64,000 bases of DNA from Pseudomonadota bacterium (lineage in GTDB: Bacteria; Pseudomonadota; Alphaproteobacteria; RF32; CAG-239), in the NCBI GenBank assembly GCA_918234285.1, contig CAKJXZ020000014.1, forward strand, positions 20,777 through 84,776, read 5' to 3'. The number at the start of each line of letters is the position of its first letter. Within the stretch, counting starts at the first letter, position 1. Both the position numbers and the translations under genes were made by a program. Below, one piece after another: positions 1-64,000 of this stretch. The notes under the pieces are model-generated. The model was not told the origin of the DNA. It did no database searches and saw only the letters and a program-made list of their open reading frames with translations.

Positions 1-2
1 AG

Positions 3-1400
3 GTTGAAAGAATACAACAATACGGTGCGTTGTTGACCGACTTTACCTTGATTAAGGCCGGAGCTTTGCACAGCGCCAACGGCGGTTTTCTGCTTTTGGA
101 TGCGCGCAAGGTTTTGGAACAACCGTTTGCCTGGGATTCATTAAAACGGGCGATTGCCTCCAAACGCATTAAAATCGAGGCTCCGAGTGAAGATACCAGT
201 TTTACGACGATTTCGCTCGATCCGGAACCGATACCGCTCAGTATCAAGATTGTGCTGACCGGCGATTTTGAAATTTATGACCTGTTGTGCGAGCGTGATC
301 CGGACTTCAGGGATTTCTTTAAAGTCGAGGCCGATTTTGGTACGATTATGGATCGCACACCGGAAAATGAGGTAGAATATGCCAAGCTCATCGGCTCGCT
401 TTCGCAAAAGAAAGGTCTGCGCTCGCTGAATAAGCAGGCGGTGGCCCGTGTGATTGAACACGCGTCGCGTTTGGCCGATGATGCCAATAAACTTACGGCT
501 CACATTTCATCCATCGGTGATTTGTTGCGAGAAGCCGATTATTGGGCGCGCAAGTCCAATTCCAAGCAAATCGGCAAAAATCATATTGACCAGGCAATCG
601 ACGCGCAGATTTACCGCTCCGACCGGGTGAAGAAAGCCATGCTTGAAGAAATCGACAAGGGAACGATTTTGATGGATGTTGTTGGCGAAAGAGTAGGTCA
701 AATCAACGGTTTGGTAGTATATGACTTTTCGAATTATACCTTTGGTAAGCCGGCTCGAATCACCACGCAAGTGCGGATGGGTAAGGGCGATTTTGTGAAT
801 ATCGAGCGCGAAGTGTTGATGAGCGGCCCGATACACAGCAAAGGTGTCTTGATTTTGAAATCGCTGATAGCCAATCGTTTTGCCAAGCATTCGCCGCTTT
901 CGCTTTCCGCATCAATAGTGTTTGAACAGTCTTACGGCGGGGTAGACGGCGACAGCGCTTCGTCAACCGAATACTATTGTATGGTTTCGGCGATTGCCGA
1001 GTTGCCGATTAAGCAGAGTATTGCCGTGACCGGTTCCATTAATCAGTTCGGTGAAATTCAGCCGATTGGCGGGGTAAACGAAAAAATCGAAGGTTTCTTC
1101 GACGTGTGTGCCTATAAGGGGTTGACCGGTAATCAGGGAGTGATTATTCCGCGGACCAATGTTGATAATTTGATGTTGAGAGCCGATATTTTGCAGGCGG
1201 TGGAAGAAGGTAAATTTACGATTTATGCCATCGACACGGTTGATGACGGTATCGAGATTTTGACCGGCAAAAAGGCCGGAAAGCCTAATGCCAAAGGCGA
1301 GTACCCGAAGAATACGGTAAATTATATGGTGCAACAAAGCCTTAAAGAATATTACCGCGATTATGTGCATTATGCCAAAGAAACCAACGGCTGCCTGTAA
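3..1400 (+). CDS. Lon-family ATP-dependent protease (LonB/LonC-like, AAA + S16 protease domain), 5' truncated by window edge
   Basis: GALHSANGGFLLLD, catalytic Ser motif GVDGDSAS and downstream PIGGVNEKIEGFF with the dyad Lys; reading frame is open from the window start. Confidence 0.9.
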   Translation, partial: VERIQQYGALLTDFTLIKAGALHSANGGFLLLDARKVLEQPFAWDSLKRAIASKRIKIEAPSEDTSFTTISLDPEPIPLSIKIVLTGDFEIYDLLCERDPDFRDFFKVEADFGTIMDRTPENEVEYAKLIGSLSQKKGLRSLNKQAVARVIEHASRLADDANKLTAHISSIGDLLREADYWARKSNSKQIGKNHIDQAIDAQIYRSDRVKKAMLEEIDKGTILMDVVGERVGQINGLVVYDFSNYTFGKPARITTQVRMGKGDFVNIEREVLMSGPIHSKGVLILKSLIANRFAKHSPLSLSASIVFEQSYGGVDGDSASSTEYYCMVSAIAELPIKQSIAVTGSINQFGEIQPIGGVNEKIEGFFDVCAYKGLTGNQGVIIPRTNVDNLMLRADILQAVEEGKFTIYAIDTVDDGIEILTGKKAGKPNAKGEYPKNTVNYMVQQSLKEYYRDYVHYAKETNGCL

Positions 1401-1421
1401 TTAAACCTTGCAATCCGAAAT

Positions 1422-1465
1422 AAACACAAAGCACCTGAATACAATTTTCGGGTGCTCTGTGTTTG
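1422..1465 (+). terminator. Stem-loop/probable terminator after Lon gene
   Basis: AAACACAAAGCACCTGAA...TTCGGGTGCTCTGTGTTT inverted repeat. Confidence 0.6.
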
Positions 1466-1577
1466 ATTTTTCGCATAAAATAAAAAGTTGTGAATCATTT
1501 GCTTAAAGTGGTTTTGTTTTTGTCCGCTTGGCATTATATATTAGTCAATCGTTTAATTTAACTAAAGGGAAGGAAAA

Positions 1578-1868
1578 ATGAAAACTGTTACGCGTGTGAG
1601 CATTACCGAAGCCATTTATGAAGAAATCGGATTATCTCGTAAAGACTCCGGCGATGTTTTGGATATGATTATCGAAGAAATTAAGTCGGAATTGGCTAAA
1701 GGTAATGATGTCAAAATTTCTTCGTTCGGCACTTTTGCATTGCGCAAGAAAAATGCGCGAATCGGCCGTAATCCAAAAACCGGAGTTGAGGCCGCGATTA
1801 CTCCGCGCACCGTGATTTCGTTTAAGCCTTCACAAATTTTAAGAAAGGCTGTCAGCGGCGTAAAATAG
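1578..1868 (+). CDS. ihfA: Integration host factor subunit alpha
   Basis: VKISSFGTF, RIGRNPKTGVEAAITPRTVISFKPS; followed by MerR gene as is typical in alphaproteobacteria. Confidence 0.93.
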   Translation: MKTVTRVSITEAIYEEIGLSRKDSGDVLDMIIEEIKSELAKGNDVKISSFGTFALRKKNARIGRNPKTGVEAAITPRTVISFKPSQILRKAVSGVK

Positions 1869-1893
1869 CCGTTTTTGCCGAGGAGGCTGAATT

Positions 1894-2340
1894 ATGATGA
1901 TTAATAAGTCTAAATCCGCATTTAAAACCATTGCCGAAGTGGCAGATGAACTTGGTGTGGCAACCCACGTTTTGCGCTTTTGGGAAACTAAATTCAGCCA
2001 GATAAAGCCAATGAAAACCGGCGGCGGAAGGCGTTATTATCGTCCGGATGACGTGGAAATCATCAAGCTGATTAAAAGTTTGCTTTATAACAATCGCTAT
2101 ACAATCGAGGGGGCGCAGCAACTGATTAAAACTAAGGGGCTGAAGGCGTTGCTCGGCGAAGAAGAAATTCAAAAAGATTTCTTTGAGACACAGGCGGAAA
2201 GAACCGCCGAACCAGCGGTAGCGCCGGCAGCACCGGCAACGGTTTTGGTGCGGCAGGAACTCAGTAAAGAGGCGATTGAAAGTATTTCCGGTGCGGTTAG
2301 CACCTTAAAAAACCTACGTATGAAGTTGACAAATTTATAA
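1894..2340 (+). CDS. MerR-family transcriptional regulator
   Basis: [28 protein letters not shown]...[10 protein letters not shown]; ihfA-linked family. Confidence 0.92.
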
Positions 2341-2357
2341 CGGCTTAATTAATTGCG

Positions 2358-2385
2358 GCGGAGATTAAACATCTCCGCTTTTTTT
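2358..2385 (+). terminator. Intrinsic terminator
   Basis: GCGGAGAT-taaac-ATCTCCGC followed by T run. Confidence 0.8.
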
Positions 2386-2576
2386 ATGTTGAAATTGTGT
2401 ATCCGACGCGGTTTTACAGTTTTTGTCTTTCGCGTAAAAATCGGCGCAGTTAATAAAAAATGTAAAAAAATAAAAATTTTTCTTGATTTTTGACAAAATA
2501 AGCGTATACTGGCAACAGTTAAGCAATAATCATGTCTATAATTTAGAAAAACTCACAAACACAAATACAAAAAAGT

Positions 2577-2996
2577 ATGAGAAAAATTGTTTTAGGTCTT
2601 GTCGGCCTCGCACTGACAATGTCAGTTGTTTCCTGCCAGAAAGCAGATGATGAGTTGGGTACCCCAAAGGTTGAAATCAAAACCCCGGAAAAGTTTGTCG
2701 GCAGAGGCGATTATCCGGTGGAGATTATCAGCCAGAATTTCAGGTATGGCAAGGCCGGTTGCACGGGTGTGGTTGAAACAAACTACTGCACGTTTCCGGT
2801 TGGCTTCGACTGCGATGCAAAATCTACAAGAGTTCGCATTGAGGAAGAGGCGATTATGATTGATCCCTTCTTTGTTCAGGGCGGATATGTCGTAGTTGAA
2901 GCTCTCTCTGCCGAGGAGAAGGTGCTTGATTCCCGACGGGTATGGTTCGATATCATCGATACCGACGAAAAACTCCACTCTTGGGGCGGAAGGTGA
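2577..2996 (+). CDS. Hypothetical lipoprotein
   Basis: Signal peptide with lipobox VVSC; own promoter-like sequence (TATACT 2505-2510) and terminator. Confidence 0.7.
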   Translation: MRKIVLGLVGLALTMSVVSCQKADDELGTPKVEIKTPEKFVGRGDYPVEIISQNFRYGKAGCTGVVETNYCTFPVGFDCDAKSTRVRIEEEAIMIDPFFVQGGYVVVEALSAEEKVLDSRRVWFDIIDTDEKLHSWGGR

Positions 2997-3022
2997 AAGT
3001 GAAATTTTTTTTGAGTGAGAAT

Positions 3023-3064
3023 AAAAACATCCGACGGGTAAAACCGATGGATGTTTTTGTTTTT
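3023..3064 (+). terminator. Intrinsic terminator
   Basis: AAAAACATCC...GGATGTTTTT then T-rich run. Confidence 0.7.
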
Positions 3065-3148
3065 ACGATGTTTTTTTGAATATTATGGTGAGTGTTTTCG
3101 GGGCTTTTAAAAAAGTTCGTAATTTTACGATTATTTTTGTCATTCCTG

Positions 3149-3177
3149 TTGACAAAACGCTTTTATTATGATAAAGT
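3149..3177 (+). promoter_or_regulatory. Sigma70-type promoter of AAA/vWA cluster
   Basis: TTGACA-17 nt-TAAAGT with extended TG. Confidence 0.65.
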
Positions 3178-3237
3178 GACACATAGATATATTTATATAT
3201 TGAAAATTGGACGAAAATAGTTGAGAAAGGTAATAAA

Positions 3238-5940
3238 ATGGCTAAAAACTATGCTTATATCGGTTCCGAGAATTGTCCTATTCCGTACATGAACGATGAC
3301 GGACAATTAGTACTTCTGCGTGATGACAATACTTATATCCGTCTGCCGGTTATGTATGACGGCACTCCTGAAGACGTTCAGGCTAAGGTGCTGGGTAAAA
3401 TGATGCGAAATTTTCCGGTCAGAAGCAGAATTAATGACTTTGTAGAAAACTTGCGTCGCCGCAGCGACAATATCGACGTCAATATTGAAAGCAGCAATAT
3501 CTTTGCCCATCGTCGTCGCGCCAAATTTATCAAAGGTGAGCCTGGACGCGGTAAAACGCACGATTTGAAAACCCTTTGCAAAATGGTGGATCCGCAAGGG
3601 GGTATTTACGTTAACTGTAAAGATCGCGACTTGAAAACCTTGATTGTGCAGACTGTTTTGGATACGTCAAATATTGATGTTGAAAAAAATGCCATTGATG
3701 CCCGTATCAAAATGTATAACAAGGGCGATAAAAGCGCTTTATCCGCTGAAGGTATTTCACTTTTGAAAACCATGTTCGATGATGCTTTTACTATTGATGA
3801 AAGCGGTAAAATTTCGCTTGATTGGAACGGTGCACGCGGCAATACATCTTTGGATTCCGCCGACAGGGATAAAGAATTCGTAAGTTTGCTACAGCAGTTC
3901 TGCAAACGTGAAAATATCGACTATTCGTACAATATCAACAGCGTCGGCTTTGTGGAAAAAGACGGCGAGTTATTACAAGCGCTTGAAAGCGGCCGTCCGA
4001 TTATCTTAGATGAAATCAACCGCGGTAAAAACCAAGACTTCCTGTTGCCGTATTTGGACTTTTTGAACGGCAGTTACGAGGATATAAAAATTGTCGGTGC
4101 CAACGGCAGAGAAGTACACCTTTCCAAGGAAGATTTACCGGATACCTTTATGTTGGAAGCCACCGGTAACCCTGAAACCGCGGAAATGGGTATTAAAGAA
4201 AAAATGAGCGAGCCGTTGCGCGATCGTTTTGATATTTCCGAAATGGCCGATTTTAATCCGAAAGATTTTACGGATATGTATTGCTCTTTGATGACCGGTG
4301 TTCCGGTTTCCATCATCAGAGATGCTTATCAGCTTGAAAATGAGGAAGACTTATCCAATGTTTGTAAGTTTTTGCGCACCGTGGGTTTGAGCAAAAAAGA
4401 AGTAGATGCAATTCCGCCGGAGCAAATGATATATCTGGACAACGTGGGAATGTTTTTGGAAACGGCAGAATGTATCGGTAAGGCTCTGTATGAGATTTAT
4501 CAGTACAAAAAGGACACGGTAATCAGCTCCAAAACCGGTGTATATTGCGAAGACCAGGTATTGCGTAAACACATCCAGGACGAACCGTACAGCTTCCGTA
4601 TTTTGGAAGATATTTGCAATCGTGCTCGGACCTATATTCCGCAACGCGCCGGCAAATCGTCCAATAACCCGTTCTTGAACTATTCATTCGCCAAGCCGTC
4701 CGGAAGCAATACCCTGCAAATGCGCTTGCGCAACCAGGGCGAAGGCTGGGAAAAGGCTATTATTGGCGCGGTTAAAGAAGTGTTCAGTTGCAAGGGAATG
4801 AATCCGGAATTGGGCGGACAGGTTTTAGGTATTGCCAATCAAATTCTGGGACGTAACGGTATCGGCGACGAAGAAAAGCTGATGGAGGCCAGAGCGCTCG
4901 ACATGCCGCGTTTGAAAGATATGTTTGATTTTCCGATTCCGGGTGAAAAGAGTACCAAGAAGGCAAGTCAGGAAGCTCTGCGCATTCAGGAAATGATTTG
5001 CAAAATGGTTCGCGAAAGATATCCTTCCAACGAATCCAAGAGCAATGATGAAATTGTCGATCCTTTCGTAATTGAAGGTGTTTTGACAACCGTCAGAGAA
5101 AATCCGTTGGATCAGCATGCTTTGCTCGGAAAAGCCATTTTGGTTAACAATGCCGAAGAAACCAACAACCAAATGCCGTTCATCAAAAACGCGGCGGTGG
5201 TGGAAACGCTCGGTACCGCTTCGCTGGTAGAAACCAAGCATTTGGCAGATGTCGATGCATTTTTGACCACGTTGACCATCGATGGCCTGTCTGAAAGCAA
5301 TTTAGGCACGATTTGGCCGAGTATTTATTCCATGGACAGAAGTAAAGAGGAACCTCTGGAAATTCTTTCCGGACGCCACAGCAAAATAGCATACAACTCG
5401 TTTATATTGAAAGATGCTCAAGATAATCCGATTGCGCTTGATATAGTTCACGTTAAAATGCCTGACGGACAGAAGGCCGGCGAACCTCATACGCTGATTG
5501 TCGGCGAGAAGATTTCTCCGGTGATGGCATTCCGTCTGAAACAAAACGGTATTACCTATATCGACCGAAACGGCGGAGATGTGGCAGAAAGCGAAGACTC
5601 CGGCAAAAAACAGAGCGTGGAAAAGAGAATCAGAGAATGGATAAACAAAGCCGAAGTAAATGCCAATGACGATACTCTGGAAGTTTTGCTGACTGGAGCT
5701 GTTGATGAAAAATTCGATATTTCCAGCGTTGGTAATGTACAAAGTCTGTTTAAGTCCGGTCTGGAAAGCCGCAATATGGATAATATGGCACAAATGACCA
5801 CGTTTACGACTTCGGAACTCGATCGCGGGGTTGATAAGGCCGAGGCCTTTATTGACGGAGACGGCTCCAGAGTAAGCGAAGAAACCGCTAAGGTATATCA
5901 GGTTTTCGCCAATTTGGAAGATAGAAGTAACGATTATTGA
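3238..5940 (+). CDS. MoxR/dynein-midasin-like AAA+ ATPase with long C-terminal extension
   Basis: Walker A GEPGRGKT, Walker B IILDEINR, sensor-1 ATGN, arginine finger PLRDRF; large insertion between Walker A and B. Confidence 0.85.
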   Translation: MAKNYAYIGSENCPIPYMNDDGQLVLLRDDNTYIRLPVMYDGTPEDVQAKVLGKMMRNFPVRSRINDFVENLRRRSDNIDVNIESSNIFAHRRRAKFIKGEPGRGKTHDLKTLCKMVDPQGGIYVNCKDRDLKTLIVQTVLDTSNIDVEKNAIDARIKMYNKGDKSALSAEGISLLKTMFDDAFTIDESGKISLDWNGARGNTSLDSADRDKEFVSLLQQFCKRENIDYSYNINSVGFVEKDGELLQALESGRPIILDEINRGKNQDFLLPYLDFLNGSYEDIKIVGANGREVHLSKEDLPDTFMLEATGNPETAEMGIKEKMSEPLRDRFDISEMADFNPKDFTDMYCSLMTGVPVSIIRDAYQLENEEDLSNVCKFLRTVGLSKKEVDAIPPEQMIYLDNVGMFLETAECIGKALYEIYQYKKDTVISSKTGVYCEDQVLRKHIQDEPYSFRILEDICNRARTYIPQRAGKSSNNPFLNYSFAKPSGSNTLQMRLRNQGEGWEKAIIGAVKEVFSCKGMNPELGGQVLGIANQILGRNGIGDEEKLMEARALDMPRLKDMFDFPIPGEKSTKKASQEALRIQEMICKMVRERYPSNESKSNDEIVDPFVIEGVLTTVRENPLDQHALLGKAILVNNAEETNNQMPFIKNAAVVETLGTASLVETKHLADVDAFLTTLTIDGLSESNLGTIWPSIYSMDRSKEEPLEILSGRHSKIAYNSFILKDAQDNPIALDIVHVKMPDGQKAGEPHTLIVGEKISPVMAFRLKQNGITYIDRNGGDVAESEDSGKKQSVEKRIREWINKAEVNANDDTLEVLLTGAVDEKFDISSVGNVQSLFKSGLESRNMDNMAQMTTFTTSELDRGVDKAEAFIDGDGSRVSEETAKVYQVFANLEDRSNDY

Positions 5941-5951
5941 TGCAAACAAAA

Positions 5952-5981
5952 TCGGTATCAGCGGAACAACGCTGATACCGA
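5952..5981 (+). other. Perfect 12-bp intergenic hairpin
   Basis: TCGGTATCAGCG-gaacaa-CGCTGATACCGA, no adjacent U-tract. Confidence 0.75.
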
Positions 5982-6020
5982 CGTGATTTTCAATAATTTG
6001 GAACAGAGAGGTAAGGAATA

Positions 6021-6326
6021 ATGAAAAAAGATAAAAAATTGGATATAATTTCCAGCGAGATGTTTTTGAAACAAATTTTATCCGGTCCGTATGAAACCGT
6101 CGGTACCTGTCGGGTGTTCAGTATTGACCGCGAAGCGGATATCAAAGAAGCGGCTCGTTCCGACAAAGTTGCCGTATGTGCCGATATTGCCGCATTTAAG
6201 CAAAATTTGGGAAGCGATAATGTTCCGAATGTTATGATTTCACAACATTTGTTGAATAAGACATTGTTGACACAGTTGGCAGAAGCATCTTCGGCCGAAA
6301 AAAATATTATATGGATTAACGACTGA
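6021..6326 (+). CDS. Small hypothetical protein resembling a C-terminal domain of the upstream ATPase
   Basis: SD (AAGGA) upstream; co-linear motifs ILSG / ADIAAFK / PNVMI / NIIWIN versus ILSG / LDIVHVK / PHTLIV / GITYID in the ATPase. Confidence 0.7.
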   Translation: MKKDKKLDIISSEMFLKQILSGPYETVGTCRVFSIDREADIKEAARSDKVAVCADIAAFKQNLGSDNVPNVMISQHLLNKTLLTQLAEASSAEKNIIWIND

Positions 6327-6343
6327 TAACCAGGAGTAGTGGC

Positions 6344-9300
6344 ATGGATAACGCCTATAAATCTGCTGATGAAATTATGCATAAACCGTTTGCACCTTTG
6401 CGTATGGAGACGAGTGAAAAGTTTTTTGCGCAAAAGCTGACGATGACAGATTTCACCGAATTGAGCACCAGAATGTTGCAAGCCGCACAACTTATTCCGG
6501 ATATTTCCGTATCGAATCTCGGTATTGAAATCAAAAAGGCTTATGAGTTTTTGAAGACCGGTAAGTGTGAGGAATATCCGGATATTAAGGATCCGGCACA
6601 ACAATATGTTTGGGGTATGGCACTGGCCTGTTCCGAATGCGACCCGCAAATTCGCGCCCGCTGGCAGGAACCGGAAAAACATCAGCCGATTTATAAACTG
6701 GAAGTCTGGGATAAATTAAAACGCAGCGCACCGGCAATCAGTGAGTTGCGGCGTCATGCTTTTATGGTCACGGAAATGCCGTTCTTGAAAGAAGATGTCG
6801 AACTTAAATGGGGTGCTTGCAACTATCCGAACGTGGGTTTTTATTTTGACCCGCAAAACAATATGATTAATCTGGATTTGGTGTGGGCGCTTATCGGCGG
6901 TTTCGAACATTCGCGTGCGGCTCAATTACATGAAATCGGACACAGCCGCGGTACTTTGAAATTTACGCGCAAGCTCAATGAGTTGAAAAAAACGTATGAC
7001 GAGCTCAACGAAAAGGCGCGCAAGCGTACCATTACCAAGGAAGAATATAAGAAACTTAAGAGTGTGGCGCGCGAATATCAATTTCGTTTTTCCATTTTTG
7101 ATGAGGCGGAAAACAGCTATGCCAATCGGTTTGCGGTAAATGCTTTCGATTACGGTATGGTGCGTCAAGATGTCGGTTATGACTTGAACTCAATTGAAAC
7201 TCAGCTGTTCAGCGTCGGCTCTGATATTTTAGCAAATCGTAAGGAGCCTAAGTTACCGCAAGATACTCCGGCCAATCGTGCTTATAACTTTAAGCGGGCA
7301 TTGCGTTTATCTTTCCATGTCAATAATGACATTATTGAGGACAACGTAAAAGGCTGGCAGGATTTGGGTGTCAATGTCGACTGGATAGAATATACCGATG
7401 ATAACGGTAAGGAAATTAAGGGCGTCGAGGCGCTGAAAAAATTGCGCGAAATGGCGACCCGTCTGGAGAAATTGCAGTTAAGCGAACGCGACTATCATAA
7501 GCCGCAAAAGCAGATTATTAAACTGTTTGAAGAATATTCGCAAAAAAGATGCGATGTGATTGATGAAATATTCGAGCGTTTTGCCAAGAGATATTATGAC
7601 CAGACCAAAGAACAGGAACGCGAGGACGGAAAGCAACAGGGGCCAAACGGTAGAGATGGACAAGGTGGTCAACCGGGCGGACAAGGTGGTCAATCGGGTG
7701 GACAAAGCCAAGGCGGACAGGGCGGTCAACCGGGCGGACAAGGCCAAGGCGGGCAAGAGCCGAATGAAAACGAAAATGATTCGCATCAGGGCAAAGATAA
7801 TTCCGGTGATAAAAATGATTTGCCGGGAACCGACCAAGAAGACAATAAAGTTAATGAAGACGGAGCCGGCGGCGATGGCGACGAGAAGGATAAATCCGGA
7901 AAAGGCGGCGATGGCGACGAGAAGGATAAGTCCGGAAAAGGCGGCGATGGCGACGAGAAGGATAAATCCGGAAAAGACGGCGAAGGCGACGAGAAGGATA
8001 AATCCGGAAAAGACGGCGAAGGCGACGAGAAGGATAAGTCCGGAAAAGGCGGCGAAGGCGACGAAAAAGGCAAGGGTCAAAAGTCGGGTAAGGATCATGA
8101 CGATTTGCCGGGTGTCGGCGAAGGCGATGACAGAAGCGGCGAAGACGCACAGAATAACAAAGGCAAGAAAAAGTCCAAACCGCGCGCCGGCAGTGACGAA
8201 GAAAGAGCAGAATTTGTGGATAGTTTCGACCAAAAAATTTCCGATGAAGATCTGACACCGGAGAATATGGTGCCGCTGGAAGATTTGCCGGAAACTCCGG
8301 AAGAGCTGTATAAGCAGTTGATTGAGGCCATAATGGATGGCATTAATGACGGCGAGGGTATGGACGCCACGGATATTATTCGTATGTCGCCGGAAGAAGA
8401 ACAGGAAAACTGCGAAAAAGAATATTCCGAAGACAACAGCGACCATAAGCGGCAGGAATCTTCCAAGCATAAAAAAGTTAAAAGCGACACTGCTGCCGTA
8501 TCGTACGAGTTGCCGAAGAAACTGCTGAAAGAAAACGAATATCAGAAGATTATCGGCAAGCATCAGGGAACTATCGAAAAATTGCGCAATAAGTTTATTG
8601 AGCTGCAAAACAAATATTATGACTATGTTCCGGATCAGGATGTTTTGGCCAGCATTCCGGATGCCGGCGATTTACGGGTAGATATTCCGTCATATATCGA
8701 GCGGCTCAAGAAGCAGGCTATGGGTGAAGAACTGAAAGAAAAGGATTTCGAAAACTATATCATCAGCTCCGAAGCCAGAGAAGAAACCAAAGCGCCGATA
8801 GATGTTGTTATCTTGATTGATAACTCCGGCTCGATGACATATGATAATATGGATAAGACGGCGATTGAAATCGGTTGCTGTTTGTTCCAGGCAACGCGCG
8901 ATAATCCGGCATTTAACGTATATGTCGAGATGATGCATAATCCGGTCACGTGGATTGCCAAACCGGGCGAGAACAGCATAGAAATTTCGCAGCGCTTAGC
9001 CACTGTTATGCACAGTGAATGGTACGGTGACGATAAAATCGGTGCGTGTATTGAAGATACCATCAAAGAGGTGAGCAAGCGTGACCCTGCCTCCAGCCAC
9101 GAGGGTATGATAAACTTCTTTATGATTACCGACGGCGGACATACCGATGGCGGAAGCTCCTTTGAACTGGTGGATAACATTGTTAAGAGTGATTTGCCGA
9201 TTACGTTTAACTGGGTACTGACCGAATCGTTCGCAGAAAGCTATGTTGAGGATCTGATTAATGCACATCGTACCGGTACCGGAGGCAAGCGCATTGACTA

Positions 9301-9463
9301 TGTTGAACATGTGGACGGTGACAACGTTTTGGAAAAACTGGTACCGATGATTGAAAAGCGGGTGGAAGATGCCATGCATATTTCGGCGCAGAAAACCAGC
9401 GATAAAAAAATGGATTTGAATACTTTTATAGAAAAGAAAGGACGCGGTGATTACGATGGTTAA
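6344..9463 (+). CDS. vWA (MIDAS) domain protein with N-terminal HExxH metallopeptidase-like region and acidic low-complexity linker
   Basis: QLHEIGH plus downstream DEAEN; G/Q/D/E/K-rich linker; DVVILIDNSGSM and FMITDGG MIDAS motifs. Confidence 0.85.
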   Translation: MDNAYKSADEIMHKPFAPLRMETSEKFFAQKLTMTDFTELSTRMLQAAQLIPDISVSNLGIEIKKAYEFLKTGKCEEYPDIKDPAQQYVWGMALACSECDPQIRARWQEPEKHQPIYKLEVWDKLKRSAPAISELRRHAFMVTEMPFLKEDVELKWGACNYPNVGFYFDPQNNMINLDLVWALIGGFEHSRAAQLHEIGHSRGTLKFTRKLNELKKTYDELNEKARKRTITKEEYKKLKSVAREYQFRFSIFDEAENSYANRFAVNAFDYGMVRQDVGYDLNSIETQLFSVGSDILANRKEPKLPQDTPANRAYNFKRALRLSFHVNNDIIEDNVKGWQDLGVNVDWIEYTDDNGKEIKGVEALKKLREMATRLEKLQLSERDYHKPQKQIIKLFEEYSQKRCDVIDEIFERFAKRYYDQTKEQEREDGKQQGPNGRDGQGGQPGGQGGQSGGQSQGGQGGQPGGQGQGGQEPNENENDSHQGKDNSGDKNDLPGTDQEDNKVNEDGAGGDGDEKDKSGKGGDGDEKDKSGKGGDGDEKDKSGKDGEGDEKDKSGKDGEGDEKDKSGKGGEGDEKGKGQKSGKDHDDLPGVGEGDDRSGEDAQNNKGKKKSKPRAGSDEERAEFVDSFDQKISDEDLTPENMVPLEDLPETPEELYKQLIEAIMDGINDGEGMDATDIIRMSPEEEQENCEKEYSEDNSDHKRQESSKHKKVKSDTAAVSYELPKKLLKENEYQKIIGKHQGTIEKLRNKFIELQNKYYDYVPDQDVLASIPDAGDLRVDIPSYIERLKKQAMGEELKEKDFENYIISSEAREETKAPIDVVILIDNSGSMTYDNMDKTAIEIGCCLFQATRDNPAFNVYVEMMHNPVTWIAKPGENSIEISQRLATVMHSEWYGDDKIGACIEDTIKEVSKRDPASSHEGMINFFMITDGGHTDGGSSFELVDNIVKSDLPITFNWVLTESFAESYVEDLINAHRTGTGGKRIDYVEHVDGDNVLEKLVPMIEKRVEDAMHISAQKTSDKKMDLNTFIEKKGRGDYDG
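7868..8068 (+). repeat. 36-bp coding tandem repeat (about 5.5 copies, GGDGDEKDKSGK)
   Basis: Near-identical units ggcggcgatggcgacgagaaggataaatccggaaaa. Confidence 0.92.
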
Positions 9464-10820
9464 GATTACGGATACGATAGAAATCCATGACGGTGTAGCG
9501 CTGATGATCGGGCGGCACGATGATGCCTACGGTCCGAATATTACGCCGCGCGGCGCGATGTTTGCTTATGCCATGGGCAAATACGGAGCGGAATATTTCA
9601 GAATCGATCCGCCGGAGATGATTGTGCATTCGCCGGTATCGCGGGCACGTAATACGGCATTGATGCACCGTAACACCATGATTTTCAACGAGATGGGTAA
9701 TCCGGAAATGTCGACGGATATGCGCCTGCATGAAAAAGCCGGTGGTGAGATGATGTGTCTGGCGGCGGAAGAGGCCATTCGCTATGCAGGGAATATGGGT
9801 TATAAAACCGTTGAAATTATCACTCACTCCGATTCTCCTTTCAGTATTGCCCAACATTTCGGCGGTTATAACAGCAGCGGCTTAAGCTACGGCGGTATGG
9901 TAGTGCTTAAAGCCGACAACTGGGATGATATGCTGAACAAAAAAACATACGGACAGTCATTTGTTAACAGTTCGCAAGAATTGGCGCGCGTAGTTTTGGG
10001 TAATTTGGCGGTTGATGTACTCAATGTTATGAGCATGCCGGATAATTCGTCGTATGTGGATGCATTACACAGAAATGAAGAAGCGCGAGAAATTTGGCGA
10101 AAAGCCGGCATACAAGATTATTTCGGACTTGAGCAAAAGCTTAATGCGATTATTCAGGCCAAAGCAAAAGAATCGCCGGAATGGCTTATAAAGGCGCTTA
10201 ATGGCGAAGAAGTCGAATCGGTGGTGGCGCCGGATGAGTTTATGCAAATGTATGATGCCTATAAATATTGGCTGCAAAATATGGCACTGGCAGTCGGAAT
10301 TAATCCGTGCGAATCGACCGACAGTCGGTTGTATGATGAAAACGGTAAATTCAGATATATTTGGGGCAGCACGCAATCCAAAATGATGGACAAACTGGGG
10401 GGACTTAATAGGCGGGTGCGTACGCTTTCGGCGGCACTTTCCGATGATGACCAAGATTATCTGTACCCGATTTTGAATGCGGCAGTACAAAAAATGGAAG
10501 GCAAACGCTATACGGAGCGCAAGGCCAGAGTGGCCGGGCATGCCGGCAGTATCGGTCTTAATGTTCCGGGATATACCGATATGATGCAGCCGGAGAAGTT
10601 CAGCCCGGAATTTGATTCGGGTAAGAAGGATTCTTATAAGAGGGAAGAAACCGAGGACCATCCGCTGTTGCACGCCTTGTTGGCGGCCAGAATGCGGGCG
10701 GTGGCACGTAAAGAAGCGGCAGAAAAGGCGGAGGCGCAAAGAAGCGCTCCGACACCGAGCGGAAACGCTCCGTCGGCGGCGGATATTGCTTTGAATAAAG
10801 GCGGCAACGACGGGAAATAA
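9456..10820 (+). CDS. Histidine-phosphatase (SixA/PGM-like) N-terminal domain fused to unknown helical region
   Basis: LMIGRHD, HSPVSRARNTA, RLHE and IITHS match the RHG / SPxxRAxxTA / LxE / vxH signature. Confidence 0.7.
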   Translation: MVKITDTIEIHDGVALMIGRHDDAYGPNITPRGAMFAYAMGKYGAEYFRIDPPEMIVHSPVSRARNTALMHRNTMIFNEMGNPEMSTDMRLHEKAGGEMMCLAAEEAIRYAGNMGYKTVEIITHSDSPFSIAQHFGGYNSSGLSYGGMVVLKADNWDDMLNKKTYGQSFVNSSQELARVVLGNLAVDVLNVMSMPDNSSYVDALHRNEEAREIWRKAGIQDYFGLEQKLNAIIQAKAKESPEWLIKALNGEEVESVVAPDEFMQMYDAYKYWLQNMALAVGINPCESTDSRLYDENGKFRYIWGSTQSKMMDKLGGLNRRVRTLSAALSDDDQDYLYPILNAAVQKMEGKRYTERKARVAGHAGSIGLNVPGYTDMMQPEKFSPEFDSGKKDSYKREETEDHPLLHALLAARMRAVARKEAAEKAEAQRSAPTPSGNAPSAADIALNKGGNDGK

Positions 10821-10845
10821 TATTATATAGATAAGGAGAACGGTA

Positions 10846-13800
10846 ATGGCCGAGCACAAGTGTATTGAATTGAACGAAAAACTCACAGAAGACGGGCTCT
10901 TTAATTTTTACACCTTGTATGATATAGATGATGAAGAATTCGGCTATCTGAAGAAAGATAAATTCTATTTGGATGCGGCCAAGAAGACCTTTGATATAGC
11001 CAATTATGCCGAGAGAGAAGACCCGGCCGATGAAGTTGCCTTATTGAAAACAGCCAGGTGGAAGCCGGAGAAAGAGGATGACGGTCATGCCATTTCCGAA
11101 TTGTTTGATGCCGAAAGTATTCTGCGCGAATCGGTTAAGCGCGACGGCGGTAAGAATTTCACCAAACTTCTTAAAGAGGAAATGGAACATGATAATTATC
11201 TCCCTGTCGAATATTTAGAATATTTGGCTCAGCATGAATTTGCCGCCGAAATATTGGCCGCAAATCCGGATATTGTTGCTGCCGCAAAAGAATCGTTCAA
11301 TGTTTATAATTGCGGTTTCAGGGCTAATTATGCTGTATTTGAAACCAGCATGAAAAACTATGCGGAGAAACTCGAAAAAATTGCCGACAGTGAGGTGTTT
11401 AAGCCGTATTTTGACGCGCGACGACAAATAGAAGAATCGCAAAAATTAGATAGAAACGATGCTTGGGCGAAGGGATTGGCGGCATCGGAGAAAAGATTGT
11501 CTTTCATTCAATTGGAAATTTATTTTAATGAAATTGTTAAGGCTTTACCGACGCATCCGGAGTTAATTCCGTTGGTGGCCAACAGTCTTAATGTTAAGCG
11601 CAGTGACTATCCTTCTGATTGGCATTACGACAGCGACTTTGAATCCGCCAAGGAAGAAGCCAAAAAATTAAGAGAATCCGGCAAGTTGACCTATGAATGC
11701 TATGTGGCCGCCATGAAAGCCGATAAGCTGGAATATGCCGAGTTTAAGGACCGCGAGGAAATCATCAAAACATATTTGCAGCAAAAGGATTTGAATATCT
11801 TTGAACTCAAAAATTGTCTGGAGATTAACAGTCAAATTACCGAGGAATTTATCCGCAGCGTTCCGGAAATTCGCGAGCGGGTGGAAAAGTTGTTTGAGAA
11901 TCCGCGCAATTATAAAGTGCAGGAGCAATTTAACGATTCACCGACGCTCAATAAGTTTTTTAATGTGTCGGAAAAGTTGGCTGTTGCCGAAAAGAATTTG
12001 CGCAAGATGAGCGGCGGCGAAGTGTTTGATATTTTAACGCAAAGCGTAAATGATATCCCGGAAGCGCGCGAGGCGAAGCGACAAATGCTGATGCTGCAGA
12101 AATATTTCAACCAAACGAAAGGTTTGAGCGAATACAGCCCGGGGGCGGATTTGTATAATTCCTATTATAATGACGGCAAACGCTGGGGGAGTTTGAATCC
12201 GCTGCTTAACGATGTCGGCACTTATAAATGTTCGCCGGAAATGGCCGCGGTTTTGGAAGAGCGTATTGCCCGCATATTTGCCCATCATAACTATCACGAC
12301 ATACCGCGCCATGTGGCCAGATACAGCTTTATAAGCGGTGCCGGAATGGAGCATTTTGCCAAAGAGATGACAAAGGCACTGATTAAAAATCCGGATTCTT
12401 ATCAATCCAAGTTTTATTTGAAATATTCGCAATATGTGTTGAATCAATGGCAGCAATTCAAGAGCTCTTACGGAGATATGGCGACGAAGGTGGTACCGGA
12501 GATGATTAAAAGAGGGCGCCTCGACATTTCTGAAAAGATTTTGTACGATATGAACACGGCAAGAGGCAGAATAAAGGAATGGACGTCGGAAAATATGAGA
12601 AAAGAGCTGAAGAAAGACGTCAACTCGCCGGTTTCCAAGTATTATCTGGAGCGAATCGAATCATACTTCCCAAGTACCGAAACTTTGGCCGAGGTGGTCG
12701 CGGATTTTGTGGCCGCGGATAAAGGTAAGCATTTGCCGGAAACCGAAAGATTGTGCAAGGCGCTGCTGAAGTTATATAATCATAAAGGCATCATGAAAGA
12801 AAATGCTTTAGAATTTGAAAACAGCTTACTTGATATCTATCAGCACCATAAAGATGCCGACATAGCCGATATGTTAGAAAAGAACAGTAAAGACATTGAA
12901 ATCAAAGAAGACAAGAGTAAGCAGCTGTTCGAGTATTATGAAAAATGGCAACATATCGGTTTGAAGGGCTTCGAAAATGTTGTCGATAAGATTTTGGCCG
13001 AGACCAAGGAGCTGCATTTGAGCGATGCGGCAAAACATGGCAAAAATATAGATTTTACCGCACTGCACGAGAAATTTAAAACGGCCGGGATTGAGGAAAT
13101 CGAGTGTGACTGCAAAGTATCCGAATTGAAGCAGTTGATGCAAGGACATCCGCATTTGAGAAAAATTACCATAAGCTCGAAGGCGGGATTGGATGACATA
13201 CCGGAAATAATCGCCGGTTGTCCGAATTTGGAAGAAATACGACATTATACTGACGGAAAACACAGCAAGCAGGACACACAGAAGTTATATGAGTATCTGA
13301 TGACAAGCCGACCGGAAAGATTATTTGACGTTGACTATACATTCACATATGAACAAGCCCGAAATCTGATGGAAAAATATCTGACGCTGACGGTGGAAGT
13401 CAAATACGGCGAGAGTAAAGAATATGAGGCGCTGATGGAGTTACGCAAACGCAATGAGCATATTCGAGAGATTTTTCGCGGTTATAATATGGATGGCGAT
13501 GAGGCAAAAATTACCGATGACAAAACACTTAAAAAGGTGATTCAAAGCAAAGGTTTGGCGGAGTGTCTGGAGATTATACCGGAAGAAAGACGTCCGAGTT
13601 TTGAGAAGCTATGCAGTTCGATGGACGGTTTCCATGACGCGGTTAAGAAAAGTTACGGCAACGCGTATAGCAAAGTTATTGCCAAAGTTGCAGGTTTGAC
13701 CGGTGCCGTCGATTTCAAAAACGAGATAGAATTGCGGCAGGCAATCGCCAAAGATAAGGTTATGGAATTTTTGAACGGATTTGCCGATGATAAGCGACCG

Positions 13801-14079
13801 AACGTTAAGTTGCTGAACGGACATCAGGTTGACGACGCTACGCCGTTTGAGAACTTGGCCAAGAAAAAGAAAAACCGGGTGGAATTGGCGGCGGTAATTG
13901 AAGCCTTTAGGCCGAGCGATAATGATTTGGACGCTTTGGCGGCCGGTAGCACTGCCAAATCAACTTTGCGCGGGGTGGTTGAATATGTTAAATCAGAGCG
14001 GCAGGAAAAAGTCCGGAAAGAAAAGGAAAAAGCCAGGTTTGCACAGTGGAAGGCCAAAAATATTCGTGACGATAAATAA
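10846..14079 (+). CDS. Large hypothetical helical protein with short LRR-like segment (paralogue A)
   Basis: 1077-aa ORF with SD; alignable with next ORF; HPHLRKITI..CPNLEEI LRR-like strands. Confidence 0.8.
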   Translation: MAEHKCIELNEKLTEDGLFNFYTLYDIDDEEFGYLKKDKFYLDAAKKTFDIANYAEREDPADEVALLKTARWKPEKEDDGHAISELFDAESILRESVKRDGGKNFTKLLKEEMEHDNYLPVEYLEYLAQHEFAAEILAANPDIVAAAKESFNVYNCGFRANYAVFETSMKNYAEKLEKIADSEVFKPYFDARRQIEESQKLDRNDAWAKGLAASEKRLSFIQLEIYFNEIVKALPTHPELIPLVANSLNVKRSDYPSDWHYDSDFESAKEEAKKLRESGKLTYECYVAAMKADKLEYAEFKDREEIIKTYLQQKDLNIFELKNCLEINSQITEEFIRSVPEIRERVEKLFENPRNYKVQEQFNDSPTLNKFFNVSEKLAVAEKNLRKMSGGEVFDILTQSVNDIPEAREAKRQMLMLQKYFNQTKGLSEYSPGADLYNSYYNDGKRWGSLNPLLNDVGTYKCSPEMAAVLEERIARIFAHHNYHDIPRHVARYSFISGAGMEHFAKEMTKALIKNPDSYQSKFYLKYSQYVLNQWQQFKSSYGDMATKVVPEMIKRGRLDISEKILYDMNTARGRIKEWTSENMRKELKKDVNSPVSKYYLERIESYFPSTETLAEVVADFVAADKGKHLPETERLCKALLKLYNHKGIMKENALEFENSLLDIYQHHKDADIADMLEKNSKDIEIKEDKSKQLFEYYEKWQHIGLKGFENVVDKILAETKELHLSDAAKHGKNIDFTALHEKFKTAGIEEIECDCKVSELKQLMQGHPHLRKITISSKAGLDDIPEIIAGCPNLEEIRHYTDGKHSKQDTQKLYEYLMTSRPERLFDVDYTFTYEQARNLMEKYLTLTVEVKYGESKEYEALMELRKRNEHIREIFRGYNMDGDEAKITDDKTLKKVIQSKGLAECLEIIPEERRPSFEKLCSSMDGFHDAVKKSYGNAYSKVIAKVAGLTGAVDFKNEIELRQAIAKDKVMEFLNGFADDKRPNVKLLNGHQVDDATPFENLAKKKKNRVELAAVIEAFRPSDNDLDALAAGSTAKSTLRGVVEYVKSERQEKVRKEKEKARFAQWKAKNIRDDK

Positions 14080-14091
14080 GGAGTGCGTAAC

Positions 14092-17000
14092 ATGGATAAT
14101 TATAAATTATGGAAAAAATTAAAAGATCAGGCGGCAAAACAAGGGTATGTCGATTATATCGGCTTTCTGCATCTTGATACCGACTTTATTAATGAAAAAT
14201 TGCCGAAAGATGCGCAGATGTTGGAGGTAGTTAAGAAAACTGTCGATATTGCCACCTATGATGATACGGAAGAAGGTGTTGATGAATGCCACTTATTAAG
14301 TATGGTAGAAATTGCCAAGAAATTTTGCAATGCCGAGGAAATTTTTAACGAATCGTTGCAAAAAGACGGCGGTAAAAATTTGGAAAAACAGTTGCGCCGT
14401 GGGGCAAAAGCACAAGGCGGCTCTTCCGGTTTTTTATACGATATGATGTACTATATAGGAGATAATCCGTTTTTTGATAAGGTATTGGCGGAGAATCCGG
14501 ATATAGTCGAAGGTTTGAAAAAGTATTTTGATGTAACCATGAGCGGGTTGACGGGTGATAAAAAATTAGATGACGAGCTGGAAGAAGATTATATTAGTTC
14601 GGTTATCAAGATTGCCGACAGCGGAAAATTGGCGCCGTATTTTGACGCATATGCGATAATGAACGCTACAATGGAATTAAACGAAAAAGAGAAGTTTTTG
14701 CGTCGTATGCAAAATTCAGCCGCTAGACATGACGGAAAGTTGACGCCGGGAATACTTAAAAAACGTATAGATGAAATTTTGAAAGCATTGCCGGAGCATC
14801 CGGAGATTCTGCCGATAATTGAAAAGAGCTTTGTTTTGGACAGTAAGGAGAAGCGTAGAGAAAGATACAAATACACCGACGACGATTCTGCATATGAGTA
14901 TGTAAATGAATCATATGAAGCAGATGAAACAGCGCTCGCAACAATTTGGGAACGCGGGTTGCTGAATGAGTTCTTCAACGTTGAAAAAGCGTTGGAACAC
15001 GGCAAACTCGGCGGCAAAGAGGGTTTGGCTTATGATGATAAGGAACGAATTGTCAATTTATATTTGCAGCGCGACGATTTGAACATATATCAGTTGCGAG
15101 CCTGTCTGGCAATTAGCCGAAGCGCGACGGAATGGGCGATTCACGACCATCCGGAAATCAAAGAGCGTGTCAATAAAATGCTGGAAGGTGCTCAATCGTA
15201 TAAGTTGTTGCAGAGCTTTGCCGACGATGCTACCCTGAATAAGTTTTTTGATATGAAAGAAAGATTCGAGCGCTCGGCCGAGGCGGTGCAACAGCTGAGC
15301 GGCAAGGAAGTATATACGATTTTTACCACGCCGGAAAGCGAAATTCCGGAAGCGGCGGAGATGAATCGGCAATACCGGATAATTAAAAAATATCTCGAAC
15401 AAACCAAGGATTTGAGTAATTACAGTTTTAATGACGATTTGTGTTACACCAGTTTTCGTAAAGACGAACGTTGGGTCGAAGACGGCGGGCTGAACGAGCT
15501 TTTGCAAGATGCCGGCACCTTTAAGGGAGCGCCGGAAATAACGCAAATGGTCGATGAATGTATCGGTCGGATTTTCGCTCACTATATCTATGATACTCAG
15601 GGCAGAAAATCGCGGTTTAACTATATAAGTACGTGCGGAATTGATGAGTTTGCCAAGAACATGAAAGAAGAAGTAACAGCCGACCCGGATTCGCCTAAAG
15701 CGCAATTTTATTTGAAGTATGCCTCGATAGTATTGGACCAGTACACTTCGTTCGACCGTACGTATATTGAGACGGCTGCGGTTTTGCTGCCGGAAATGGC
15801 AGAAAGAGGTCGGTTTGACGTTTGCAAACAAATCTTTATGGGGATGAAACAGGCGGACGGATATTACAGCGGTGCCAACACCTGGTGTTTGGAAAATATG
15901 CAAAAAGTGCTGTCGTCCGCGGAAACCGAAAAGCCGCTGTTTAAGTTTTATTTGCAAAATGCCAAAGAATTTTGTTCGACAATCGACCAATATTTGGAAT
16001 TTGCCGCGGTACTCGTCGGCAAAGATATGAATGCGCATCCGGAAATCACCGCTCAATTGGGCAAGGAAATCGGCGAGATGTATAAAGAAATGACGCCGGA
16101 AAATCCGCAAAAATGTGCCGATAAACTGGCGCGTATTTATCAATATTATCCGGCGCCGGAATTTGCCGAGATTATTGCCGAGGACAGCAAACCTTTGGAA
16201 CTGAAGGAAGAAAATTTGTGCACGTACTACACCAATTGGATATGTACCGGTCAGCAGAATTTTTCGGACGCGGTGGAACGTATCCTGGCCAGACAGGGAA
16301 AGTTTGTTTATGATCCGCAGGACGGTATTGATTATAAGCCGTTGTTGGAGCGGATTAAGCAGTCCGATATTAAGGAAATAGTAGTGCGTAAGCTGTTGCC
16401 GTCGCAAGATACCGATTTTGCCCTGAGCGGTTATAAAAAGCTGGAAAAGATAAATTTCGGTGATTGCGTGGGTGTAATCAATGCCGAGGCGCTGTTTGAT
16501 AATCCATCCTTGAAGATAATTGAAAAAGAATACGACGGGAAGATTACCGTTAATAATCTGGAAAAGCTGTTTGGTGATGCTTTGCCGAGTTTGGAGGAGT
16601 TCAAACTGCGGCCGACGGTTATACCGGAGCAGGAAGAAGCATTATATAATCTTTTGATGCAGCAAAAACCGGAGAGCTTGCACACGTTATGTTATGACTT
16701 TGCTAAAGAAAAAGCCATGAATCTGATGTACAAAAATATACTGTTGGTGGTGAACAGCCAAAATATGGATACCTATCGTGATTCTCTGATATCGCGCAAC
16801 GAGCAGTTTATCAGCTTCCATAAAGGTGAGAGGTCGTTGGAGCAACGCTATGTACTGGATTACGCGATTAGTGACAAAAGATTGGTCGAAGCTTTGTCTG
16901 TCATACCGCCGGAAAAACGGCCGACGTTGCAACAGATGGAGGAAACGTTTGACTCCGAAAATCCGAACAAACTGCATGAGCGTATCAAAGAGAGTTACGG

Positions 17001-17442
17001 CGAAGACCGGTATCAGGAGGTTATACAACAAGTGAGGAATTTGACGGCCGGCAATGAAGTTAAATTGAGTCTTGATTTGCAACTGGCTTGTCGCAACCAC
17101 GTGTTCATCGAACATCTGCGGGAGCTGCCGGCGGAGAAGCGGCCGAAGCTTTCCGAACTGTTTGCAGCCGTTAACTCGCAAATTATCAATGGTACTATTG
17201 CCGATAATTTGCTCGGAGAAGACGGGAAGGCCAACCGAGAAACCTGGCAGCGAATCATTGATATATTGAAGCCGAGCGACGAAGAAATCATTAATACGAC
17301 CAAGATGAAAAAATGTTCCGCAGAAATGAAGGAAATACTTGACAGTGTGCGTACGTTGCGCAAAGATCTCAAAGAGATGGTCGTAAAAGAAAAGCGACGT
17401 TCCGCTTTCGAAAGTTGGAAGAAAAACAATACAAAAGATTAG
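14092..17442 (+). CDS. Large hypothetical helical protein with LRR-like segment (paralogue B)
   Basis: SD AAGGAG before ATG 14092; shared blocks with paralogue A (DGGKN, KALPxHPE, DLNIxxL, TLNKFF, RIFAH, FYLKY). Confidence 0.8.
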   Translation: MDNYKLWKKLKDQAAKQGYVDYIGFLHLDTDFINEKLPKDAQMLEVVKKTVDIATYDDTEEGVDECHLLSMVEIAKKFCNAEEIFNESLQKDGGKNLEKQLRRGAKAQGGSSGFLYDMMYYIGDNPFFDKVLAENPDIVEGLKKYFDVTMSGLTGDKKLDDELEEDYISSVIKIADSGKLAPYFDAYAIMNATMELNEKEKFLRRMQNSAARHDGKLTPGILKKRIDEILKALPEHPEILPIIEKSFVLDSKEKRRERYKYTDDDSAYEYVNESYEADETALATIWERGLLNEFFNVEKALEHGKLGGKEGLAYDDKERIVNLYLQRDDLNIYQLRACLAISRSATEWAIHDHPEIKERVNKMLEGAQSYKLLQSFADDATLNKFFDMKERFERSAEAVQQLSGKEVYTIFTTPESEIPEAAEMNRQYRIIKKYLEQTKDLSNYSFNDDLCYTSFRKDERWVEDGGLNELLQDAGTFKGAPEITQMVDECIGRIFAHYIYDTQGRKSRFNYISTCGIDEFAKNMKEEVTADPDSPKAQFYLKYASIVLDQYTSFDRTYIETAAVLLPEMAERGRFDVCKQIFMGMKQADGYYSGANTWCLENMQKVLSSAETEKPLFKFYLQNAKEFCSTIDQYLEFAAVLVGKDMNAHPEITAQLGKEIGEMYKEMTPENPQKCADKLARIYQYYPAPEFAEIIAEDSKPLELKEENLCTYYTNWICTGQQNFSDAVERILARQGKFVYDPQDGIDYKPLLERIKQSDIKEIVVRKLLPSQDTDFALSGYKKLEKINFGDCVGVINAEALFDNPSLKIIEKEYDGKITVNNLEKLFGDALPSLEEFKLRPTVIPEQEEALYNLLMQQKPESLHTLCYDFAKEKAMNLMYKNILLVVNSQNMDTYRDSLISRNEQFISFHKGERSLEQRYVLDYAISDKRLVEALSVIPPEKRPTLQQMEETFDSENPNKLHERIKESYGEDRYQEVIQQVRNLTAGNEVKLSLDLQLACRNHVFIEHLRELPAEKRPKLSELFAAVNSQIINGTIADNLLGEDGKANRETWQRIIDILKPSDEEIINTTKMKKCSAEMKEILDSVRTLRKDLKEMVVKEKRRSAFESWKKNNTKD

Positions 17443-17464
17443 AAATTATTCGGGAAGGTAAACA

Positions 17465-18577
17465 ATGGATTTGAGAGTATATTATAACAGTTACGGGCAA
17501 AGGGTGCCTTTGGGAGTTTTATCTGACCGTGATGAGAGATATATTTTTGAGTACGATGCCGGGTTCGAATACAGAGAAATCGATGTGTGTCCGTTGTTTC
17601 CGTCAGCCGAGGTGCTAAAGATAAAAGGCACTAGAAATATGTTGCCGTGTTTGTTTTGGGACTTTTTGCCGTCGGGGTTTAATGCCGAAGTTTTGTATAA
17701 ATTGAGTTCAGCGACAATTCCGCTTTTGAAACAGCTGGCAATGCACGGCCGACGCGGTGTCGGCGCATTGGAGTTTGAGCCGGAACTGGCTTATAATTAC
17801 GAAAAAATACCGGTTGATTTGGATATGATGGAAAGCGATATCCGTTATGAAAACAATTTGAGCCGGCAGTTTCGTTTGTCCGCAGGTATTGCCGGGCATA
17901 CGCCGAAAGTCGCGGTCAGAGTTTCAAAGGATAAGCAACAAATTTATGAAGATACCGACGAAGAAAATTTTGCCGATTGGATAATAAAATTGCCGTCGTC
18001 GCGGAAAAATCCGCTGGACGGGGTGGCCGAGTATGTTTATAATAAAATGGCAAAAAAGGCCGGTATTACCGTGCCGCAGTTTCATCTGTTTGATTCAAAA
18101 GCGGCGGCCGGATATTTCGGCAGCAAGCGTTTTGACTATCAAAACGGCGTAAAGCGCCATGTTCTTTCCATCGGCTCGCTGATGAACAAAAACTATTTGT
18201 TTGAAAGAATTTACCTCGGTTATTATACGGATATTGTTAAAAAAATCGCGCCGGAAGAAATAGAAAAATTGCTGAGATTACTGATATTTGATTTGAAGAC
18301 CGGCAATGAAGATATTCGCGGCAGGGGGATTTCCATGATTTTGACCGAAGAAAATAAGTGGATTTTGGCGCCGGCTTATGGTTTGGTGCCGTTCTCTTTG
18401 GAAAATGATTATACCCCAAAAATGCTGAAGAAAGATTACGAAAAAGATGCCGTCGATGCGCTTATTTATGATTTGTGCGAAGCGGCGGAATTTGACTTTG
18501 GTGCAACCGCCGAAATGATTGTACAGGTTGAGGACGCGGTGGCCAGTTATTCTCGTCTGAGTTTGGAACTTAAATAA
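17465..18577 (+). CDS. HipA-family kinase-like protein with degenerate catalytic motifs
   Basis: HipA N-terminal block (YIFEYD, FWDFLPSGF, GVGALEFEP), GxxPK loop, WIIKLP, FGSKRFD; GNEDIRGRG and LAPAYG replace GNxDxHxKN and LxPxYD. Confidence 0.85.
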   Translation: MDLRVYYNSYGQRVPLGVLSDRDERYIFEYDAGFEYREIDVCPLFPSAEVLKIKGTRNMLPCLFWDFLPSGFNAEVLYKLSSATIPLLKQLAMHGRRGVGALEFEPELAYNYEKIPVDLDMMESDIRYENNLSRQFRLSAGIAGHTPKVAVRVSKDKQQIYEDTDEENFADWIIKLPSSRKNPLDGVAEYVYNKMAKKAGITVPQFHLFDSKAAAGYFGSKRFDYQNGVKRHVLSIGSLMNKNYLFERIYLGYYTDIVKKIAPEEIEKLLRLLIFDLKTGNEDIRGRGISMILTEENKWILAPAYGLVPFSLENDYTPKMLKKDYEKDAVDALIYDLCEAAEFDFGATAEMIVQVEDAVASYSRLSLELK

Positions 18578-18646
18578 ATTATATCTGTTTATCAAGATGT
18601 TATGTACCGCCGGAAGAGGATCCTTGTCGGTAAAGGCAAAAATATC

Positions 18647-18674
18647 TTGACATTTTTATTTTTGGAATTATCGT
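18647..18674 (+). promoter_or_regulatory. Promoter of NAD salvage operon
   Basis: TTGACA-16 nt-TATCGT, which would place the start site near the first hairpin at about 18681. Confidence 0.55.
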
Positions 18675-18679
18675 AGAAT

Positions 18680-18793
18680 TGTTCTCGGTGCTTGCAGGGC
18701 TTATAGGCAGAGAACATTATAAAACCGAGCCGGTTTAATGAGATGAAAGTATTTTTATTTTGTTAGCGGCTCCTGTTTAAAGGAGTTTTTTTT
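18680..18793 (+). promoter_or_regulatory. Candidate riboswitch/cis-regulatory RNA, copy 1
   Basis: Hairpin with CAGGGCTTA loop; GAGCC(G) can pair with the loop or with CGGCTC; GGCTCCT/AGGAGTT hairpin plus T run covers the SD. Confidence 0.65.
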
Positions 18794-19336
18794 ATGAGTA
18801 AATATAAGTATAAACACGGTTTTTGCATTATGCGTGCCCAGCCGTTTCATATCGGGCACCAAAAAATCATTGATCAGATGTTGAAAGAATGTGAGCGCGT
18901 AACGGTGGCTCTGGGGTCGATTCAGGAACAAGGGACGGCGCGTAACCCGCTCAATTATACTACCCGCAAGAAAATGATTCAGAATATTTATCGCGACAAG
19001 CCGGAATACGAGCGGCTCAAAATCATCGGGCTGTTTGATATCAATAATCCGGCAGAGTGGGGAGATTTTGTGGTTGATTTCTTGAAAGAAAGTTTTCCGG
19101 ATTTACCGTTGCCTGAGGCCTATTATGCCGGTTCGGAATATGACGCGCACTGGTTTAAAGACCATTTCAAACATATTGTGTTGGTAGATCGTACCGATCC
19201 GAATTTTCCGTTTGTGACAGGGACTATGGTGCGTGATATGATTAAATTCGGCGACAAGCGTTGGAAAAATTTTGTGGCGCCGGAAAATCATCATCTGGTG
19301 GAAGAACATTTTAATAAGAAAAAAGGTATTGTTTAA
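18794..19336 (+). CDS. nadM: NadM-like nicotinamide/nicotinate mononucleotide adenylyltransferase
   Basis: RAQPFHIGH, LGS...RNPL...RKKMI, VTGTMVR; first gene of NAD salvage operon. Confidence 0.8.
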   Translation: MSKYKYKHGFCIMRAQPFHIGHQKIIDQMLKECERVTVALGSIQEQGTARNPLNYTTRKKMIQNIYRDKPEYERLKIIGLFDINNPAEWGDFVVDFLKESFPDLPLPEAYYAGSEYDAHWFKDHFKHIVLVDRTDPNFPFVTGTMVRDMIKFGDKRWKNFVAPENHHLVEEHFNKKKGIV

Positions 19337-19343
19337 TTTTACG

Positions 19344-19410
19344 CGTCTGCGTCTTGCGCAGGGCTTATGCAAGACAGACGATTTTAACCTGATAAGCCTG
19401 AAGGGAAGGA
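19344..19410 (+). promoter_or_regulatory. Candidate riboswitch/cis-regulatory RNA, copy 2
   Basis: CGTCT-GC-GTCTTGCG-[CAGGGCTTA]-TGCAAGAC-AGACG, then ATTTTAACC and TAAGCC complementary to the loop, next to the SD. Confidence 0.65.
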
Positions 19411-19414
19411 AATT

Positions 19415-20038
19415 ATGACTCAAAATATTTTAATGCGGATAGATTTTCAAAATGACTTCGTGCATCCGCACGGTGCGCTCAGTCTGAATGCACCGGAACT
19501 TATCACAAAACATCAAAAATTTGCCGATGCGCTGTTTGACGGCAGTTTTGATAAAATTATCGATACGTATGACACGCATTTTGCCGAAACTTACGGCAAT
19601 ACCTCGGAATCCGACAGCTTTCCGCCGCATTGTGTGCAAGGCACTTGGGGGTGGCAGCAGGCGGCGCCGTTTAAGCCGGATTTGGCGGTTGAAAAAATGT
19701 ATAAATCCACCACCAATATTTGGAACGAGTTGAAACAATATCGCACTTTGCAACAGGATTGGGGTGATACCAACGTTTATTTGTGCGGCGTTTTGAGCGA
19801 CGTGTGTGTTAAACAGGCCTTAAACGGGCTGTTAAAACACGGTGCTAAAGTGGTGATTATCGAGGATTTATGCCTGGGAGCCAATCAGCAAATCGGCGAT
19901 ATTTTGCAAAAAGAAGCTTATCAGCCGTTTATTGAGGCAGGTTATCTGCGACGGATTACGACAGCGCAATTTTTCCGCAAAGAATTGCATAATAAAAAAG
20001 TTCAACACAATTTAGTTCATAAAAGTTTAGGAGAATAG
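19415..20038 (+). CDS. pncA: Nicotinamidase (isochorismatase family)
   Basis: IDFQNDF, DTH, FPPHCVQGTWG, GVLSDVCV; operon context. Confidence 0.9.
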   Translation: MTQNILMRIDFQNDFVHPHGALSLNAPELITKHQKFADALFDGSFDKIIDTYDTHFAETYGNTSESDSFPPHCVQGTWGWQQAAPFKPDLAVEKMYKSTTNIWNELKQYRTLQQDWGDTNVYLCGVLSDVCVKQALNGLLKHGAKVVIIEDLCLGANQQIGDILQKEAYQPFIEAGYLRRITTAQFFRKELHNKKVQHNLVHKSLGE

Positions 20039-20040
20039 CC

Positions 20041-21534
20041 ATGACAAATACCAGACCGAATATTTTGGAAAACGGAACGCCGTTGTTTTGCGATTTATAC
20101 CATTTAACCATGGCGCAAGCGTGGTTTTTGGACGGTAAAGCCGAGGAAATCAAAACTTCGGAAGCGTTCTTTCGGAAAAATCCGTTCGGCGGCAGTTATT
20201 TGATGTGTGCCGGCTTGGGTGAATTTGTGCAGTGGCTGGAAAATTGGCATTTTACCAAAGATGACATTGATTATCTGCGTCAAGAAAAGAATGCCGACGG
20301 CAGTGCGCGTTTTGATAAGCGTTTTCTGGAATTTATCAAAGACAAAAAACTGCAAATCAGTATTAATGCGGTGCCGGAAGGAGAATTGGTGTTTCCGAAC
20401 GAGCCGGTGTATTCCGTAACCGGTCCGACTTGGCAGGTTGATTTGGTGGAAGCGGCCTTGTTAAACGCGTTTAATTCGCAGAGTTTGGTGGCAACCAAGG
20501 CATCGCGTATGATATATGCTGCTTCTTTGGACGGCAAACAACGTCCGCTTTTGGAATTCGGCTTAAGACGCGGGCATGAGATGGGCGGATTTTCCGAAAC
20601 CAGAGCGGCATTTATCGGCGGTGCAACCGGCACTTCCAACACCGCGGCGGCCAAACATTACGGGATTCCGGATTCCGGTACTATGGCGCACTCTTTTGTG
20701 ATGAGCTACGAAAAAGAGGTTGATGCCTTTAAGGCCTTTATGCGCGGCAATCCGGGGAATACCACGCTATTGGTCGATACTTATGATACACGCGAGGGAA
20801 TTAAGCATGCCATTGAAGCAACTAAGGAAGTCGGTTTGCCGCTGATGGGAATGCGGGTGGATTCCGGCGATTTGGCATATTGGGCGAAGGAAGCGCGCAA
20901 AATGATTGATGCCGAGGGCGATAATCCGTTGTTTGCCAATGTAAAAATGGTGGCTTCCAATGACTTGGATGAACACCTGATAGAAAATCTGCTGATAGTG
21001 CAAAAGGCGCCGTATGATGTTTTGGCGGCGGGTACCAAGTTGGTTACGGCTTATGATACTCCGGCATTGGGCGGAGTGTTTAAAACCAAGCAATATATGG
21101 GACGTCCGTGTATCAAAATCGCCGAAGGAAAAACTACCATTCCGGGGGCGACCAATGTGGTGCGAATCATACGCAAAGATAAGTTTGAGGGCGATATTAT
21201 CTGCGGTGCGGCCGATACGGATTTGGTGCAAGACGGCAAGCTGAGCCGCAATATTACTTCGTATACGCTTGACAGCCTGAACGGATTGAAACGCAATTTT
21301 AAAGCCGGCGAGCAGGCTTATTTGCTGTTGCAACCGGTGGTGCAAAACGGCAAGGTAATCAATCCGCCGGAGTTGAATTTGCAAAAACTGCAGCAACGCG
21401 GCAAGGCTAATTTGGCACGGCTTGACGAAGCATACAAGCGTTTGGCCAATCCGCATATTTACGGCGTGGGATTGGAAACAAACCTGTATAATACGCGGCA
21501 AAGTCTGATTATGAATGCCGGGAAGGGGAGATAG
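20041..21534 (+). CDS. pncB: Nicotinate phosphoribosyltransferase
   Basis: DLYHLTMAQA, EFGLRR, GTMAHS, LVDTYD, RVDSGDL, ASNDLDE. Confidence 0.95.
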   Translation: MTNTRPNILENGTPLFCDLYHLTMAQAWFLDGKAEEIKTSEAFFRKNPFGGSYLMCAGLGEFVQWLENWHFTKDDIDYLRQEKNADGSARFDKRFLEFIKDKKLQISINAVPEGELVFPNEPVYSVTGPTWQVDLVEAALLNAFNSQSLVATKASRMIYAASLDGKQRPLLEFGLRRGHEMGGFSETRAAFIGGATGTSNTAAAKHYGIPDSGTMAHSFVMSYEKEVDAFKAFMRGNPGNTTLLVDTYDTREGIKHAIEATKEVGLPLMGMRVDSGDLAYWAKEARKMIDAEGDNPLFANVKMVASNDLDEHLIENLLIVQKAPYDVLAAGTKLVTAYDTPALGGVFKTKQYMGRPCIKIAEGKTTIPGATNVVRIIRKDKFEGDIICGAADTDLVQDGKLSRNITSYTLDSLNGLKRNFKAGEQAYLLLQPVVQNGKVINPPELNLQKLQQRGKANLARLDEAYKRLANPHIYGVGLETNLYNTRQSLIMNAGKGR

Positions 21535-22317
21535 ATGATGGAAAAACTTTGGCATAAATTGCAAAGCGGCTTGCGGCAATATTGCGCCGAAAACGGTTTT
21601 AATAAAGCAATTCTCGGACTTTCCGGCGGGCTGGATTCGGCGCTGACCGCGGTGTTGGCGGCAGATGTTTTAGGTGGCGAAAATGTTACGGCGATTATGA
21701 TGAAAACTCAATATACATCTGATTTGAGCCTGCAAATTGCCCGCGAAACGGCTAAGCTCAACCATCTTGATTATCATGAGTTGGATATTGAACCGTTGGT
21801 GCAGGCGGAAATCGGCTTTTTAGCGCAGGCTTTTAAGGCTCCCGTGCGCGGTATTACGGCAGAAAATTTGCAGGCACGCATTCGCGGACAGCTGTTGATG
21901 GCGTGGTCCAACCAAAACGGCGGGTTGGTGTTGGCTTGCGGCAACAAATCGGAGGCATTGACCGGATATTGTACGCTCTATGGTGACACTTGCGGCGGTT
22001 TAATGCCGATAGGTAACGTATATAAAACCACGATTTTCGCATTGGCCAAATGGCGCAATACTTTAGGATATGCTTTGCCGGAAGCGGTAATCACGCGGGC
22101 ACCGTCGGCAGAACTTGCGGCAGGGCAAAAAGATGAAGACTCGTTGCCGCCATACGCTGTTTTGGACGAAGTATTGAAATTGCTTTATGATGAGCAAAAG
22201 TCAGTAGCAGAAGCGGTTGCTGCCGGATTTAATACGGCTTTGGTCGAGCGGGTGGAAAAATTAATTCGCCGCTCGGAGTTCAAACGCAAACAGATGGCGA
22301 CTGCTCTGGCGGTATAA
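21535..22317 (+). CDS. nadE: NAD+ synthetase, synthetase domain only (NH3-dependent)
   Basis: LGLSGGLDS, ENLQARIRG, GNKSE, GYCTLYGD, PSAEL..GQKDEDSLPPY; no glutaminase domain. Confidence 0.95.
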   Translation: MMEKLWHKLQSGLRQYCAENGFNKAILGLSGGLDSALTAVLAADVLGGENVTAIMMKTQYTSDLSLQIARETAKLNHLDYHELDIEPLVQAEIGFLAQAFKAPVRGITAENLQARIRGQLLMAWSNQNGGLVLACGNKSEALTGYCTLYGDTCGGLMPIGNVYKTTIFALAKWRNTLGYALPEAVITRAPSAELAAGQKDEDSLPPYAVLDEVLKLLYDEQKSVAEAVAAGFNTALVERVEKLIRRSEFKRKQMATALAV

Positions 22318-22333
22318 TATCCGAAATCCGTGC

Positions 22334-22364
22334 AAAAAAACGTTCCGCAAGGGACGTTTTTTTT
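22334..22364 (+). terminator. Intrinsic terminator of NAD operon
   Basis: AAAAAAACGTTCC-gcaa-GGGACGTTTTTTTT. Confidence 0.85.
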
Positions 22365-22446
22365 ACGGCAAATTTTGAAGCCGGAATTATATTGCAAAAT
22401 GACAAAAATAGTGCTACTATAATGCGGAACAAATAAGGGGAAATTT

Positions 22447-24486
22447 ATGACCGAAGAAAAAACGCAAAGAGAACGCAATCAGGATATCTTGGAGGCATAC
22501 GACGGGTCGGACATTATGCATCCGCAGGTTATATTGCGCAAAGTTAAGCAAGTTGACGGCAATATTCTTGATGATGAATTGTTCGGCGTGAAGCTCAGTT
22601 GCTATCGCGCATATGATGCCTATGAAATAATGGAAAAGTTGCCGGAGAAATTTCAATGGGCAGGCTGGAGTATTGCCGATTTTATGGCTGAATATACAAA
22701 GCTGCTGGAGCACCCGACGGAGAGAATACAGTTGGAAGCGTTGGCAAAAAGCGGTTGCCGGATTTTTATTGAGGACAAATGCTCCTCAATGGGAGGAAAC
22801 AGTAAAAGTGCCGGATACAGAGGACAATCTTCACATATTGCGGGAAAACCGGCCATTAAATTGGTGGCATACATATTTGGCGACAGAACTTTTTTGCACG
22901 AAGCCATACATAATTCGGATTTGCGTTTGGGCTGGAATTATTTCACTAAGCAAAAGATTTATCAGGCGGCGATTATGATGCTTGACGCGCAAAAAATTCA
23001 AGCTTCTCACGGCTATCAAAGCGTAAAAAAACTGCGCCAGATTAACGAGGTTTATCAGGACGGCGAAATATATACCGAGGGCTTGGCCTGGATTGGCTCC
23101 ATGTCGATGGAAGAATTGGCTCATGAAAAAAATCATATCGGCAAAAACCTGAAAGTTCTGCATTCTCTGTATACCGAGGCATTGTTAAAAGAGCAAGGGG
23201 CGGTGTTGGATTGTTTTCGCTTTTGGCAACCTTCGGCGCATATAGAAAAATTGTTGGAAACTTATAATGCCAACGGCCAGAAAATCGGCAAAGAGCGCGA
23301 TAAAATATTAAAACAACAGAAGCATCTCTGGGACGAAATGATGAAATTCCGTAAGGAAATAAATAAACTCAAAGTAAACGGGCTGGAGAGCAAAACATTG
23401 TCGCTTGGGGGCGGTTCGTATTATTGCCAAACCGGCGGCGTTAAATCGCTGTTTCCGTTGTATATGGCGCAAGACAAGGCCGACAAAGCATTTCAACAAA
23501 TTGAAGATGATGAAAAATTGTCGTCGAACACCAAAAAGCGGAGGCATACCGCAGTATTAAAAGCGTTGTTTAAGGAAATTAAGGCGGGAGATTTGAACGT
23601 TCCTTCATTGTTTGCGGAAAAGTTTTTGACCTGCGAGGAATATCTGTATAAAATGCGTAAATATTATCCGTCTTATGATTATAATGATATGCTTTTCGAT
23701 TTGTCGCCGAAGGAAAACGAGCCGAAAGGAATCGCCGGGCGTAAGCGGCTTTATGATAATTTGGAGGCTCAGGCCAATATTTTGTATATGCAGATGCATT
23801 CCGTTTATACGCTCAAGGAGTGTGCGTTGGCATATTTATATAAGGCATATCACGAATCCGTGCGTTCCGGCGATGAAATGGTCAAAATGGCAATGATGAA
23901 CGATATGAGTTCGCTTGAACATAAAAGAGAGTATGTAAAAGACTTGATAACCAGAGCGCGGGAAAAAACGTCGCGGCGTATGACAGGGCGTTATGCGGCA
24001 GAAGCCTTTATGGGCATGGAATATTTGTTGCAGAAATATAATCTGCCGCGAAATACGCACGGGGTGTTGGAAGCGGATGATTTGCGGAATTTTCACACTT
24101 CGGAGAAAGTCGTTGATGATTTAAAATGGCTTAAGACCGAAGAAAATGCCGACGGCTTGCCGCTTGAAATGTATAAGTGTTTTGATGCGGGAATTGTCAG
24201 CGATTATTGCTCGCGACCGGCAAGCGCTTTCAATGCTAAAAGCGAGGATTACTTACCGAATAACTATAGAAATCAGGACTCACAAAAGGTTGCCTATACT
24301 CGCGCCTTGTATGAATTTTTGGCACTGCGACACGCTTATCAGGCCAAAACGCATTGCAAGAAATTTCCGCAACATTTGCAGTTGCAGGCGTTTATGCCGA
24401 ACTCCGATTATTACAGACAAATCAGATCTTTAGCGGCACCTCAGGTAATTTCTGCAAAAGATTCTAAAGATAACGGCGGAAAGTGA
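22447..24486 (+). CDS. Hypothetical protein with zincin-like HExxH motif
   Basis: TFLHEAIH with downstream YTEGLA. Confidence 0.7.
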   Translation: MTEEKTQRERNQDILEAYDGSDIMHPQVILRKVKQVDGNILDDELFGVKLSCYRAYDAYEIMEKLPEKFQWAGWSIADFMAEYTKLLEHPTERIQLEALAKSGCRIFIEDKCSSMGGNSKSAGYRGQSSHIAGKPAIKLVAYIFGDRTFLHEAIHNSDLRLGWNYFTKQKIYQAAIMMLDAQKIQASHGYQSVKKLRQINEVYQDGEIYTEGLAWIGSMSMEELAHEKNHIGKNLKVLHSLYTEALLKEQGAVLDCFRFWQPSAHIEKLLETYNANGQKIGKERDKILKQQKHLWDEMMKFRKEINKLKVNGLESKTLSLGGGSYYCQTGGVKSLFPLYMAQDKADKAFQQIEDDEKLSSNTKKRRHTAVLKALFKEIKAGDLNVPSLFAEKFLTCEEYLYKMRKYYPSYDYNDMLFDLSPKENEPKGIAGRKRLYDNLEAQANILYMQMHSVYTLKECALAYLYKAYHESVRSGDEMVKMAMMNDMSSLEHKREYVKDLITRAREKTSRRMTGRYAAEAFMGMEYLLQKYNLPRNTHGVLEADDLRNFHTSEKVVDDLKWLKTEENADGLPLEMYKCFDAGIVSDYCSRPASAFNAKSEDYLPNNYRNQDSQKVAYTRALYEFLALRHAYQAKTHCKKFPQHLQLQAFMPNSDYYRQIRSLAAPQVISAKDSKDNGGK

Positions 24487-24494
24487 TTTTTTAC

Positions 24495-24522
24495 TTGACA
24501 AAATATTTCAATGTGCTACACT
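24495..24522 (+). promoter_or_regulatory. Sigma70-type promoter
   Basis: TTGACA-16 nt-TACACT with extended TG. Confidence 0.7.
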
Positions 24523-24528
24523 GAACCC

Positions 24529-24875
24529 GTATTGATATTATGTATATACCGTTTATTTTATGATTAATCGGACATTCAATTAGGTTCGCGCTTCTTCCCC
24601 CGCTCAAAATATAGACACCAGGGATTAAGGAAGACGCACGAGGGAGAGTTTTAGCACGGTCGGTACCAAAGGAAGGTACTTGTAACCTATACGGCTTGAC
24701 TTTCTTGCAATGATTTATCGTTGCCCTGCTATCTGATTGTGATGTCCAAAACGTGGCTTATTCTTTTATTCGGATTATAATCCGATATTGGAAATAAAGC
24801 CACAAAAGAATGAGTGCCGTTTGCAAAACAAATGGCACGAAAGTAAACGGCCCCGCTTATGTGGGCCCTTTTTTA
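24529..24875 (+). ncRNA. Candidate structured non-coding RNA of unknown family (~345 nt)
   Basis: Between a promoter and a terminator (GGCCC...GGGCC plus T run), no credible ORF, multibranch fold plus two further hairpins. Confidence 0.5.
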
Positions 24876-24968
24876 TTTTAAAATATCATACTTTTTTATT
24901 TGACAAAAAGGAAAATAAATGCTACTTTAATCGGAGTTTATTTATTACTTACAAATTTTTCTCAATTT

Positions 24969-25553
24969 ATGTACAATCCAAACGAAGTGAATCCCTATTT
25001 TTTCGGGGATGCAGACAAGGTCGATGAACTGTGTGAATTGTTGAAGGATGCTCGCAACATCGTGGCACCCGACGACGAGAAGTATTTGTTCGAGCCCGCC
25101 TATAGGCCGGCGCTGTTCGAGTATCTAAAGCACCATTCCCTGCACGAGATTAATCAGGGTTTGATGTTTCGCCAGGAGAACGAGGATGTTCTTCTGCTCT
25201 TTCTGGAAAACTGGGTGCTCGGTTCGGTATACGAGGCCAGATTATTTGAGCCGGAGTTCCGCGGTAAGTATCTGATGAAGTACATCGAGTTTCATAACTT
25301 TGCCGACCACGACAACGAAATGCTCCTCTGGGGAAGAGGTATGCGCGAGTATCGTCGTTTCTATATCAACCAAACGGAGTTCCATATCCGTGAGGCTGAG
25401 TTGAAACTGCTGAAACCGGAAAATGCCGAGGACCTGCAAATCTACGTTAAGAACAAGAGGCGCTTCTTCCGCGATGTCGAACCCGAGTTCCGCAAGAAGG
25501 CAGCTCCCGAGTTGGTGGCTCTGTACGATTTGTATCACAACGCTAAGGCGTAA
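24969..25553 (+). CDS. Hypothetical protein
   Basis: ORF-track start 24900 lies in the -35 box (TTGACA 24900-24905, -10 TACTTT), so first ATG at 24969 is preferred. Confidence 0.75.
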   Translation: MYNPNEVNPYFFGDADKVDELCELLKDARNIVAPDDEKYLFEPAYRPALFEYLKHHSLHEINQGLMFRQENEDVLLLFLENWVLGSVYEARLFEPEFRGKYLMKYIEFHNFADHDNEMLLWGRGMREYRRFYINQTEFHIREAELKLLKPENAEDLQIYVKNKRRFFRDVEPEFRKKAAPELVALYDLYHNAKA

Positions 25554-25602
25554 TTATATCCCCGAAATGCTGCTTGAATGCCGCGTTCGGGGATAAAATT
25601 TT

Positions 25603-25983
25603 TTAATAACAATCGTCGCCGTTGAAATTAAAATCCGTTATAATATTGTTGCGGATTACAAAGGTGGTTTTGCAATAAAACAACGGTGTCGGCACCGGCA
25701 AACCGTAGTCAGGAACCGCCATGGCGGCATAACTCAACTCACCGGCATAGGGCTGATAATTATCGTCTGCCGGTTTATTCGCCGAGCCAAAATAAACGGC
25801 TAAATAGGTGTTATCGGCAACCGGAGTGATTTGCTGCGGCTGGCCCCATGAGGTATAAAGATAAGCAGCACTTTTGCCAACCATATCTTCAAGCTTTTCC
25901 TGATATACGGAGCGGGAATAGCCAACGTTTTGACAAGCGGAAACAAGAAGTATTCCCGCCAACAAATATATGAATTTTTGCAT
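25603..25983 (-). CDS. Hypothetical lipoprotein
   Basis: Lipobox VSAC; WGQP and terminal C..C pattern; follows hflX. Confidence 0.75.
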   Translation of the reverse strand: MQKFIYLLAGILLVSACQNVGYSRSVYQEKLEDMVGKSAAYLYTSWGQPQQITPVADNTYLAVYFGSANKPADDNYQPYAGELSYAAMAVPDYGLPVPTPLFYCKTTFVIRNNIITDFNFNGDDCY

Positions 25984-25984
25984 T

Positions 25985-27301
25985 TTATTTCCTTATACTT
26001 ATATCCTGATTTTGTTCGCATATTTTACTGAGGCGCGCCAAATCGTCTGCGCGTATGCTTACGGTATAAGTATTTTCGTTTTCCGAATTTTCAAGTTTTT
26101 CTATGTGGCTGTTTTGGTGCAGCCAAGCCGCGGTTTTGCCGTCGGATACGGGAAAAATAACCTGGCAACGAATATGCGCCGAGGTCAGTTTTTGCTCGAT
26201 AAGGTGCAAGAGACTATCGCAACCGGCACCGTTATAGGCCGAAGTCAGAACCGTTCCGTTCTTATCTTTGATTTTATTGTGCCAGCTCTGTCTTTCGTCG
26301 GGCTCCAGCAAGTCGGACTTATTCAGGACCTCGATATAGTTGTCGGCATATTGAATTTCGTTAAGACCGAGGTTGGCCAAAACCTGCAGTACGTCGGTGC
26401 GTTGGGTATTGCTGTCCGGATTGGAAATATCGCGCACGTGGAGGATGATATCGGCATTCAACACTTCTTCCAAGGTAGCGCGGAAGGCCATAATCAGTTC
26501 GTGCGGCAAATCAGAAATAAAGCCCACGGTGTCGGAGAGGATAATCTCCATACCGTGCGGCAGGGCTATTTTGCGCATAGTCGGGTCAAGCGTGGCAAAA
26601 AGCATATCCGCCGCCATTACATTGCTTTGCGTCAGTTTATTGAATAAAGTGGATTTTCCGGCGTTGGTGTATCCCACCAAGGCAACAATCGGGTAGGGCA
26701 CTTTGCGGCGGGCACTGCGTTGAATGTCGCGGGTTTTCCGCACCTTTTCCAAATCTTTTTTTATGCGGACGATTTTATCATCAATAATGCGGCGATCGAG
26801 TTCGATTTGGGTTTCGCCCGGGCCGCCCAAAAAACCGGCACCGCCGCGCTGACGCTCCAAGTGAGTCCAACTGCGGACCAAGCGCGAGCGCTGATAGGTT
26901 AAGTGTGCCAGTTCAACCTGTAATGCACCTTCTTTGGTTTGCGCCCGCTCGCCGAAAATCTCCAAAATAAGCGCGGTGCGATCAATAACCTTCAGTTTGA
27001 GTTCGCGCTCGAGATTGCGTTGTTGAATCGGGCTTAAGCGCGTGTCAACCACCATCAGGTCGATATTTTGCTCGGCGATAATCGGCTGCATCCGCTCGAT
27101 AAAACCGCGACTGAAATAGGTGGCCGGCTTGAGTTCTTTTAAGTTGACGATTTCGCTGTATGCAATATCCAGCTTGATGGCTTGAGCCAAGCCTTTGGCT
27201 TCTTCCAAACGGCTTTCGGGAGACAAACTCAGGGTTTCGCCCGCAACAATCGGGCAAATAACACAAGTTTTGCAAACAGGATTTTGTTGATATTCTATCA
27301 C
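25985..27301 (-). CDS. hflX: GTPase HflX
   Basis: GYTNAGKS, LFATLD, DTVGF, NKSD; GPGETQIELDRR; downstream of hfq. Confidence 0.97.
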   Translation of the reverse strand: MIEYQQNPVCKTCVICPIVAGETLSLSPESRLEEAKGLAQAIKLDIAYSEIVNLKELKPATYFSRGFIERMQPIIAEQNIDLMVVDTRLSPIQQRNLERELKLKVIDRTALILEIFGERAQTKEGALQVELAHLTYQRSRLVRSWTHLERQRGGAGFLGGPGETQIELDRRIIDDKIVRIKKDLEKVRKTRDIQRSARRKVPYPIVALVGYTNAGKSTLFNKLTQSNVMAADMLFATLDPTMRKIALPHGMEIILSDTVGFISDLPHELIMAFRATLEEVLNADIILHVRDISNPDSNTQRTDVLQVLANLGLNEIQYADNYIEVLNKSDLLEPDERQSWHNKIKDKNGTVLTSAYNGAGCDSLLHLIEQKLTSAHIRCQVIFPVSDGKTAAWLHQNSHIEKLENSENENTYTVSIRADDLARLSKICEQNQDISIRK

Positions 27302-27516
27302 TATTCTTCGGCAATATCCAATGCAACGCTCGGCATAATGGTAGAAACAGCGTGTTTATATACCAACTGTGTATGACCATCGCGGCGCAACAACAAACTT
27401 TCTTCATCCTGTGCCGTAATAATGCCCTGAAGCTTAACACCGTTAATCAAAAACACGGTGACGGCCACTTTTTCTTCTTTAATATCGTTCAAGAAATCAC
27501 TTTGTACTTTGTTCAT
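27301..27516 (-). CDS. hfq: RNA chaperone Hfq
   Basis: [23 protein letters not shown]. Confidence 0.97.
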
Positions 27517-27663
27517 TATTTTTATCCTTGTTTAAAAGTATCTCTGAGATTACGATATAAAACTTTTTTGCATAAAAATCCACGATATTTGTACTTTTTT
27601 ACACGGAATATTTACGATTTTACGCCTAAAATATCAAAAAATACGCAAACAAAGGAGGGTAGC

Positions 27664-28734
27664 ATGAAAAAAATAATCTTTACCGGCGGCGGTTCTGGAG
27701 GTCACGTAACGCTGAATTTAGGGTTGATTCCTTTGTTTTTGCAGGCCGGATGGGAAGTGGTTTACATCGGTTCCAAAACCGGAATTGAAAATGAACTTAT
27801 TAAAAAAATTAAGGGTGTGAAATATTATCCGATTGCCACCGGCAAGTTGCGTCGCTATTTTTCGTGGGAAAATTTTAAGGATGCGATGCGGGTGCCGCTC
27901 GGAGTGTTTGAGGCTTGGAATATTATTCGCAAAGAAAAGCCGGATGTGGTGTTTTCTAAGGGCGGTTTTGTATCGTTTCCGGTGGTGTTCGGAGCCTGGC
28001 TTAACGGCATTAAAAAGGTTTATATGCATGAATCCGATGTTACGCCTGGACTGGCTAATAAAATGTCGTTGCCGTTTGTCAGCACTTTTTTCACCACTTT
28101 TGCCGATACGGCCGATTATGTTAACGATAAGAGAAAGGTGCGTTGCGTCGGGCCGGTATTGACCGACCGTTTGAATAACGGCGATGCGGAAAAGGCGCGA
28201 GATATGTGCAATTTTAAATCGGATAAGCCGGTGCTGATGTTTGTCGGCGGTTCACTCGGTGCCAAAAGCATTAATAATGCCGTGATTAAAAATCTGGAAG
28301 CGTTGCTCGAAAAATATCAGATTATCCATATTTGCGGTAAGGGTCAGACAACACTTGCGCGTTGTGAAGACTATGCTCCGTTCGAGTTTGTGGATAAGGA
28401 ATTTAAGGATTTGATGGCATTGGCTGATGTGGTGATTTCACGTTCCGGTTCCAACGCTATTTTTGAGTTGCTAAGCCAGAAAAAACCGATGTTGTTGGTA
28501 CCGCTGCCTTCAACTTCGAGCCGCGGTGAACAGTCACTTAATGCCAAATCGTTCCAAAAACAGGGTTTTGCCGAAATTTTGCGCGATGACAAGGTGGAAA
28601 CCGATTTGCCGAAAGCAATAGAAAACGTGTTTAAGTATCGGCAGGATTATATTACCAATATGGAAAATGCCGAGTGGAAACGCACCACCAATCAGGAATT
28701 GTTTGAGGAAATTTGTAACGATGCGCAAGTATAA
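27664..28734 (+). CDS. murG: Undecaprenyldiphospho-muramoylpentapeptide GlcNAc transferase
   Basis: TGGGSGGH, KGGFVS, HESD.TPGLANK, GGSLGA, SRSGSN; SD AAGGAGG before ATG 27664. Confidence 0.93.
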   Translation: MKKIIFTGGGSGGHVTLNLGLIPLFLQAGWEVVYIGSKTGIENELIKKIKGVKYYPIATGKLRRYFSWENFKDAMRVPLGVFEAWNIIRKEKPDVVFSKGGFVSFPVVFGAWLNGIKKVYMHESDVTPGLANKMSLPFVSTFFTTFADTADYVNDKRKVRCVGPVLTDRLNNGDAEKARDMCNFKSDKPVLMFVGGSLGAKSINNAVIKNLEALLEKYQIIHICGKGQTTLARCEDYAPFEFVDKEFKDLMALADVVISRSGSNAIFELLSQKKPMLLVPLPSTSSRGEQSLNAKSFQKQGFAEILRDDKVETDLPKAIENVFKYRQDYITNMENAEWKRTTNQELFEEICNDAQV

Positions 28735-29428
28735 AAATATTGTTATTTTAACCGGTGCCGGTATTTCCGCCGAATCCGGATTGGCAACTTTTCGCAGTGA
28801 GGACGGGTTGTGGAACAAACATCGGGTGGAAGATGTGGCCACCATTGAGGCATTTTATCGCAATCCCGATTATGTGCACGAGTTTTATAACGAAATGCGG
28901 CCGGAGCTGTTTAATACTCAACCTAATGCCGCGCATAAGGCAATTACGACTCTGCAGGAAAAGTACCCGGCCGAAATAAGCGTGATAACGCAAAATGTCG
29001 ATACTTTGCATGAAAAGGCCGGTAACAAAAACGTATATCACATTCACGGGCAGATTAATCAGATGCGTTGCTTAAATTGCGGTCATGTGTTTGAAACTTG
29101 GGGCGAATTTTCTTCGGAAGATGTGTGCGAAAATTGCGGTATGGCCGCGACCTTAAAGCCGAATATCGTGTTTTTCGGCGAAGATTTATTGTATATGGAT
29201 AAAGTTGATGAATTGCTGAAGACTTGTGATTTGTTTTTATCAATAGGCACTTCGGGGGTGGTGTATCCGGCGGCCGGATTTGTGCAGATAGCCAAGATAT
29301 TCGGGGCGGATACTTACGAATTTAATATGGAAAAAACCTCAAACAACCTGATGTTTGACGAACATATCTACGGTCCGGCCGGTACGACATTGCCGGAGTT
29401 TGTGGAAAAATTGCTGGCGGAAAAATAA
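28721..29428 (+). CDS. cobB: NAD-dependent protein deacylase (sirtuin)
   Basis: GAGISAESGLATFR, TQNVD.LHE, HG, two CxxC, IGTSG.VYPAA. Confidence 0.93.
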   Translation: MRKYKNIVILTGAGISAESGLATFRSEDGLWNKHRVEDVATIEAFYRNPDYVHEFYNEMRPELFNTQPNAAHKAITTLQEKYPAEISVITQNVDTLHEKAGNKNVYHIHGQINQMRCLNCGHVFETWGEFSSEDVCENCGMAATLKPNIVFFGEDLLYMDKVDELLKTCDLFLSIGTSGVVYPAAGFVQIAKIFGADTYEFNMEKTSNNLMFDEHIYGPAGTTLPEFVEKLLAEK

Positions 29429-29469
29429 AAGAGCCAAACGTTCGTAAAGAACGAATGGCTCTGTCATCT

Positions 29470-29730
29470 CTAGAGGTTGGGATGAAATTTTTCAATCATC
29501 TGACTGACTTCATCAGCAACCCGAGGTTCTGCCGGCGCTATTTTTTGCAGCAGGGTCTTGATTTTCGGAACCTCGTCAAGGGGGATGTTTTCAACTTCAC
29601 CCATTTTGTCCTCCAACATCTTGATGATGCCGTTGCGGATTACATGACTGTTCTCAGATTCCTGTTTCAAAGATTGGCTGATAAGGCGCAATGGTAGCAG
29701 AAGCCCGCTTGTTTTTTTGTTTTCACTCAT
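29470..29730 (-). CDS. Hypothetical protein
   Basis: ORF downstream of a consensus minus-strand promoter. Confidence 0.55.
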   Translation of the reverse strand: MSENKKTSGLLLPLRLISQSLKQESENSHVIRNGIIKMLEDKMGEVENIPLDEVPKIKTLLQKIAPAEPRVADEVSQMIEKFHPNL

Positions 29731-29767
29731 AGATATATATAACTAAATAATTTTTTCACAATTTCTC

Positions 29768-29796
29768 ATTATATGCTCTCAGATTATAAATGTCAA
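29768..29796 (-). promoter_or_regulatory. Consensus sigma70 promoter
   Basis: TTGACA-17 nt-TATAAT on minus strand. Confidence 0.75.
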
Positions 29797-29822
29797 GTAT
29801 ATAAAATCAAATATCGTAAAAA

Positions 29823-30263
29823 CTATTCGGCATTTATCCATTCGAGGGTATCCTTAGTGATACATATCAGTACGGCTACGAACAGTCGGACCATACTCCA
29901 CAATACGGAAATTGCCTGCAAAAAACAAAGAACGAGTGAATAACACACCACAAAATAGATGAGCAATACAATCATCAAATTGATGAAATAGTTTAAAACA
30001 GAGAATGATCCGCTTTGCCAATAGTCACCAATCTCGGCAAACAACGCGAGCAAAACGTTTACAACGTACAATACCCTACAGGTTTTTTGCATATTAGGGT
30101 GCTTGGCAAAAGTGAATTTCTGATACCGCGCCAGCGGTATGCTCATGTCATTGAGATAAAACTCACAACCGGTCAGAAAAGCCGCCAGTAACAAACCGAC
30201 CCAGAATATCGGGTTACCGTAACTTAATAGTAATTCCATACATAAAGATATTAAATAACACAC
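29823..30263 (-). CDS. Hypothetical membrane protein
   Basis: Several hydrophobic segments; minus-strand promoter TTGACA-17-TACACT at 30311-30283; start uncertain. Confidence 0.55.
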   Translation of the reverse strand: MCYLISLCMELLLSYGNPIFWVGLLLAAFLTGCEFYLNDMSIPLARYQKFTFAKHPNMQKTCRVLYVVNVLLALFAEIGDYWQSGSFSVLNYFINLMIVLLIYFVVCYSLVLCFLQAISVLWSMVRLFVAVLICITKDTLEWINAE

Positions 30264-30319
30264 TAATTTTTAATTGTGCGGCAGTGTATTATTCTTTTAT
30301 CAATCTGTCAATAAGTGAT

Positions 30320-31264
30320 TTATTTGTATGAAGCGCGTTTTAAGCGGTCGTTGATGGCTAGTCCCAGACCGTTACGCGGAATAGGGGCTACGGCGATTTT
30401 GCCGCGCAAGGCTGAAGAATCGGCCAAACGCAGATAGGCAAACAGGTTGCCGGCGGCCTCCTTAACATCGCCGCGCGGGCTTAAGTTTATATCGCCGTCT
30501 ATTTTGCCGAAGCCGATGAAATATTCGTCTTTATCCGGTCGGACTACATTGATGCGCAAGACGTTGCGCGGAGCATAATGACGCAGTAATTGCCCCGGTG
30601 CGGAAGGTAAATCCGGATTACCGGCGGAAAGCAAAACTTCTTCGCCCAAAAATTCTTCAATATCTTCTTTGGCCGTACCGCCGGCACGCAACATAACCAC
30701 TTGCGGACCGGTTAAATCCAAAATGGTTGATTCAACCCCGACCGCGCAAGGGCCGCCGTCCAAAATCATATCAACTTTATCGCCCAAACCGTCGGCAACA
30801 TGTTGCGCCGTGGTCGGACTTATGGATTGGTATTTGTTAGCCGAAGGTGCCACAATCGGCACTCCGCTCTTGCGGATAAGTTCCAATGCCATCGGGTGAC
30901 GCGGCATTCTGACCGTCAGCGTACGCAAACCGGAGCAAGCCAAGTCAATTGCCGGATTTTCTTCAATGCGTTTTAAAACAAAGGTGAGCGGCCCCGGCCA
31001 AAAACGTTTGGCCAACGCAAATACGCGCGCATCGGTGGCAGCATATTCTTTCAAAAAATCAACTTCGGCAATATGCGAAATCAGCGGGTCGAAATGCGGC
31101 CGCTGTTTGGCGGCAAAAATAGCGGCAACCGCCTGTGCGTTGTATACGTTAGCGCCCAAGCCGTAAACCGTTTCGGTCGGAAAGGCCACCAGTCCGCCGT
31201 TTTTAATAATCGCAGCGGCTTTTTCCATATTTTGCGGAGTATTTTTGTAAATATTATCAGTCAT
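30320..31264 (-). CDS. tsaC: L-threonylcarbamoyladenylate synthase (Sua5 type)
   Basis: VAFPTETVYGLGA, KQRP, APSAN, GVESTI, APGQLLRHYAP, AINDRLKRA. Confidence 0.95.
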   Translation of the reverse strand: MTDNIYKNTPQNMEKAAAIIKNGGLVAFPTETVYGLGANVYNAQAVAAIFAAKQRPHFDPLISHIAEVDFLKEYAATDARVFALAKRFWPGPLTFVLKRIEENPAIDLACSGLRTLTVRMPRHPMALELIRKSGVPIVAPSANKYQSISPTTAQHVADGLGDKVDMILDGGPCAVGVESTILDLTGPQVVMLRAGGTAKEDIEEFLGEEVLLSAGNPDLPSAPGQLLRHYAPRNVLRINVVRPDKDEYFIGFGKIDGDINLSPRGDVKEAAGNLFAYLRLADSSALRGKIAVAPIPRNGLGLAINDRLKRASYK

Positions 31265-31265
31265 C

Positions 31266-31667
31266 TCAAAAATTAAATATCTTACTCAAAGCATAATCTA
31301 ACTCGACTTCTCCGTACTTATCCGTAACTTTAAAATCGTTGCGATCGATAATCAGGTATTCGCCCAGAGTGTAGTCATAACAAAGCAAATCAAAATCGTT
31401 GTATCCGAGCAAAATGGTGTTTTCCGGCTTTTTCATCTGCTCGTTTTTATCAATGATATCCAAATCGTCGTCAACCGTGGCACCGAAAAGATAAGAACCG
31501 TCGAATTTCATTCCGTTATAATGGTGGAGAAAATCTGCATAAGACTTAGGTATCAGACCCAGTCCCATGTTATGCAGAACTTTTTGGGCAATAATCAGCG
31601 CTTCGGCCTCTAACTTTTCTCCGTGGGCAAACTTTTTGCCTTTGATTTCATTCAGAAATGTATTCAT
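31266..31667 (-). CDS. SMI1/KNR4 (SUKH, YrhA-like) immunity-family protein
   Basis: IPKSYADFLHHYNG..FDG..LFG, then LLG...LCYD; ATGA overlap with upstream nuclease gene. Confidence 0.8.
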   Translation of the reverse strand: MNTFLNEIKGKKFAHGEKLEAEALIIAQKVLHNMGLGLIPKSYADFLHHYNGMKFDGSYLFGATVDDDLDIIDKNEQMKKPENTILLGYNDFDLLCYDYTLGEYLIIDRNDFKVTDKYGEVELDYALSKIFNF

Positions 31668-33232
31668 AGCTCATTTCCTTTGTTGTTTTTTATCAGCTTC
31701 AGATTTTTCCCCGCAGCCTTGTTAATGCTCTTCTTTGCCTTGGAGTCAGGCACAATCCAATCGGTAAAAATCTGTAAGTCTTCGGCAGAAACGTTGATTT
31801 TATCTTGCAACATGCTAATCAGGTTGCGGCGCTCGTTACTCAAGTCGCGTTTAGAATATTCAATGTTGTAGCGGTCGGCGATTTCCGGAATGTTGTTAAA
31901 GCGCTGCAGTTGCATTTCATAATAGTTAACCACGTTTTGCTTATCTTGATTAATGCGCTTTTGCAAACTGCTGTTTTTATCCCAATCGCAACTGATTTCA
32001 AAATTAAAACCGTCAAGCAACGCCACATTGGAATCATACATATTGATACGGGAAAAATACATCTCGTTGTTTTTTGCAACTTCGTCGGTGTCATCAAACC
32101 CGTGGAAATAGGCGCGATGCATTTCATGCTCGACCAGCACCAGATTGGTCGGATAATTTACTTTGGCCAAATAATCGTCGTCGTTGGCAAATTTCACGGC
32201 GTTTTTATGGTGAACCTCAAAGCACGGCATATCATCTTTGCTCAGCGGCAGGCCGTTTTCATCGCGGGCAACAAGAATATTTTCTTTGTCTGCCAGAAAC
32301 ATTCGATCCATCAGCTCTTCCGGTATCTTATCGCCGACTTTATAGTCTTCACTATAGTACGGGGTGTTACGCAAATCTTTGATAATGCGCGGAGTAAAAT
32401 TGATTTCCGTCACCACCAGAGTAGAAATATCGCAGCAACCGCTTTTAGCCATACGTCGGCACAGCGAAACAACTTTGCGCTCGTCCAGACCATTGGCAAT
32501 CAGCCGATTATATAAGGTTTTGCCCTGTTCGCGCATAAAACTCTTAACAAACTTCTTTTTATAGCCGGTTTTAAGGAACAATGCCTTCATCGATTCCGGA
32601 GTTTTGGCAAAGGATTTATGAATAACATCGCAGAAATCGCTGACCGACATAACCTTGAGCGCGTCGGGATTAATGCCGTTTTTATACATATAGCGGCGAA
32701 CGTTTGGGGCAATCGTGCGGAAGCTCTCAAACTGATTGAAAACGCGCCACATCGGCGATTGTGATAAATCATAATCCTTCAGTTTGAATTTGCCGCGGTT
32801 TTCGTTTTTGCAGAAAAATTTGTAATACGAGCTGAGTTCGTGTTCGCGGCGGGCATCAATTGAGCCGTAACATTCCATCCTTACCAGCTTTTTTTCGTCA
32901 TCGGACAGCGGATAATAAATATTGCCGGCATCATAAAAAGAGCCGCACATCCAACCTATCATCTCAAGGCAGTCAGCGCTTAAATCAAGCAATTTCTCCT
33001 GCATCTTGGCCGGAGAAATCGTGACTTTGTTATAAGTAATGTCGTGCAACAGGTCAACCAGAGCAATTTGTCGCGGATATTCCAGATTGGTAAAATTTTC
33101 CTGAAAATCAATGGGATTGCGCAGAGTTTCCCATAAGTCGGCATTATCCTTGATAAATCTGCCGGTAAGTTCAGATGCACTCGGTAGAAAATCAAAATGT
33201 TTTTCGGCGTATGTCTTCTTTCTGCGGCTCAT
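31664..33232 (-). CDS. HNH-motif nuclease-like protein (putative toxin)
   Basis: FEVHHKN...NYPTNLVLV...HRAYFH. Confidence 0.7.
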   Translation of the reverse strand: MSRRKKTYAEKHFDFLPSASELTGRFIKDNADLWETLRNPIDFQENFTNLEYPRQIALVDLLHDITYNKVTISPAKMQEKLLDLSADCLEMIGWMCGSFYDAGNIYYPLSDDEKKLVRMECYGSIDARREHELSSYYKFFCKNENRGKFKLKDYDLSQSPMWRVFNQFESFRTIAPNVRRYMYKNGINPDALKVMSVSDFCDVIHKSFAKTPESMKALFLKTGYKKKFVKSFMREQGKTLYNRLIANGLDERKVVSLCRRMAKSGCCDISTLVVTEINFTPRIIKDLRNTPYYSEDYKVGDKIPEELMDRMFLADKENILVARDENGLPLSKDDMPCFEVHHKNAVKFANDDDYLAKVNYPTNLVLVEHEMHRAYFHGFDDTDEVAKNNEMYFSRINMYDSNVALLDGFNFEISCDWDKNSSLQKRINQDKQNVVNYYEMQLQRFNNIPEIADRYNIEYSKRDLSNERRNLISMLQDKINVSAEDLQIFTDWIVPDSKAKKSINKAAGKNLKLIKNNKGNEL

Positions 33233-33360
33233 TATACTAACCCCGGTTACACATTGAAATTTGTTTTGTCTAAACTATATCAAAAAAATATTATAAAGTC
33301 TACTATTTTTTAACGATATTCAACGATTATAATAAAAAAAGTTCTGTGAAGGAGGAAATA

Positions 33361-34785
33361 ATGGTTGAATTTGTAATCGGGCGCAATATCGGTGCCAAAG
33401 GGGATAAAGTTATTGCGGCGGCAAAGCCGGAAGATATCGTTAAGTTGCTTAACGATAATGAAGCGGGGTTGGTTGCTGCCGTTAAAAAGCAAAAACCGGA
33501 AGATAAAATTAAAGAATATGATTTGGGCGAATATAAGGTGTTTGTCGCCGTGGTTAAGGCCGATACGGCGGTAGAATGGCAAAAGTTTGGCGGGGCGATG
33601 TGGCAAAAAATCAAGAATTGTCGCACGGTTAAGGTGGCACTGCCGAAGATTGATACCTCAAAAGTGTATGACTTTGCGCTCGGTGTCGAGCTGACCTCTT
33701 ATCGCTTTGATAAATATTTTACCAAGAAAAAAGAATCGTTCTATCCGAAACTGGAAAAAATCGCTTTTACCAATACCGGTCTTAAAGATATGAGCGGCTA
33801 CAAAGATGTTGCCGCCGTAGCCAATGCCGTGCGCTATGCTCGCGATTTGATTAACGAACCGGCAAATGCCATGACGCCGGAAATTCTGGCCGGGGATATT
33901 AAGCGGTTGGAATATCTCGGTTTGGAAGTGGAAATTTTGGAAGAAACCAAAATGCGGGAGCTTGGTTTTAATCTGGCACTGGCGGTGGCGCAAGGTTCGG
34001 TTAATCGGCCGCGAATTGCGATTATCAAGTGGCGCGGCAATCCGAAAGACGATAGATTTGCGGTCGGTCTGGTCGGCAAGGGTGTAACCTTTGACAGCGG
34101 CGGTATATCGATTAAGCCGGCGGCTAATATGGGCGATATGAAACAAGATATGGCCGGTGCGGCGGCAATGACGGCGGTGATGAAATCGCTGGCTTTGCAA
34201 AAAGCGCCGAAAAACGTGGTGGCGGTTGTCGGTTTGGTGGAAAATATGCCTTCGGGCAGTGCTTATCGTCCGGGGGATGTTTTTACCTCTATGTCGGGAC
34301 AAACCGTGGAGGTGTTGAATACCGATGCTGAAGGGCGGTTGGTGTTGGCTGATTGTCTGACCTATATTCAAAAGATGTTCAAGCCGAAATGTATTGCCGA
34401 TATGGCGACCTTGACCGGGGCGATTATTATTGCGCTGGGCCATACTTTTGCCGGTATTTTTGCCAATAACGATAAGCTGGCGGAAAAGATTACGGCGGCC
34501 GGCAAACAGAGCGGCGAACGCGTGTGGCGGTTGCCGATGGATGCCGAATATGACAAGCAGATGGATTCTACGATTGCCGATATGCGGAATATCGGCAACG
34601 GACGTGCGGCCGGTTCGGCTACGGCGGCTTGTTTCTTGCAACGCTTTATCGAAAAAGGTACGCCTTGGGTGCATATCGATATTGCCGGTATGGATTTGAG
34701 CGAAGGTACGAATGTTTTGTATCCGAAAGGAGCAAGCGGCTTCGGGGTGCGTTTGCTCAACACGTTTATTAATTCGCTGAAATAA
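33361..34785 (+). CDS. pepA: Leucyl aminopeptidase (M17)
   Basis: VGKGVTFDSGG, MKQDMAG, NTDAEGRLVLAD; SD AGGAGG before ATG 33361. Confidence 0.96.
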   Translation: MVEFVIGRNIGAKGDKVIAAAKPEDIVKLLNDNEAGLVAAVKKQKPEDKIKEYDLGEYKVFVAVVKADTAVEWQKFGGAMWQKIKNCRTVKVALPKIDTSKVYDFALGVELTSYRFDKYFTKKKESFYPKLEKIAFTNTGLKDMSGYKDVAAVANAVRYARDLINEPANAMTPEILAGDIKRLEYLGLEVEILEETKMRELGFNLALAVAQGSVNRPRIAIIKWRGNPKDDRFAVGLVGKGVTFDSGGISIKPAANMGDMKQDMAGAAAMTAVMKSLALQKAPKNVVAVVGLVENMPSGSAYRPGDVFTSMSGQTVEVLNTDAEGRLVLADCLTYIQKMFKPKCIADMATLTGAIIIALGHTFAGIFANNDKLAEKITAAGKQSGERVWRLPMDAEYDKQMDSTIADMRNIGNGRAAGSATAACFLQRFIEKGTPWVHIDIAGMDLSEGTNVLYPKGASGFGVRLLNTFINSLK

Positions 34786-34831
34786 TAAATCAGCCGCTGA
34801 CAACGGCGGCCGGGAATATATAAAATCCGCT

Positions 34832-34861
34832 TGAGGTAAGATGCTTCAAGCGGATTTTTTT
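34832..34861 (+). terminator. Intrinsic terminator after pepA
   Basis: AAAATCCGCTTGA...TCAAGCGGATTTTTT. Confidence 0.85.
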
Positions 34862-34867
34862 ATTAAG

Positions 34868-35299
34868 GTCATACCTCAACCTGCGCTGTGCCGGAGGAAC
34901 AAAAACAACCTCTAAATGTTGTTTTTGGACGATGGGCGAAGGAAACTTAATGAGCCGTAACGGTAGTAACGGCGAATTTAGTAGACGAGTGACCGAAGTA
35001 AGCCGTAGGTGAAACAAGAACAGGTTGTCAAGGTATCTCGTCTTCTGGCACATAGTGCCACTTCCAATTCACAAAAGATATAGCGCTTCGCAAAGGTTAG
35101 ATGCCTGGACGCGGTGATGCACTGCACACCGCGAGGCATGACGCTATTTTTATGCCGCCACGAGTGATTTTTTTATTGTTGTCATTAAAAAATAACAAGT
35201 CATCGCTCGCTTTGCCGTAAGGCAAATGCGTCAAGCGATCTTCCGATTTTTTAAAATTCGAAGATGCCTTGACGTTTTCTGGCGAAAACGAGGCATGAC
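34868..35299. repeat. Four GTCAT-tagged palindromic (REP-like) units in two inverted pairs
   Basis: Pattern GTCAT-n4-stem-loop-stem-TC(A/C)-n4'-ATCT: forward 34868-35038 and 35199-35241, reverse 35099-35142 and 35262-35299. Confidence 0.7.
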
Positions 35300-35413
35300 T
35301 CTACATAAAGCCGCGAGGGATTTTTTTGTTTGACTCTGATGTATTTTTTATTTAAGGTATGTGCCGTAAAATCTATAATTATACTAAATTATTAACTTTA
35401 AATATTATTACTT

Positions 35414-35821
35414 ATGAATTTAAAACTACTGAAAATCATTAGGAGTGTATGTCCAAAAAATTGCATTGTAAAAAGTCTGTCAACCAGACGCAAAGGCAAT
35501 CCGGACCTGGTGGTTGTAAAATTTCCGGCCAATATGATTACACGGGGCTGTACCGTATATGATTGGGAAATTGAGCAAACACATGACTTACATCATAGCA
35601 AAATCCGTCCGTTGAAGCTCCCTGAAGGCGACAGAATGTTCTATTACTGCGGAGAGTTTTTTGTGTTTTATTCACCTTACGACGGATTCTTGAAAGATTT
35701 CGGAAAATATACCACATATAAGGTATTCGGTGAATATGAATATCAACGATATGTCGGTGAATGCTGCGATATCAACAAACTTCTCTCTTATCTGACCGAT
35801 ACGGAAGATATTGTTTATTGA
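35414..35821 (+). CDS. Hypothetical protein
   Basis: 135-aa ORF with own promoter-like (TTGACT-17-TAAGGT) and terminator-like sequences. Confidence 0.65.
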   Translation: MNLKLLKIIRSVCPKNCIVKSLSTRRKGNPDLVVVKFPANMITRGCTVYDWEIEQTHDLHHSKIRPLKLPEGDRMFYYCGEFFVFYSPYDGFLKDFGKYTTYKVFGEYEYQRYVGECCDINKLLSYLTDTEDIVY

Positions 35822-35880
35822 ATACAAAAAAATCCCCCGCCGCTCAACCGCCGCGAGGGATTTAATTTTTTATACAGTGA

Positions 35881-36387
35881 CTAAATGTTACCGAATAAAT
35901 CAGCTTTCAGCACATCGCCAAGTTCGATATTATATTTATCGGCCTGACCGGCATTAACCTCCAACACCGCGCGCGGTCTTTTCGGAGCAACAATCGGGGT
36001 TATGTCATTCGGCTGTGCATTTTTATAAATGTAGAAAACAACGCCGTTTTCATCCAGAAACAGCATATCCAGCGGAATCAGCGTATCTTTCATCCAAAAT
36101 GCAATCTGTGCATCTTTCGGTGCAATATTAACATCAAACAGCAAACCGTAGTTCTCATCAATAGAGGTGCGTCCCATTAAGCCGTGATAAATCTTTTCCT
36201 GTGTATCGGCAACATTGATTTGGAAAGTATTCTTTGTCTCTCCGCCGTCTTTAGCCACAACCGCGGCTTCGGAAACTGCCGGCCATTCAAGAGAGGCTTT
36301 GTTGGCGGCCTGGTTATTTTCTTCATCGGAACATGCAGACATCAAAACCATTGCTGCCAGCGCTAAAATTCTGTAAAACTTAAACAT
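35881..36387 (-). CDS. DUF192-family lipoprotein
   Basis: Lipobox MSAC; GLMGR, FWMKDTLIPLDMLF, AVLEVNAG. Confidence 0.9.
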   Translation of the reverse strand: MFKFYRILALAAMVLMSACSDEENNQAANKASLEWPAVSEAAVVAKDGGETKNTFQINVADTQEKIYHGLMGRTSIDENYGLLFDVNIAPKDAQIAFWMKDTLIPLDMLFLDENGVVFYIYKNAQPNDITPIVAPKRPRAVLEVNAGQADKYNIELGDVLKADLFGNI

Positions 36388-36572
36388 AATCACTCCTATT
36401 TTTATCGTTTGACGTGTGTATGGTACAGCACATTTTCAATAAGTTCAAACACATTTTAATAATTATTTACAAAAAAAACGTTAATTTTTTTGGGGAAAAA
36501 CAGCTTTTCCGTTTGTGTTAATATGTAATATTTTCTAAATTATATGGCAAAGAGCCATAGAGGAGAAGAGAT

Positions 36573-37043
36573 ATGAGAAAATTGTTGATTGCGGGTATGT
36601 CCCTGATTTTAAGCGGTTGTGCCGGGTTGTTCAACGGTCCGGATTGCCGTTTATCCGAGGATGAATACGTTTCTAAAATTGCCGAGGCAAGATTGGAGGG
36701 AGTTGTTCATTTTGATGACGGTAAAGCCGATTTGAAGAAAAATGATTTACAGATTATCCGCGATGTTGCCGCCAAAACGACCGACGATGCGATATTGGTT
36801 GTTTACGGACATGCTTCGCACCGCACTCGCACCAAAGATCCGATACAGCGGATTTTGGTAAATATCGATATTTCCAATGAACGAGCCGTCAATACGGCAA
36901 AAGCTCTGGCAGCGGCCGGTGTTCCTGCCGATAAAATAAGCACTATTGCCATGTTCGACAGTCGGCCGGTCAAAAAGGAAGTTACCCGTGCCGATGAAGC
37001 AGCCAATCGTCGTGCGGAAATTTATTTGTATCGGCTTAAATAA
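36573..37043 (+). CDS. OmpA-family peptidoglycan-binding lipoprotein
   Basis: Lipobox LSGC; VHFDDGKADL, VYGHAS, ISNERA, NRRAEI. Confidence 0.88.
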   Translation: MRKLLIAGMSLILSGCAGLFNGPDCRLSEDEYVSKIAEARLEGVVHFDDGKADLKKNDLQIIRDVAAKTTDDAILVVYGHASHRTRTKDPIQRILVNIDISNERAVNTAKALAAAGVPADKISTIAMFDSRPVKKEVTRADEAANRRAEIYLYRLK

Positions 37044-38797
37044 TGCAAAATAACATTTCTTTGGGCGGAAATATATGGAACGAGCCGGCAACGGACGATA
37101 AGCTTTGTCATCATATGTCCGAAGTTTGCGAGGTTCCGCTTTCTATTGCGCAAATTTTGTGTCTGCGCGGTATTGCCGCCGAAGAAGCCGATAATTTTCT
37201 GCACCCGAAAATTCAGAAATTGATGCCGGAGCCGACGGTATTGAAAGACATGCAAAAAGCGGCCGAGCGGATTGCCGCGGCGGTGGAAAAGCACGAGCAG
37301 ATAGCGATAATCGGCGATTATGACGTTGACGGAGCTACTTCCACTTCTATTTTAACCCGTTTTTTTCGTCAGGTCGGGATTGAGCCGCTTATCCATATTC
37401 CGAGTCGGGAAGAAGGCTACGGGCCGAGTGATGTCGCATTTAAGGAATTTGCCGACGGCAAGGCGAGTTTGGTTATTACCATAGATTGCGGCACTACGGC
37501 ATTTGAAGTGTTGAATCGGGCTGCCGAAAAATTTGATATCATTATTATAGATCACCACGAGGCCGAGCCGATTTTGCCCAAAGTGTATGCGGTGGTAAAT
37601 CCGAAACGTTTGGACGAAGACAATCCGTACACCTATTTGCAATACATGTCGGCCGTGGGTGTGGGGTTTATGGTGTTGGTAGCGGTGAACAGGTTGTTGC
37701 GCTTGCACGGCTTTTATCAAAATCGAGAAGAACCGGATTTGTTGCAACTGTTGGATTTGGTGGCTTTGGGGACGGTATGCGACGTAGTGCCGTTGCTCGG
37801 TCTCAATCGGGCTTATGTGCGGCAAGGACTGAAAGTAATGCACAGAATGCAAAATATCGGGTTGCGGCAACTGATGAAGGTTTTGAATTTGCAGGAAGCG
37901 CCGACGGCGTATCATCTCGGTTTTGCTATCGGGCCGCGGATTAATGCCTGCGGTCGGGTGGGCGATGCGCGGCTCGGAAGCCGTTTATTGTGTTCGGAAA
38001 GCGAAGAAGAAGCGCAGATGCTGGCCGAACAATTCAATCAGTTTAATTTTGAGCGTAAAGAGATAGAAAATTTTGTTTTTCTGAATGCAATCGAACAAAT
38101 TGAAGGCACGCCGCAAGAATATCCGATGGTGTTTGTTTACGGACACGATTGGCACCAAGGTGTTATCGGCATTGTGGCCGGAAAATTGCGCGAGCGTTAC
38201 AATGTTCCGGCATTTGTAATGTCGGTGGAAGCTGATGAAGTAAAGGGTTCGGCCCGTTCTACCGAAGGGATTGATTTAGGTGCGCTGATTCTTTCGGCCA
38301 AAGAAAAGGGAGTTATCAGCAGCGGCGGCGGACATATTATGGCAGCCGGTTTTTCTCTGAGTGAAGAACAGATACCGGAATTCAGAAAATTCGCCGGTGA
38401 ATATATTTTGTCGCGGCTCGGCAGCGAAAAAATCGTGCCGGTGCTGAATATTGATGCGATAGTCAGTCCGAGCGCGGTCAACGAACAATTTGCCGAGGAG
38501 TTACAACTGCTTGAACCTTATGGTACCGGTAATCCCGAACCGCAGATAATGTTACGGGATGTGCGTTTCGGTTGGGCGCAGATTGTGGGTAGCGGTCATG
38601 TTAAGTGCACGTTGTTGTCGGCAGCGGGTAATAGAGTTCCGGCGATTGCTTTTCGGGCTGCCGATAATGCCATCGGGCAGGCAATATTGCAAAACAGCGG
38701 CGAAGTGTTCGACGTGGTGGGATATGTGCGCTGCGACAGCTGGCAGGGACGTAAACGCGTACAAATGTTAATTAACGATATAAAGAGGAAGTCATGA
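37043..38797 (+). CDS. recJ: Single-stranded-DNA exonuclease RecJ
   Basis: GDYDVDG, DCG, DHH, GPRINACGR, GSARS, GGH.MAAG. Confidence 0.97.
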   Translation: MQNNISLGGNIWNEPATDDKLCHHMSEVCEVPLSIAQILCLRGIAAEEADNFLHPKIQKLMPEPTVLKDMQKAAERIAAAVEKHEQIAIIGDYDVDGATSTSILTRFFRQVGIEPLIHIPSREEGYGPSDVAFKEFADGKASLVITIDCGTTAFEVLNRAAEKFDIIIIDHHEAEPILPKVYAVVNPKRLDEDNPYTYLQYMSAVGVGFMVLVAVNRLLRLHGFYQNREEPDLLQLLDLVALGTVCDVVPLLGLNRAYVRQGLKVMHRMQNIGLRQLMKVLNLQEAPTAYHLGFAIGPRINACGRVGDARLGSRLLCSESEEEAQMLAEQFNQFNFERKEIENFVFLNAIEQIEGTPQEYPMVFVYGHDWHQGVIGIVAGKLRERYNVPAFVMSVEADEVKGSARSTEGIDLGALILSAKEKGVISSGGGHIMAAGFSLSEEQIPEFRKFAGEYILSRLGSEKIVPVLNIDAIVSPSAVNEQFAEELQLLEPYGTGNPEPQIMLRDVRFGWAQIVGSGHVKCTLLSAAGNRVPAIAFRAADNAIGQAILQNSGEVFDVVGYVRCDSWQGRKRVQMLINDIKRKS

Positions 38798-39447
38798 AAC
38801 AGGAAAACAAAACGGAAAATACGTTTTTTCGTAAATTGAAAAACTACTTTTTTACCGGTGTGATTGTGGCGGCACCGGTGGCGATTACGATATATATGTC
38901 GTATCACCTGGTGATATGGATAAACGAGGTAACCAAAAAGCTGATACCGCAGCAATGGAAAATCGGCGATTTTGTGCCGTATGCCGTGCCGGGGTTGGGC
39001 TTATTGTTGCTGATTTTGCTGTTGTTGTTTATCGGTATGCTCACTACCGGCTATATCGGTAAGTTTTTTGTGCGCCTGTGGGAAAAGATTATCCGCAAAA
39101 TGCCGGTGATTTCAAGCATATATTCGTTGTTGAAACAAATTTTCGAAACGTTTTTATCGCAAAAATCCCGCTCGTTTAACGAGGTGGTGTTGGTGGAATA
39201 TCCGCGCAAAGGACTGTGGTCGATTGCATTTGTCAGCAACAACGAAACCGGTGGCGAAATTGATGCCAATACCAAGCAAAAGACTTTGAGTATTTTTGTG
39301 CCGACGACGCCGAACCCGACTTCCGGATTTTTGATTTTTGTGCCGGAAAATGATGTGATTAAACTCAATATGAGTGTTGAAGACGGCATTAAATATGTGA
39401 TATCATGCGGCATCGTCACGCCGGATATGAAAGATAACGAAGAATAA
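38794..39447 (+). CDS. DUF502-family membrane protein
   Basis: VVLVEYPRKG, FVPTTPNPTSGF. Confidence 0.92.
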   Translation: MKQENKTENTFFRKLKNYFFTGVIVAAPVAITIYMSYHLVIWINEVTKKLIPQQWKIGDFVPYAVPGLGLLLLILLLLFIGMLTTGYIGKFFVRLWEKIIRKMPVISSIYSLLKQIFETFLSQKSRSFNEVVLVEYPRKGLWSIAFVSNNETGGEIDANTKQKTLSIFVPTTPNPTSGFLIFVPENDVIKLNMSVEDGIKYVISCGIVTPDMKDNEE

Positions 39448-39458
39448 GGAAAACGAAT

Positions 39459-40010
39459 ATGAGAACTAAGCTTTTATCAACTGTTGTGTTGCTCGGATGC
39501 TGTCTCGGTTGGCAGGCAGAAGCCGGATGGTGGGCAGACAGCTATAATTTTTTGAAAACCGATATCAAAGAAATTTGGAACGAGCATGATTATGATTTGT
39601 TTGTACCATTTTATGCTTGGCATAATCGTCTGACTTATGACCGTGAACATTTGGACAGATATAACGAGTATCCGTGGGGCGCCGGTTTGGGTATTTCGCA
39701 TATTAACGACGAAGGAACGTGGTCGGGCTTGTATGCTTTGGGCTTTAAGGATTCCAACTCGTATTTTGAAACATACTTCGGTTATGCCCGCCAGTGGAAC
39801 TGGTTCGCCGGTTCGGAAAATCAGTGGCACGCCGGTGTAGGCTATACTTTGGGTTTGACACAACGTCATGAGTATCATTATATTCCGGTGCCGTTGCCGT
39901 TGCCGTTGGTGGGTGCGGGATATCGCAATATTGAAGTGCACGGGGCATATATTCCGGGTGTTAAAAACGACGGAAACGTGTTCTTTATGTTTGCCCGTTT
40001 ACATATATAG
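39459..40010 (+). CDS. pagP: Lipid A palmitoyltransferase PagP
   Basis: Signal peptide; WHNRLTYD, YNEYPWGAG, FKDS, P.PLP, YIPG...GNV.F. Confidence 0.85.
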   Translation: MRTKLLSTVVLLGCCLGWQAEAGWWADSYNFLKTDIKEIWNEHDYDLFVPFYAWHNRLTYDREHLDRYNEYPWGAGLGISHINDEGTWSGLYALGFKDSNSYFETYFGYARQWNWFAGSENQWHAGVGYTLGLTQRHEYHYIPVPLPLPLVGAGYRNIEVHGAYIPGVKNDGNVFFMFARLHI

Positions 40011-40019
40011 GAGATGAAG

Positions 40020-40865
40020 ATGGAGCAGAAAATTATTCAAGTCGGAAAGGTGGCACTCGGCAATAGGTTGCCTCTGGCGCTTATATCGGGACCGTGTCAG
40101 ATTGAGAGCCGTGAACACGCGATTTTTATTGCCGGTTCGTTGGTGGAAATTACGCAAAAATTGGGGTTGCCGTATATTTTTAAGGCTTCGTTTGATAAAG
40201 CCAACCGTACCTCAATCAACAGTGCTCGCGGCGTAGGGTTGGAAGAAGGAATGAAAACGTTTGAGCAAATTCGTAAGCTGTATCCGGATTTGCCGATTTT
40301 GACCGATATTCACGAAGTATGGCAGTGCGCCGAAGTGGCAAAATATGTTGATGTGCTGCAAATTCCGGCATTTTTGTGTCGGCAGACCGATTTGGTGGTG
40401 GCGGCGGCCAAAACCGGTAAGGTGGTCAATATCAAAAAAGGACAGTTTTTGGCGCCGTGGGACGTGAAAAATATCGTAAAGAAGGTCGAAGATTCCGGAA
40501 ATCATAATATTTGCATTACCGAGCGCGGCACCAGTTTCGGCTATAATACGCTGGTTACGGATATGCGGGCATTTCCGCAAATGGCAAAAGATACCGGTTA
40601 TCCGCTGATTTTTGACGCTACGCACTCGGTGCAACAGCCGGGAGGATTGGGCGGAACTACCGGCGGACAGCGTGAATTTGCGCCGGTGTTGGCACGAGCG
40701 GCGGTGGCCGTGGGTGTGGCCGGCGTGTTTATCGAAACGCACGAAAATCCGGATAAGGCACTCTCCGATGGTCCGAACTCTATCAAATTGAGCGATATGG
40801 AACGGGTGCTGACCGAGTTGATGGCATTTGATAAAGTCAATAAAACTTTGATAAAAGAATATTAA
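40020..40865 (+). CDS. kdsA: KDO-8-phosphate synthase
   Basis: GPCQIES, SFDKANRTS, QIPAFLCRQTD, KKGQF, DATHSVQ. Confidence 0.97.
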   Translation: MEQKIIQVGKVALGNRLPLALISGPCQIESREHAIFIAGSLVEITQKLGLPYIFKASFDKANRTSINSARGVGLEEGMKTFEQIRKLYPDLPILTDIHEVWQCAEVAKYVDVLQIPAFLCRQTDLVVAAAKTGKVVNIKKGQFLAPWDVKNIVKKVEDSGNHNICITERGTSFGYNTLVTDMRAFPQMAKDTGYPLIFDATHSVQQPGGLGGTTGGQREFAPVLARAAVAVGVAGVFIETHENPDKALSDGPNSIKLSDMERVLTELMAFDKVNKTLIKEY

Positions 40866-40914
40866 GAATTTTGTGCTATAAACGGGACAACAGGGTTTTA
40901 TTGACAGGTAGAAT

Positions 40915-41643
40915 ATGCAATTCAGCGGCGAAGGATATATCATTAAAATCAGAAAACACGGCGAACAATCAGCGATTGTGACGCTTGTTTGTCCGCATAA
41001 AGGCAAAATCATCGGTTATGTTAAGGGTGCACTCAATAAACGCGGGCTGGGAGTTTTTCAAATCGGTAATTACATTTCATTCAATGCTTATGCCAGAGTG
41101 GAAGAAAATATGTTAAGCCTGCACGGAGTGGAGTTGGTGCATTCGCACGCAGCCGATTTTGTGCTGAATGAAGATAAAATTGAAGCGCTAGTCTCGTTGT
41201 GCCGATTGTTGGATGAGTGTGTGGCACAAAACGACGATTTGGGTTCTTTTTATGGCGCGGTTGATGATTTTTTCTGCCACATTAACGATGATAACTGGCT
41301 GGCGTATTATTCGTTTTTTGAGTTTTATTTGCTGGATTTTCTGGGCATCGGTCTGGATATCAAAGAATGTGCGGTTACCGGCAAACATACGGATTTGCTA
41401 TACGTTTCGCCGAAAACCGGACGTGCGGTATGTGCCGAAGTCGGGGCGCCGTATAAGGATAAATTGTTTGCTTATCCACAGTATATAGCCGAGAAAAATT
41501 ATCGCCCGCAACACAAGGAAATTACTGATGTTTTGGCAATGACCGGCAGCTTTTTGCAAAAGAATTTTTTAGCACAGCACAACTTGCAATTACCGGAAAA
41601 TCGTGTTAATCTGCTGAAATTCGGGAAAATGTATAAACTTTAA
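40915..41643 (+). CDS. recO: DNA repair protein RecO
   Basis: RKHGE, LGIGLD..CAVTG, YVSPKTGRAV. Confidence 0.92.
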   Translation: MQFSGEGYIIKIRKHGEQSAIVTLVCPHKGKIIGYVKGALNKRGLGVFQIGNYISFNAYARVEENMLSLHGVELVHSHAADFVLNEDKIEALVSLCRLLDECVAQNDDLGSFYGAVDDFFCHINDDNWLAYYSFFEFYLLDFLGIGLDIKECAVTGKHTDLLYVSPKTGRAVCAEVGAPYKDKLFAYPQYIAEKNYRPQHKEITDVLAMTGSFLQKNFLAQHNLQLPENRVNLLKFGKMYKL

Positions 41644-41652
41644 GGTGAAATA

Positions 41653-43872
41653 ATGGTTGATGAAGCGCAAAAAATAAAAGACGTACAGTTCGGAGAAGAA
41701 TTGAGTAAACGCTATTTGTCGTATGCAATGTCGACCATTGTATCGCGCTCGTTGCCTGATGTGCGCGACGGGTTGAAACCGGTACATCGGCGCCTGATGT
41801 ATGCCATGCGGCAGTTACATTTGGACCCGAAAAACAGTTTTAAAAAATGTGCCCGCGTGGTCGGTGATGTCATCGGTAAATATCATCCGCACGGCGACAG
41901 CGCAGTATATGGCGCCATGGTGCGTTTGGCTCAGGATTTTTCGGTGCGCTATCCGCTGGTAGACGGGCAGGGTAACTTCGGTAACGTTGACGGCGACGGT
42001 GCCGCGGCTATGCGTTATACCGAGGCGCGCTTGACCGAATTTGCCATGGATTTGATGGACGGATTGAACTCCGATGCGGTTGACTTTACCGATACTTATG
42101 ACGGCGAGGACAGCGAACCGGTGGTAATGCCGGCGATGGTGCCGAATTTATTGTGCAACGGCTCGATGGGTATTGCCGTGGGTATGGCTACCAATATTCC
42201 GCCGCATAATTTAAGCGAACTCAGCGATGCGTTGCTGTTGATGATCGATAATCCGGATTGCAGTGACGAAGCGGTGGTGCGCAAGGTACAGGGACCGGAT
42301 TTTCCGACCGGCGGTATGTTGGTTGATTCGTTTGAGACGATTTTGAATAACTATAAGCAAGGTAAAGGGAATTTCCGTATTCGCGCCAAGTGGACAACCG
42401 AAGATTTGGGGCATGGACAATATCAAATTGTGGTGACCGAGATTCCGTATCAGGTAATAAAATCAAAGCTGATTGAAAAGATTGCCGAGTTGCTGTTGAA
42501 TAAAAAGTTGCCGCTGTTGAACGATATCAGAGATGAATCGGCGCAAGATGTCCGCATTGTATTGGAGCCGAAAAATCGTACGGTGGATGCGGCGGTATTG
42601 ATGGAACAGTTGTATCGGCAGACCGATATGGAAGCCAAGTTCAATATGAATATGAATGTGCTCGATTTGGACGGGGTGCCGCGGGTGATGAGTTTGAAGC
42701 AGGTTTTGCACGATTATCTGGTTCATAGAAATAACGTTTTTTTACGTAAAATCAATTTCAGATTAAATAAAATTAATGCAAGACTTGAAATTCTTGAAGG
42801 CTATTTAATCGCTTATCTCAACTTGGATGAAGTAATCAGAATCATTCGGCAGGAAGACGAGCCGAAAGCGGTGTTGATGCAGACGTTTAAGCTGACAGAT
42901 AACCAGGCCGAGGCGATTTTGAATATGAAATTGCGCAATTTGCGCAAACTCGACGAGGAAGAAATCAAGGCCGAGCATACCGATTTGCTGGCGGAAAAGG
43001 CAGGGCTCGAGGTGTTAGTCGGCGATGAAGCCAAGCGTTGGGCCGCGATTGCCGAAGAAATCAAACGCATTAAGGAAAAATACAGCAAGAAAACTGCGTT
43101 GGGACGGCGGCGTACGGAGATTGCCGAACCGCCGGCGGAAATTGAATTTACCCCGGAAGTGTGGATTGAAAAAGAGCCGATAACCGTTATTTTGTCGCAA
43201 AAAGGTTGGATACGTTGTCTCAAAGGTTATGCCGATTTAAGCGAGGGCTTTAAGTTCAAAGATGATGACGCTTTGGCCTTTGCTATTCATGCGCAAACCA
43301 CCGATAAAATCGTGCTTTTGGATAATAAAGGTAAGTTCTTTAACATTGCGGCCGGCGATATTCCGAGCGGTCGCGGTTTCGGACAGCCGGTGCGCTTGAT
43401 GATAGATTTGGCGCAAACCGACGATATTGCGGCGATGTTTGTGTATGAGCCGGATGCCAAATATCTGATTGCCTCGGATAAGGCTTACGGCTTTATTGTG
43501 GACGAGAATCACATTTTGGCGCAAACTCGCAACGGGCGCAAAATTATGAACGTGGCCGACGGCGAGATGATTAAGTTCTGCGTCAAGGTTACCGGCGATT
43601 ATGTGGCAACCGTGGGCGAAAACCGCAAGCTTTTGGTGTTCAAAGCCGAGGAAATTCCGACGATGGCACGCGGACACGGAGTTTTGTTGCAAAGGTACAA
43701 AGACGGCAGTATTACCGACATTCAGTTCTTTAAGGGCGAGGAGGGCTTCAGCTATAATCGCGCCGGCGGAATCAGTACCGAAAAAGAGCTGATAACCTGG
43801 CTCGGACACCGCGCGCAAGTAGGCAAATTGGTGCCGTTTGGCTTCCCGAAAAACAATAAATTTTTGAAATAA
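41653..43872 (+). CDS. parC: DNA topoisomerase IV subunit A
   Basis: [27 protein letters not shown]; 739 aa, no GyrA box seen; next to recO. Confidence 0.93.
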
Positions 43873-43884
43873 CAGGGGGTTATT

Positions 43885-44703
43885 ATGCAACCGGATGAAG
43901 CAGAAAAAGAGAAAAAAGTAAGAAAGGTTTCGCGGAAGGTTGCGCTTTTGTTTTTGGCGGGCGTTGTTTTGGGAGCGGTATTATGCTATGGGTATTTAAC
44001 ATATAAAAAAAAGTGGTATGAATGGTATACAAACCCCGATTTTCATGATTGCGGGTATACGTCTGCCGGTCTTGATAACCATGTAAAAGTGCATTGGGTA
44101 TGCAGGAACGGTCATTGTTATTGTGATTATGAGGCGGCACGAACAATGGATAAACCCATAATCTACCTCTATCCGCAAGAAACGACGGAAGTGCGGGTTG
44201 AGTTGGGGTATCCGGAAAACACGTTTCACACTTATCCTAAATATAAGGATTATTGGCAAGTGCGGGCCGAGCCGGACGGTAATTTGACCGACATGGCAAC
44301 GGGGCGGCATTATTATGCCTTGTATTGGGAAGGAAAAAATACGGTGGTGGCGCATCCGAGCGAAGGTTTTGTGGTTAAGGGTAAAGAAACGATAGCTTTT
44401 TTGGAAGAAAAATTGGCGCAGTTGGGCTTGAATGAACGAGAGGCTGAGGAATTTATTGTTTATTGGCTGCCGAAACTGGAGGATTCACCGTATAATTATA
44501 TCCGTTTTCAGACGATGGCGGAGCAAGATAAAAATATGCCTTTGATTATTACTCCGAAACCGCAAACGGTAATTCGGGTAATGATGGAGTATGATAATCT
44601 TGAGGAGCCGTTGGAAATTGAGCCGCAGATTTTGCCGGCAGAAGCGCCGATACGCACCGGCTTTACCGTCGTGGAGTGGGGCGGTACGAAAATAAGTTTT
44701 TGA
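43885..44703 (+). CDS. Conserved hypothetical membrane-anchored protein
   Basis: N-terminal TM; KPIIYLYP, LYWEG, FIVYWLP, VEWGG motifs. Confidence 0.75.
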   Translation: MQPDEAEKEKKVRKVSRKVALLFLAGVVLGAVLCYGYLTYKKKWYEWYTNPDFHDCGYTSAGLDNHVKVHWVCRNGHCYCDYEAARTMDKPIIYLYPQETTEVRVELGYPENTFHTYPKYKDYWQVRAEPDGNLTDMATGRHYYALYWEGKNTVVAHPSEGFVVKGKETIAFLEEKLAQLGLNEREAEEFIVYWLPKLEDSPYNYIRFQTMAEQDKNMPLIITPKPQTVIRVMMEYDNLEEPLEIEPQILPAEAPIRTGFTVVEWGGTKISF

Positions 44704-44714
44704 AAATCAGCAAG

Positions 44715-45737
44715 TTAAACGTTGTTTTTGGCGGCGAATTTGGCCAAACGCAACACGGTGTAACCGGCGATTTGTTCGGCCGGCATATTGGTGGTTTTGC
44801 AATCGCGCTCGCATTCATAAAGGGTGTTGATGGCGCTTAAAAGTTGCTCCTTATGCCATATCCGCAGTTGCTTATAAAAGTCGTTTTTGCGATAAAACAT
44901 CAAATTGAAAAATTTCGTGGCCTCGTCGGCGGATTTGCCGTCGGCTATTTGCGCCGAAGCTTCCAGCAACCGCCCGAAATGGTATTCCAGTTGTCGTACC
45001 AGAGTTGCCGGTTCCTCGCCTTCTTTGAGCAGGCGATTGAACATGGCACAGGCCTTTAAGACTTGACCGCCGGCCGTGTAATAACACAAATCCTCAATGT
45101 TGGCTCCGGCCACATCACTGACCGCATTTTTGATGTCTTCCGCGGTTACGGTGGTGCGCTCGCCCATATACATCGCCAGTTTATCAATCTCGCTCTGGTT
45201 GAGACGGCGATCCGGCGAGAGTCGGGAGCGCAACAATTGCAAGGTGGCATTATCGGCCATCAATCCTTTGGCTTTCAGCATGGTTTCAACATCGGCGGCA
45301 ATATCGGCTTCTCGATCTTCGTAACAGCCCACCAACAAAATATCTTTGCGGTCTTTAGCCCATGTTATCAAGGAAGAATTCTTTTTCAAACTCGATGAAC
45401 TCAAAATCAGCAGATTTTCCGACGGTGTATCCGGCAACATATTTTTAATCAGCGGCGTCAGGTTATTGTCGGCGTTTTGCACCACGATTGCCCGTCTGCC
45501 GCCCATCAGCGATTGCGCGTGGAACTCGGCATAAACTTCGCCACCGTCTTTAGAAATATCTTCCATTTGTAACAAACAATAGCGGAACGCGTCGTCGGTC
45601 GAGCCGCAGGCCGCCTCGGCACATTGTTTTTGCAACATGGAAATTTCGCCCTCGTTATTGCCATACAAAACAATGCACTTGACGGCCGGGTCCGGATTTT
45701 TGCAAAAACTCTCAAGCTGTGCCGGTTTAAAATTCAT
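44715..45737 (-). CDS. holA: DNA polymerase III delta subunit
   Basis: VLYG, SLMGGRR, SEIDKLAMY; leuS-lptE-holA order; start MNFKP. Confidence 0.88.
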   Translation of the reverse strand: MNFKPAQLESFCKNPDPAVKCIVLYGNNEGEISMLQKQCAEAACGSTDDAFRYCLLQMEDISKDGGEVYAEFHAQSLMGGRRAIVVQNADNNLTPLIKNMLPDTPSENLLILSSSSLKKNSSLITWAKDRKDILLVGCYEDREADIAADVETMLKAKGLMADNATLQLLRSRLSPDRRLNQSEIDKLAMYMGERTTVTAEDIKNAVSDVAGANIEDLCYYTAGGQVLKACAMFNRLLKEGEEPATLVRQLEYHFGRLLEASAQIADGKSADEATKFFNLMFYRKNDFYKQLRIWHKEQLLSAINTLYECERDCKTTNMPAEQIAGYTVLRLAKFAAKNNV

Positions 45738-46293
45738 CGGGATTGCCCACCTTGGTATTGACGGAGTGGAAATAAGCACCGATTCTGAGGGTAATATCAT
45801 TGGCGATGATTTTGGCGCCGTCTTTCTCAATTTTTTTCTTATCCATAGTGGTGGAATAAGGGTTATCGAGCAAGTCGTAGCTCAAAATCGTTGAACTGTT
45901 ACCGCTTACGAGTTTACCCTTTTTGTTGCTCCAAAGTTCGTATTTGACGGTATAAGTGACCTTCTCGCGGGTAGCTGTAATATCGTCACGCAGAGCTTGC
46001 TGTACCGTTTGTACGGTCGGAGCCTGAATTTTTAAGAAATATTCGGAATTTTTCGGTGCACCATAAGGATTAAACGTATCAATCAACTCGTTTTTGATCA
46101 GTTGCCCCATGCGACCGCCGGACGTAGTAATTTTGATTTGCGCCATTTGTTTGACAATATCGGCATCATATTGATTGTTATAATACCATAAATCATTACC
46201 TCCGGTCTTTTCAACGTATAATGGTTCGAAGCCGCAGGCGGAAAGACCGCAAATCAAGAACGCTGTCGTAAATATTTTTTTTGTTGCCACCAC
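45727..46293 (-). CDS. lptE: LPS assembly lipoprotein LptE
   Basis: LSACGFEPLY lipobox; position between leuS and holA. Confidence 0.8.
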   Translation of the reverse strand: MVATKKIFTTAFLICGLSACGFEPLYVEKTGGNDLWYYNNQYDADIVKQMAQIKITTSGGRMGQLIKNELIDTFNPYGAPKNSEYFLKIQAPTVQTVQQALRDDITATREKVTYTVKYELWSNKKGKLVSGNSSTILSYDLLDNPYSTTMDKKKIEKDGAKIIANDITLRIGAYFHSVNTKVGNPDEF

Positions 46294-46295
46294 TT

Positions 46296-48788
46296 TTACA
46301 TTCCTACTACGATGTTAACGATTTTGTTTGGTACCACGATGATTTTCTTAACTGTTTTACCTTCCAATTGGCGTGCCACGTTTTCAAGCTTTAAGGCTTC
46401 GGCCTCAGCCACATCGTTGGCTGCGTCTTTGGCAATGGTAATGGTGCCGCGCATTTTGCCGTTCATCTGTACGCCGATGGTAACCACATTGTTCTCTGCC
46501 AGTTTGGCATCGCCTTCCGGCCAGCTTTCGGCAACAATCAACGTGTTATGGCCCAGGCGAGCCCACATTTCTTCAGCCAAATGCGGAGTAAACGGCGACA
46601 GTAACTTAAGCAGAGTTTCATACATGGTTGCCGGAATTTTATCTTTGTTGCCGAGATAATTTACGTAAGTCATCAAAGCTGAAACCGCCGTGTTGAACTT
46701 CATTTGCTCAATACGCTCACTTACGTCGATGATGCAACGATGCATTTCGCGCAAATCTTCGGAGTTCATCGGCGCATCTTTATCGGCATAAACTTTGCTG
46801 AACAATGAGTATACGCGGCTGACAAAGCGATATACGCCGTTTAAGCTTTCTTCCGACCACATCGCCACCTGGTCAAACGGACCAATGAACATTTCATATA
46901 AACGGAAAGTATCGGCGCCGTAGTTTTCGACAATTTCATCCGGATTGATCACGTTGCCGCGTGATTTACTCATTTTCTCGCCGTCGGCCGCCAGAATCAT
47001 ACCATGAGAAGTACGTTTGTGATACGGCTCCGGCATCGGTACATAACCGCAATCATAGAGGAATTTATGCCAAAAACGAGAGTAAAGCAGGTGAAGTGTT
47101 ACGTGCTCCATACCTCCGTTATACCAATCCACATTCATCCAATATTTTAAGGCATCCATAGAGGCAAATTCTTTGTCGTTATGCGGATCGCAATAGCGCA
47201 GGAAATACCACGAAGAACCGGCCCAGTTCGGCATTACGTCGGTTTCGCGCCGAGCATGACCGCCGCATTTAGGACAAGTGGTATTTACCCACTCGGTAGC
47301 ATTGGCCAGAGGGGAATCACCGTTATCATTCGGGCGATAATCCGGAACATTCGGCAACGTCAGCGGTAACTGATCTTCCGGAATTGGTTGCCAACCGCAG
47401 TGTTCGCAATAAACCATCGGAATCGGCTCACCCCAGTAGCGTTGACGCGAGAACACCCAATCACGCAGTTTGAAGTTGACTTTAGCGTGGCCGAAACCGT
47501 GTTCTTCGGCATATTTGATGGCGGCGGCCATGGCGTCTTTTTTATCCATGCCGTCCATAAAACCGGAGTTGATGTGTGTGCCGTCTTCTTCCCATGCTTC
47601 TTTGGAAATATCGCCGCCGGCCAACACCTGAATAATCGGCAGATTGAACACTTTGGCAAAATCATAGTCGCGTTGGTCGTGAGCCGGAACCGCCATAATC
47701 GCGCCGGTGCCGTAGCCGGTCAGTACATAATCGGAAATAAATACCGGAATAAGCGTACCGGTGTACGGATTGCGGGCCTTAATTCCCTTTAATTCAACAC
47801 CGGTCTTAGTGGTATCGGCAGTACGTTGCAGTTCGGATTTTTTGGCTGTTTCATTGACGTAATTTTGCACTTCGGAGGTATTTTCAAACTTATCCATCAA
47901 GTCTTTTACAAACTGATGCTCCGGAGCCATCACGCAATAGGTGGCGCCGAAAATCGTATCCGGACGGGTAGTGTAAACCACCATCTTTTTACCTAAATTG
48001 TTGCCGCTGTTGTCAGTGAGCTCAAATTCCAATTCGGCACCTTCGGAGCGTCCGATCCAGTTGATTTGCGTGGTTTTAATGCGGTCGAGGAAATCAACCA
48101 TATCTAAGTCGTTAATCAAACGGTCGGCATACTTGGTAATGGCGAGCATCCATTGTTCCTTGTCGCGGCGTACCACTTCAGCCCCGCAGCGCTCGCAATG
48201 GCCGTTAACCACTTCTTCGTTGGCAAGTCCGACTTTGCAGGACGGACACCAGTTAATCGCCATTTTATCCTTATAGGCTAATCCATGTTTCCAGAATTGA
48301 AGAAACATCCACTGTGTCCATTTATAGTATTCCGGATCGCAGGTGTTGAAACATCTGTCCCAATCAAACGAAAAACCGAGCGATTTAAGCTGACGGGTAA
48401 AAGTTTCGATGTTTTGTTTGGTGGAAACAGCCGGATGCACACCGGTTTTAATGGCATAGTTTTCTGCCGGCAGACCGAAGGCATCAAAGCCCATCGGATA
48501 TAAAACATTGAGGCCCTGCATACGTTTTTTGCGCGCAATTACGTCCAACGCGGTATAGGAACGCGGATGTCCGACATGCAAGCCGGCACCTGACGGATAC
48601 GGAAATTCAACCAAAGCATAGAATTTTTTCTTGTTGTGGTCGATTTCTACCTTATAAGCTTTTTCGTCTTCCCAAATTTTTTGCCATTTTTTCTCGATGG
48701 TGCGGAAGTTGTAGCGTTCTTCGTTTTGCCAAGTTTCGCGCCATTCTTCCCAAGTTTCTTTTCCGTTATATCGTGCATTTCCCGACAT
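46296..48788 (-). CDS. leuS: Leucine--tRNA ligase
   Basis: FPYPSG.GLHVGH, KMSKS, GTGAIMAVPAHD. Confidence 0.97.
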   Translation of the reverse strand: MSGNARYNGKETWEEWRETWQNEERYNFRTIEKKWQKIWEDEKAYKVEIDHNKKKFYALVEFPYPSGAGLHVGHPRSYTALDVIARKKRMQGLNVLYPMGFDAFGLPAENYAIKTGVHPAVSTKQNIETFTRQLKSLGFSFDWDRCFNTCDPEYYKWTQWMFLQFWKHGLAYKDKMAINWCPSCKVGLANEEVVNGHCERCGAEVVRRDKEQWMLAITKYADRLINDLDMVDFLDRIKTTQINWIGRSEGAELEFELTDNSGNNLGKKMVVYTTRPDTIFGATYCVMAPEHQFVKDLMDKFENTSEVQNYVNETAKKSELQRTADTTKTGVELKGIKARNPYTGTLIPVFISDYVLTGYGTGAIMAVPAHDQRDYDFAKVFNLPIIQVLAGGDISKEAWEEDGTHINSGFMDGMDKKDAMAAAIKYAEEHGFGHAKVNFKLRDWVFSRQRYWGEPIPMVYCEHCGWQPIPEDQLPLTLPNVPDYRPNDNGDSPLANATEWVNTTCPKCGGHARRETDVMPNWAGSSWYFLRYCDPHNDKEFASMDALKYWMNVDWYNGGMEHVTLHLLYSRFWHKFLYDCGYVPMPEPYHKRTSHGMILAADGEKMSKSRGNVINPDEIVENYGADTFRLYEMFIGPFDQVAMWSEESLNGVYRFVSRVYSLFSKVYADKDAPMNSEDLREMHRCIIDVSERIEQMKFNTAVSALMTYVNYLGNKDKIPATMYETLLKLLSPFTPHLAEEMWARLGHNTLIVAESWPEGDAKLAENNVVTIGVQMNGKMRGTITIAKDAANDVAEAEALKLENVARQLEGKTVKKIIVVPNKIVNIVVGM

Positions 48789-48953
48789 TGATTTTTCCTT
48801 TTATTAAGATACGTTATAAAACATTACGGCGAAAATAGCACAATATTTGGTAAATTTCAATGCTTAACCGCATTATACACAAAGCAAAAAAACGAGTTTT
48901 TTTAACGAAAAAATAACGCTTGTGCAATAAGATAGCCTATAAAGGGGACAACG

Positions 48954-50108
48954 ATGAACGATAAGGCTTTTTTACGATACGCTCTGGAACAGTCTTTTCT
49001 CCGTCCGCAAAATGACGCGGCGGAATGTGTCGATTTGCAATATAATATCAAAAATTCAAACGGTTATATGCTGGTTGATAAACGGCATGCAGAAATTGTG
49101 CCGTACCTGTTGCCGAGAGCAGCGGTTAAAAAATGCGTTAAAGCGGTGGCCCACGATATCAGCCGCAACGTGCGTTTATTTGCAGAATACGAGCGCTATA
49201 AACACGATTTGGCGGAAAACATAATTATTCCAGAAAATGTGCCGGAAATAGGGCGTGCCCGCAAGGTGCTGGATTTGGTTACGGTCAATCGGCAATCGGC
49301 GCAAAAAAAGAAAATCGCCGCGACTTTGATTCCGGCGACATTTGCCCTGAAAATGAAGGAAATTCATCGGGTTTACGGCGAGATCTGGCTGCAATCGGAA
49401 GCAGAATTGAAGAAAAATCCCGAAGCCGTCGATTTGTCGCTGATTAAGGATTTTGCGCAGACGTACGGCGCGGCCATGCGGCGTTTCGGGCTGGCTCATC
49501 CGCTGTATCGACTGAACAAAAAGCGTATGAAATACTATTTGAATGAGGCGGCGCAAATTTTGAAATCACGTCATCCTTTGGCTGATGATTTTTGTATAAC
49601 TCATTGTTTTTATGAAATGAAACTGTTTGGAAATAAGGTTTCCAAAACTTGTGCCAATATGTTGTGCAATATGGTGGCGCAGTTGCAGCGCATGGCGCAT
49701 CAACCGCAGTTGCTGACTTTAGTGCAGATTTTGTTGGCCGATAATCGCAAATTTGCCAAGGCTTTGCAGGATTATGCCGCCGAGCACAAAGTATCTGATT
49801 CGGCGCGGGTTGATACCATTCGGCATGATGTGCAGAAGTTATTCAAAAAATACGCGTTGTTGTGCTATTTGGACAGTGCGCGCTTTGCTTTTGAAAACAA
49901 GTTTTTGAACGAGTGTCCGGAGCCGCGGCATCCGCCGTTGCCGACGGTATCGCCGACCGACGAGTTGCGGATGGTTTCGCAAATTGTGGAAGAAAGCTAC
50001 AAAATAAGTATTGCCGACGGCAAAATCTGTAAAATCTATAACGACGCCTTGGCTGCTTATGAACACGACCTGACGGCTTTGCAAAAAATTTTGGATTGCA
50101 AAGCATAA
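48954..50108 (+). CDS. Hypothetical protein
   Basis: 384-aa ORF with SD; no motif recognised. Confidence 0.7.
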   Translation: MNDKAFLRYALEQSFLRPQNDAAECVDLQYNIKNSNGYMLVDKRHAEIVPYLLPRAAVKKCVKAVAHDISRNVRLFAEYERYKHDLAENIIIPENVPEIGRARKVLDLVTVNRQSAQKKKIAATLIPATFALKMKEIHRVYGEIWLQSEAELKKNPEAVDLSLIKDFAQTYGAAMRRFGLAHPLYRLNKKRMKYYLNEAAQILKSRHPLADDFCITHCFYEMKLFGNKVSKTCANMLCNMVAQLQRMAHQPQLLTLVQILLADNRKFAKALQDYAAEHKVSDSARVDTIRHDVQKLFKKYALLCYLDSARFAFENKFLNECPEPRHPPLPTVSPTDELRMVSQIVEESYKISIADGKICKIYNDALAAYEHDLTALQKILDCKA

Positions 50109-50130
50109 TTTTTTTCATCAGAGCAGGGGA

Positions 50131-52821
50131 TTAGCCCATCGAATTGCCGCCCTTTTGCATGGCAACCAGAGTATTCAGGCTCAGAGTATTGTCCTGAGTA
50201 CCGAGTTCTCTTTCCTGTTCGTTCCCTTTTCCTTTTACGGTTTTCGGAGGTGCATAGGCTATGGTGCCGCTTCTTTCGTTGATATCTTTCTGCAACACAG
50301 TCAGACTTACTTTGTCTTGATCCAGATTCGGTGCCTGCTGCAAGTCTTTCATAAACTGATTGGCTTGGTCCTGCGTCATCGGTTGATCATTGACCGTAAA
50401 GTGCATAACACGTCCGCCGTTTTCAAACGTTACGGTACGTACCTCGTTGCCTTTGGTAATTTTGAAACCGTTTTGTGTGGCTTCGGCATATTCGGTTTCG
50501 GCACTCGGCGTATCTTTTGTCTGTCCGGTTGCAGTTTTACCTTCTTTTCCGGCCTTACCATCCTTGCCTTCCTTAGCTTCTTTACCTTCCTTGCCTTCCT
50601 TAGCCTCTTTTCCGGTCTTACCTTCTTTACCTTCCTTGGCTTCTTTTCCGGCCTTACCGTCTTTACCCTCGTCTTCTTTCTTCAGGCCCTGTTCTTTCAT
50701 CAGCTTATCCAGTTCTTCCTGTAAGGCTTTGGCTTTTTCGTCATTACCCTTACTCTTGGCCTTTTCGATTTTCTTCTCCAACTTTTTAATTTGTTTGGCG
50801 GCCTTTTCCTGGTCTTTAATCATTTGCTCTTTGAGCTTTTCTTCTTTTTCCACGGTATTGATTACGTCGAGGTTATACTTGGCCTGACCGGTTGTTTCTC
50901 CGCTCTTTACGGCCTTTTCATAGCCTTCTTTGGCCTTTTTGAATTTTTTCGGGTCGTTTTTATACAACTCGTGATATGTTTTCATATCTTCATCGTGTTT
51001 CTGCGCCTCAGCCGAACCTTTAAGATAGCCGTAATTGTCGAGTTCTATCGGCTTTATCTTCAGCGGGTCGGCATTTTCCTTGGTCAAGGCCACACCTTCA
51101 ACCGTCGGAATTTCTACACCGGCCTTGAGTCTTTCCATTTTCTCGGAATGCTCAATTTGTTGAATTGCCGTCTGAGCATCTTGGGTAAATGCTTGCAGAC
51201 CTTCCTGACTGTCGGTATATCCGGACTGTTTCATCATCTGGAGCACCAGTTGCATAAGAGCATCCTCAAGGTTTCCTCCGTTGGCGAGCTGGCTGATTGC
51301 CGATGTAAAGTCACCGTATTGTTCCGGATTGTTGGCTTTCATGTCAGCCAGACCGTCCTGCAGTTTTTCCTGCGGGCTTTTTTCCGATGCGAGTTCTTCC
51401 GGCGACAACGCTTTACTGGCGTATTCTTTGGCTTGTTCCGGTGACAGGTTGGCTAAATATTCAACCGCTTCGCGTGAATAGGTTTGTTTTCTGCTGGTGA
51501 TTGATCCGTTAGCATGGTCATTAACATCATTCGGCGCCATTAAGGCCTCATTGAGCAGTGTTGAAGCATTTTCGCCGTAAAGATTATACATTTTTTGTGC
51601 TGTTTCTTGCGGGTCAACATACTTCGATGAACCTTCTTCGGCATTATTAACCGTGTTCATATACTTAATCTTCTTAGCCATTTTGGCAATATCCGGACTG
51701 ACTGCTTCCGCCTCATGACTTTCTACCGTCGGGGTAGCAGGTGCCTCATGTTCTGCTGCAGGTGCTGCTTTTACTTCCGGCTCGGCAACAACGTTATTGG
51801 CCGGAGTAGGGGCAGTAGGTGCTTCGCGCGGAGTAGATTTAAATTCGCCATTGCTGATATCAACCGTACCGCGCTCAATTTTAACTCCCTTAATACCGGC
51901 AAATGCCTGCTCGGCATCGCTCATTGCTTTATCCATAGCTTTTTCGGCCGTAGTAGGAGCGGCGGCAGGTGCTTCGCGCGGAGTAAATTTGAATTCGCCG
52001 TTGCTGATATCAACCGTTCCGCGTTCGAGTTTAACTCCCTTAATACCGGCAAATGCTTGTTCGGCATCATTCATTGCTTTATCCATTTTGGCTCTGGCAA
52101 CTGCAGCGTTTGCCGGCGGATTAAGGGTAATGGTGATCTCGTCGTCTAAATCAACCGTTACACCTTCGGATTGCAGATTCTCTTTTATTTTGTCAGCGGC
52201 TGTTTGTAGTCCGGAGAAAGTATCAGAATTAGGAGTTTTTGTATCGTCGTCTAAATCAACCGTTATACCTCCGGATTGCAGATTCTCTTTTATCTTGTCA
52301 GCGGCTGTTTGTAGTCCGGAGAAAGTATCAGAATTAGGAGTTTTTGTATCGCCGTTTAAATCAATCGTTTCGCCGGCATTCAAATCGACATTATCCATTA
52401 TACGTTGTCCGGCCTGCTGTAATGCGGAGAAAGTAGCACCGTCATTTTCCATCGCGGCAACATTTTCCGGCGACATGTCAATTTCGTCAGTTGGCAGAGG
52501 TACTTCGTTCATTTCTACGGTTTGTGTTTGGGGTTGCAGTTGTTTAAATTCCGCACTTTTATCTCTGTGGATGCTTTCAAGCACCATCATATATTGTTCG
52601 GCCGCTTTTATTTCGCCGGGAGTGGAATCGCTGTTTTCAAGCTGTTGTTGGTAGTGGGTGTAAATCTTTACAAAGTTATGGGATTGTTTGGCAAATTCGC
52701 TAACATCGCATAAACTCAACGATTTAATATAATCTTCAGCGGATGCCTCACCCGCCTCGTATTTTTCAAATACCGTTTGCGGATTATCTTCCCATACCGC
52801 TTTTTCTGTATCTTCAGCCAT
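50131..52821 (-). CDS. Large low-complexity protein with internal duplications
   Basis: 896 aa; 105-bp and 150-bp period duplications and GKEAKE/GKDGKA repeats. Confidence 0.8.
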   Translation of the reverse strand: MAEDTEKAVWEDNPQTVFEKYEAGEASAEDYIKSLSLCDVSEFAKQSHNFVKIYTHYQQQLENSDSTPGEIKAAEQYMMVLESIHRDKSAEFKQLQPQTQTVEMNEVPLPTDEIDMSPENVAAMENDGATFSALQQAGQRIMDNVDLNAGETIDLNGDTKTPNSDTFSGLQTAADKIKENLQSGGITVDLDDDTKTPNSDTFSGLQTAADKIKENLQSEGVTVDLDDEITITLNPPANAAVARAKMDKAMNDAEQAFAGIKGVKLERGTVDISNGEFKFTPREAPAAAPTTAEKAMDKAMSDAEQAFAGIKGVKIERGTVDISNGEFKSTPREAPTAPTPANNVVAEPEVKAAPAAEHEAPATPTVESHEAEAVSPDIAKMAKKIKYMNTVNNAEEGSSKYVDPQETAQKMYNLYGENASTLLNEALMAPNDVNDHANGSITSRKQTYSREAVEYLANLSPEQAKEYASKALSPEELASEKSPQEKLQDGLADMKANNPEQYGDFTSAISQLANGGNLEDALMQLVLQMMKQSGYTDSQEGLQAFTQDAQTAIQQIEHSEKMERLKAGVEIPTVEGVALTKENADPLKIKPIELDNYGYLKGSAEAQKHDEDMKTYHELYKNDPKKFKKAKEGYEKAVKSGETTGQAKYNLDVINTVEKEEKLKEQMIKDQEKAAKQIKKLEKKIEKAKSKGNDEKAKALQEELDKLMKEQGLKKEDEGKDGKAGKEAKEGKEGKTGKEAKEGKEGKEAKEGKDGKAGKEGKTATGQTKDTPSAETEYAEATQNGFKITKGNEVRTVTFENGGRVMHFTVNDQPMTQDQANQFMKDLQQAPNLDQDKVSLTVLQKDINERSGTIAYAPPKTVKGKGNEQERELGTQDNTLSLNTLVAMQKGGNSMG

Positions 52822-52958
52822 CTTTTTTCTCCAAACGCTTACTGAATAATCATACAGCCATTGTACACTGATTTTGCAATTTCGTCAAGTTTTTTTGCGA
52901 GTGCCGTTTATAGTGTATTTTGGAGTAAAAAACAATAAAATAAAATGCGTGAATGCCG

Positions 52959-53573
52959 CTATTTTTCTGCATTTACGGTGGTCGGCTCACTGTGTCCGGA
53001 ATACAAAATTGTGTGGTTAGGAAATGTGAATATTTTGTTACAAATGCTAAAAATCAGTTGATTGTAATCGCCGCCCGGGATGTCAGTGCGACCGATGCCG
53101 TTTTTAAAAATCGTATCGCCGACGAAGGCCAGTGAATTGGCGGCATCATAATACACAACACCGTCCTGCGTATGCCCCGGAGTATGAATAACTCGCAGTT
53201 TTACGGTCGGATCGGCTTCAAGCGTTATTTCGGCATTGTCGGCAAGATATTGGGCATTATTCAGTACAATATCATCACCGAAAAATGCGGAAAGATTGTA
53301 AGTCGGATTCGGTAAATATTCACGGCCGTTCTCATGGGCAAAATAGGGGATATTAAGCGTTTTGGCGATTCGTTCTACAGCGCCGATATGGTCAAAATGC
53401 CCGTGCGTGATGAGTATTTTTTCAATTGTCCAGTCATTGTCTTTAATGGTTTTGAGCAATTTTTCGGCTTCGGCACCGGGGTCAATCAAAAAACCGTGCT
53501 TGGATTTTTCATCAATGTAAAAATAAGAGTTGGTGCGGATAATGCCTTGTACCGGAACCTGTTTAACAATCAT
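52959..53573 (-). CDS. Metallo-beta-lactamase-fold hydrolase (glyoxalase II-like)
   Basis: THGHFDHIG, TPGHT, GDTIF, GRTD.PGG, SGH. Confidence 0.92.
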   Translation of the reverse strand: MIVKQVPVQGIIRTNSYFYIDEKSKHGFLIDPGAEAEKLLKTIKDNDWTIEKILITHGHFDHIGAVERIAKTLNIPYFAHENGREYLPNPTYNLSAFFGDDIVLNNAQYLADNAEITLEADPTVKLRVIHTPGHTQDGVVYYDAANSLAFVGDTIFKNGIGRTDIPGGDYNQLIFSICNKIFTFPNHTILYSGHSEPTTVNAEK

Positions 53574-53586
53574 CAGGCAGACCTTT

Positions 53587-54423
53587 CTAAAAAATCAAGT
53601 GCGTAAGCAAGCCGCCGATAACACCACAGATGTACAACGCGGCGGTTATTTGCAGATTCTCGCTTAAATGGCGGTTGACGCGGAACAGCACCAACAGACC
53701 GACACCGCCGTTGACAAGCGAGCCGCTGATTAAGGCGCCGAAGGGGATAAAATCATCCATATACAATTGAGTTAAAATAACCGATGACGAACAGTTCGGA
53801 ATAAGGCCAATTATACCGCTGATTAACTCTCCCGCCAGCGGTATCTGCATATAAGCGGTGACGGTCGAAATATCAAGATAACTTATCGAATAATTTAAAA
53901 TCAGCGTAAACACAAAGATAAAGGCGGTAATACGTAACGAATGATATAATGCCGGTTTCACGACGGAATCTTCACAGTGACAATTTTCGTTGCGGCACAG
54001 TTCTTCAATGTTAATTTCTCGGTATTTGTAATATTTGTGCCAGATAAAACCGACGGCATAACCGAAGACAATGCCGCAAGCCGTTTTATACAGCAAAATT
54101 TTGGTAATAACCAGCGGCGGAACGGCGGCCGAGAGCATAATCGGCAACATCTCATCGGAGGTAGAAAGAAAAATCGCCAGCAAAGTACCGATACCGATAA
54201 GTCGCGCGGCAAAAAAGTTGGCGGCCGCCACTGAAAAACCGCACTGCGGAAGCGCTCCGCACAAGCTGCCGATAAGCGGTCCGCTCCAGCCGGCTTTTTT
54301 GATTATTTCCGCGGTTTTGTCCGAAGTTTTATGCTCCATGTATTCTAAGCACAAATAGGTAACAAACAAAAACGGAAACAATTTTAAGTTATCAATCAGT
54401 GTGTCGATAAGTATGTCCATCAT
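53587..54423 (-). CDS. Putative manganese/heavy-metal transporter
   Basis: Repeated GALPQCG / GLIPNCS motifs, STSDE, multiple TMs; promoter TTGACA-16-TATAAT at 54477-54450 favours ATG 54423. Confidence 0.75.
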   Translation of the reverse strand: MMDILIDTLIDNLKLFPFLFVTYLCLEYMEHKTSDKTAEIIKKAGWSGPLIGSLCGALPQCGFSVAAANFFAARLIGIGTLLAIFLSTSDEMLPIMLSAAVPPLVITKILLYKTACGIVFGYAVGFIWHKYYKYREINIEELCRNENCHCEDSVVKPALYHSLRITAFIFVFTLILNYSISYLDISTVTAYMQIPLAGELISGIIGLIPNCSSSVILTQLYMDDFIPFGALISGSLVNGGVGLLVLFRVNRHLSENLQITAALYICGVIGGLLTHLIF

Positions 54424-54529
54424 CGCCTCAAAATTTATGATTTTCACGCATTATAACGATACATACGGCAATGTCAACACATAAAAAACGCCGCCAATAA
54501 TGACGGCGCTTAAGTGCGTGAAAATATAG

Positions 54530-55387
54530 CTATTTACCTTTGATGTGTGCGCTCAGCACTTTTAATACTTTTACCAGTTCCGGCTTCATTTGCGAGCGTT
54601 CAACTACCATATCGACCATGCCGTGTTCCAACAGATATTCGGCACGTTGAAAGCCCTCCGGTAATTTTTCGTGAATGGTCTGTTCAATCACGCGCGGGCC
54701 AGCAAAACCGATAAGACAGCCTTTTTCCGCAATATTGACATCACCGAGCATGGCAAAGGAGGCAGAAACACCGCCGGTAGTCGGGTCAGTTAATATCGAT
54801 ATATACGGAATGCCGGCTTCTTTCAGTTCATTTACGGCAGCAGTAGTGCGCGCCATTTGCATCAAAGAGAGCATACCTTCCTGCATGCGAGCACCGCCGG
54901 ATGCGGCAATGGCAATAAACGGTTCTTTGTTTTTGAGGGCAATATGCGCCGCGGCAATAAAGCCTTCGCCTACGGCCAGCCCCATGGAGCCGCCCATAAA
55001 CGAAAAATCAACTGCCGCCACCACGCAACTAATACCGCCGATTTTGCCGCGAGCCACTTGAATGGCATCATCGGTACCGTTTTTTTTGCGGTTGGCCTTC
55101 AAACGGTCGGTATATTTTTGCACGTCCTTAAATTTAAGCGGATCATCGATAATCGGCGGCAAAGCCACGGTTGTGTATTTGTCGTTGTCAAACAGCAAAC
55201 GAAAGCGCTTTTCTACATATAAGCGCAAATGATGGCCGCAAGAGGTGCAGACATAGAATGACTCCTTGAGCTCTTTAGAAAAAAGCATTTGGTTGCAGTT
55301 CGGGCAACGTACCCACAGATTGTCGGCGATTTCTTTCGGAGTGGTTTTTTGTATCTTCGGACGAACAATATCCGTAAGCCAATTCAT
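54530..55387 (-). CDS. accD: Acetyl-CoA carboxylase carboxyltransferase beta
   Basis: CxxC..CxxC finger, GGSMG, SGGARMQEG, GFAGPRVIEQT. Confidence 0.97.
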   Translation of the reverse strand: MNWLTDIVRPKIQKTTPKEIADNLWVRCPNCNQMLFSKELKESFYVCTSCGHHLRLYVEKRFRLLFDNDKYTTVALPPIIDDPLKFKDVQKYTDRLKANRKKNGTDDAIQVARGKIGGISCVVAAVDFSFMGGSMGLAVGEGFIAAAHIALKNKEPFIAIAASGGARMQEGMLSLMQMARTTAAVNELKEAGIPYISILTDPTTGGVSASFAMLGDVNIAEKGCLIGFAGPRVIEQTIHEKLPEGFQRAEYLLEHGMVDMVVERSQMKPELVKVLKVLSAHIKGK

Positions 55388-55393
55388 TTTGAG

Positions 55394-55783
55394 TTATCCT
55401 TTCTTAGTCGGGGCTTTCAGACGTTTCCACCAACGGCTCGCCGGTTTTTTATCGGCATTTTCCTGCTGAACTTTGGCCTGCATACCGATAATATCCTGTT
55501 TTAAGCCGGTAACGGTTTCGTTGAGTTTGGCCTGTTCCTTATTTAAGGCACGATTGGTCTTTCTTTGTATACGCAAATCGCGGCGCAACGGAGAATAACC
55601 GAACCAAGCACTGATTCGCCCCAGAAGATAACCTAAGAGCAGAAAAACCGCCAGAACATATTGGGCTTTAAAACCTTCTTCCGGACCATACGGAAAATGT
55701 ATACCCTCAGCTTCAACACCGATAATTGCCCAGATAGCAACGGCGATTAGAGGTATTATAATCAGATAGTGAAGAAACCTCAT
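55394..55783 (-). CDS. LapA-like membrane protein
   Basis: Two TMs plus coiled coil, directly after ihfB. Confidence 0.65.
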   Translation of the reverse strand: MRFLHYLIIIPLIAVAIWAIIGVEAEGIHFPYGPEEGFKAQYVLAVFLLLGYLLGRISAWFGYSPLRRDLRIQRKTNRALNKEQAKLNETVTGLKQDIIGMQAKVQQENADKKPASRWWKRLKAPTKKG

Positions 55784-55813
55784 ATCTTCCTCCTTTGTTT
55801 AATTATATCGACC

Positions 55814-56092
55814 TTAAGGATTTAAACGTGTATGTAATTCCTTGCCGGTCTTGAAATGCACAATATTTTTGGATGGAACTTCTACTTTGGTTTTATTTTT
55901 CGGATTGATGGCAACGCGCGGTTTTCTGGTACGCACCGAAAACGCGCCGAATCCGCGGATTTCTACTCTGTCGCCGCTTGCCAATGCGGAAGTCAGTTTT
56001 TCAAAAACGACGCTGACAATGCTCTCAACATCTTTAACGGTTAAATTCGGCATTTTTGCCGCAATCTTTTCGATTAATTCTGATCTGGTCAC
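55814..56092 (-). CDS. ihfB: Integration host factor subunit beta
   Basis: MTRSELI, GDRVEIRGFGAFS, HFKTGKEL. Confidence 0.93.
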   Translation of the reverse strand: MTRSELIEKIAAKMPNLTVKDVESIVSVVFEKLTSALASGDRVEIRGFGAFSVRTRKPRVAINPKNKTKVEVPSKNIVHFKTGKELHTRLNP

Positions 56093-56174
56093 TTTATCCT
56101 CACTCGTTAGTTTAGTTTGATTCGAAATTTTTATCCATTATTACACTTTAATTTTTCAGATAGCCAGATAATTT

Positions 56175-56834
56175 TTACGATTTTACACAAACATCGGGAG
56201 CTCTTAAATAGAGGGGTTTCGGATAGTTCAGTTTTTTGGCGTTGAGTTTTTGGATGGCACAGGCGGCAATATCGGATACCGAAACATTTTTATCCATGCG
56301 AATGGCGTGTAATACAAGTCCGCTCGGCTTATCCAGAAATCTTTCGACACCGTTGCCGATGAGGGTAACGGTTTTGCCTTTTAATAAATCGATAATCTCG
56401 TTATAATCGGCGGCGGCCGGCTCGGTCAGTTTTTCCAGTTTGCCGTTGAACAGCTGAAAATAAAAGTCGTCGCGTTTGGTTTCGATAATTACGGCATTGA
56501 ATGATGACAATTCCTGCATATCAAGCGAATGAACATAAGCCTCGAAAGCAGTTACTCCGGTTACGGCAACCTGGGGTGCGGCCATGGCAAAAGCACGAGC
56601 GGCGGCAACGGAAGAACGAACTCCGGTAAAAGAGCCGGGACCGATGCACACCCCCAAAAGCCCGACTTGCGCAAATTTCAGCCGCTGTTGTTGCAGCAAA
56701 CGCTGAATTTGCGGCAACAAAGCTTCCGCCTGACCGAACTCCATTTCTTCATAATACCTGGCTATAACGGTGGTATCTTTCAAAAGTGCAATCGAGCAAC
56801 CGTTCGCCGTGGTATCAAATGCCAATGTGTACAT
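56175..56834 (-). CDS. tsaB: tRNA threonylcarbamoyladenosine biosynthesis protein TsaB
   Basis: LAFDTT, GPGSFTGVR, PKPLYLRAPD. Confidence 0.93.
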   Translation of the reverse strand: MYTLAFDTTANGCSIALLKDTTVIARYYEEMEFGQAEALLPQIQRLLQQQRLKFAQVGLLGVCIGPGSFTGVRSSVAAARAFAMAAPQVAVTGVTAFEAYVHSLDMQELSSFNAVIIETKRDDFYFQLFNGKLEKLTEPAAADYNEIIDLLKGKTVTLIGNGVERFLDKPSGLVLHAIRMDKNVSVSDIAACAIQKLNAKKLNYPKPLYLRAPDVCVKS

Positions 56835-56936
56835 CCTTTTTTTTGCCTTTAAAAATTAGATTTATTTGATAAAATTGTTGCTAATTGATTTATATAATAT
56901 AAAATCATTTTAAGAGCAAACGTTTTTTTTAAAGAT

Positions 56937-58610
56937 ATGCAAATGGATACGGAACTGCTGAAATATATTATGATTGCGAGCATCATTATTGAAATGACGC
57001 TGGTGGGAATTATTATTGCCATGCAGGTAAAAATTGCCAAATATCAACGCAAGGTCTATTTCATAAAACGTGACCGCGAACGTTGCAACGAGGTTCTGTA
57101 TTCAACCAAAGACGGTTATCTGTGTTTTGTTTATCCGGATCAGAAGGTGAAAGATATGCAAAAAGGAATCGTTGAAAGATGTTCGCGCCGGTTGGCGGTT
57201 ATGCTCGGGTTGAAAAATGGTACGGCCTCGTCGTTTGCCGATGTTTGTGAGGCTTTTTATAAAGAAGATGCGCGAATCCTGAAGAAGTATGTTACCTTGT
57301 TGCAACAGGAGGGACATGCCTTTGAGGACGTGCTGAAACTCAAAGGAGGGCAACGCTTGGTGTGTGTTTACGGCAGCCGGATACAGGGAGCGGATAATAA
57401 CCTTTATTGCGATATTATTTGGTGTCGCGATGTATCCTCGGAAGCCGAAAAAATCAATACGCTGGAAGATGAGATAACAAGCGCGCAGAATCGGGTAACC
57501 GGTTTGGAAAATATGATTGACGGTGTTAACTATCCGCTGTGGCTGCGAGATGAAAATCTTAATCTGCTTGAGATAAATAAAAAATATCTTGAATACAGCG
57601 GTTTAAGTAATAAAAGTGATGTAATAAATCAATCTGTGGAGTTGGGTAACAACAACGGAGATTCGGTGGTAAAAAAAGTTGCGGCCGAGGCACAGAAAAG
57701 CAAAAAAATCCAGAAAAAAGCCTTCAAAATGGTGCGCGGCGGAGCGTTGTATAACTATGAAATTCAAGAAAATCCGTATTTTATTGACGATAATCTGGAT
57801 AAGGTCGGTACGGTCGGCTATTTGGTCGATAATACCGAATTGGAACATCTCAAACGCGGATTTAAGGCAAATCAGAACAGTCACCTGGAAATTTTGGGAA
57901 CACTCGGTACGGCTTTTGCCATTTTTGACGGACAAACCAATTTATTCTTTTATAACAATGCTTTTCGCGATTTATGGGGGTTGGATAACGAATTTTTGGA
58001 AAAAACTCCGAGTTATTTGCAGTTTTTGGAAACGGTGCGCGAGCATAAACTGTTGCCGCCGGTACCGGATTTTAAGGCTTATAAAGAAGATGAGCTGGCG
58101 GTTTTCGGCGGATTATGGGAAACGCGCGAAGATTTGTTGCATTTGCCGGACGGACGTGCTATTCGGCGTTTCCGCACGCCGCATCCGAACGGAGTGATTT
58201 TTGCTTTTGAAGACGTTTCCGATCGATTGGCTACCATGCGTCGTTTGAATGAGTTGACCGCGTTACAGCAAACCATTTTGGATAATTTGAATGACTCGGT
58301 GATTATATTCGGCGCCAACCAGCGTTTAAAATCATATAATCGCGCTTATTTGAAGCTGTGGAGCTTGGATTTTGATAAAATGCAGGATGAGCCGAAACTG
58401 GAAAAAATTATTGCTTACCAAAAGCTGTTCTTTTCCAACGTTGATGATTGGGAAAGCTTTAAGCAGAGTATGATGGCAAACATAACCGAAGGCCGTAAAT
58501 TCGATTTATTGCGAGATGATAACGTGAATATCGCCGTTTCACCGCTGGTCTTCTATGACGGCTCGTTTATGATTACATATACCGTAAAAGCGGCACGGAA
58601 AGGTAAATAG
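56937..58610 (+). CDS. Membrane-anchored multi-PAS protein (DivL-like sensory region, no kinase domain)
   Basis: N-terminal TM; PAS repeats (PLWLRDENL, AFAIFD..YNNAF..LW, VIIFGANQRLKSYN); ends without DHp/CA. Confidence 0.75.
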   Translation: MQMDTELLKYIMIASIIIEMTLVGIIIAMQVKIAKYQRKVYFIKRDRERCNEVLYSTKDGYLCFVYPDQKVKDMQKGIVERCSRRLAVMLGLKNGTASSFADVCEAFYKEDARILKKYVTLLQQEGHAFEDVLKLKGGQRLVCVYGSRIQGADNNLYCDIIWCRDVSSEAEKINTLEDEITSAQNRVTGLENMIDGVNYPLWLRDENLNLLEINKKYLEYSGLSNKSDVINQSVELGNNNGDSVVKKVAAEAQKSKKIQKKAFKMVRGGALYNYEIQENPYFIDDNLDKVGTVGYLVDNTELEHLKRGFKANQNSHLEILGTLGTAFAIFDGQTNLFFYNNAFRDLWGLDNEFLEKTPSYLQFLETVREHKLLPPVPDFKAYKEDELAVFGGLWETREDLLHLPDGRAIRRFRTPHPNGVIFAFEDVSDRLATMRRLNELTALQQTILDNLNDSVIIFGANQRLKSYNRAYLKLWSLDFDKMQDEPKLEKIIAYQKLFFSNVDDWESFKQSMMANITEGRKFDLLRDDNVNIAVSPLVFYDGSFMITYTVKAARKGK

Positions 58611-59528
58611 ATGATAACGGATGATGAGTTGAAAAAGAAAAACGAAGATGACGAAGACACCGACAATATCGGTTCCGGTGTTTTAGGCAGCAAAAAAGGG
58701 TTTGAGGAAAGCGAGCGTCTGACACTACGGATTGACGCTTTGGAAGCCGATAAATACCAGAAGAAAAAAACAAAAAACAACGTCAATCGAATCTCAAAAA
58801 ATCCTAATAAGATTAAAACTAAAGTGCGGCAAATGGATGATGATGACGATGAAGACGAGGATTTGATGGACCATACTGCCATGCGCTCGCTTAACCGATT
58901 GTGGCGTATGCAAATGAATCGGCAGGATTCCACAAATTCGGATACGTCACTGGTCAACGCACTGGAGTCCGATGAACGGCGACAGATTATGCAAAACATC
59001 ACTACCGAAATAACGCGTCAGGAGGAAAATGCCGGTCGGCACAACGCATTGGCGCAGGCGGATAAATTGCTGAAAAAGGCTGATTTGGAGCAGATGAATA
59101 CGCAGGAATTTATGAACGAAATGAAGGATGCTATTTATAATCCGAGTAAGTTGCGACGTGAGGCATTGGCTACGCATATTGCCAAACAAATGGGAATTAA
59201 GGGCGAAATAGTCAAACACAGCGAAGGCGAGGTGGTTGAGGGCGTGCGCAAGGTTAAGTCGCTGTCGGGCGGGCGCAAGGTTGATGCACTGAAGATGGAT
59301 GATGTTAAGAAAGTCGGCGAAAAGAAAATGACACAAAACGAAACAGCCGAACTGATTTTACGCAAGTCGGGACAGACAGCACGCTTATCGGAAATCAAGC
59401 ACCAGAGCAAAACGCGGAATTCCGGCTCGAAAAGGGGGAATAAGTCGAAAAGCAATAAATCTTATTCGGCGCAGATGAAAGAGCTGTTGCGGGAATCGCT
59501 TAAGAAAAATGATAAAATAGGGAGATAA
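58611..59528 (+). CDS. Hypothetical charged protein
   Basis: 305-aa ORF, acidic patches and basic C-terminus. Confidence 0.7.
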   Translation: MITDDELKKKNEDDEDTDNIGSGVLGSKKGFEESERLTLRIDALEADKYQKKKTKNNVNRISKNPNKIKTKVRQMDDDDDEDEDLMDHTAMRSLNRLWRMQMNRQDSTNSDTSLVNALESDERRQIMQNITTEITRQEENAGRHNALAQADKLLKKADLEQMNTQEFMNEMKDAIYNPSKLRREALATHIAKQMGIKGEIVKHSEGEVVEGVRKVKSLSGGRKVDALKMDDVKKVGEKKMTQNETAELILRKSGQTARLSEIKHQSKTRNSGSKRGNKSKSNKSYSAQMKELLRESLKKNDKIGR

Positions 59529-59604
59529 TCAAAAGTTACGATTTACTTTTAAAAAAAAATATAATAAAGTGGTCAACATAAAATAACTCTTTAAGGAAAA
59601 AAAC

Positions 59605-60024
59605 ATGGAAAATCAATATTACACACTTATGGAAAAGCAGGATTTTTTCGAAATAATCGAAAATAAATACGGTGAATTGGCGATTTTTATTGATGCGCGC
59701 GACGGTGAGCCGCAAGAACCGGTTTTGCAGTTTGACGGCAAGAAAACCGCTTTGTTGAAGCGTGATGAGCGCCGCTCGATTATTTTGGATAATATCGATG
59801 TCGAAACCAGAGGGGTTTTGGCCGAATCCGAAGTGGTTATGATTTGCGAAATGCATGCCGATGTAGTAGTCAGAGTTTATGCCGTGGCGGTGGAAAATGT
59901 TGAAGATATCGTCTTGAATGGTCGCAGAACCCGTGCCGATGAAATATTCAGAGCCAAGAGCAAAGAAGAATTGCTCAAGTCTTTCGGCGCAATCAAAACT
60001 TGGACCGGCGGTACCACAAAATGA
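59605..60024 (+). CDS. Hypothetical protein
   Basis: SD AAGGA; ATGA overlap with next gene. Confidence 0.75.
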   Translation: MENQYYTLMEKQDFFEIIENKYGELAIFIDARDGEPQEPVLQFDGKKTALLKRDERRSIILDNIDVETRGVLAESEVVMICEMHADVVVRVYAVAVENVEDIVLNGRRTRADEIFRAKSKEELLKSFGAIKTWTGGTTK

Positions 60025-60428
60025 TCGGACTTGTTTTTGTAACACACGGCAACTTGGCGTTGGAGTTTTTGGCCGCGATGGAGCACGTTGTCGGCAAACA
60101 GGATAATGTGGCTTGTGTTTGTATCGGGCCGGAAGATGATATGGATGCTCGCCGGCAGGAGATTTTAACTAAGGCCAAAGCGGTTGATACGGGAAAAGGT
60201 GTATTGCTTTTGACCGATATGTTCGGCGGAACACCTTCTAACTTGGCAATGTCGGTTATCAGCCATGGTAATTTTGACGTGATTGCCGGGGTTAATCTGC
60301 CGATGTTGATTAAGTTGGGCGAGGCCCGCAAGACCATGAATTTGGCTGATTGTGCCGATTGCGCACAGGAATCCGGTAAAAAATATATCAATGTTGCTTC
60401 ACAGTTGCTGAACGGAACATCCAAATGA
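60021..60428 (+). CDS. manX: PTS EIIA, mannose/fructose family
   Basis: MIGLVFVTHG, LTDMFGGTPSN, GVNLPML. Confidence 0.9.
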   Translation: MIGLVFVTHGNLALEFLAAMEHVVGKQDNVACVCIGPEDDMDARRQEILTKAKAVDTGKGVLLLTDMFGGTPSNLAMSVISHGNFDVIAGVNLPMLIKLGEARKTMNLADCADCAQESGKKYINVASQLLNGTSK

Positions 60429-60700
60429 GTGAAGCTCAGGCAGAAGTGATGATTTGCAATCAGAAGGGGCTGCATGCACGGGCGGCAGCCGCTTTTGTTA
60501 AGTGTATTGCCGATATTGATGCCGAAGTTACGGTGGAAAAAGACGGAGTTGTGGTTGACGGTTGCTCGATTTTGAGCCTGATGATGTTGGCCGCTTCCAA
60601 AGGGTGCACCATCAAAATCAGGGCCACCGGAAACGAGGCGCAAAAGGCCGTCGATGATTTGAAATTGCTGATAAATAATCGTTTTGGTGAAGAATCGTGA
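60425..60700 (+). CDS. ptsH: Phosphocarrier protein HPr/NPr
   Basis: NQKGLHARAAA, SILSLMMLAA, RFGE. Confidence 0.9.
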   Translation: MSEAQAEVMICNQKGLHARAAAAFVKCIADIDAEVTVEKDGVVVDGCSILSLMMLAASKGCTIKIRATGNEAQKAVDDLKLLINNRFGEES

Positions 60701-61626
60701 CTAAGCAAAAAGCACCGCGTAATAAAACAATTTGTCTGAACCTTAAAGAGGAAATCGCTTTGTCGCGTCGTGCCGTTAAATTTGCGCCGTTTCGCGAGCC
60801 CCCGCAGCTGAATAATCAAATCGTTTGGCAAGATACGTTTTATGCTTTGCGGCACATTCCCGATAATTTCGCTGATTTGATGGTGGTTGATCCGCCGTAT
60901 AATTTAACCAAGAACTTCGGCAAAAATATTTTTTATCGCACCGATTTGCAAACATATAAAAAGTGGCTGGATAAATGGCTGGCGCAGACGGCACGGATTT
61001 TGAAGCCGAATGCCAGCGTATACATTTGTTCCGATTGGCAGAGTTCGCTGGTGATACCGGAAGTTGCGGCTAAATATTTTGTGTTGCGCAACCGCATTTC
61101 GTGGGAGCGCGAGAAGGGCAGAGCGGCCGAAAATAACTGGAAAAACTGTTTGGAAGATATTTGGTATTTTACCAAGTCCGATGATTTTACCTTTAATTTG
61201 GATGCAGTTAAAATGCAGCGCAAAGTGTTGGCGCCGTATCGCGATAAGGGAGGAAATCCTAAGGATTGGCAGGAGAGTGACGGGCAAAAAATCCGCTATA
61301 CCGCTCCGTCAAATATCTGGACCGATATAACGGTGCCGTTCTGGTCAATGCCGGAAAATACCGAGCATCCGACGCAAAAGCCGGAAAAACTGATAGCCAA
61401 GCTGATTTTGGCTTCGAGCAATAAGGGAGATATGGTGTTTGACCCGTTTGTCGGCTCGGGCACTACGGCGGTGGTGGCAAAAAAACTCGGTCGGCGTTTT
61501 TTGGGGATTGAGCGCGAGCGCAAATATGTGGCATTGGCGCTGAAACGTTTGGATATGGCCGCGGAAAATCCGGCAATTCAGGGCTATGAAAACGGCGTAT
61601 TCAAAAGTCGCAACGCTGAAGAATAG
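60697..61626 (+). CDS. Orphan beta-class N6A/N4C DNA methyltransferase
   Basis: DPPY before HPTQKP and DPFVGSGTT; no adjacent restriction enzyme. Confidence 0.9.
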   Translation: MTKQKAPRNKTICLNLKEEIALSRRAVKFAPFREPPQLNNQIVWQDTFYALRHIPDNFADLMVVDPPYNLTKNFGKNIFYRTDLQTYKKWLDKWLAQTARILKPNASVYICSDWQSSLVIPEVAAKYFVLRNRISWEREKGRAAENNWKNCLEDIWYFTKSDDFTFNLDAVKMQRKVLAPYRDKGGNPKDWQESDGQKIRYTAPSNIWTDITVPFWSMPENTEHPTQKPEKLIAKLILASSNKGDMVFDPFVGSGTTAVVAKKLGRRFLGIERERKYVALALKRLDMAAENPAIQGYENGVFKSRNAEE

Positions 61627-61634
61627 GCCTTCTT

Positions 61635-62597
61635 TTATTCCCGTTCCTCAGCTTGTTTTTTCTTAAACGCGGCATAACCGGCCTTCAACCGAGCTTGTGC
61701 GACTTTATTTTCCTCATGTTTTTTCTGCCGAATTTTATAGACGGATAACTCGCTTTGATACTTTGCGCTTTCAATCAAGTCTTTATATTTTATATAATAA
61801 TCGCCGTCTTCATCTTCCGCCTTCGGGCAATTATATCTTTCCATCAAATCATCATCGCAATATATTTTTTCATCACCCGACATTTGAGGCAACCCGAATA
61901 AAGATAATAAGTCATTATTTTTACTGCACCCAAAATCTCCGCCGACTTCTTGCGGCGCTCCTTGCAAAGATGTTAATTGATTATTATAGCACCAAAAACC
62001 TCCTCCGACTTCTTGTGGCGCTCCGGTCAGGGAAGTCAGTTGATTATCAAAGCACCAAAAATCTCCGCCGACTTCTTGCGGCGCTCCTTGTAAGGTGGTA
62101 AGTTTATTGTAGTGGCAATAAAAATCTCCGCCGACTTCTTGCGGTGCTCCGGTCAAGGAAGTAAGTTCATTATCGCGGCAATCAAAATATCCGCCGACTT
62201 CTTGCGGCGCTCCGGTCAGGGAGGTCAGCTGATTATTATCGCACCAAAAATCTCCGCCGACTTCTTGCGGCGCTCCGGTCAAGGTAGTAAGCTTATTGTA
62301 GTGGCACTCAAAATCTCCGCCGACTTTTCGCGGCGCTCCGGTCAAGGTAGTAAGCTCATTATTAGAGCACCCAAAACCTCCTCCGATTTCTCGTGGCGCT
62401 CCTTGTAGGGTGGTCAGTTGATTGTCGTTGCAACTAAAATCTCCTTTAACCGTAACTTTTGATAAATCAGGCAGTTCGGTTAAACCTTTTTTGCTCAAAT
62501 CCACATCGCCTTCAATCACAAACCCGTCCGGAAGGTTATACAAATTGTACGTCTTCCCGTCCTGTTCAAACTCAAATTTATCGTTTAACTCAGCCAT
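61635..62597 (-). CDS. Leucine-rich repeat protein (21-aa repeats, about 9)
   Basis: GGDFxCxxNxLTSLxGAPQEV units with 63-bp DNA period. Confidence 0.9.
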   Translation of the reverse strand: MAELNDKFEFEQDGKTYNLYNLPDGFVIEGDVDLSKKGLTELPDLSKVTVKGDFSCNDNQLTTLQGAPREIGGGFGCSNNELTTLTGAPRKVGGDFECHYNKLTTLTGAPQEVGGDFWCDNNQLTSLTGAPQEVGGYFDCRDNELTSLTGAPQEVGGDFYCHYNKLTTLQGAPQEVGGDFWCFDNQLTSLTGAPQEVGGGFWCYNNQLTSLQGAPQEVGGDFGCSKNNDLLSLFGLPQMSGDEKIYCDDDLMERYNCPKAEDEDGDYYIKYKDLIESAKYQSELSVYKIRQKKHEENKVAQARLKAGYAAFKKKQAEERE

Positions 62598-62609
62598 TTT
62601 TATTACTCC

Positions 62610-63749
62610 TTATTCCCGTTCCTCAGCTTGTTTTTTCTTAAACGCGGCATAGCCGGCTTTGAATTTGGTCTGAATATCCTGTTTTTCCTGCTGTTTTTGG
62701 CGGTGAATTCTGTTCTTGGCCAATTCGCTTTTATAAAGAGGGGTTGCTATCAGCTCCTTGTAGCCGCAGCCTTTTTCCTTGGCATCGGCAATACCGTATT
62801 TTTCACCCAGGGCATTATCGCAGCATATCTTCTTATCTTCGTCCAATACGGGTACACCGAATAACGATTGCAGTTCCTCGTTTTTGTAGCATTTGAAATT
62901 ACCGTAAACCACCTTAGGTGCCCCTTGCAGGGTAGATAATTCGTTGCCCCTGCAATCAAAATCTCCGCCGACTTTTTGCGGTGCACCTTGTAAGGAAGTG
63001 AGTTGATTATTGTTACAATAAAACCGTTCGCCGACGGTTCGCGGTGCCCCTTTAAGCGAAGTCAAATTGTTATCATGGCAGGAGAAAAGTCGGTCGACAC
63101 TCTGCGGAGCTCCATCCAGAGATGTCAACTTATTATAGCTGCAATAAAAACTGCCTTTAATGGTTTGCGGCGCCCCTTTTAAGGTGGTCAGCTCATTGTC
63201 GCTGCAGTTGAAGGTCCAACCGACTTCGCGCGGCGCTCCCTCCAGAGATGTCAACTTATTATAGCAGCATTCAAATTTTCCGCCAACCTTTTCCGGCGCT
63301 CCCTTTAAGTAGGTTAAACAGTTTTGGTTGCATGTAAAATATTTGCCGACGGTTCGCGGTGCGCCTTTCAGAGTTACCAGTTCGTTACCGCTGCAGTCAT
63401 AAAAACCACCGACAATTTCCGGCCCACCTTCTAAGGAAGTAAGTTCGTTGTCAAGGCAGTCGAAGTCTCCGCCAACCTCTCGCGGAGCACCCCTCAAAGA
63501 GGTCAGTTTATTACTTTCGCACCTGAAATCCCGACCTACTTTTCGCGGTGCGCCCTTTAAGGAGGTTAACTGGTTATGGTGACATGAAAAAGAGCCTTCA
63601 ATCGTGACTTTGGATAAGTCCGGCAGTTCGGTTAAGCCTCTCTCCGACAAATTAACGTCTCCTTTAATCACAAATCCGTCCGGCAGGTCATAAAGGCTGT
63701 AAGTCTTTCCGTCCTGTTCAAATTCAAATTTATCGTTTAGTTTCGCCAT
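62610..63749 (-). CDS. Leucine-rich repeat protein (21-aa repeats, about 12), paralogue
   Basis: Same N-cap, repeat and KAGYAAFKKKQAEERE tail. Confidence 0.9.
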   Translation of the reverse strand: MAKLNDKFEFEQDGKTYSLYDLPDGFVIKGDVNLSERGLTELPDLSKVTIEGSFSCHHNQLTSLKGAPRKVGRDFRCESNKLTSLRGAPREVGGDFDCLDNELTSLEGGPEIVGGFYDCSGNELVTLKGAPRTVGKYFTCNQNCLTYLKGAPEKVGGKFECCYNKLTSLEGAPREVGWTFNCSDNELTTLKGAPQTIKGSFYCSYNKLTSLDGAPQSVDRLFSCHDNNLTSLKGAPRTVGERFYCNNNQLTSLQGAPQKVGGDFDCRGNELSTLQGAPKVVYGNFKCYKNEELQSLFGVPVLDEDKKICCDNALGEKYGIADAKEKGCGYKELIATPLYKSELAKNRIHRQKQQEKQDIQTKFKAGYAAFKKKQAEERE

Positions 63750-63760
63750 GAGTACTGCTC

Positions 63761-64000
63761 CTATTCTCGTTCCTCAGCTTGTTTTTTCTTAAATGCGGCA
63801 TAGCCGGCCTTAAACTTATCCTGAGCAACCTTATTTTCCTCGTGCTTTTTCTGCCGAATTTTATAGACGGATAACTCGCTCTGATACTTTGCGCTCTCAA
63901 TCAAGTCTTTATATTTTATATAATAATCGCCGTCTTCATTTTCCGCCTTCGGGCAATTATATCTTTCCATCAAATCATCATCGCAATATATACTTTTATC
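63761..64000 (-). CDS. 3' end of a third LRR paralogue (truncated by window edge)
   Basis: C-terminal region nearly identical to that of 61635..62597. Confidence 0.85.
   Translation of the reverse strand, partial: DKSIYCDDDLMERYNCPKAENEDGDYYIKYKDLIESAKYQSELSVYKIRQKKHEENKVAQDKFKAGYAAFKKKQAEERE

Follow-up and report, generated by a model that had tools for sequence, protein, structure and literature searches.

Seven co-oriented, tightly spaced open reading frames occupy positions 3238-18577 (+) of the window, i.e., the 64-kb stretch of DNA that was analyzed, just where the original prediction had placed them, with intergenic gaps that are indeed short (80, 17, −17, 25, 3 and 22 nt in gene order). 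They encode an ATPase, a small protein and a vWA adaptor (the trio, or core), followed by a histidine phosphatase, two giant repeat proteins (A and B) and a HipA-like protein (the cargo). All seven products are soluble and acidic, the maximum over a 19-residue window being at most 1.44 on the Kyte-Doolittle scale. Comparison of G000, the genome that carries the window, with its relative G001 indicated purifying selection on all seven genes (dN/dS 0.08-0.39), the cargo (0.29-0.39) evolving faster than the core (0.08-0.13).

The 5′ border of the unit is marked by a terminator-like hairpin with a T-run (3024..3067, +), which ends an upstream gene for a 139-aa lipoprotein-like protein. It was recognized by direct reading of the sequence as a perfect 9-bp stem (AAAACATCC/GGATGTTTT) followed by TTTTTGTTTTT, and is absent from the hairpin scan listing because its loop exceeds 8 nt. 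The one promoter-like site proposed earlier is present at 3149..3177 (+; TTGACA, 17 nt, TAAAGT, with a TG extension; 10 of 12 matches), but the region holds scarcely more such sites than shuffled sequences do (41 versus 32.1 ± 6.5), and this one was recognized solely by its match to the consensus. An intercistronic stem-loop of 12-13 bp (5952..5981, +), with a weak T tail after it, separates the ATPase gene from the small gene. The stability of its RNA fold (−24.8 kcal/mol, z −6.1) was equaled in none of 200 shuffles, and it is kept in G001 with two compensatory pair changes; it is absent in G003, where the ATPase and small genes overlap. This stem-loop could be an attenuator or a stabilizer. 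Because of this strong, conserved hairpin, the statement that the block has no clear internal terminator is only partly true.

The ATPase, the small protein and the vWA adaptor

The first gene (3238..5940, +; dN/dS 0.08) encodes a 900-aa ATPase of the AAA_5 (MoxR/dynein-related) type (Pfam AAA_5, E 1.2e-9). Its Walker, sensor and arginine motifs are intact (Walker A GEPGRGKT at residue 100, Walker B IILDE at 255, ATGNP at 308 and LRDRF at 327), the motif residues do not vary among 14 sequences, and Pfam AAA_5 matched all 14 ATPase homologues. The protein has an insert of ~150 aa between Walker A and Walker B and a C-terminal extension of ~550 aa of unknown fold; a profile sequence search found no solved structural relative. 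The Pfam AAA_5 match and the vWA partner suggest that it belongs to the MoxR clade.

Directly downstream is the gene for a conserved small protein of 101 aa (6021..6326, +; dN/dS 0.11), which is 94% identical in G001, 63% in G003 and 35% in both G564 and G613. Searches of Pfam, NCBIfam, PHROG and PADLOC gave no match. An alignment of 13 sequences joins it to the ~104-aa proteins of a second subfamily, two of which gave BLAST E values of 3e-5 and 3e-6, and in each of the 13 aligned loci the small gene comes directly 3′ of the ATPase gene.

The adaptor (6344..9463, +; 1039 aa) was divided, from an alignment of six orthologues, into a zincin-like head, a linker and a vWA domain. The head, which had no match in Pfam or the PDB, contains HEIGH at residues 196-200 and FDEAENS at 252-258, and would be zincin-like judging from these motifs. 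The linker (residues ~425-700) is of low complexity, first Gly/Gln and then Asp/Glu/Lys/Gly, and includes a 36-bp tandem repeat (7868..8064, +; 5.5 copies, 96% matches) that encodes GDGDEKDKSGKG units; repeat number and linker length vary among orthologues. In four public runs, the contigs break within the repeat. The C-terminal vWA domain carries the MIDAS motif DNSGS (826-830) and TDG (929-931). It matched Pfam VWA below the cut-off (E 0.0029), as did all six orthologues, and HExxH, (F/L)DExEN and DxSGS occur together in 10 of 10 adaptors from both subfamilies. That an AAA_5 ATPase is paired with a vWA partner had been predicted and was borne out, MIDAS motif (DNSGS...TDG) and acidic/Gly linker included.

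The phosphatase and the giant repeat proteins

The phosphatase gene (9447..10820, +; 457 aa) overlaps the adaptor gene by 17 nt, and its start is likely the ATG at 9456. The protein consists of a SixA/PGAM-like N-terminal domain (residues ~10-180) and a helical, poorly modeled C-terminal extension of ~280 aa, and has no Pfam match at E ≤ 0.01. It had correctly been called a phosphatase: R20, H21, R63, E93 and H124, which include the catalytic R-H...R...H, are invariant in eight of eight homologues, one of which carries the source name 'histidine phosphatase family protein', and the fold aligns with SixA (4hbz) with a VIA Z of 12.5 (rmsd 2.6 Å over 148 residues). The top 45 matches of the VIA search all belonged to the histidine-phosphatase superfamily, and Foldseek concurred. 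A paralogue of the phosphatase is encoded on contig C46 of G000, away from any trio.

Giant A (10846..14079, +; 1077 aa; AF2 mean pLDDT 79.3) comprises an α-solenoid (residues 1-720), a short LRR stretch (about 720-860) and a helical tail. Giant B (14083..17442, +; 1119 aa) is a true paralogue of it, as had been claimed (31% identity over 1117 columns, E 2e-144); this second copy is missing from G003. The dN/dS values are 0.29 for giant A and 0.39 for giant B, and the LRR stretch is the most variable part of giant A, with residues 700-900 diverging fastest (68% and 56% identity to G001). More distant relatives numbered 19 representatives at E ≤ 1e-30.

We considered the possibility that the giants are eukaryote-like (HEAT/LRR) effectors aimed at a host or a protist, the ATPase pair acting as an export or unfolding chaperone. 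The carriers are small-genome gut or rumen Alphaproteobacteria, the LRR stretch resembles F-box-type LRR proteins, and Foldseek retrieved only karyopherin/HEAT-type solenoids for giant A, yet at TM ≤ 0.2, which is generic for solenoids. Furthermore, no signal peptides or hydrophobic segments were found, nor any secretion-system genes in the 64-kb window. We regard this explanation as very improbable.

The HipA-like protein

The last gene (17465..18577, +) encodes a HipA-derived protein of 370 aa (Pfam HipA_C 1.8e-24, Couple_hipA 6.3e-6), to which HipT and HipA are closest among solved structures (alignment to HipT, PDB 8ezr). The name HipA-like is justified by these matches, but the canonical residues of the catalytic loop are gone. 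The loop, GNEDIRGRG at residue 280, is degenerate, and GNEDIRGxG replaces GN.D.H.KN in three of three orthologues, with loss of His, Lys and Asn; GNKDDHSKN and PAYD are kept in all three standalone HipA relatives examined. In addition, the protein of the window has Gly306 (codon GGT, 18380-18382) in place of the Mg-binding Asp, whereas that of G001 is the Asp-bearing form. The degenerate motif of the three orthologues and the loss of the Asp in the window make a pseudokinase more likely than a regulating kinase or a toxin, so that the idea of a kinase-like regulator is not supported. Among the 283 genomes of the order, orthologues (E ≤ 1e-229) are confined to the same three genomes that bear giants, and canonical HipA relatives are scattered patchily through this family of bacteria, in 29 other genomes. 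No DNA-binding (HTH) antitoxin gene adjoins the HipA-like gene, which is deleted in the metagenome contig L014.

Distribution and modularity of the block

Of the 283 genomes of the order, 3 conserve the block. All seven genes recur in G001, and six, with a single giant, in G003, where they keep their order, at 45-69% identity and next to a different upstream neighbor. The giants, present in those 3 genomes and in 1 of 401 genomes of the class (G000 itself), always adjoin the trio, so that the expected linkage in relatives was confirmed. In G564, G613 and L014 the trio stands without the four cargo genes. ATPase homologues were detected in 27 of the 283 genomes, among them 20 of the 36 of one sister genus, which belong to the second subfamily. 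There the order is vWA-AAA-small and the cargo is unrelated (G438, G467, G627 and G254), with paralogous pairs that share a ~95-aa N-terminal module among it; TrkH and PMT_2-type genes lie upstream in four loci, a synteny conserved in the sister genus. Four tandem LRR paralogues adjoin the trio of G564, and homologues of these adjoin the phosphatase paralogue on contig C46: the repeat-protein theme recurs beside both.

The ATPase, the small protein and the adaptor are a conserved trio, found by itself or with other cargo that evolves fast and is often duplicated, and the phosphatase, the giants and the HipA-like gene are a detachable cargo module. The operon is thus divisible, since the trio occurs without this cargo and the second subfamily has unrelated cargo. 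As the trio persists without it, the cargo need not be the only or main client.

Adjacency of trio and cargo could reflect a shared hotspot. Two unrelated units would then have met there, a stand-alone trio chaperone whose client is encoded elsewhere and a self-contained module of phosphatase, giants and HipA-like protein. The trio loci devoid of cargo, the strong hairpin 3′ of the ATPase gene and the phosphatase paralogue encoded elsewhere fit with this, and the neighboring NAD-salvage genes are likewise variable (a NadD-like gene in one of five relatives, on another contig). Yet the giants and the orthologous HipA-like gene are never found away from the trio in the 283 genomes, the adaptor and phosphatase genes overlap, and the gaps after the small gene do not exceed 25 nt. 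G003 keeps the gene order despite its identity of 45-69% and its different upstream neighbor, and LRR proteins recur beside the trio and the phosphatase paralogue. Such a chance assembly appears unlikely.

The region that holds the block, downstream of HU-MerR, is variable; in G020, MerR is directly followed by a homologue of window positions 24900-25553. PADLOC gave no family match for six of the seven proteins and only a 16-bit match for the seventh, no mobile-element genes were found near the block, and its dS equals that of the flanks (G000 versus G001). Within the G000/G001 lineage the block has therefore been inherited vertically, not acquired by recent transfer. A tblastn search of 50,697 phage records with the ATPase-adaptor pair and pattern scans of viral contigs returned nothing, and no phage or plasmid match to the block was found.

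If the block were an abortive-infection or anti-phage system, the giants would sense the invader, the core would free or activate the HipA-like kinase toxin, and the phosphatase would serve as antidote or reset. In toxin-antitoxin modules, HipA kinases act as the toxins (PMC8262856), and conflict systems headed by MoxR-vWA pairs have been predicted (PMC7159879). The patchy accessory distribution (3/283), the location in the variable region and the fast evolution and duplication of the putative sensors would fit; so would the loss of HipA function in two lineages, through Gly306 in the window and through deletion in L014, as is to be expected of a costly toxin. Still, the loss of His, Lys and Asn from the catalytic loop, residues kept in the standalone relatives, makes kinase toxicity doubtful, and neither an adjoining DNA-binding antitoxin, nor a PADLOC system match, nor a phage or plasmid link, nor any third component like those of the published MoxR-vWA ternary systems was found. 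Moreover, the trio is so frequent (20/36) and syntenic in the sister genus that it looks more like a resident function. We hold this scenario to be possible, on balance doubtful.

Comparison with known systems

With CobS-CobT-CobN, CbbQ-CbbO and NorQ-NorD the block shares an AAA_5-type ATPase and a partner composed of an N-terminal domain, a flexible linker and a C-terminal MIDAS vWA domain, and the location of the pair next to genes for ~1100-aa proteins. In CobST, the N-terminal domain docks on the ring, the vWA finger is in the pore and the MIDAS presumably faces the large subunit, and the same arrangement is stated for CbbQO and NorQD (preprint 10.64898/2026.10.09.757910); the CobST mechanism described there was our working model for the core. 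Yet the block proteins have no CobT, CobT_C, CbbQ_C or CobS-specific Pfam match. The ATPase is about three times longer, with its 150-aa insert and 550-aa tail, there is an extra subunit of ~100 aa, the adaptor head carries HExxH, the giants are α-solenoid/LRR proteins unlike CobN/BchH, and no tetrapyrrole, Rubisco or NOR genes lie nearby. Of the proposed split-CobST likeness, only the layout remains. The likeness to midasin/Rea1 is also one of layout, with an AAA_5 motor, an acidic linker and a MIDAS domain in the same order; midasin has six fused AAA modules, whereas the block has one per chain and a separate vWA polypeptide, and the one sequence relation observed is that of AAA_5.

Could the trio be an assembly or maturation chaperone for a large structure or enzyme (compare NorQD, CbbQO, CoxDE or a virus tail), with the giants as structural scaffolds rather than sensors? 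Established MoxR-vWA pairs serve the maturation of particular clients whose genes lie close by (10.64898/2026.10.09.757910), virion assembly has been put forward as a MoxR-vWA role (PMC7824862), and subfamily 2 is syntenic with housekeeping genes. Yet no metalloenzyme or structural operon adjoins the block, no enzymatic or filament-forming domain was recognized in the giants, and the cargo is dispensable and differs between close relatives, all of which makes this role improbable.

Similar in architecture is the MoxR and metallopeptidase-vWA chaperone/cochaperone pair of group 2.2 jumbo phages (PMC7824862), with an N-terminal HExxH head, a floppy linker and a vWA tail encoded beside an AAA+ ATPase; the block differs in being cellular and chromosomal and in having a small third subunit and repeat-protein cargo. 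The MoxR-vWA ternary conflict systems likewise join a core to variable, diversifying partners, with a vWA protein bearing C-terminal effector domains and a VMAP, iSTAND, FtsH or β-propeller third component (Kaur et al. 2020, PMC7159879). Their mostly α-helical variable regions were proposed to be sensors, and associated domains include kinase domains with disrupted catalytic residues (PMC7159879). In the block, by contrast, the vWA domain is C-terminal, behind a zincin-like head, the third component has ~100 aa and the variable partners are separate genes; its hosts are small-genome gut bacteria, whereas PMC7159879 stresses multicellular lineages. Finally, the HipA_C and HipA N-terminal domains recall the hipBA and hipBST kinases, from which the block protein differs by GNEDIRGxG, by the Gly that replaces the Mg-binding Asp in the window, by the absence of an adjoining HTH antitoxin and by its place at the end of a seven-gene operon.

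Proposed mechanism and role

Our preferred reading, to which we assign a probability of about 0.5, is that the block would be a two-part accessory unit, in which a MoxR-vWA-type remodeler acts on repeat-protein clients or sensors under a phospho-switch. By analogy, the trio would be an ATP-driven machine that remodels, and possibly processes, proteins: the ATPase would form a ring on which the adaptor head docks, the vWA domain would engage the pore, and its MIDAS would grip an acidic residue of the client. The giants would be its clients or would sense ligands as its partners, and the core would open, assemble or cleave them; the head may have zincin activity. The phosphatase and the HipA-like protein may gate this action by setting, or reading, a phosphorylation state. 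No effector or enzymatic output was identified among the block products.

The combination had been put forward as unrecognized, and it matched no PADLOC system, phage or plasmid; what is new is the conserved trio, its detachable cargo and the confinement of the giants to its neighborhood. A conflict role for the block is plausible but unproven. Because the block is patchily distributed and its repeat proteins are duplicated and evolve fast, surveillance or conflict would be the most likely biological role of the block in these bacteria.

Layout of the block and of its flanks

The window is chromosomal and lies on contig C14 of its own genome, G000 (2.0 Mb in 71 contigs). Positions 3238–18577 are filled by seven ORFs on the + strand, encoding in order an AAA+ ATPase, a small protein, an adaptor, a phosphatase, two giant paralogues (A and B) and a HipA-like protein, with intergenic gaps of 80, 17, −17, 25, 3 and 22 nt. 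All seven proteins are acidic, and a hydrophobic segment or signal peptide was found in none of them. A promoter-like site lies 5' of the ATPase gene (3149–3177) and a second one 3' of the block (18647–18674). Upstream are Lon-like, HU, MerR and 139-aa lipoprotein-like genes, the last of which ends in a hairpin with a T-run, as read from the sequence (about 3024–3067). The Lon-like gene was rejected as a member of the block: it is 98.7% conserved, has a dN/dS of 0.015, and the HU, MerR and lipoprotein-like genes lie between it and the block.

Downstream, positions 18794–24486 hold an NAD-salvage set, identified with Pfam as cytidylyltransferase-like (NMNAT-like), isochorismatase (PncA), NAPRTase (PncB) and NAD synthase (NadE) genes, together with the gene of a 679-aa protein without a clear family. 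The window from 25 to 64 kb is otherwise housekeeping, including HflX, MurG, Sua5, RecJ, RecO, ParC and LeuRS, and no integrase, transposase or phage genes were seen in the window. For two more large ORFs on the − strand, 50131–52821 (896 aa) and 31664–33232 (522 aa), Pfam gave nothing above threshold. In a relative, G020, the homologue of window positions 24900–25553 comes straight after the MerR gene, and the NAD genes are on another contig; the segment from about 2400 to 24800 is therefore a variable region. The MerR gene, downstream of the Lon-like gene, was present in all five cluster-less relatives searched, and a NadD-like gene in one of the five, on a contig other than that of MerR.

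Within the block, a stem-loop of 12–13 bp (5952–5981; dG −24.8 kcal/mol, z −6.1) separates the ATPase gene from that of the small protein. It is kept with compensatory changes in the related genome G001 and is missing in a more distant one, G003, whose two genes overlap. This element may set the ratio of the ATPase to the downstream products.

Conservation and selection

The original prediction had made the linkage of these genes in relatives one of its checks, and the order of the block indeed held in both genomes. The seven genes and their flanks are the same in G001; six of the genes are found in G003 (45–69% identity), which has one giant instead of two and, upstream, a glycosyltransferase gene in place of the lipoprotein gene. 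Between G000 and G001, dS was 0.28–0.55 for the seven genes, equal to that of the flanks (0.35–0.56). These substitution levels suggest that the block has been inherited vertically within this lineage, and it carries no mobility genes. The dN/dS ratios were 0.08, 0.11 and 0.13 for the ATPase, the small protein and the adaptor, 0.33, 0.29 and 0.39 for the phosphatase, giant A and giant B, and 0.16 for the HipA-like gene (0–0.02 for Lon, HU and MerR). The block is also covered by contigs from two studies (four public DNA runs), one contig spanning 8021–19133 with 155 differences, and no deletion joint across the cluster was found in them.

The 15-kb block had no match to plasmids by megablast, nor had the ATPase or the adaptor to phages by tblastn. 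Alignment-based pattern scans of viral contigs found no relative of the ATPase or of the giants.

The ATPase, the small protein and the adaptor

The ATPase (900 aa) matched Pfam AAA_5 with an E-value of 1.2e-9 (38.8 bits, for a cut-off of 22), and this family was found in 14/14 homologues; Mg_chelatase was matched in only three of these, at E 0.2. The protein carries a Walker A motif GEPGRGKT (residue 100), a Walker B motif IILDE (255), ATGNP (308) and LRDRF (327). Residues G100, K106, T107, D258, E259, N311 and R330 are invariant in the 14 sequences, which are 49–89% identical. Walker A, Walker B, the sensor-1 Asn and the Arg finger are thus all intact. The spacing between Walker A and Walker B is about 150 residues, and a further ~550 lie C-terminal to the AAA module; no family match was obtained for either region, and a sequence-profile search found no relatives of the ATPase in the PDB. 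The small protein (101 aa) is conserved in every related locus and had no family match in the Pfam, NCBIfam, PHROGs and PADLOC libraries. It aligns with ~104-aa proteins of a second, divergent group of ATPase trios, found in a sister genus and referred to here as subfamily 2.

The adaptor (1039 aa) contains the invariant motifs HEIGH (196–200) and FDEAENS (252–258). In both subfamilies, all 10 adaptors examined had HEI[GA]H followed 55–65 residues on by (F/L)DExEN. At the motif level, this points to a zincin-type metallopeptidase head, with HExxH and a downstream Glu as putative ligands. In none of six orthologues did the head match a Pfam family at E ≤ 1, and a profile search gave it no PDB match. 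In the protein Atlas it fell among unnamed clusters and one with CobT in 20% of its members (score 0.90), which we take as a lead only. The linker (residues 425–700) is of low complexity (21% Gly, 16% Asp, 13% Glu and 11% Lys) and includes a near-perfect 36-bp tandem repeat (7868–8064, 5.5 copies), within which short-read contigs break. Linker length and repeat number vary in every orthologue.

The adaptor ends with a vWA domain and no domain beyond it. Its MIDAS (DNSGS...TDG) is intact, with D826, S828, S830, T934 and D930/D935 invariant in six orthologues and DxSGS found in 10/10 adaptors. Pfam VWA was matched in 6/6 orthologues, with 18.3–21.8 bits, always just below the cut-off of 23.8.

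The four downstream proteins

The phosphatase is annotated with 457 aa, probably 454 with an ATG start at 9456. The catalytic R-H...R...(E)...H core (R20, H21, R63, E93 and H124) is invariant in 8/8 homologues. Family searches gave no Pfam match at E ≤ 0.01, no His_Phos_1 and, in NCBIfam, only dPGM_arch (E 0.022), and sequence-profile searches of the PDB with the alignments of the phosphatase, the ATPase and the adaptor, like searches with single sequences, returned nothing meaningful. The AF2 model has a mean pLDDT of 58.5, with values mostly of 65–90 in the N-terminal domain and a poorly modelled C-terminal part of ~280 residues. It matched three structures of the phosphohistidine phosphatase SixA with Z-scores of 12.5, 11.9 and 11.4, and the top 45 rows of the fold search all belonged to the histidine-phosphatase superfamily, among them the protein phosphatase PGAM5. 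Foldseek gave an E-value of 2.6e-4 and a TM-score (target) of 0.60–0.73, and the protein Atlas placed the protein in a histidine phosphatase cluster (score 0.86, a lead only). The catalytic core and the predicted fold assign it to branch 1 of the histidine phosphatase superfamily, as a SixA-like member. A second locus of G000 (L050, contig C46, 93–3333) encodes a 422-aa paralogue, 33% identical, beside two proteins of ~213 and 273 aa that are homologous to tandem LRR paralogues of another genome, G564; neither an ATPase nor an adaptor gene was found on this 7.4-kb contig.

Giants A (10846–14079, 1077 aa) and B (14083–17442, 1119 aa) are 31% identical end to end. The AF2 model (pLDDT 79.3) shows an alpha-solenoid up to residue ~720, four to five beta-alpha LRR units (~720–860) and then helices. 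The structural comparison called for by the original prediction gave the SixA fold for the phosphatase and, at the level of the whole model, no enzyme fold for the giants: searched whole against the PDB, the model gave only generic karyopherin/HEAT-type solenoid or ankyrin matches, with TM ≤ 0.2, and a search of the viral models in BFVD yielded nothing beyond matches of the same generic type (TM ≤ 0.2). HMMER against 1.84 billion representatives retrieved 53 proteins at E ≤ 0.001, 19 of them at E ≤ 1e-30, the weaker matches covering the LRR stretch alone. No Pfam domain was found in the 14 true relatives scanned. The divergence of giant A between G000 and G001 is greatest at residues 700–900, i.e. 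in the LRR part.

The HipA-like protein (370 aa) matched HipA_C (87 bits) and the N-terminal domain Couple_hipA (27.1 bits), both above their cut-offs. It had been proposed to be a kinase-like regulator; the HipA fold is present, but the catalytic loop reads GNEDIRGRG, as compared with GNEDMHLKN in the solved structure of HipT. All three orthologues have GNEDIRG(R/G/T)G, i.e. they have lost the His, Lys and Asn, whereas GNKDDHSKN and PAYD were intact in three out of three standalone relatives of HipA that belong to this bacterial family. The Mg-binding motif is PAYG in the window, versus PAYD in G001 and G003, and Gly306 (GGT, 18380–18382) may represent a further, lineage-specific inactivation. 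We also considered a canonical hipBA module. No adjacent gene for a DNA-binding antitoxin was found, the neighbors being giant B and the cytidylyltransferase-like gene with no HTH ORF in between; since both the catalytic motifs and the antitoxin are missing, the block is not of the hipBA type. GltX is a classical target of HipA, and in the genome G254 the gene directly after a subfamily-2 trio (locus L045, 12966–14657) encodes a class I Glu/Gln-tRNA synthetase, which may be a plain housekeeping adjacency.

The trio is modular with respect to its cargo

The main new result is that the first three genes (the trio) behave as a module distinct from the four downstream genes (the cargo). The ATPase, small protein and adaptor genes occur without the other four in two genomes, G564 and G613 (loci L010 and L011). 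A metagenome contig, L014, also has an intact trio alone: between the adaptor stop and a NadD-like gene there is only a HipA remnant of 75 residues (5877–6152). Residues 1–173 of the HipA-like protein (half of HipA) have been deleted there together with the phosphatase and both giants.

ATPase homologues were present in 27 of 283 genomes of the order, mostly as subfamily 2, which is about 27–31% identical over the first ~450–520 residues and has the gene order adaptor, ATPase, small protein. In one genus, 20 of the 36 genomes carry it. HExxH, (F/L)DExEN and the MIDAS were kept in each of the 10 adaptors examined. The downstream cargo of subfamily 2 is fast-diverging and often paired (527 + 613 aa, 597 + 736 aa, 1052 aa), and profiles of the giants, the phosphatase and HipA found no match among the neighbors of these loci. 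At three of them (L043, L044 and L046), cargo proteins that form paralogous pairs have in common an N-terminal module of ~95 residues, ahead of unrelated C-terminal parts; the module, for which no Pfam match was found, looks like a docking or adaptor domain. In G564, four tandem LRR paralogues of ~300 aa adjoin the trio divergently, and their homologues (44–64% identical) lie beside the second phosphatase paralogue on contig C46 of G000. Giants were found in three of the 283 genomes of the order, always adjoining the trio, and a sample of 401 genomes from the class added no other carrier. These three genomes are also the only ones with the orthologous HipA-like gene.

Comparison with known systems

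Scans of the seven proteins with PADLOC, NCBIfam and PHROGs gave nothing above threshold. PADLOC-DB 2.0 component models returned no family for 11 of the 12 proteins scanned, the remaining one being the HipA-like protein (PDC-M03A, E 0.0012, 16.4 bits). The block matches no PADLOC system, in keeping with the original prediction, which had not recognized it as a described one. No published description of this combination was found in literature searches that covered the main texts of papers. We conclude that the block is real, conserved, very rare and uncharacterized. The cargo combination (solenoid-LRR giants, SixA-like phosphatase and HipA-derived pseudokinase) is undescribed; the function proposed below for the block is an inference.

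In its layout, the trio matches MoxR-class AAA+/vWA machines. According to a 2026 preprint on CobST, the N-terminal domain of the partner docks on the small domains of the ring and is followed by a flexible linker, a finger of the vWA domain enters the pore upon ATP binding, and the MIDAS presumably faces the large subunit; CbbQO and NorQD are said there to act similarly (10.64898/2026.10.09.757910). The likeness to CobST that had been noted earlier did not extend to the components themselves. CobT, CobT_C and CobN-Mg_chel had no match in the block, the CobS/CobT signatures were not found and the giants are alpha-solenoids, unlike CobN/BchH-type subunits. The block is not CobNST, both because the family models go unmatched and because the fold of its large subunits is wrong for that system.

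Two other papers describe a jumbo-phage pair of MoxR and peptidase-vWA proteins, proposed to couple remodelling and proteolytic processing (PMC7824862), and MoxR-vWA systems in which most kinase domains have disrupted catalytic residues (Kaur et al.; PMC7159879). The degenerate HipA fold of the block parallels these degenerate kinase domains. The systems of Kaur et al. (2020) have a conserved third component (VMAP, iSTAND, FtsH or beta-propeller) and a vWA protein that bears effector domains at its C-terminus, whereas here the vWA domain is itself C-terminal. STAND, FtsH and propeller Pfam matches were found in none of the seven proteins. Since architecture and third component differ, the block appears to lie outside the four described MoxR-vWA ternary systems.

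Proposed function and implications

Because the core layout matches that of MoxR-class machines, we propose that the ATPase would form a ring and that the adaptor would tether clients through its MIDAS. The zincin head of the adaptor may cut these clients or its own linker. The adjacent repeat proteins would be clients or sensor partners of the trio, and a phospho-dependent switch or scaffold could be formed by the SixA-like phosphatase together with the HipA fold and its degenerate catalytic loop. A more specific possibility, to which we give roughly one chance in five, is that small-genome gut Alphaproteobacteria have an undescribed surveillance system of modular build and that the trio is its core. 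The trio would then act on repeat-protein sensors that are interchangeable and diversify fast (the solenoid-LRR giants, the small tandem LRR proteins and the cargo pairs with the N-terminal module), loading, opening or cleaving them, and at this locus the readout would run through the pseudokinase and SixA-like phosphatase switch. Such a system would add a fifth type to the conflict systems centred on MoxR-vWA, with an NLR-like logic spread over separate polypeptides.

To our knowledge, only a few of the widespread MoxR-vWA pairs have a known client. In this block, the genes of the probable clients are immediate neighbors of the core and differ among close relatives, which offers a natural experiment in re-aiming one ATPase-adaptor core. 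Other points of interest are a conserved third subunit of ~100 aa that is absent from described pairs, a HipA fold that lacks its catalytic loop and is still under purifying selection, and a partner resembling protein phosphatases. Should the conflict reading be right, MoxR-vWA immunity-type systems would reach unicellular gut bacteria with reduced genomes; if it fails, the locus would still lend itself to studying how MIDAS adaptors recognize their clients.

Follow-up and report, generated by a model that had tools for sequence, protein, structure and literature searches.

Introduction

Few cofactors are as abundant or as ancient as NAD+. Just two classes of riboswitch were counted for it in a paper of 2023 (PMC10702441), and both had originally been reported as rare and restricted to narrow hosts, the nadA class to Acidobacteria and the pnuC class to Streptococcus (PMC7749635). 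The first of them, NAD+-I, consists of two adjacent homologous bulged-stem domains within one leader (PMC7708056). The second, NAD+-II or the pnuC motif of Streptococcus, has been proposed to be a translational OFF switch; its pseudoknot of 3 bp (U12 C13 C14 with G59 G60 A61) joins the large internal loop J1, which lies between P1 and P1a, directly to the SD, and P1a is capped by a variable loop that can be dispensed with (PMC7749635; PMC9841397). Moreover, a minimal NMN aptamer has been engineered from NAD+-II by deletion of P1a, in which a hairpin loop pairs with the 3' tail and the linker is A-rich (PMC9841397).

Two further systems resemble the present one in architecture. The pyr operon contains several PyrR attenuators, each of them a conserved hairpin acting as an anti-antiterminator; when this hairpin is stabilised the terminator can form, the effector being the PyrR protein, and no pseudoknot is known to take part in that system. 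The guanidine-II (mini-ykkC) and guanidine-IV (mepA) riboswitches, in turn, each consist of two small hairpins, the loop of one pairing with that of the other in the ligand-bound state.

In the open-access literature searched there were no occurrences of NAD+-III, a pncB motif, or a nicotinamide or NMN riboswitch, no papers on riboswitches and NAD+ that mention pncA, and no description of the element reported here, either for NAD-salvage genes or for RF32/CAG-239. Judged from titles and abstracts, the papers on NAD+-II or the pnuC motif found there for the years since 2022 describe no new natural class.

The element is found twice in one NAD-salvage operon within the window, that is, the whole stretch of 64,000 nucleotides analysed. 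On balance, and by a modest margin, it is best regarded as an uncatalogued cis-regulatory RNA representing a new OFF-riboswitch class for NAD+ or for a close pyridine-nucleotide relative or near precursor, although ligand binding is untested.

The NAD-salvage operon

The features of the locus are collected in Table 1. On the basis of Pfam and NCBIfam, pncA, pncB and nadE (19415..22317) constitute the Preiss-Handler salvage route to NAD. The product of the nadM-like gene that precedes them scores below the cut-offs of the NCBIfam NMN adenylyltransferase models, and it matches NMNATs in the PDB at E values of 3e-7 to 2e-4. The gene order is kept in related loci, with PncA in 68, PncB in 65 and NadE in 72 out of 80, and the flanks beyond the four operon genes vary (HipA, for example, in 1/80). 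In the five genomes checked, neither NadA nor a NadD above cut-off was found and full NadE is confined to this operon, which makes it the sole recognisable NAD route in those genomes. A transcript from the promoter-like site is inferred, from the sequence alone, to begin at about the first base of the copy 1 hairpin H1, while copy 2 starts 8 nt past the nadM stop codon, within the transcription unit.

Table 1. Positions of the regulatory features and genes in the window
Feature	Position	Strand	Details	Basis
Promoter-like site	18647..18674	+	TTGACA-16 nt-TATCGT, 10/12 matches; function inferred	consensus scan
Copy 1 hairpin H1	18680..18716	+	7 bp (TGTTCTC 18680-18686 with GAGAACA 18710-18716), GG bulge (18687-18688), 6 bp (TGCTTG 18689-18694 with TAGGCA 18704-18709), closing G.U, loop CAGGGCTTA (18695-18703; CAGGGCUUA in RNA letters)	sequence
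Copy 1 hairpin H2	18722..18736	+	AAACC/GGUUU stem, 5-nt loop GAGCC (18727-18731)	constrained folds
Copy 1 pseudoknot	18698-18702 with 18727-18731		H1 loop GGCUU with tail GAGCC, 5 bp including one G.U	
Copy 1 antiterminator	18727..18772	+	GAGCCG (18727-18732) with CGGCUC (18767-18772), central hairpin inside	folds
Copy 1 terminator	18768..18793	+	GGCUCCU...AGGAGUU + U run; also hides the ribosome-binding site	terminator scan
SD of nadM-like gene	18780-18785		AAGGAG, for the ATG at 18794	
nadM-like gene	18794..19336	+	archaeal-type NMN/NaMN adenylyltransferase, 180 aa	Pfam CTP_transf_like
Copy 2 hairpin H1	19344..19380	+	6 bp (CGTCTG 19344-19349 with CAGACG 19375-19380), CG bulge (C19350-G19351), 7 bp (TCTTGCG/TGCAAGA), closing G.U, loop CAGGGCTTA (19359-19367; CAGGGCUUA in RNA letters)	sequence
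Copy 2 hairpin H2	19388..19404	+	anti-SD CCU (19388-19390) with SD AGG (19402-19404)	folds
Copy 2 pseudoknot	19362-19367 with 19393-19398		H1 GGCUUA with tail UAAGCC in the H2 loop, 6 bp	
pncA SD region	19400..19417	+	GAAGGGAAGG + ATG	sequence
pncA	19415-20038	+	ORF start 19415	Pfam + NCBIfam
pncB	20041-21534	+		Pfam + NCBIfam
nadE	21535-22317	+		Pfam + NCBIfam

A proposed sensor shared by the two leaders

Both leaders, that before the nadM-like gene (copy 1, type 1) and that before pncA (copy 2, type 2), carry a sensor of about 55-60 nt. It begins with H1, a 13-bp hairpin that has a conserved G in its bulge and is closed by a G.U pair at the near-invariant loop N-AGGGCUUA, and continues through an A/U-rich linker with AAC at its end to the small hairpin H2, whose loop holds RAGCC, complementary to GGCUU(A) in the loop of H1. 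The overall fold is one of two hairpins joined by a kissing loop or pseudoknot, with H2 presenting the tail; this fold is conserved, the covariation within H2 itself being weak.

The first hairpin is the best supported part of the fold. In MAFFT alignments that had not been fitted to the structure, H1 is paired in 93.2% of cells in 72 type-1 leaders, with changes on both sides at 10 of the 13 pairs, and in 98.7% of cells in 65 type-2 leaders, with such changes at 9 of 13; slid controls gave 29-53% against these 93-99%. RNAalifold returned the same helix for type 1, and for type 2 it gave 13 pairs, 10 of them compensatory. The bulges of both copies have one alignment column in common, which is G in 149 of 150 hits, and the terminal loop is nearly invariant, columns 19-26 keeping the majority base in 146-150 of the 150. 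In addition, the closing pair is G.U in 120/130, and the frequency of G.U pairs in H1 places the RNA on the + strand.

The loop-loop pairing is equally constant, its strands being 99-100% paired across both types (99.2% in the 65 type-2 leaders, and GGCUU:GAGCC without variation in 72/72 of type 1). A compensatory change from GGCUUA:UAAGCC to GGCCUA:UAGGCC, by which a U-A pair becomes C-G, occurs in four distinct sequences (three from the window's own genus and L142; type 2). Covariation of the pseudoknot is therewith limited to one varying position, with at least two independent events and none in type 1. Furthermore, the bulged G, the loop A-G and the linker AAC remain unpaired and are kept in both platforms across 13 genera.

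Two reservations apply to these data. The motif is confined to one family of uncultured bacteria, so that much of the covariation is shared by descent, and its significance is overstated by the shuffle controls. Single-sequence folding z-scores of short pieces were unremarkable (-1.4 and -0.65), and the support for the element therefore comes from comparative data and not from folding energy.

A preliminary description of the locus, made without database searches, had proposed two hairpins with the loop G-CAGGGCTTA-T before nadM and pncA, and had taken the exchange of stems under a conserved loop and linker as the mark of a functional RNA. Both proposals held: the hairpins lie at the positions it gave, and the covariation check that it suggested showed the stems to covary across relatives and the pseudoknot to undergo compensatory change. 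Its H-type pseudoknot held as regards the pairing of tail and loop, but the tail sits in the loop of H2 and is not free. The register assigned to copy 2 (CGTCT/AGACG with a GC bulge) held only in part, as covariation in relatives favours the one in Table 1, where the pair of columns 8-34 reads GC in 62 sequences, CG in 2 and AU in 1; in this register the copy 2 bulge is one position off that of copy 1.

Each of the two sites is an inverted repeat near the start of a gene in an NAD operon, and they could for that reason be read as DNA operators bound by a dimeric NAD-metabolism transcription factor, of NiaR, NrtR or NadR type. This explanation is very unlikely. The arm sequence is not shared between the copies and covaries for pairing, and the invariant part is the asymmetric centre; the frequent G.U pairs, such as the closing pair, would read as A-C mismatches in the complementary strand; copy 2 is situated inside the transcription unit; and a downstream tail pairs with the loop.

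Comparison with known RNA families

At gathering scores, Rfam 15 gave no match over the window, and in 20 orthologous loci it gave two tRNAs and nothing else. When the threshold was relaxed to E<=10 over 18570-19430, nine hits appeared (AaHKsRNA20, PyrR, AgvB, atoC, SNORA20, Ms_AS-5, ROSE_2, U6 and BSR0709), with E values of 1.3-9.9 and scores of 9.5-18.4 bits; all are weak and unrelated, none comes near its gathering score, and they were put down to chance.

The likeness to NAD+-I is that a gene of NAD biosynthesis is preceded by a cis-regulatory RNA in which the sensing unit is repeated. Unlike NAD+-I, the present locus has two complete switches that differ in read-out and stand 664 nt from each other on either side of a gene; each unit is a hairpin plus a hairpin with loop-loop pairing, and the adjacent bulged-stem domains of NAD+-I are not seen. 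At its gathering score the NAD+-I model (nadA, RF03013) was not matched anywhere in the window, and at E<=10 it had no hit in 18570-19430. Its best score in the whole genome, on another contig, was 16.9 bits against a gathering score of 37.5, and this candidate was discarded.

Like NAD+-II, the element is small, forms a single domain and accompanies an NAD-related gene; in both, the 3' tail takes part in a pseudoknot, the first helix is followed by an A-rich linker and the SD is occluded. The element differs in that its terminal loop is near-invariant and is itself a strand of the pseudoknot, forming 5-6 bp with a tail distinct from the SD, and in that a second hairpin bears this tail; the two cores are unrelated in sequence, the associated genes are nadM-like and pncA instead of pnuC, and the host belongs to the Alphaproteobacteria and not to Streptococcus. 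When the NAD+-II core (J1 G6-G15, A39-G41, the A-tract J1K and the pseudoknot UCC:GGA, as named in PMC9841397) was compared by eye with N-AGGGCUUA, AAC and RAGCC, no correspondence was found. No family of Rfam 15 was matched in this respect either, the presence of a pnuC/NAD+-II model in that library being unverified.

The engineered NMN aptamer is the nearest formal match in topology to the H-type pseudoknot first described for the locus. It differs in being a laboratory construct and not a natural class, and its loop derives from J1 (G6 U7 U8 A9 C10 G11 U12 C13 C14 G15 ... A39 C40 G41), which is unlike N-AGGGCUUA. The kissing-loop riboswitches guanidine-II and guanidine-IV differ in loop sequences, ligands and genes, and neither was matched here through Rfam at any of the thresholds applied. 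The earlier remark that the motif could not be matched by eye to the known NAD riboswitches held, both in Rfam 15 and in the comparison by eye with the NAD+-II core, and no family hit arose that would remove its novelty. The accompanying mention of a miniature NAD+-II riboswitch class failed, as in the literature searched this form appears only as the engineered aptamer lacking P1a (PMC9841397).

Two read-outs of the same proposed sensor

In type 1 the sensor is followed by a terminator and an antiterminator. When GAGCC is kept unpaired, its flanks pair as H2 in 77/77 unique type-1 sequences (52 distinct 22-nt stretches); in the type-1 MAFFT alignment H2 is paired in 77.9% of cells, a value lowered partly by register shifts. 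The tail is complementary to the 5' arm of the terminator, which was found in 78 of 79 unique type-1 leaders. The forced antiterminator coincides with the unconstrained MFE structure in 51/72 leaders and lies within 3 kcal/mol of it in 71/72; its sixth pair covaries, with 53 G-C, 11 A-U, 2 G.U, 8 mismatches and 4 variant arms (n=78). When the strands of the pseudoknot are blocked, the terminator folds in 70/72 leaders, compared with 16/72 without constraint. Against the switching model, copy 1 of the window itself already folds into the terminator when no constraint is set (MFE -31.6 vs -31.5 kcal/mol for the antiterminator), and switching there would rest on co-transcriptional kinetics.

In type 2 the read-out is a helix between an anti-SD and the SD of pncA. 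CCY:RGG complementarity is present in nearly all of the 63 type-2 sequences folded. Covariation between the two strands is weak and at most suggestive, being equalled in 121 of 2000 permutations, and the duplex energies hardly separate own pairs (-4.92 kcal/mol) from other pairs (-4.84 kcal/mol).

Distribution and linkage to NAD genes

A covariance model of the element gave exactly two strong hits in its own genome, two strong hits in each of 12 out of 50 genomes of the genus, and hits at E<=0.5 in 70 of the 151 genomes of an order sample, covering 13 of 20 genera, where they are nearly always paired and 660-830 nt apart. The element is thereby seen to be kept across a single family of uncultured Alphaproteobacteria from gut and rumen. 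In a sample of 150 other genomes of the class nothing credible was found, a lone extra hit having E=0.099, and none of 150 genomes in a phylum sample had a hit at E<=0.5. These searches are samples, and the motif is to be regarded as not found in the genomes searched and not as absent. Viral contigs scanned with the nadM-like protein gave four pattern matches, none of which was confirmed.

The linkage to the salvage genes is close. Copy 1 precedes the nadM-like gene in 80/80 related loci, and copy 2 is present in 66/68 loci with pncA versus 0/10 without it, two further copy 2 hits being at contig ends. Among 24 genus relatives, the 7 with a nadM-like gene all belong to the genomes having strong RNA hits, and the 17 without that gene had no RNA hit below E=0.17. 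As to the other checks named in the preliminary description, the motif is therefore retained in orthologous leaders and is not dispersed through the genome, each genome having two hits, which lie without exception on either side of the nadM-like gene. All the computational checks named there turned out in favour of its idea.

These data bear on the possibility that the leader is structured without responding to any specific ligand, either as a stability or processing element or as an attenuator answering to NTP pools, temperature, Mg2+ or transcription-translation coupling. In its favour, there is no ligand evidence, and the near-equal energies of the two structures in the window's copy 1 would allow any kinetic factor to tip the balance. 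Against it, invariant unpaired nucleotides are kept in two platform contexts in those 13 genera, and the motif is exclusive to NAD-salvage genes, with none elsewhere, both of which point to a specific sensor. Taken together, the two forms of this explanation are unlikely.

Proposed mechanism and the nature of the effector

Three generic traits of a riboswitch are present, in that covarying helices are combined with invariant unpaired nucleotides, one aptamer serves two platforms (terminator/antiterminator in type 1, an anti-SD:SD helix in type 2), and the association is with the genes of a single pathway. What the results show is a fold that is conserved and covaries, two alternative read-outs, and an association with particular genes. 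That a small molecule is the trigger, which molecule it is, and the direction of switching in the cell are inferred, there being no ligand, reporter or transcript data.

In the riboswitch model, the ligand would lock the contact between the loops of H1 and H2. In copy 1, GAGCCG would then be withheld from the antiterminator, and without it the GGCUCCU...AGGAG-U7 terminator would form, which would also bury the ribosome-binding site, so that the whole operon would be turned off. In copy 2, the same locking would stabilise H2, whose 3' strand is the ribosome-binding site of pncA, and translation of pncA would be blocked.

The main competing explanation is attenuation mediated by a protein: a metabolite-bound RNA-binding protein would recognise the H1 loop or the loop-loop complex and stabilise the anti-antiterminator and the SD-sequestering fold. 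This is possible and must be counted a real rival; an operon enzyme with a second function, such as the nadM-like protein or PncB, could conceivably be the effector. Repeated attenuators in one operon are typical of protein-mediated control, the PyrR system being an example, and here too two attenuators with the same conserved hairpin are found in one operon. Moreover, some stem bases are near-invariant beyond the needs of pairing (GUUC/GAAC in type 1 and GUCUU/AAGAC in type 2), the unpaired core is small, with only about 15 conserved unpaired nucleotides to form a pocket, and the logic of the expression platforms would work equally well with a protein. Against this explanation, the conserved loop pairs with the tail and shows compensatory change, which is more readily reconciled with a tertiary fold of the RNA than with a single-stranded protein site; the PyrR site model (RF00515), whose gathering score is 54, reached only 18.1 bits (E=9.2), and did so over 18711-18795, the terminator region, rather than H1; and no gene for a candidate regulator is linked to the operon, whose surroundings beyond the four genes are not conserved. 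The first account of the locus had left the choice between a pathway metabolite and a regulatory protein open, and without data on the binding of either it remains undecided.

Returning to the riboswitch, a bolder reading would make it a third natural NAD-sensing class, 'NAD+-III', with a kissing-loop aptamer unrelated to NAD+-I and NAD+-II, used twice per operon, once transcriptionally and once translationally, and governing the only NAD-making pathway of the family. The evidence leaves this version evenly poised between acceptance and rejection.

Significance

Were that reading correct, a third and structurally unrelated class on Preiss-Handler genes would show that RNAs sensing pyridine nucleotides have evolved repeatedly. 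Structural studies and biosensors of NAD or its precursors would gain a new, small aptamer fold, and there would be a first regulatory handle on the use of vitamin B3 in an abundant uncultured gut and rumen lineage. If the effector should be a protein, NAD metabolism would have a new attenuation system of the PyrR kind, unreported in the literature searched. The pair of switches offers a clean natural case of one aptamer wired to a transcriptional and a translational read-out on the same mRNA.

At the level of primary sequence, the genome contains 30 one-mismatch matches to the 11-mer GCAGGGCTTAT (17+15 in all), compared with 11+15 for the reversed-pattern control, which was judged to be no excess. 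The exact 11-mer occurs twice in the window, and these same two sites are its only occurrences in the whole genome of 2,005,265 bases.

Leader RNAs of the NAD operon

Two leader RNAs of one operon, copy 1 (type 1) before the nadM-like gene and copy 2 (type 2) between that gene and pncA, belong to a real, conserved and uncatalogued cis-regulatory element with the anatomy of an OFF-riboswitch of NAD salvage; it is almost certainly a functional structured leader. The preliminary description had proposed a twice-repeated hairpin and pseudoknot as a candidate new riboswitch class, and its positions for both hairpins held exactly in the window sequence. The window holds two copies of the 11-mer GCAGGGCTTAT, the only ones in the whole 2.0-Mb assembly, in which one-mismatch matches are no commoner than for a reversed control pattern. 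Since the single-sequence folding energy of the hairpins is unremarkable, the case for an RNA rests on comparison with relatives.

Features of the leaders, the operon and its flanks (H1, first hairpin of a leader; tail, strand 3' of H1 complementary to its loop)
Feature	Window position	Strand	Detail	Basis
Flanking ORF	14083-17442	+	1119 aa	
HipA-like toxin-antitoxin kinase ORF	17465-18577	+		
Promoter-like site	18647-18674		TTGACA-16-TATCGT	
Copy 1 H1 lower stem	18680-18686 with 18710-18716	+	TGTTCTC with GAGAACA	sequence
Near-invariant type 1 stem bases	18681-18684 / 18712-18715		GUUC/GAAC, lower stem	
Copy 1 H1 upper part		+	GG bulge, then stem TGCTTG with TAGGCA	sequence
Copy 1 loop	18695-18703	+	CAGGGCTTA	sequence
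Copy 1 tail	18727-18731	+	GAGCC	sequence
nadM-like	18794-19336		180 aa, distant relative of archaeal-type NMN/NaMN adenylyltransferases	
Copy 2 H1	19344-19380	+	loop identical to copy 1, 19359-19367	sequence
Near-invariant type 2 stem bases	19351-19356 / 19370-19375		GUCUU/AAGAC	
Copy 2 tail	19393-19398	+	TAAGCC	sequence
pncA	19415-20038		isochorismatase-family nicotinamidase	
pncB	20041-21534		nicotinate phosphoribosyltransferase	
nadE	21535-22317		NAD synthase	
Flanking ORF	22447-24486	+	679 aa	

The link to genes is shown by 80 loci retrieved with the nadM-like protein as query, which contain 150 model matches at E<=0.011. All 80 have copy 1 upstream of the nadM-like gene, and copy 2 lies directly 3' of it in 66 of the 68 loci having pncA next, while none of the 10 loci without pncA but with room for copy 2 carries it; two further copy 2 matches lie at contig ends. 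Among 24 relatives of the genus, the 7 with a nadM-like gene are all among the genomes with strong RNA matches, and the remaining 17 have no RNA match below E=0.17. In the loci L107 and L132, pncA begins only 17 and 77 nt after the nadM-like gene and copy 2 was not detected; the second switch may have been lost naturally there. Two loci in which pncA does not follow the nadM-like gene show other arrangements: a second NadM-like ORF further downstream (L119, 4880-5416, +) and an adjoining fused pyrophosphatase/AAA_33 kinase ORF (L149, 3468-4385, +).

Architecture of the element

The fold is shown by comparison with relatives. H1 has 13 bp and a 5'-side bulge of 2 nt, and its pairing was counted on MAFFT alignments not fitted to the structure. 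In type 1, 93.2% of the cells are paired and 10 of the 13 pairs have changed on both sides (slid controls, covering the whole structure, 33-52%); the values for type 2 are 98.7% and 9 of 13 (30-47%). RNAalifold independently predicts the same helices for both types, with the bulge of type 2 offset by a single position from that of type 1, and in this register one alignment column is the bulged G in both (G in 149/150 hits). Of 130 distinct sequences, 120 close the loop with a G.U pair, and this, together with other G.U pairs, means that the element is read as RNA from the + strand and not as a DNA palindrome, for which reason a DNA operator is disfavoured as very unlikely.

The H1 loop is N-AGGGCUUA, its last eight positions keeping the majority base in 146-150 of the 150 hits. 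Its helix with the tail, GGCUU(A):(U)RAGCC, has 99-100% pairing, and a compensatory change (loop GGCCUA, tail UAGGCC) is found in four distinct sequences, three from the same genus and one from a more distant locus (L142). The preliminary description overlooked a second small hairpin, H2, whose loop presents the tail; the fold is thus a pair of hairpins whose loops pair with each other. Type 1 H2 is AAAC(C/U)-GAGCC-GGUUU; when GAGCC was constrained to be unpaired, the bases on its two sides paired with each other in every one of the 77 unique sequences folded. In type 2, its 5' strand is CCY, just after a conserved AAC, and its 3' strand the RGG of the pncA ribosome-binding site. The five type 2 sequences with GGA instead of GGG at this site all have CCU or CC opposite, never CCC, and a permutation test of CCY:RGG was only suggestive (121/2000).

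Some stem bases are near-invariant in a type-specific manner (see table), which pairing alone does not explain; in type 1, GUUC/GAAC may be kept because these bases overlap the promoter and the start of the transcript. The serious rival to direct sensing, protein-mediated attenuation of the PyrR kind, remains possible: it fits these otherwise unexplained bases and the repetition of attenuators in one operon. Against it, the loop is base-paired and covarying, and no regulator is linked.

Read-outs and proposed mechanism

In type 1, the start codon is immediately preceded in 78 of 79 unique leaders by GGCUCCU...AGGAG-U(at least 4), a hairpin predicted from sequence to be a terminator that also covers the ribosome-binding site. 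The alternative pairings are shown: the tail GAGCC is the exact complement of GGCUC in the terminator 5' arm, and the next tail:arm base pair covaries (n=78: 53 G-C, 11 A-U, 2 G.U, 8 mismatches and 4 variant arms). Of the 72 leaders folded, 51 have the antiterminator as their unconstrained optimum and 71 have it within 3 kcal/mol; the terminator forms in 70/72 folds with both pseudoknot strands blocked, as against 16/72 unconstrained. RNA from the promoter-like site is predicted to start at the base of H1. Seven type 1 leaders (L133, L141, L145, L147, L148, L150 and L151) carry a conserved extra segment of about 100 nt between H2 and the terminator. Type 2 has no terminator, and its stabilised H2 is predicted to mask the ribosome-binding site. 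With either design, locking of the loop-loop contact should lead to repression, the direction in cells being inferred.

In the proposed mechanism, a pathway product would bind the junction of the loop A-G, the closing G.U, the bulged G and the AAC linker, locking the kissing helix. Copy 1, once locked, would terminate transcription of the whole operon, and copy 2 would further restrain pncA, the entry step, at the level of translation. The existence of a ligand is inferred, without binding data, and direct sensing of a small molecule is favoured only by a narrow margin; a structured leader acting without any ligand is unlikely. The identity is likewise inferred: NAD+ would be the most likely ligand, NaAD, NaMN, NMN or nicotinate not being excluded, and that the compound sensed is NAD+ or a closely related pyridine nucleotide is about as likely as not.

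Comparison with known riboswitches and distribution

Rfam 15 gave no match to the element, its library including the nadA model. Two NAD+ riboswitch classes had been reported as of 2023 (PMC10702441). NAD+-II consists of P1, a large internal loop and P1a, whose terminal loop varies and can be dispensed with; a 3-bp pseudoknot (U12 C13 C14 with G59 G60 A61) holds the ribosome-binding site (PMC7749635; PMC9841397). In the present element, by contrast, conservation lies in the terminal loop, which forms a helix of 5-6 bp with a strand other than the ribosome-binding site, and the core nucleotides are unrelated. The 'miniature' NAD+-II invoked in the preliminary description appears, in the literature consulted, as an engineered deletion of P1a (PMC9841397). 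No prior description was found in the literature searched, which did not cover consensus drawings published in supplements.

According to their record titles, the related loci belong to uncultured Alphaproteobacteria of the rumen and of animal or human gut, with genomes assembled from metagenomes. A covariance model made from 15 leaders of the genus gave exactly two strong matches in the genome studied and two in each of 12 of 50 genomes of the genus. In the order sample, 70 of 151 genomes, spread over 13 of 20 genera in a single family, have matches at E<=0.5, almost always paired with 660-830 nt between. The class sample (150 other genomes) gave a single weak match (E=0.099), and a broader model matched none of 150 other genomes of the phylum; the motif was not found outside the family in these samples, which are not full collections.

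The operon in NAD metabolism

The four genes after the leaders form a complete Preiss-Handler route from nicotinamide to NAD. In five genomes from the genus (G000, G011, G014, G020 and G045), all with a completeness of 99-100%, no NadA and no NadD above the cut-off was found, and full NadE is present in three, the only ones with this operon; the operon is therefore, in these genomes, the only recognisable NAD-making route where present. Two complete relatives without it, G011 and G014, show no recognisable NAD synthesis and may rely on imported NAD or precursors.

The two long flanking ORFs have no Pfam match at E<=0.001. The HipA-like ORF lies directly upstream of the leader, and HipA adjoins the operon in only 1 of the 80 related loci, so the surroundings of the operon vary.
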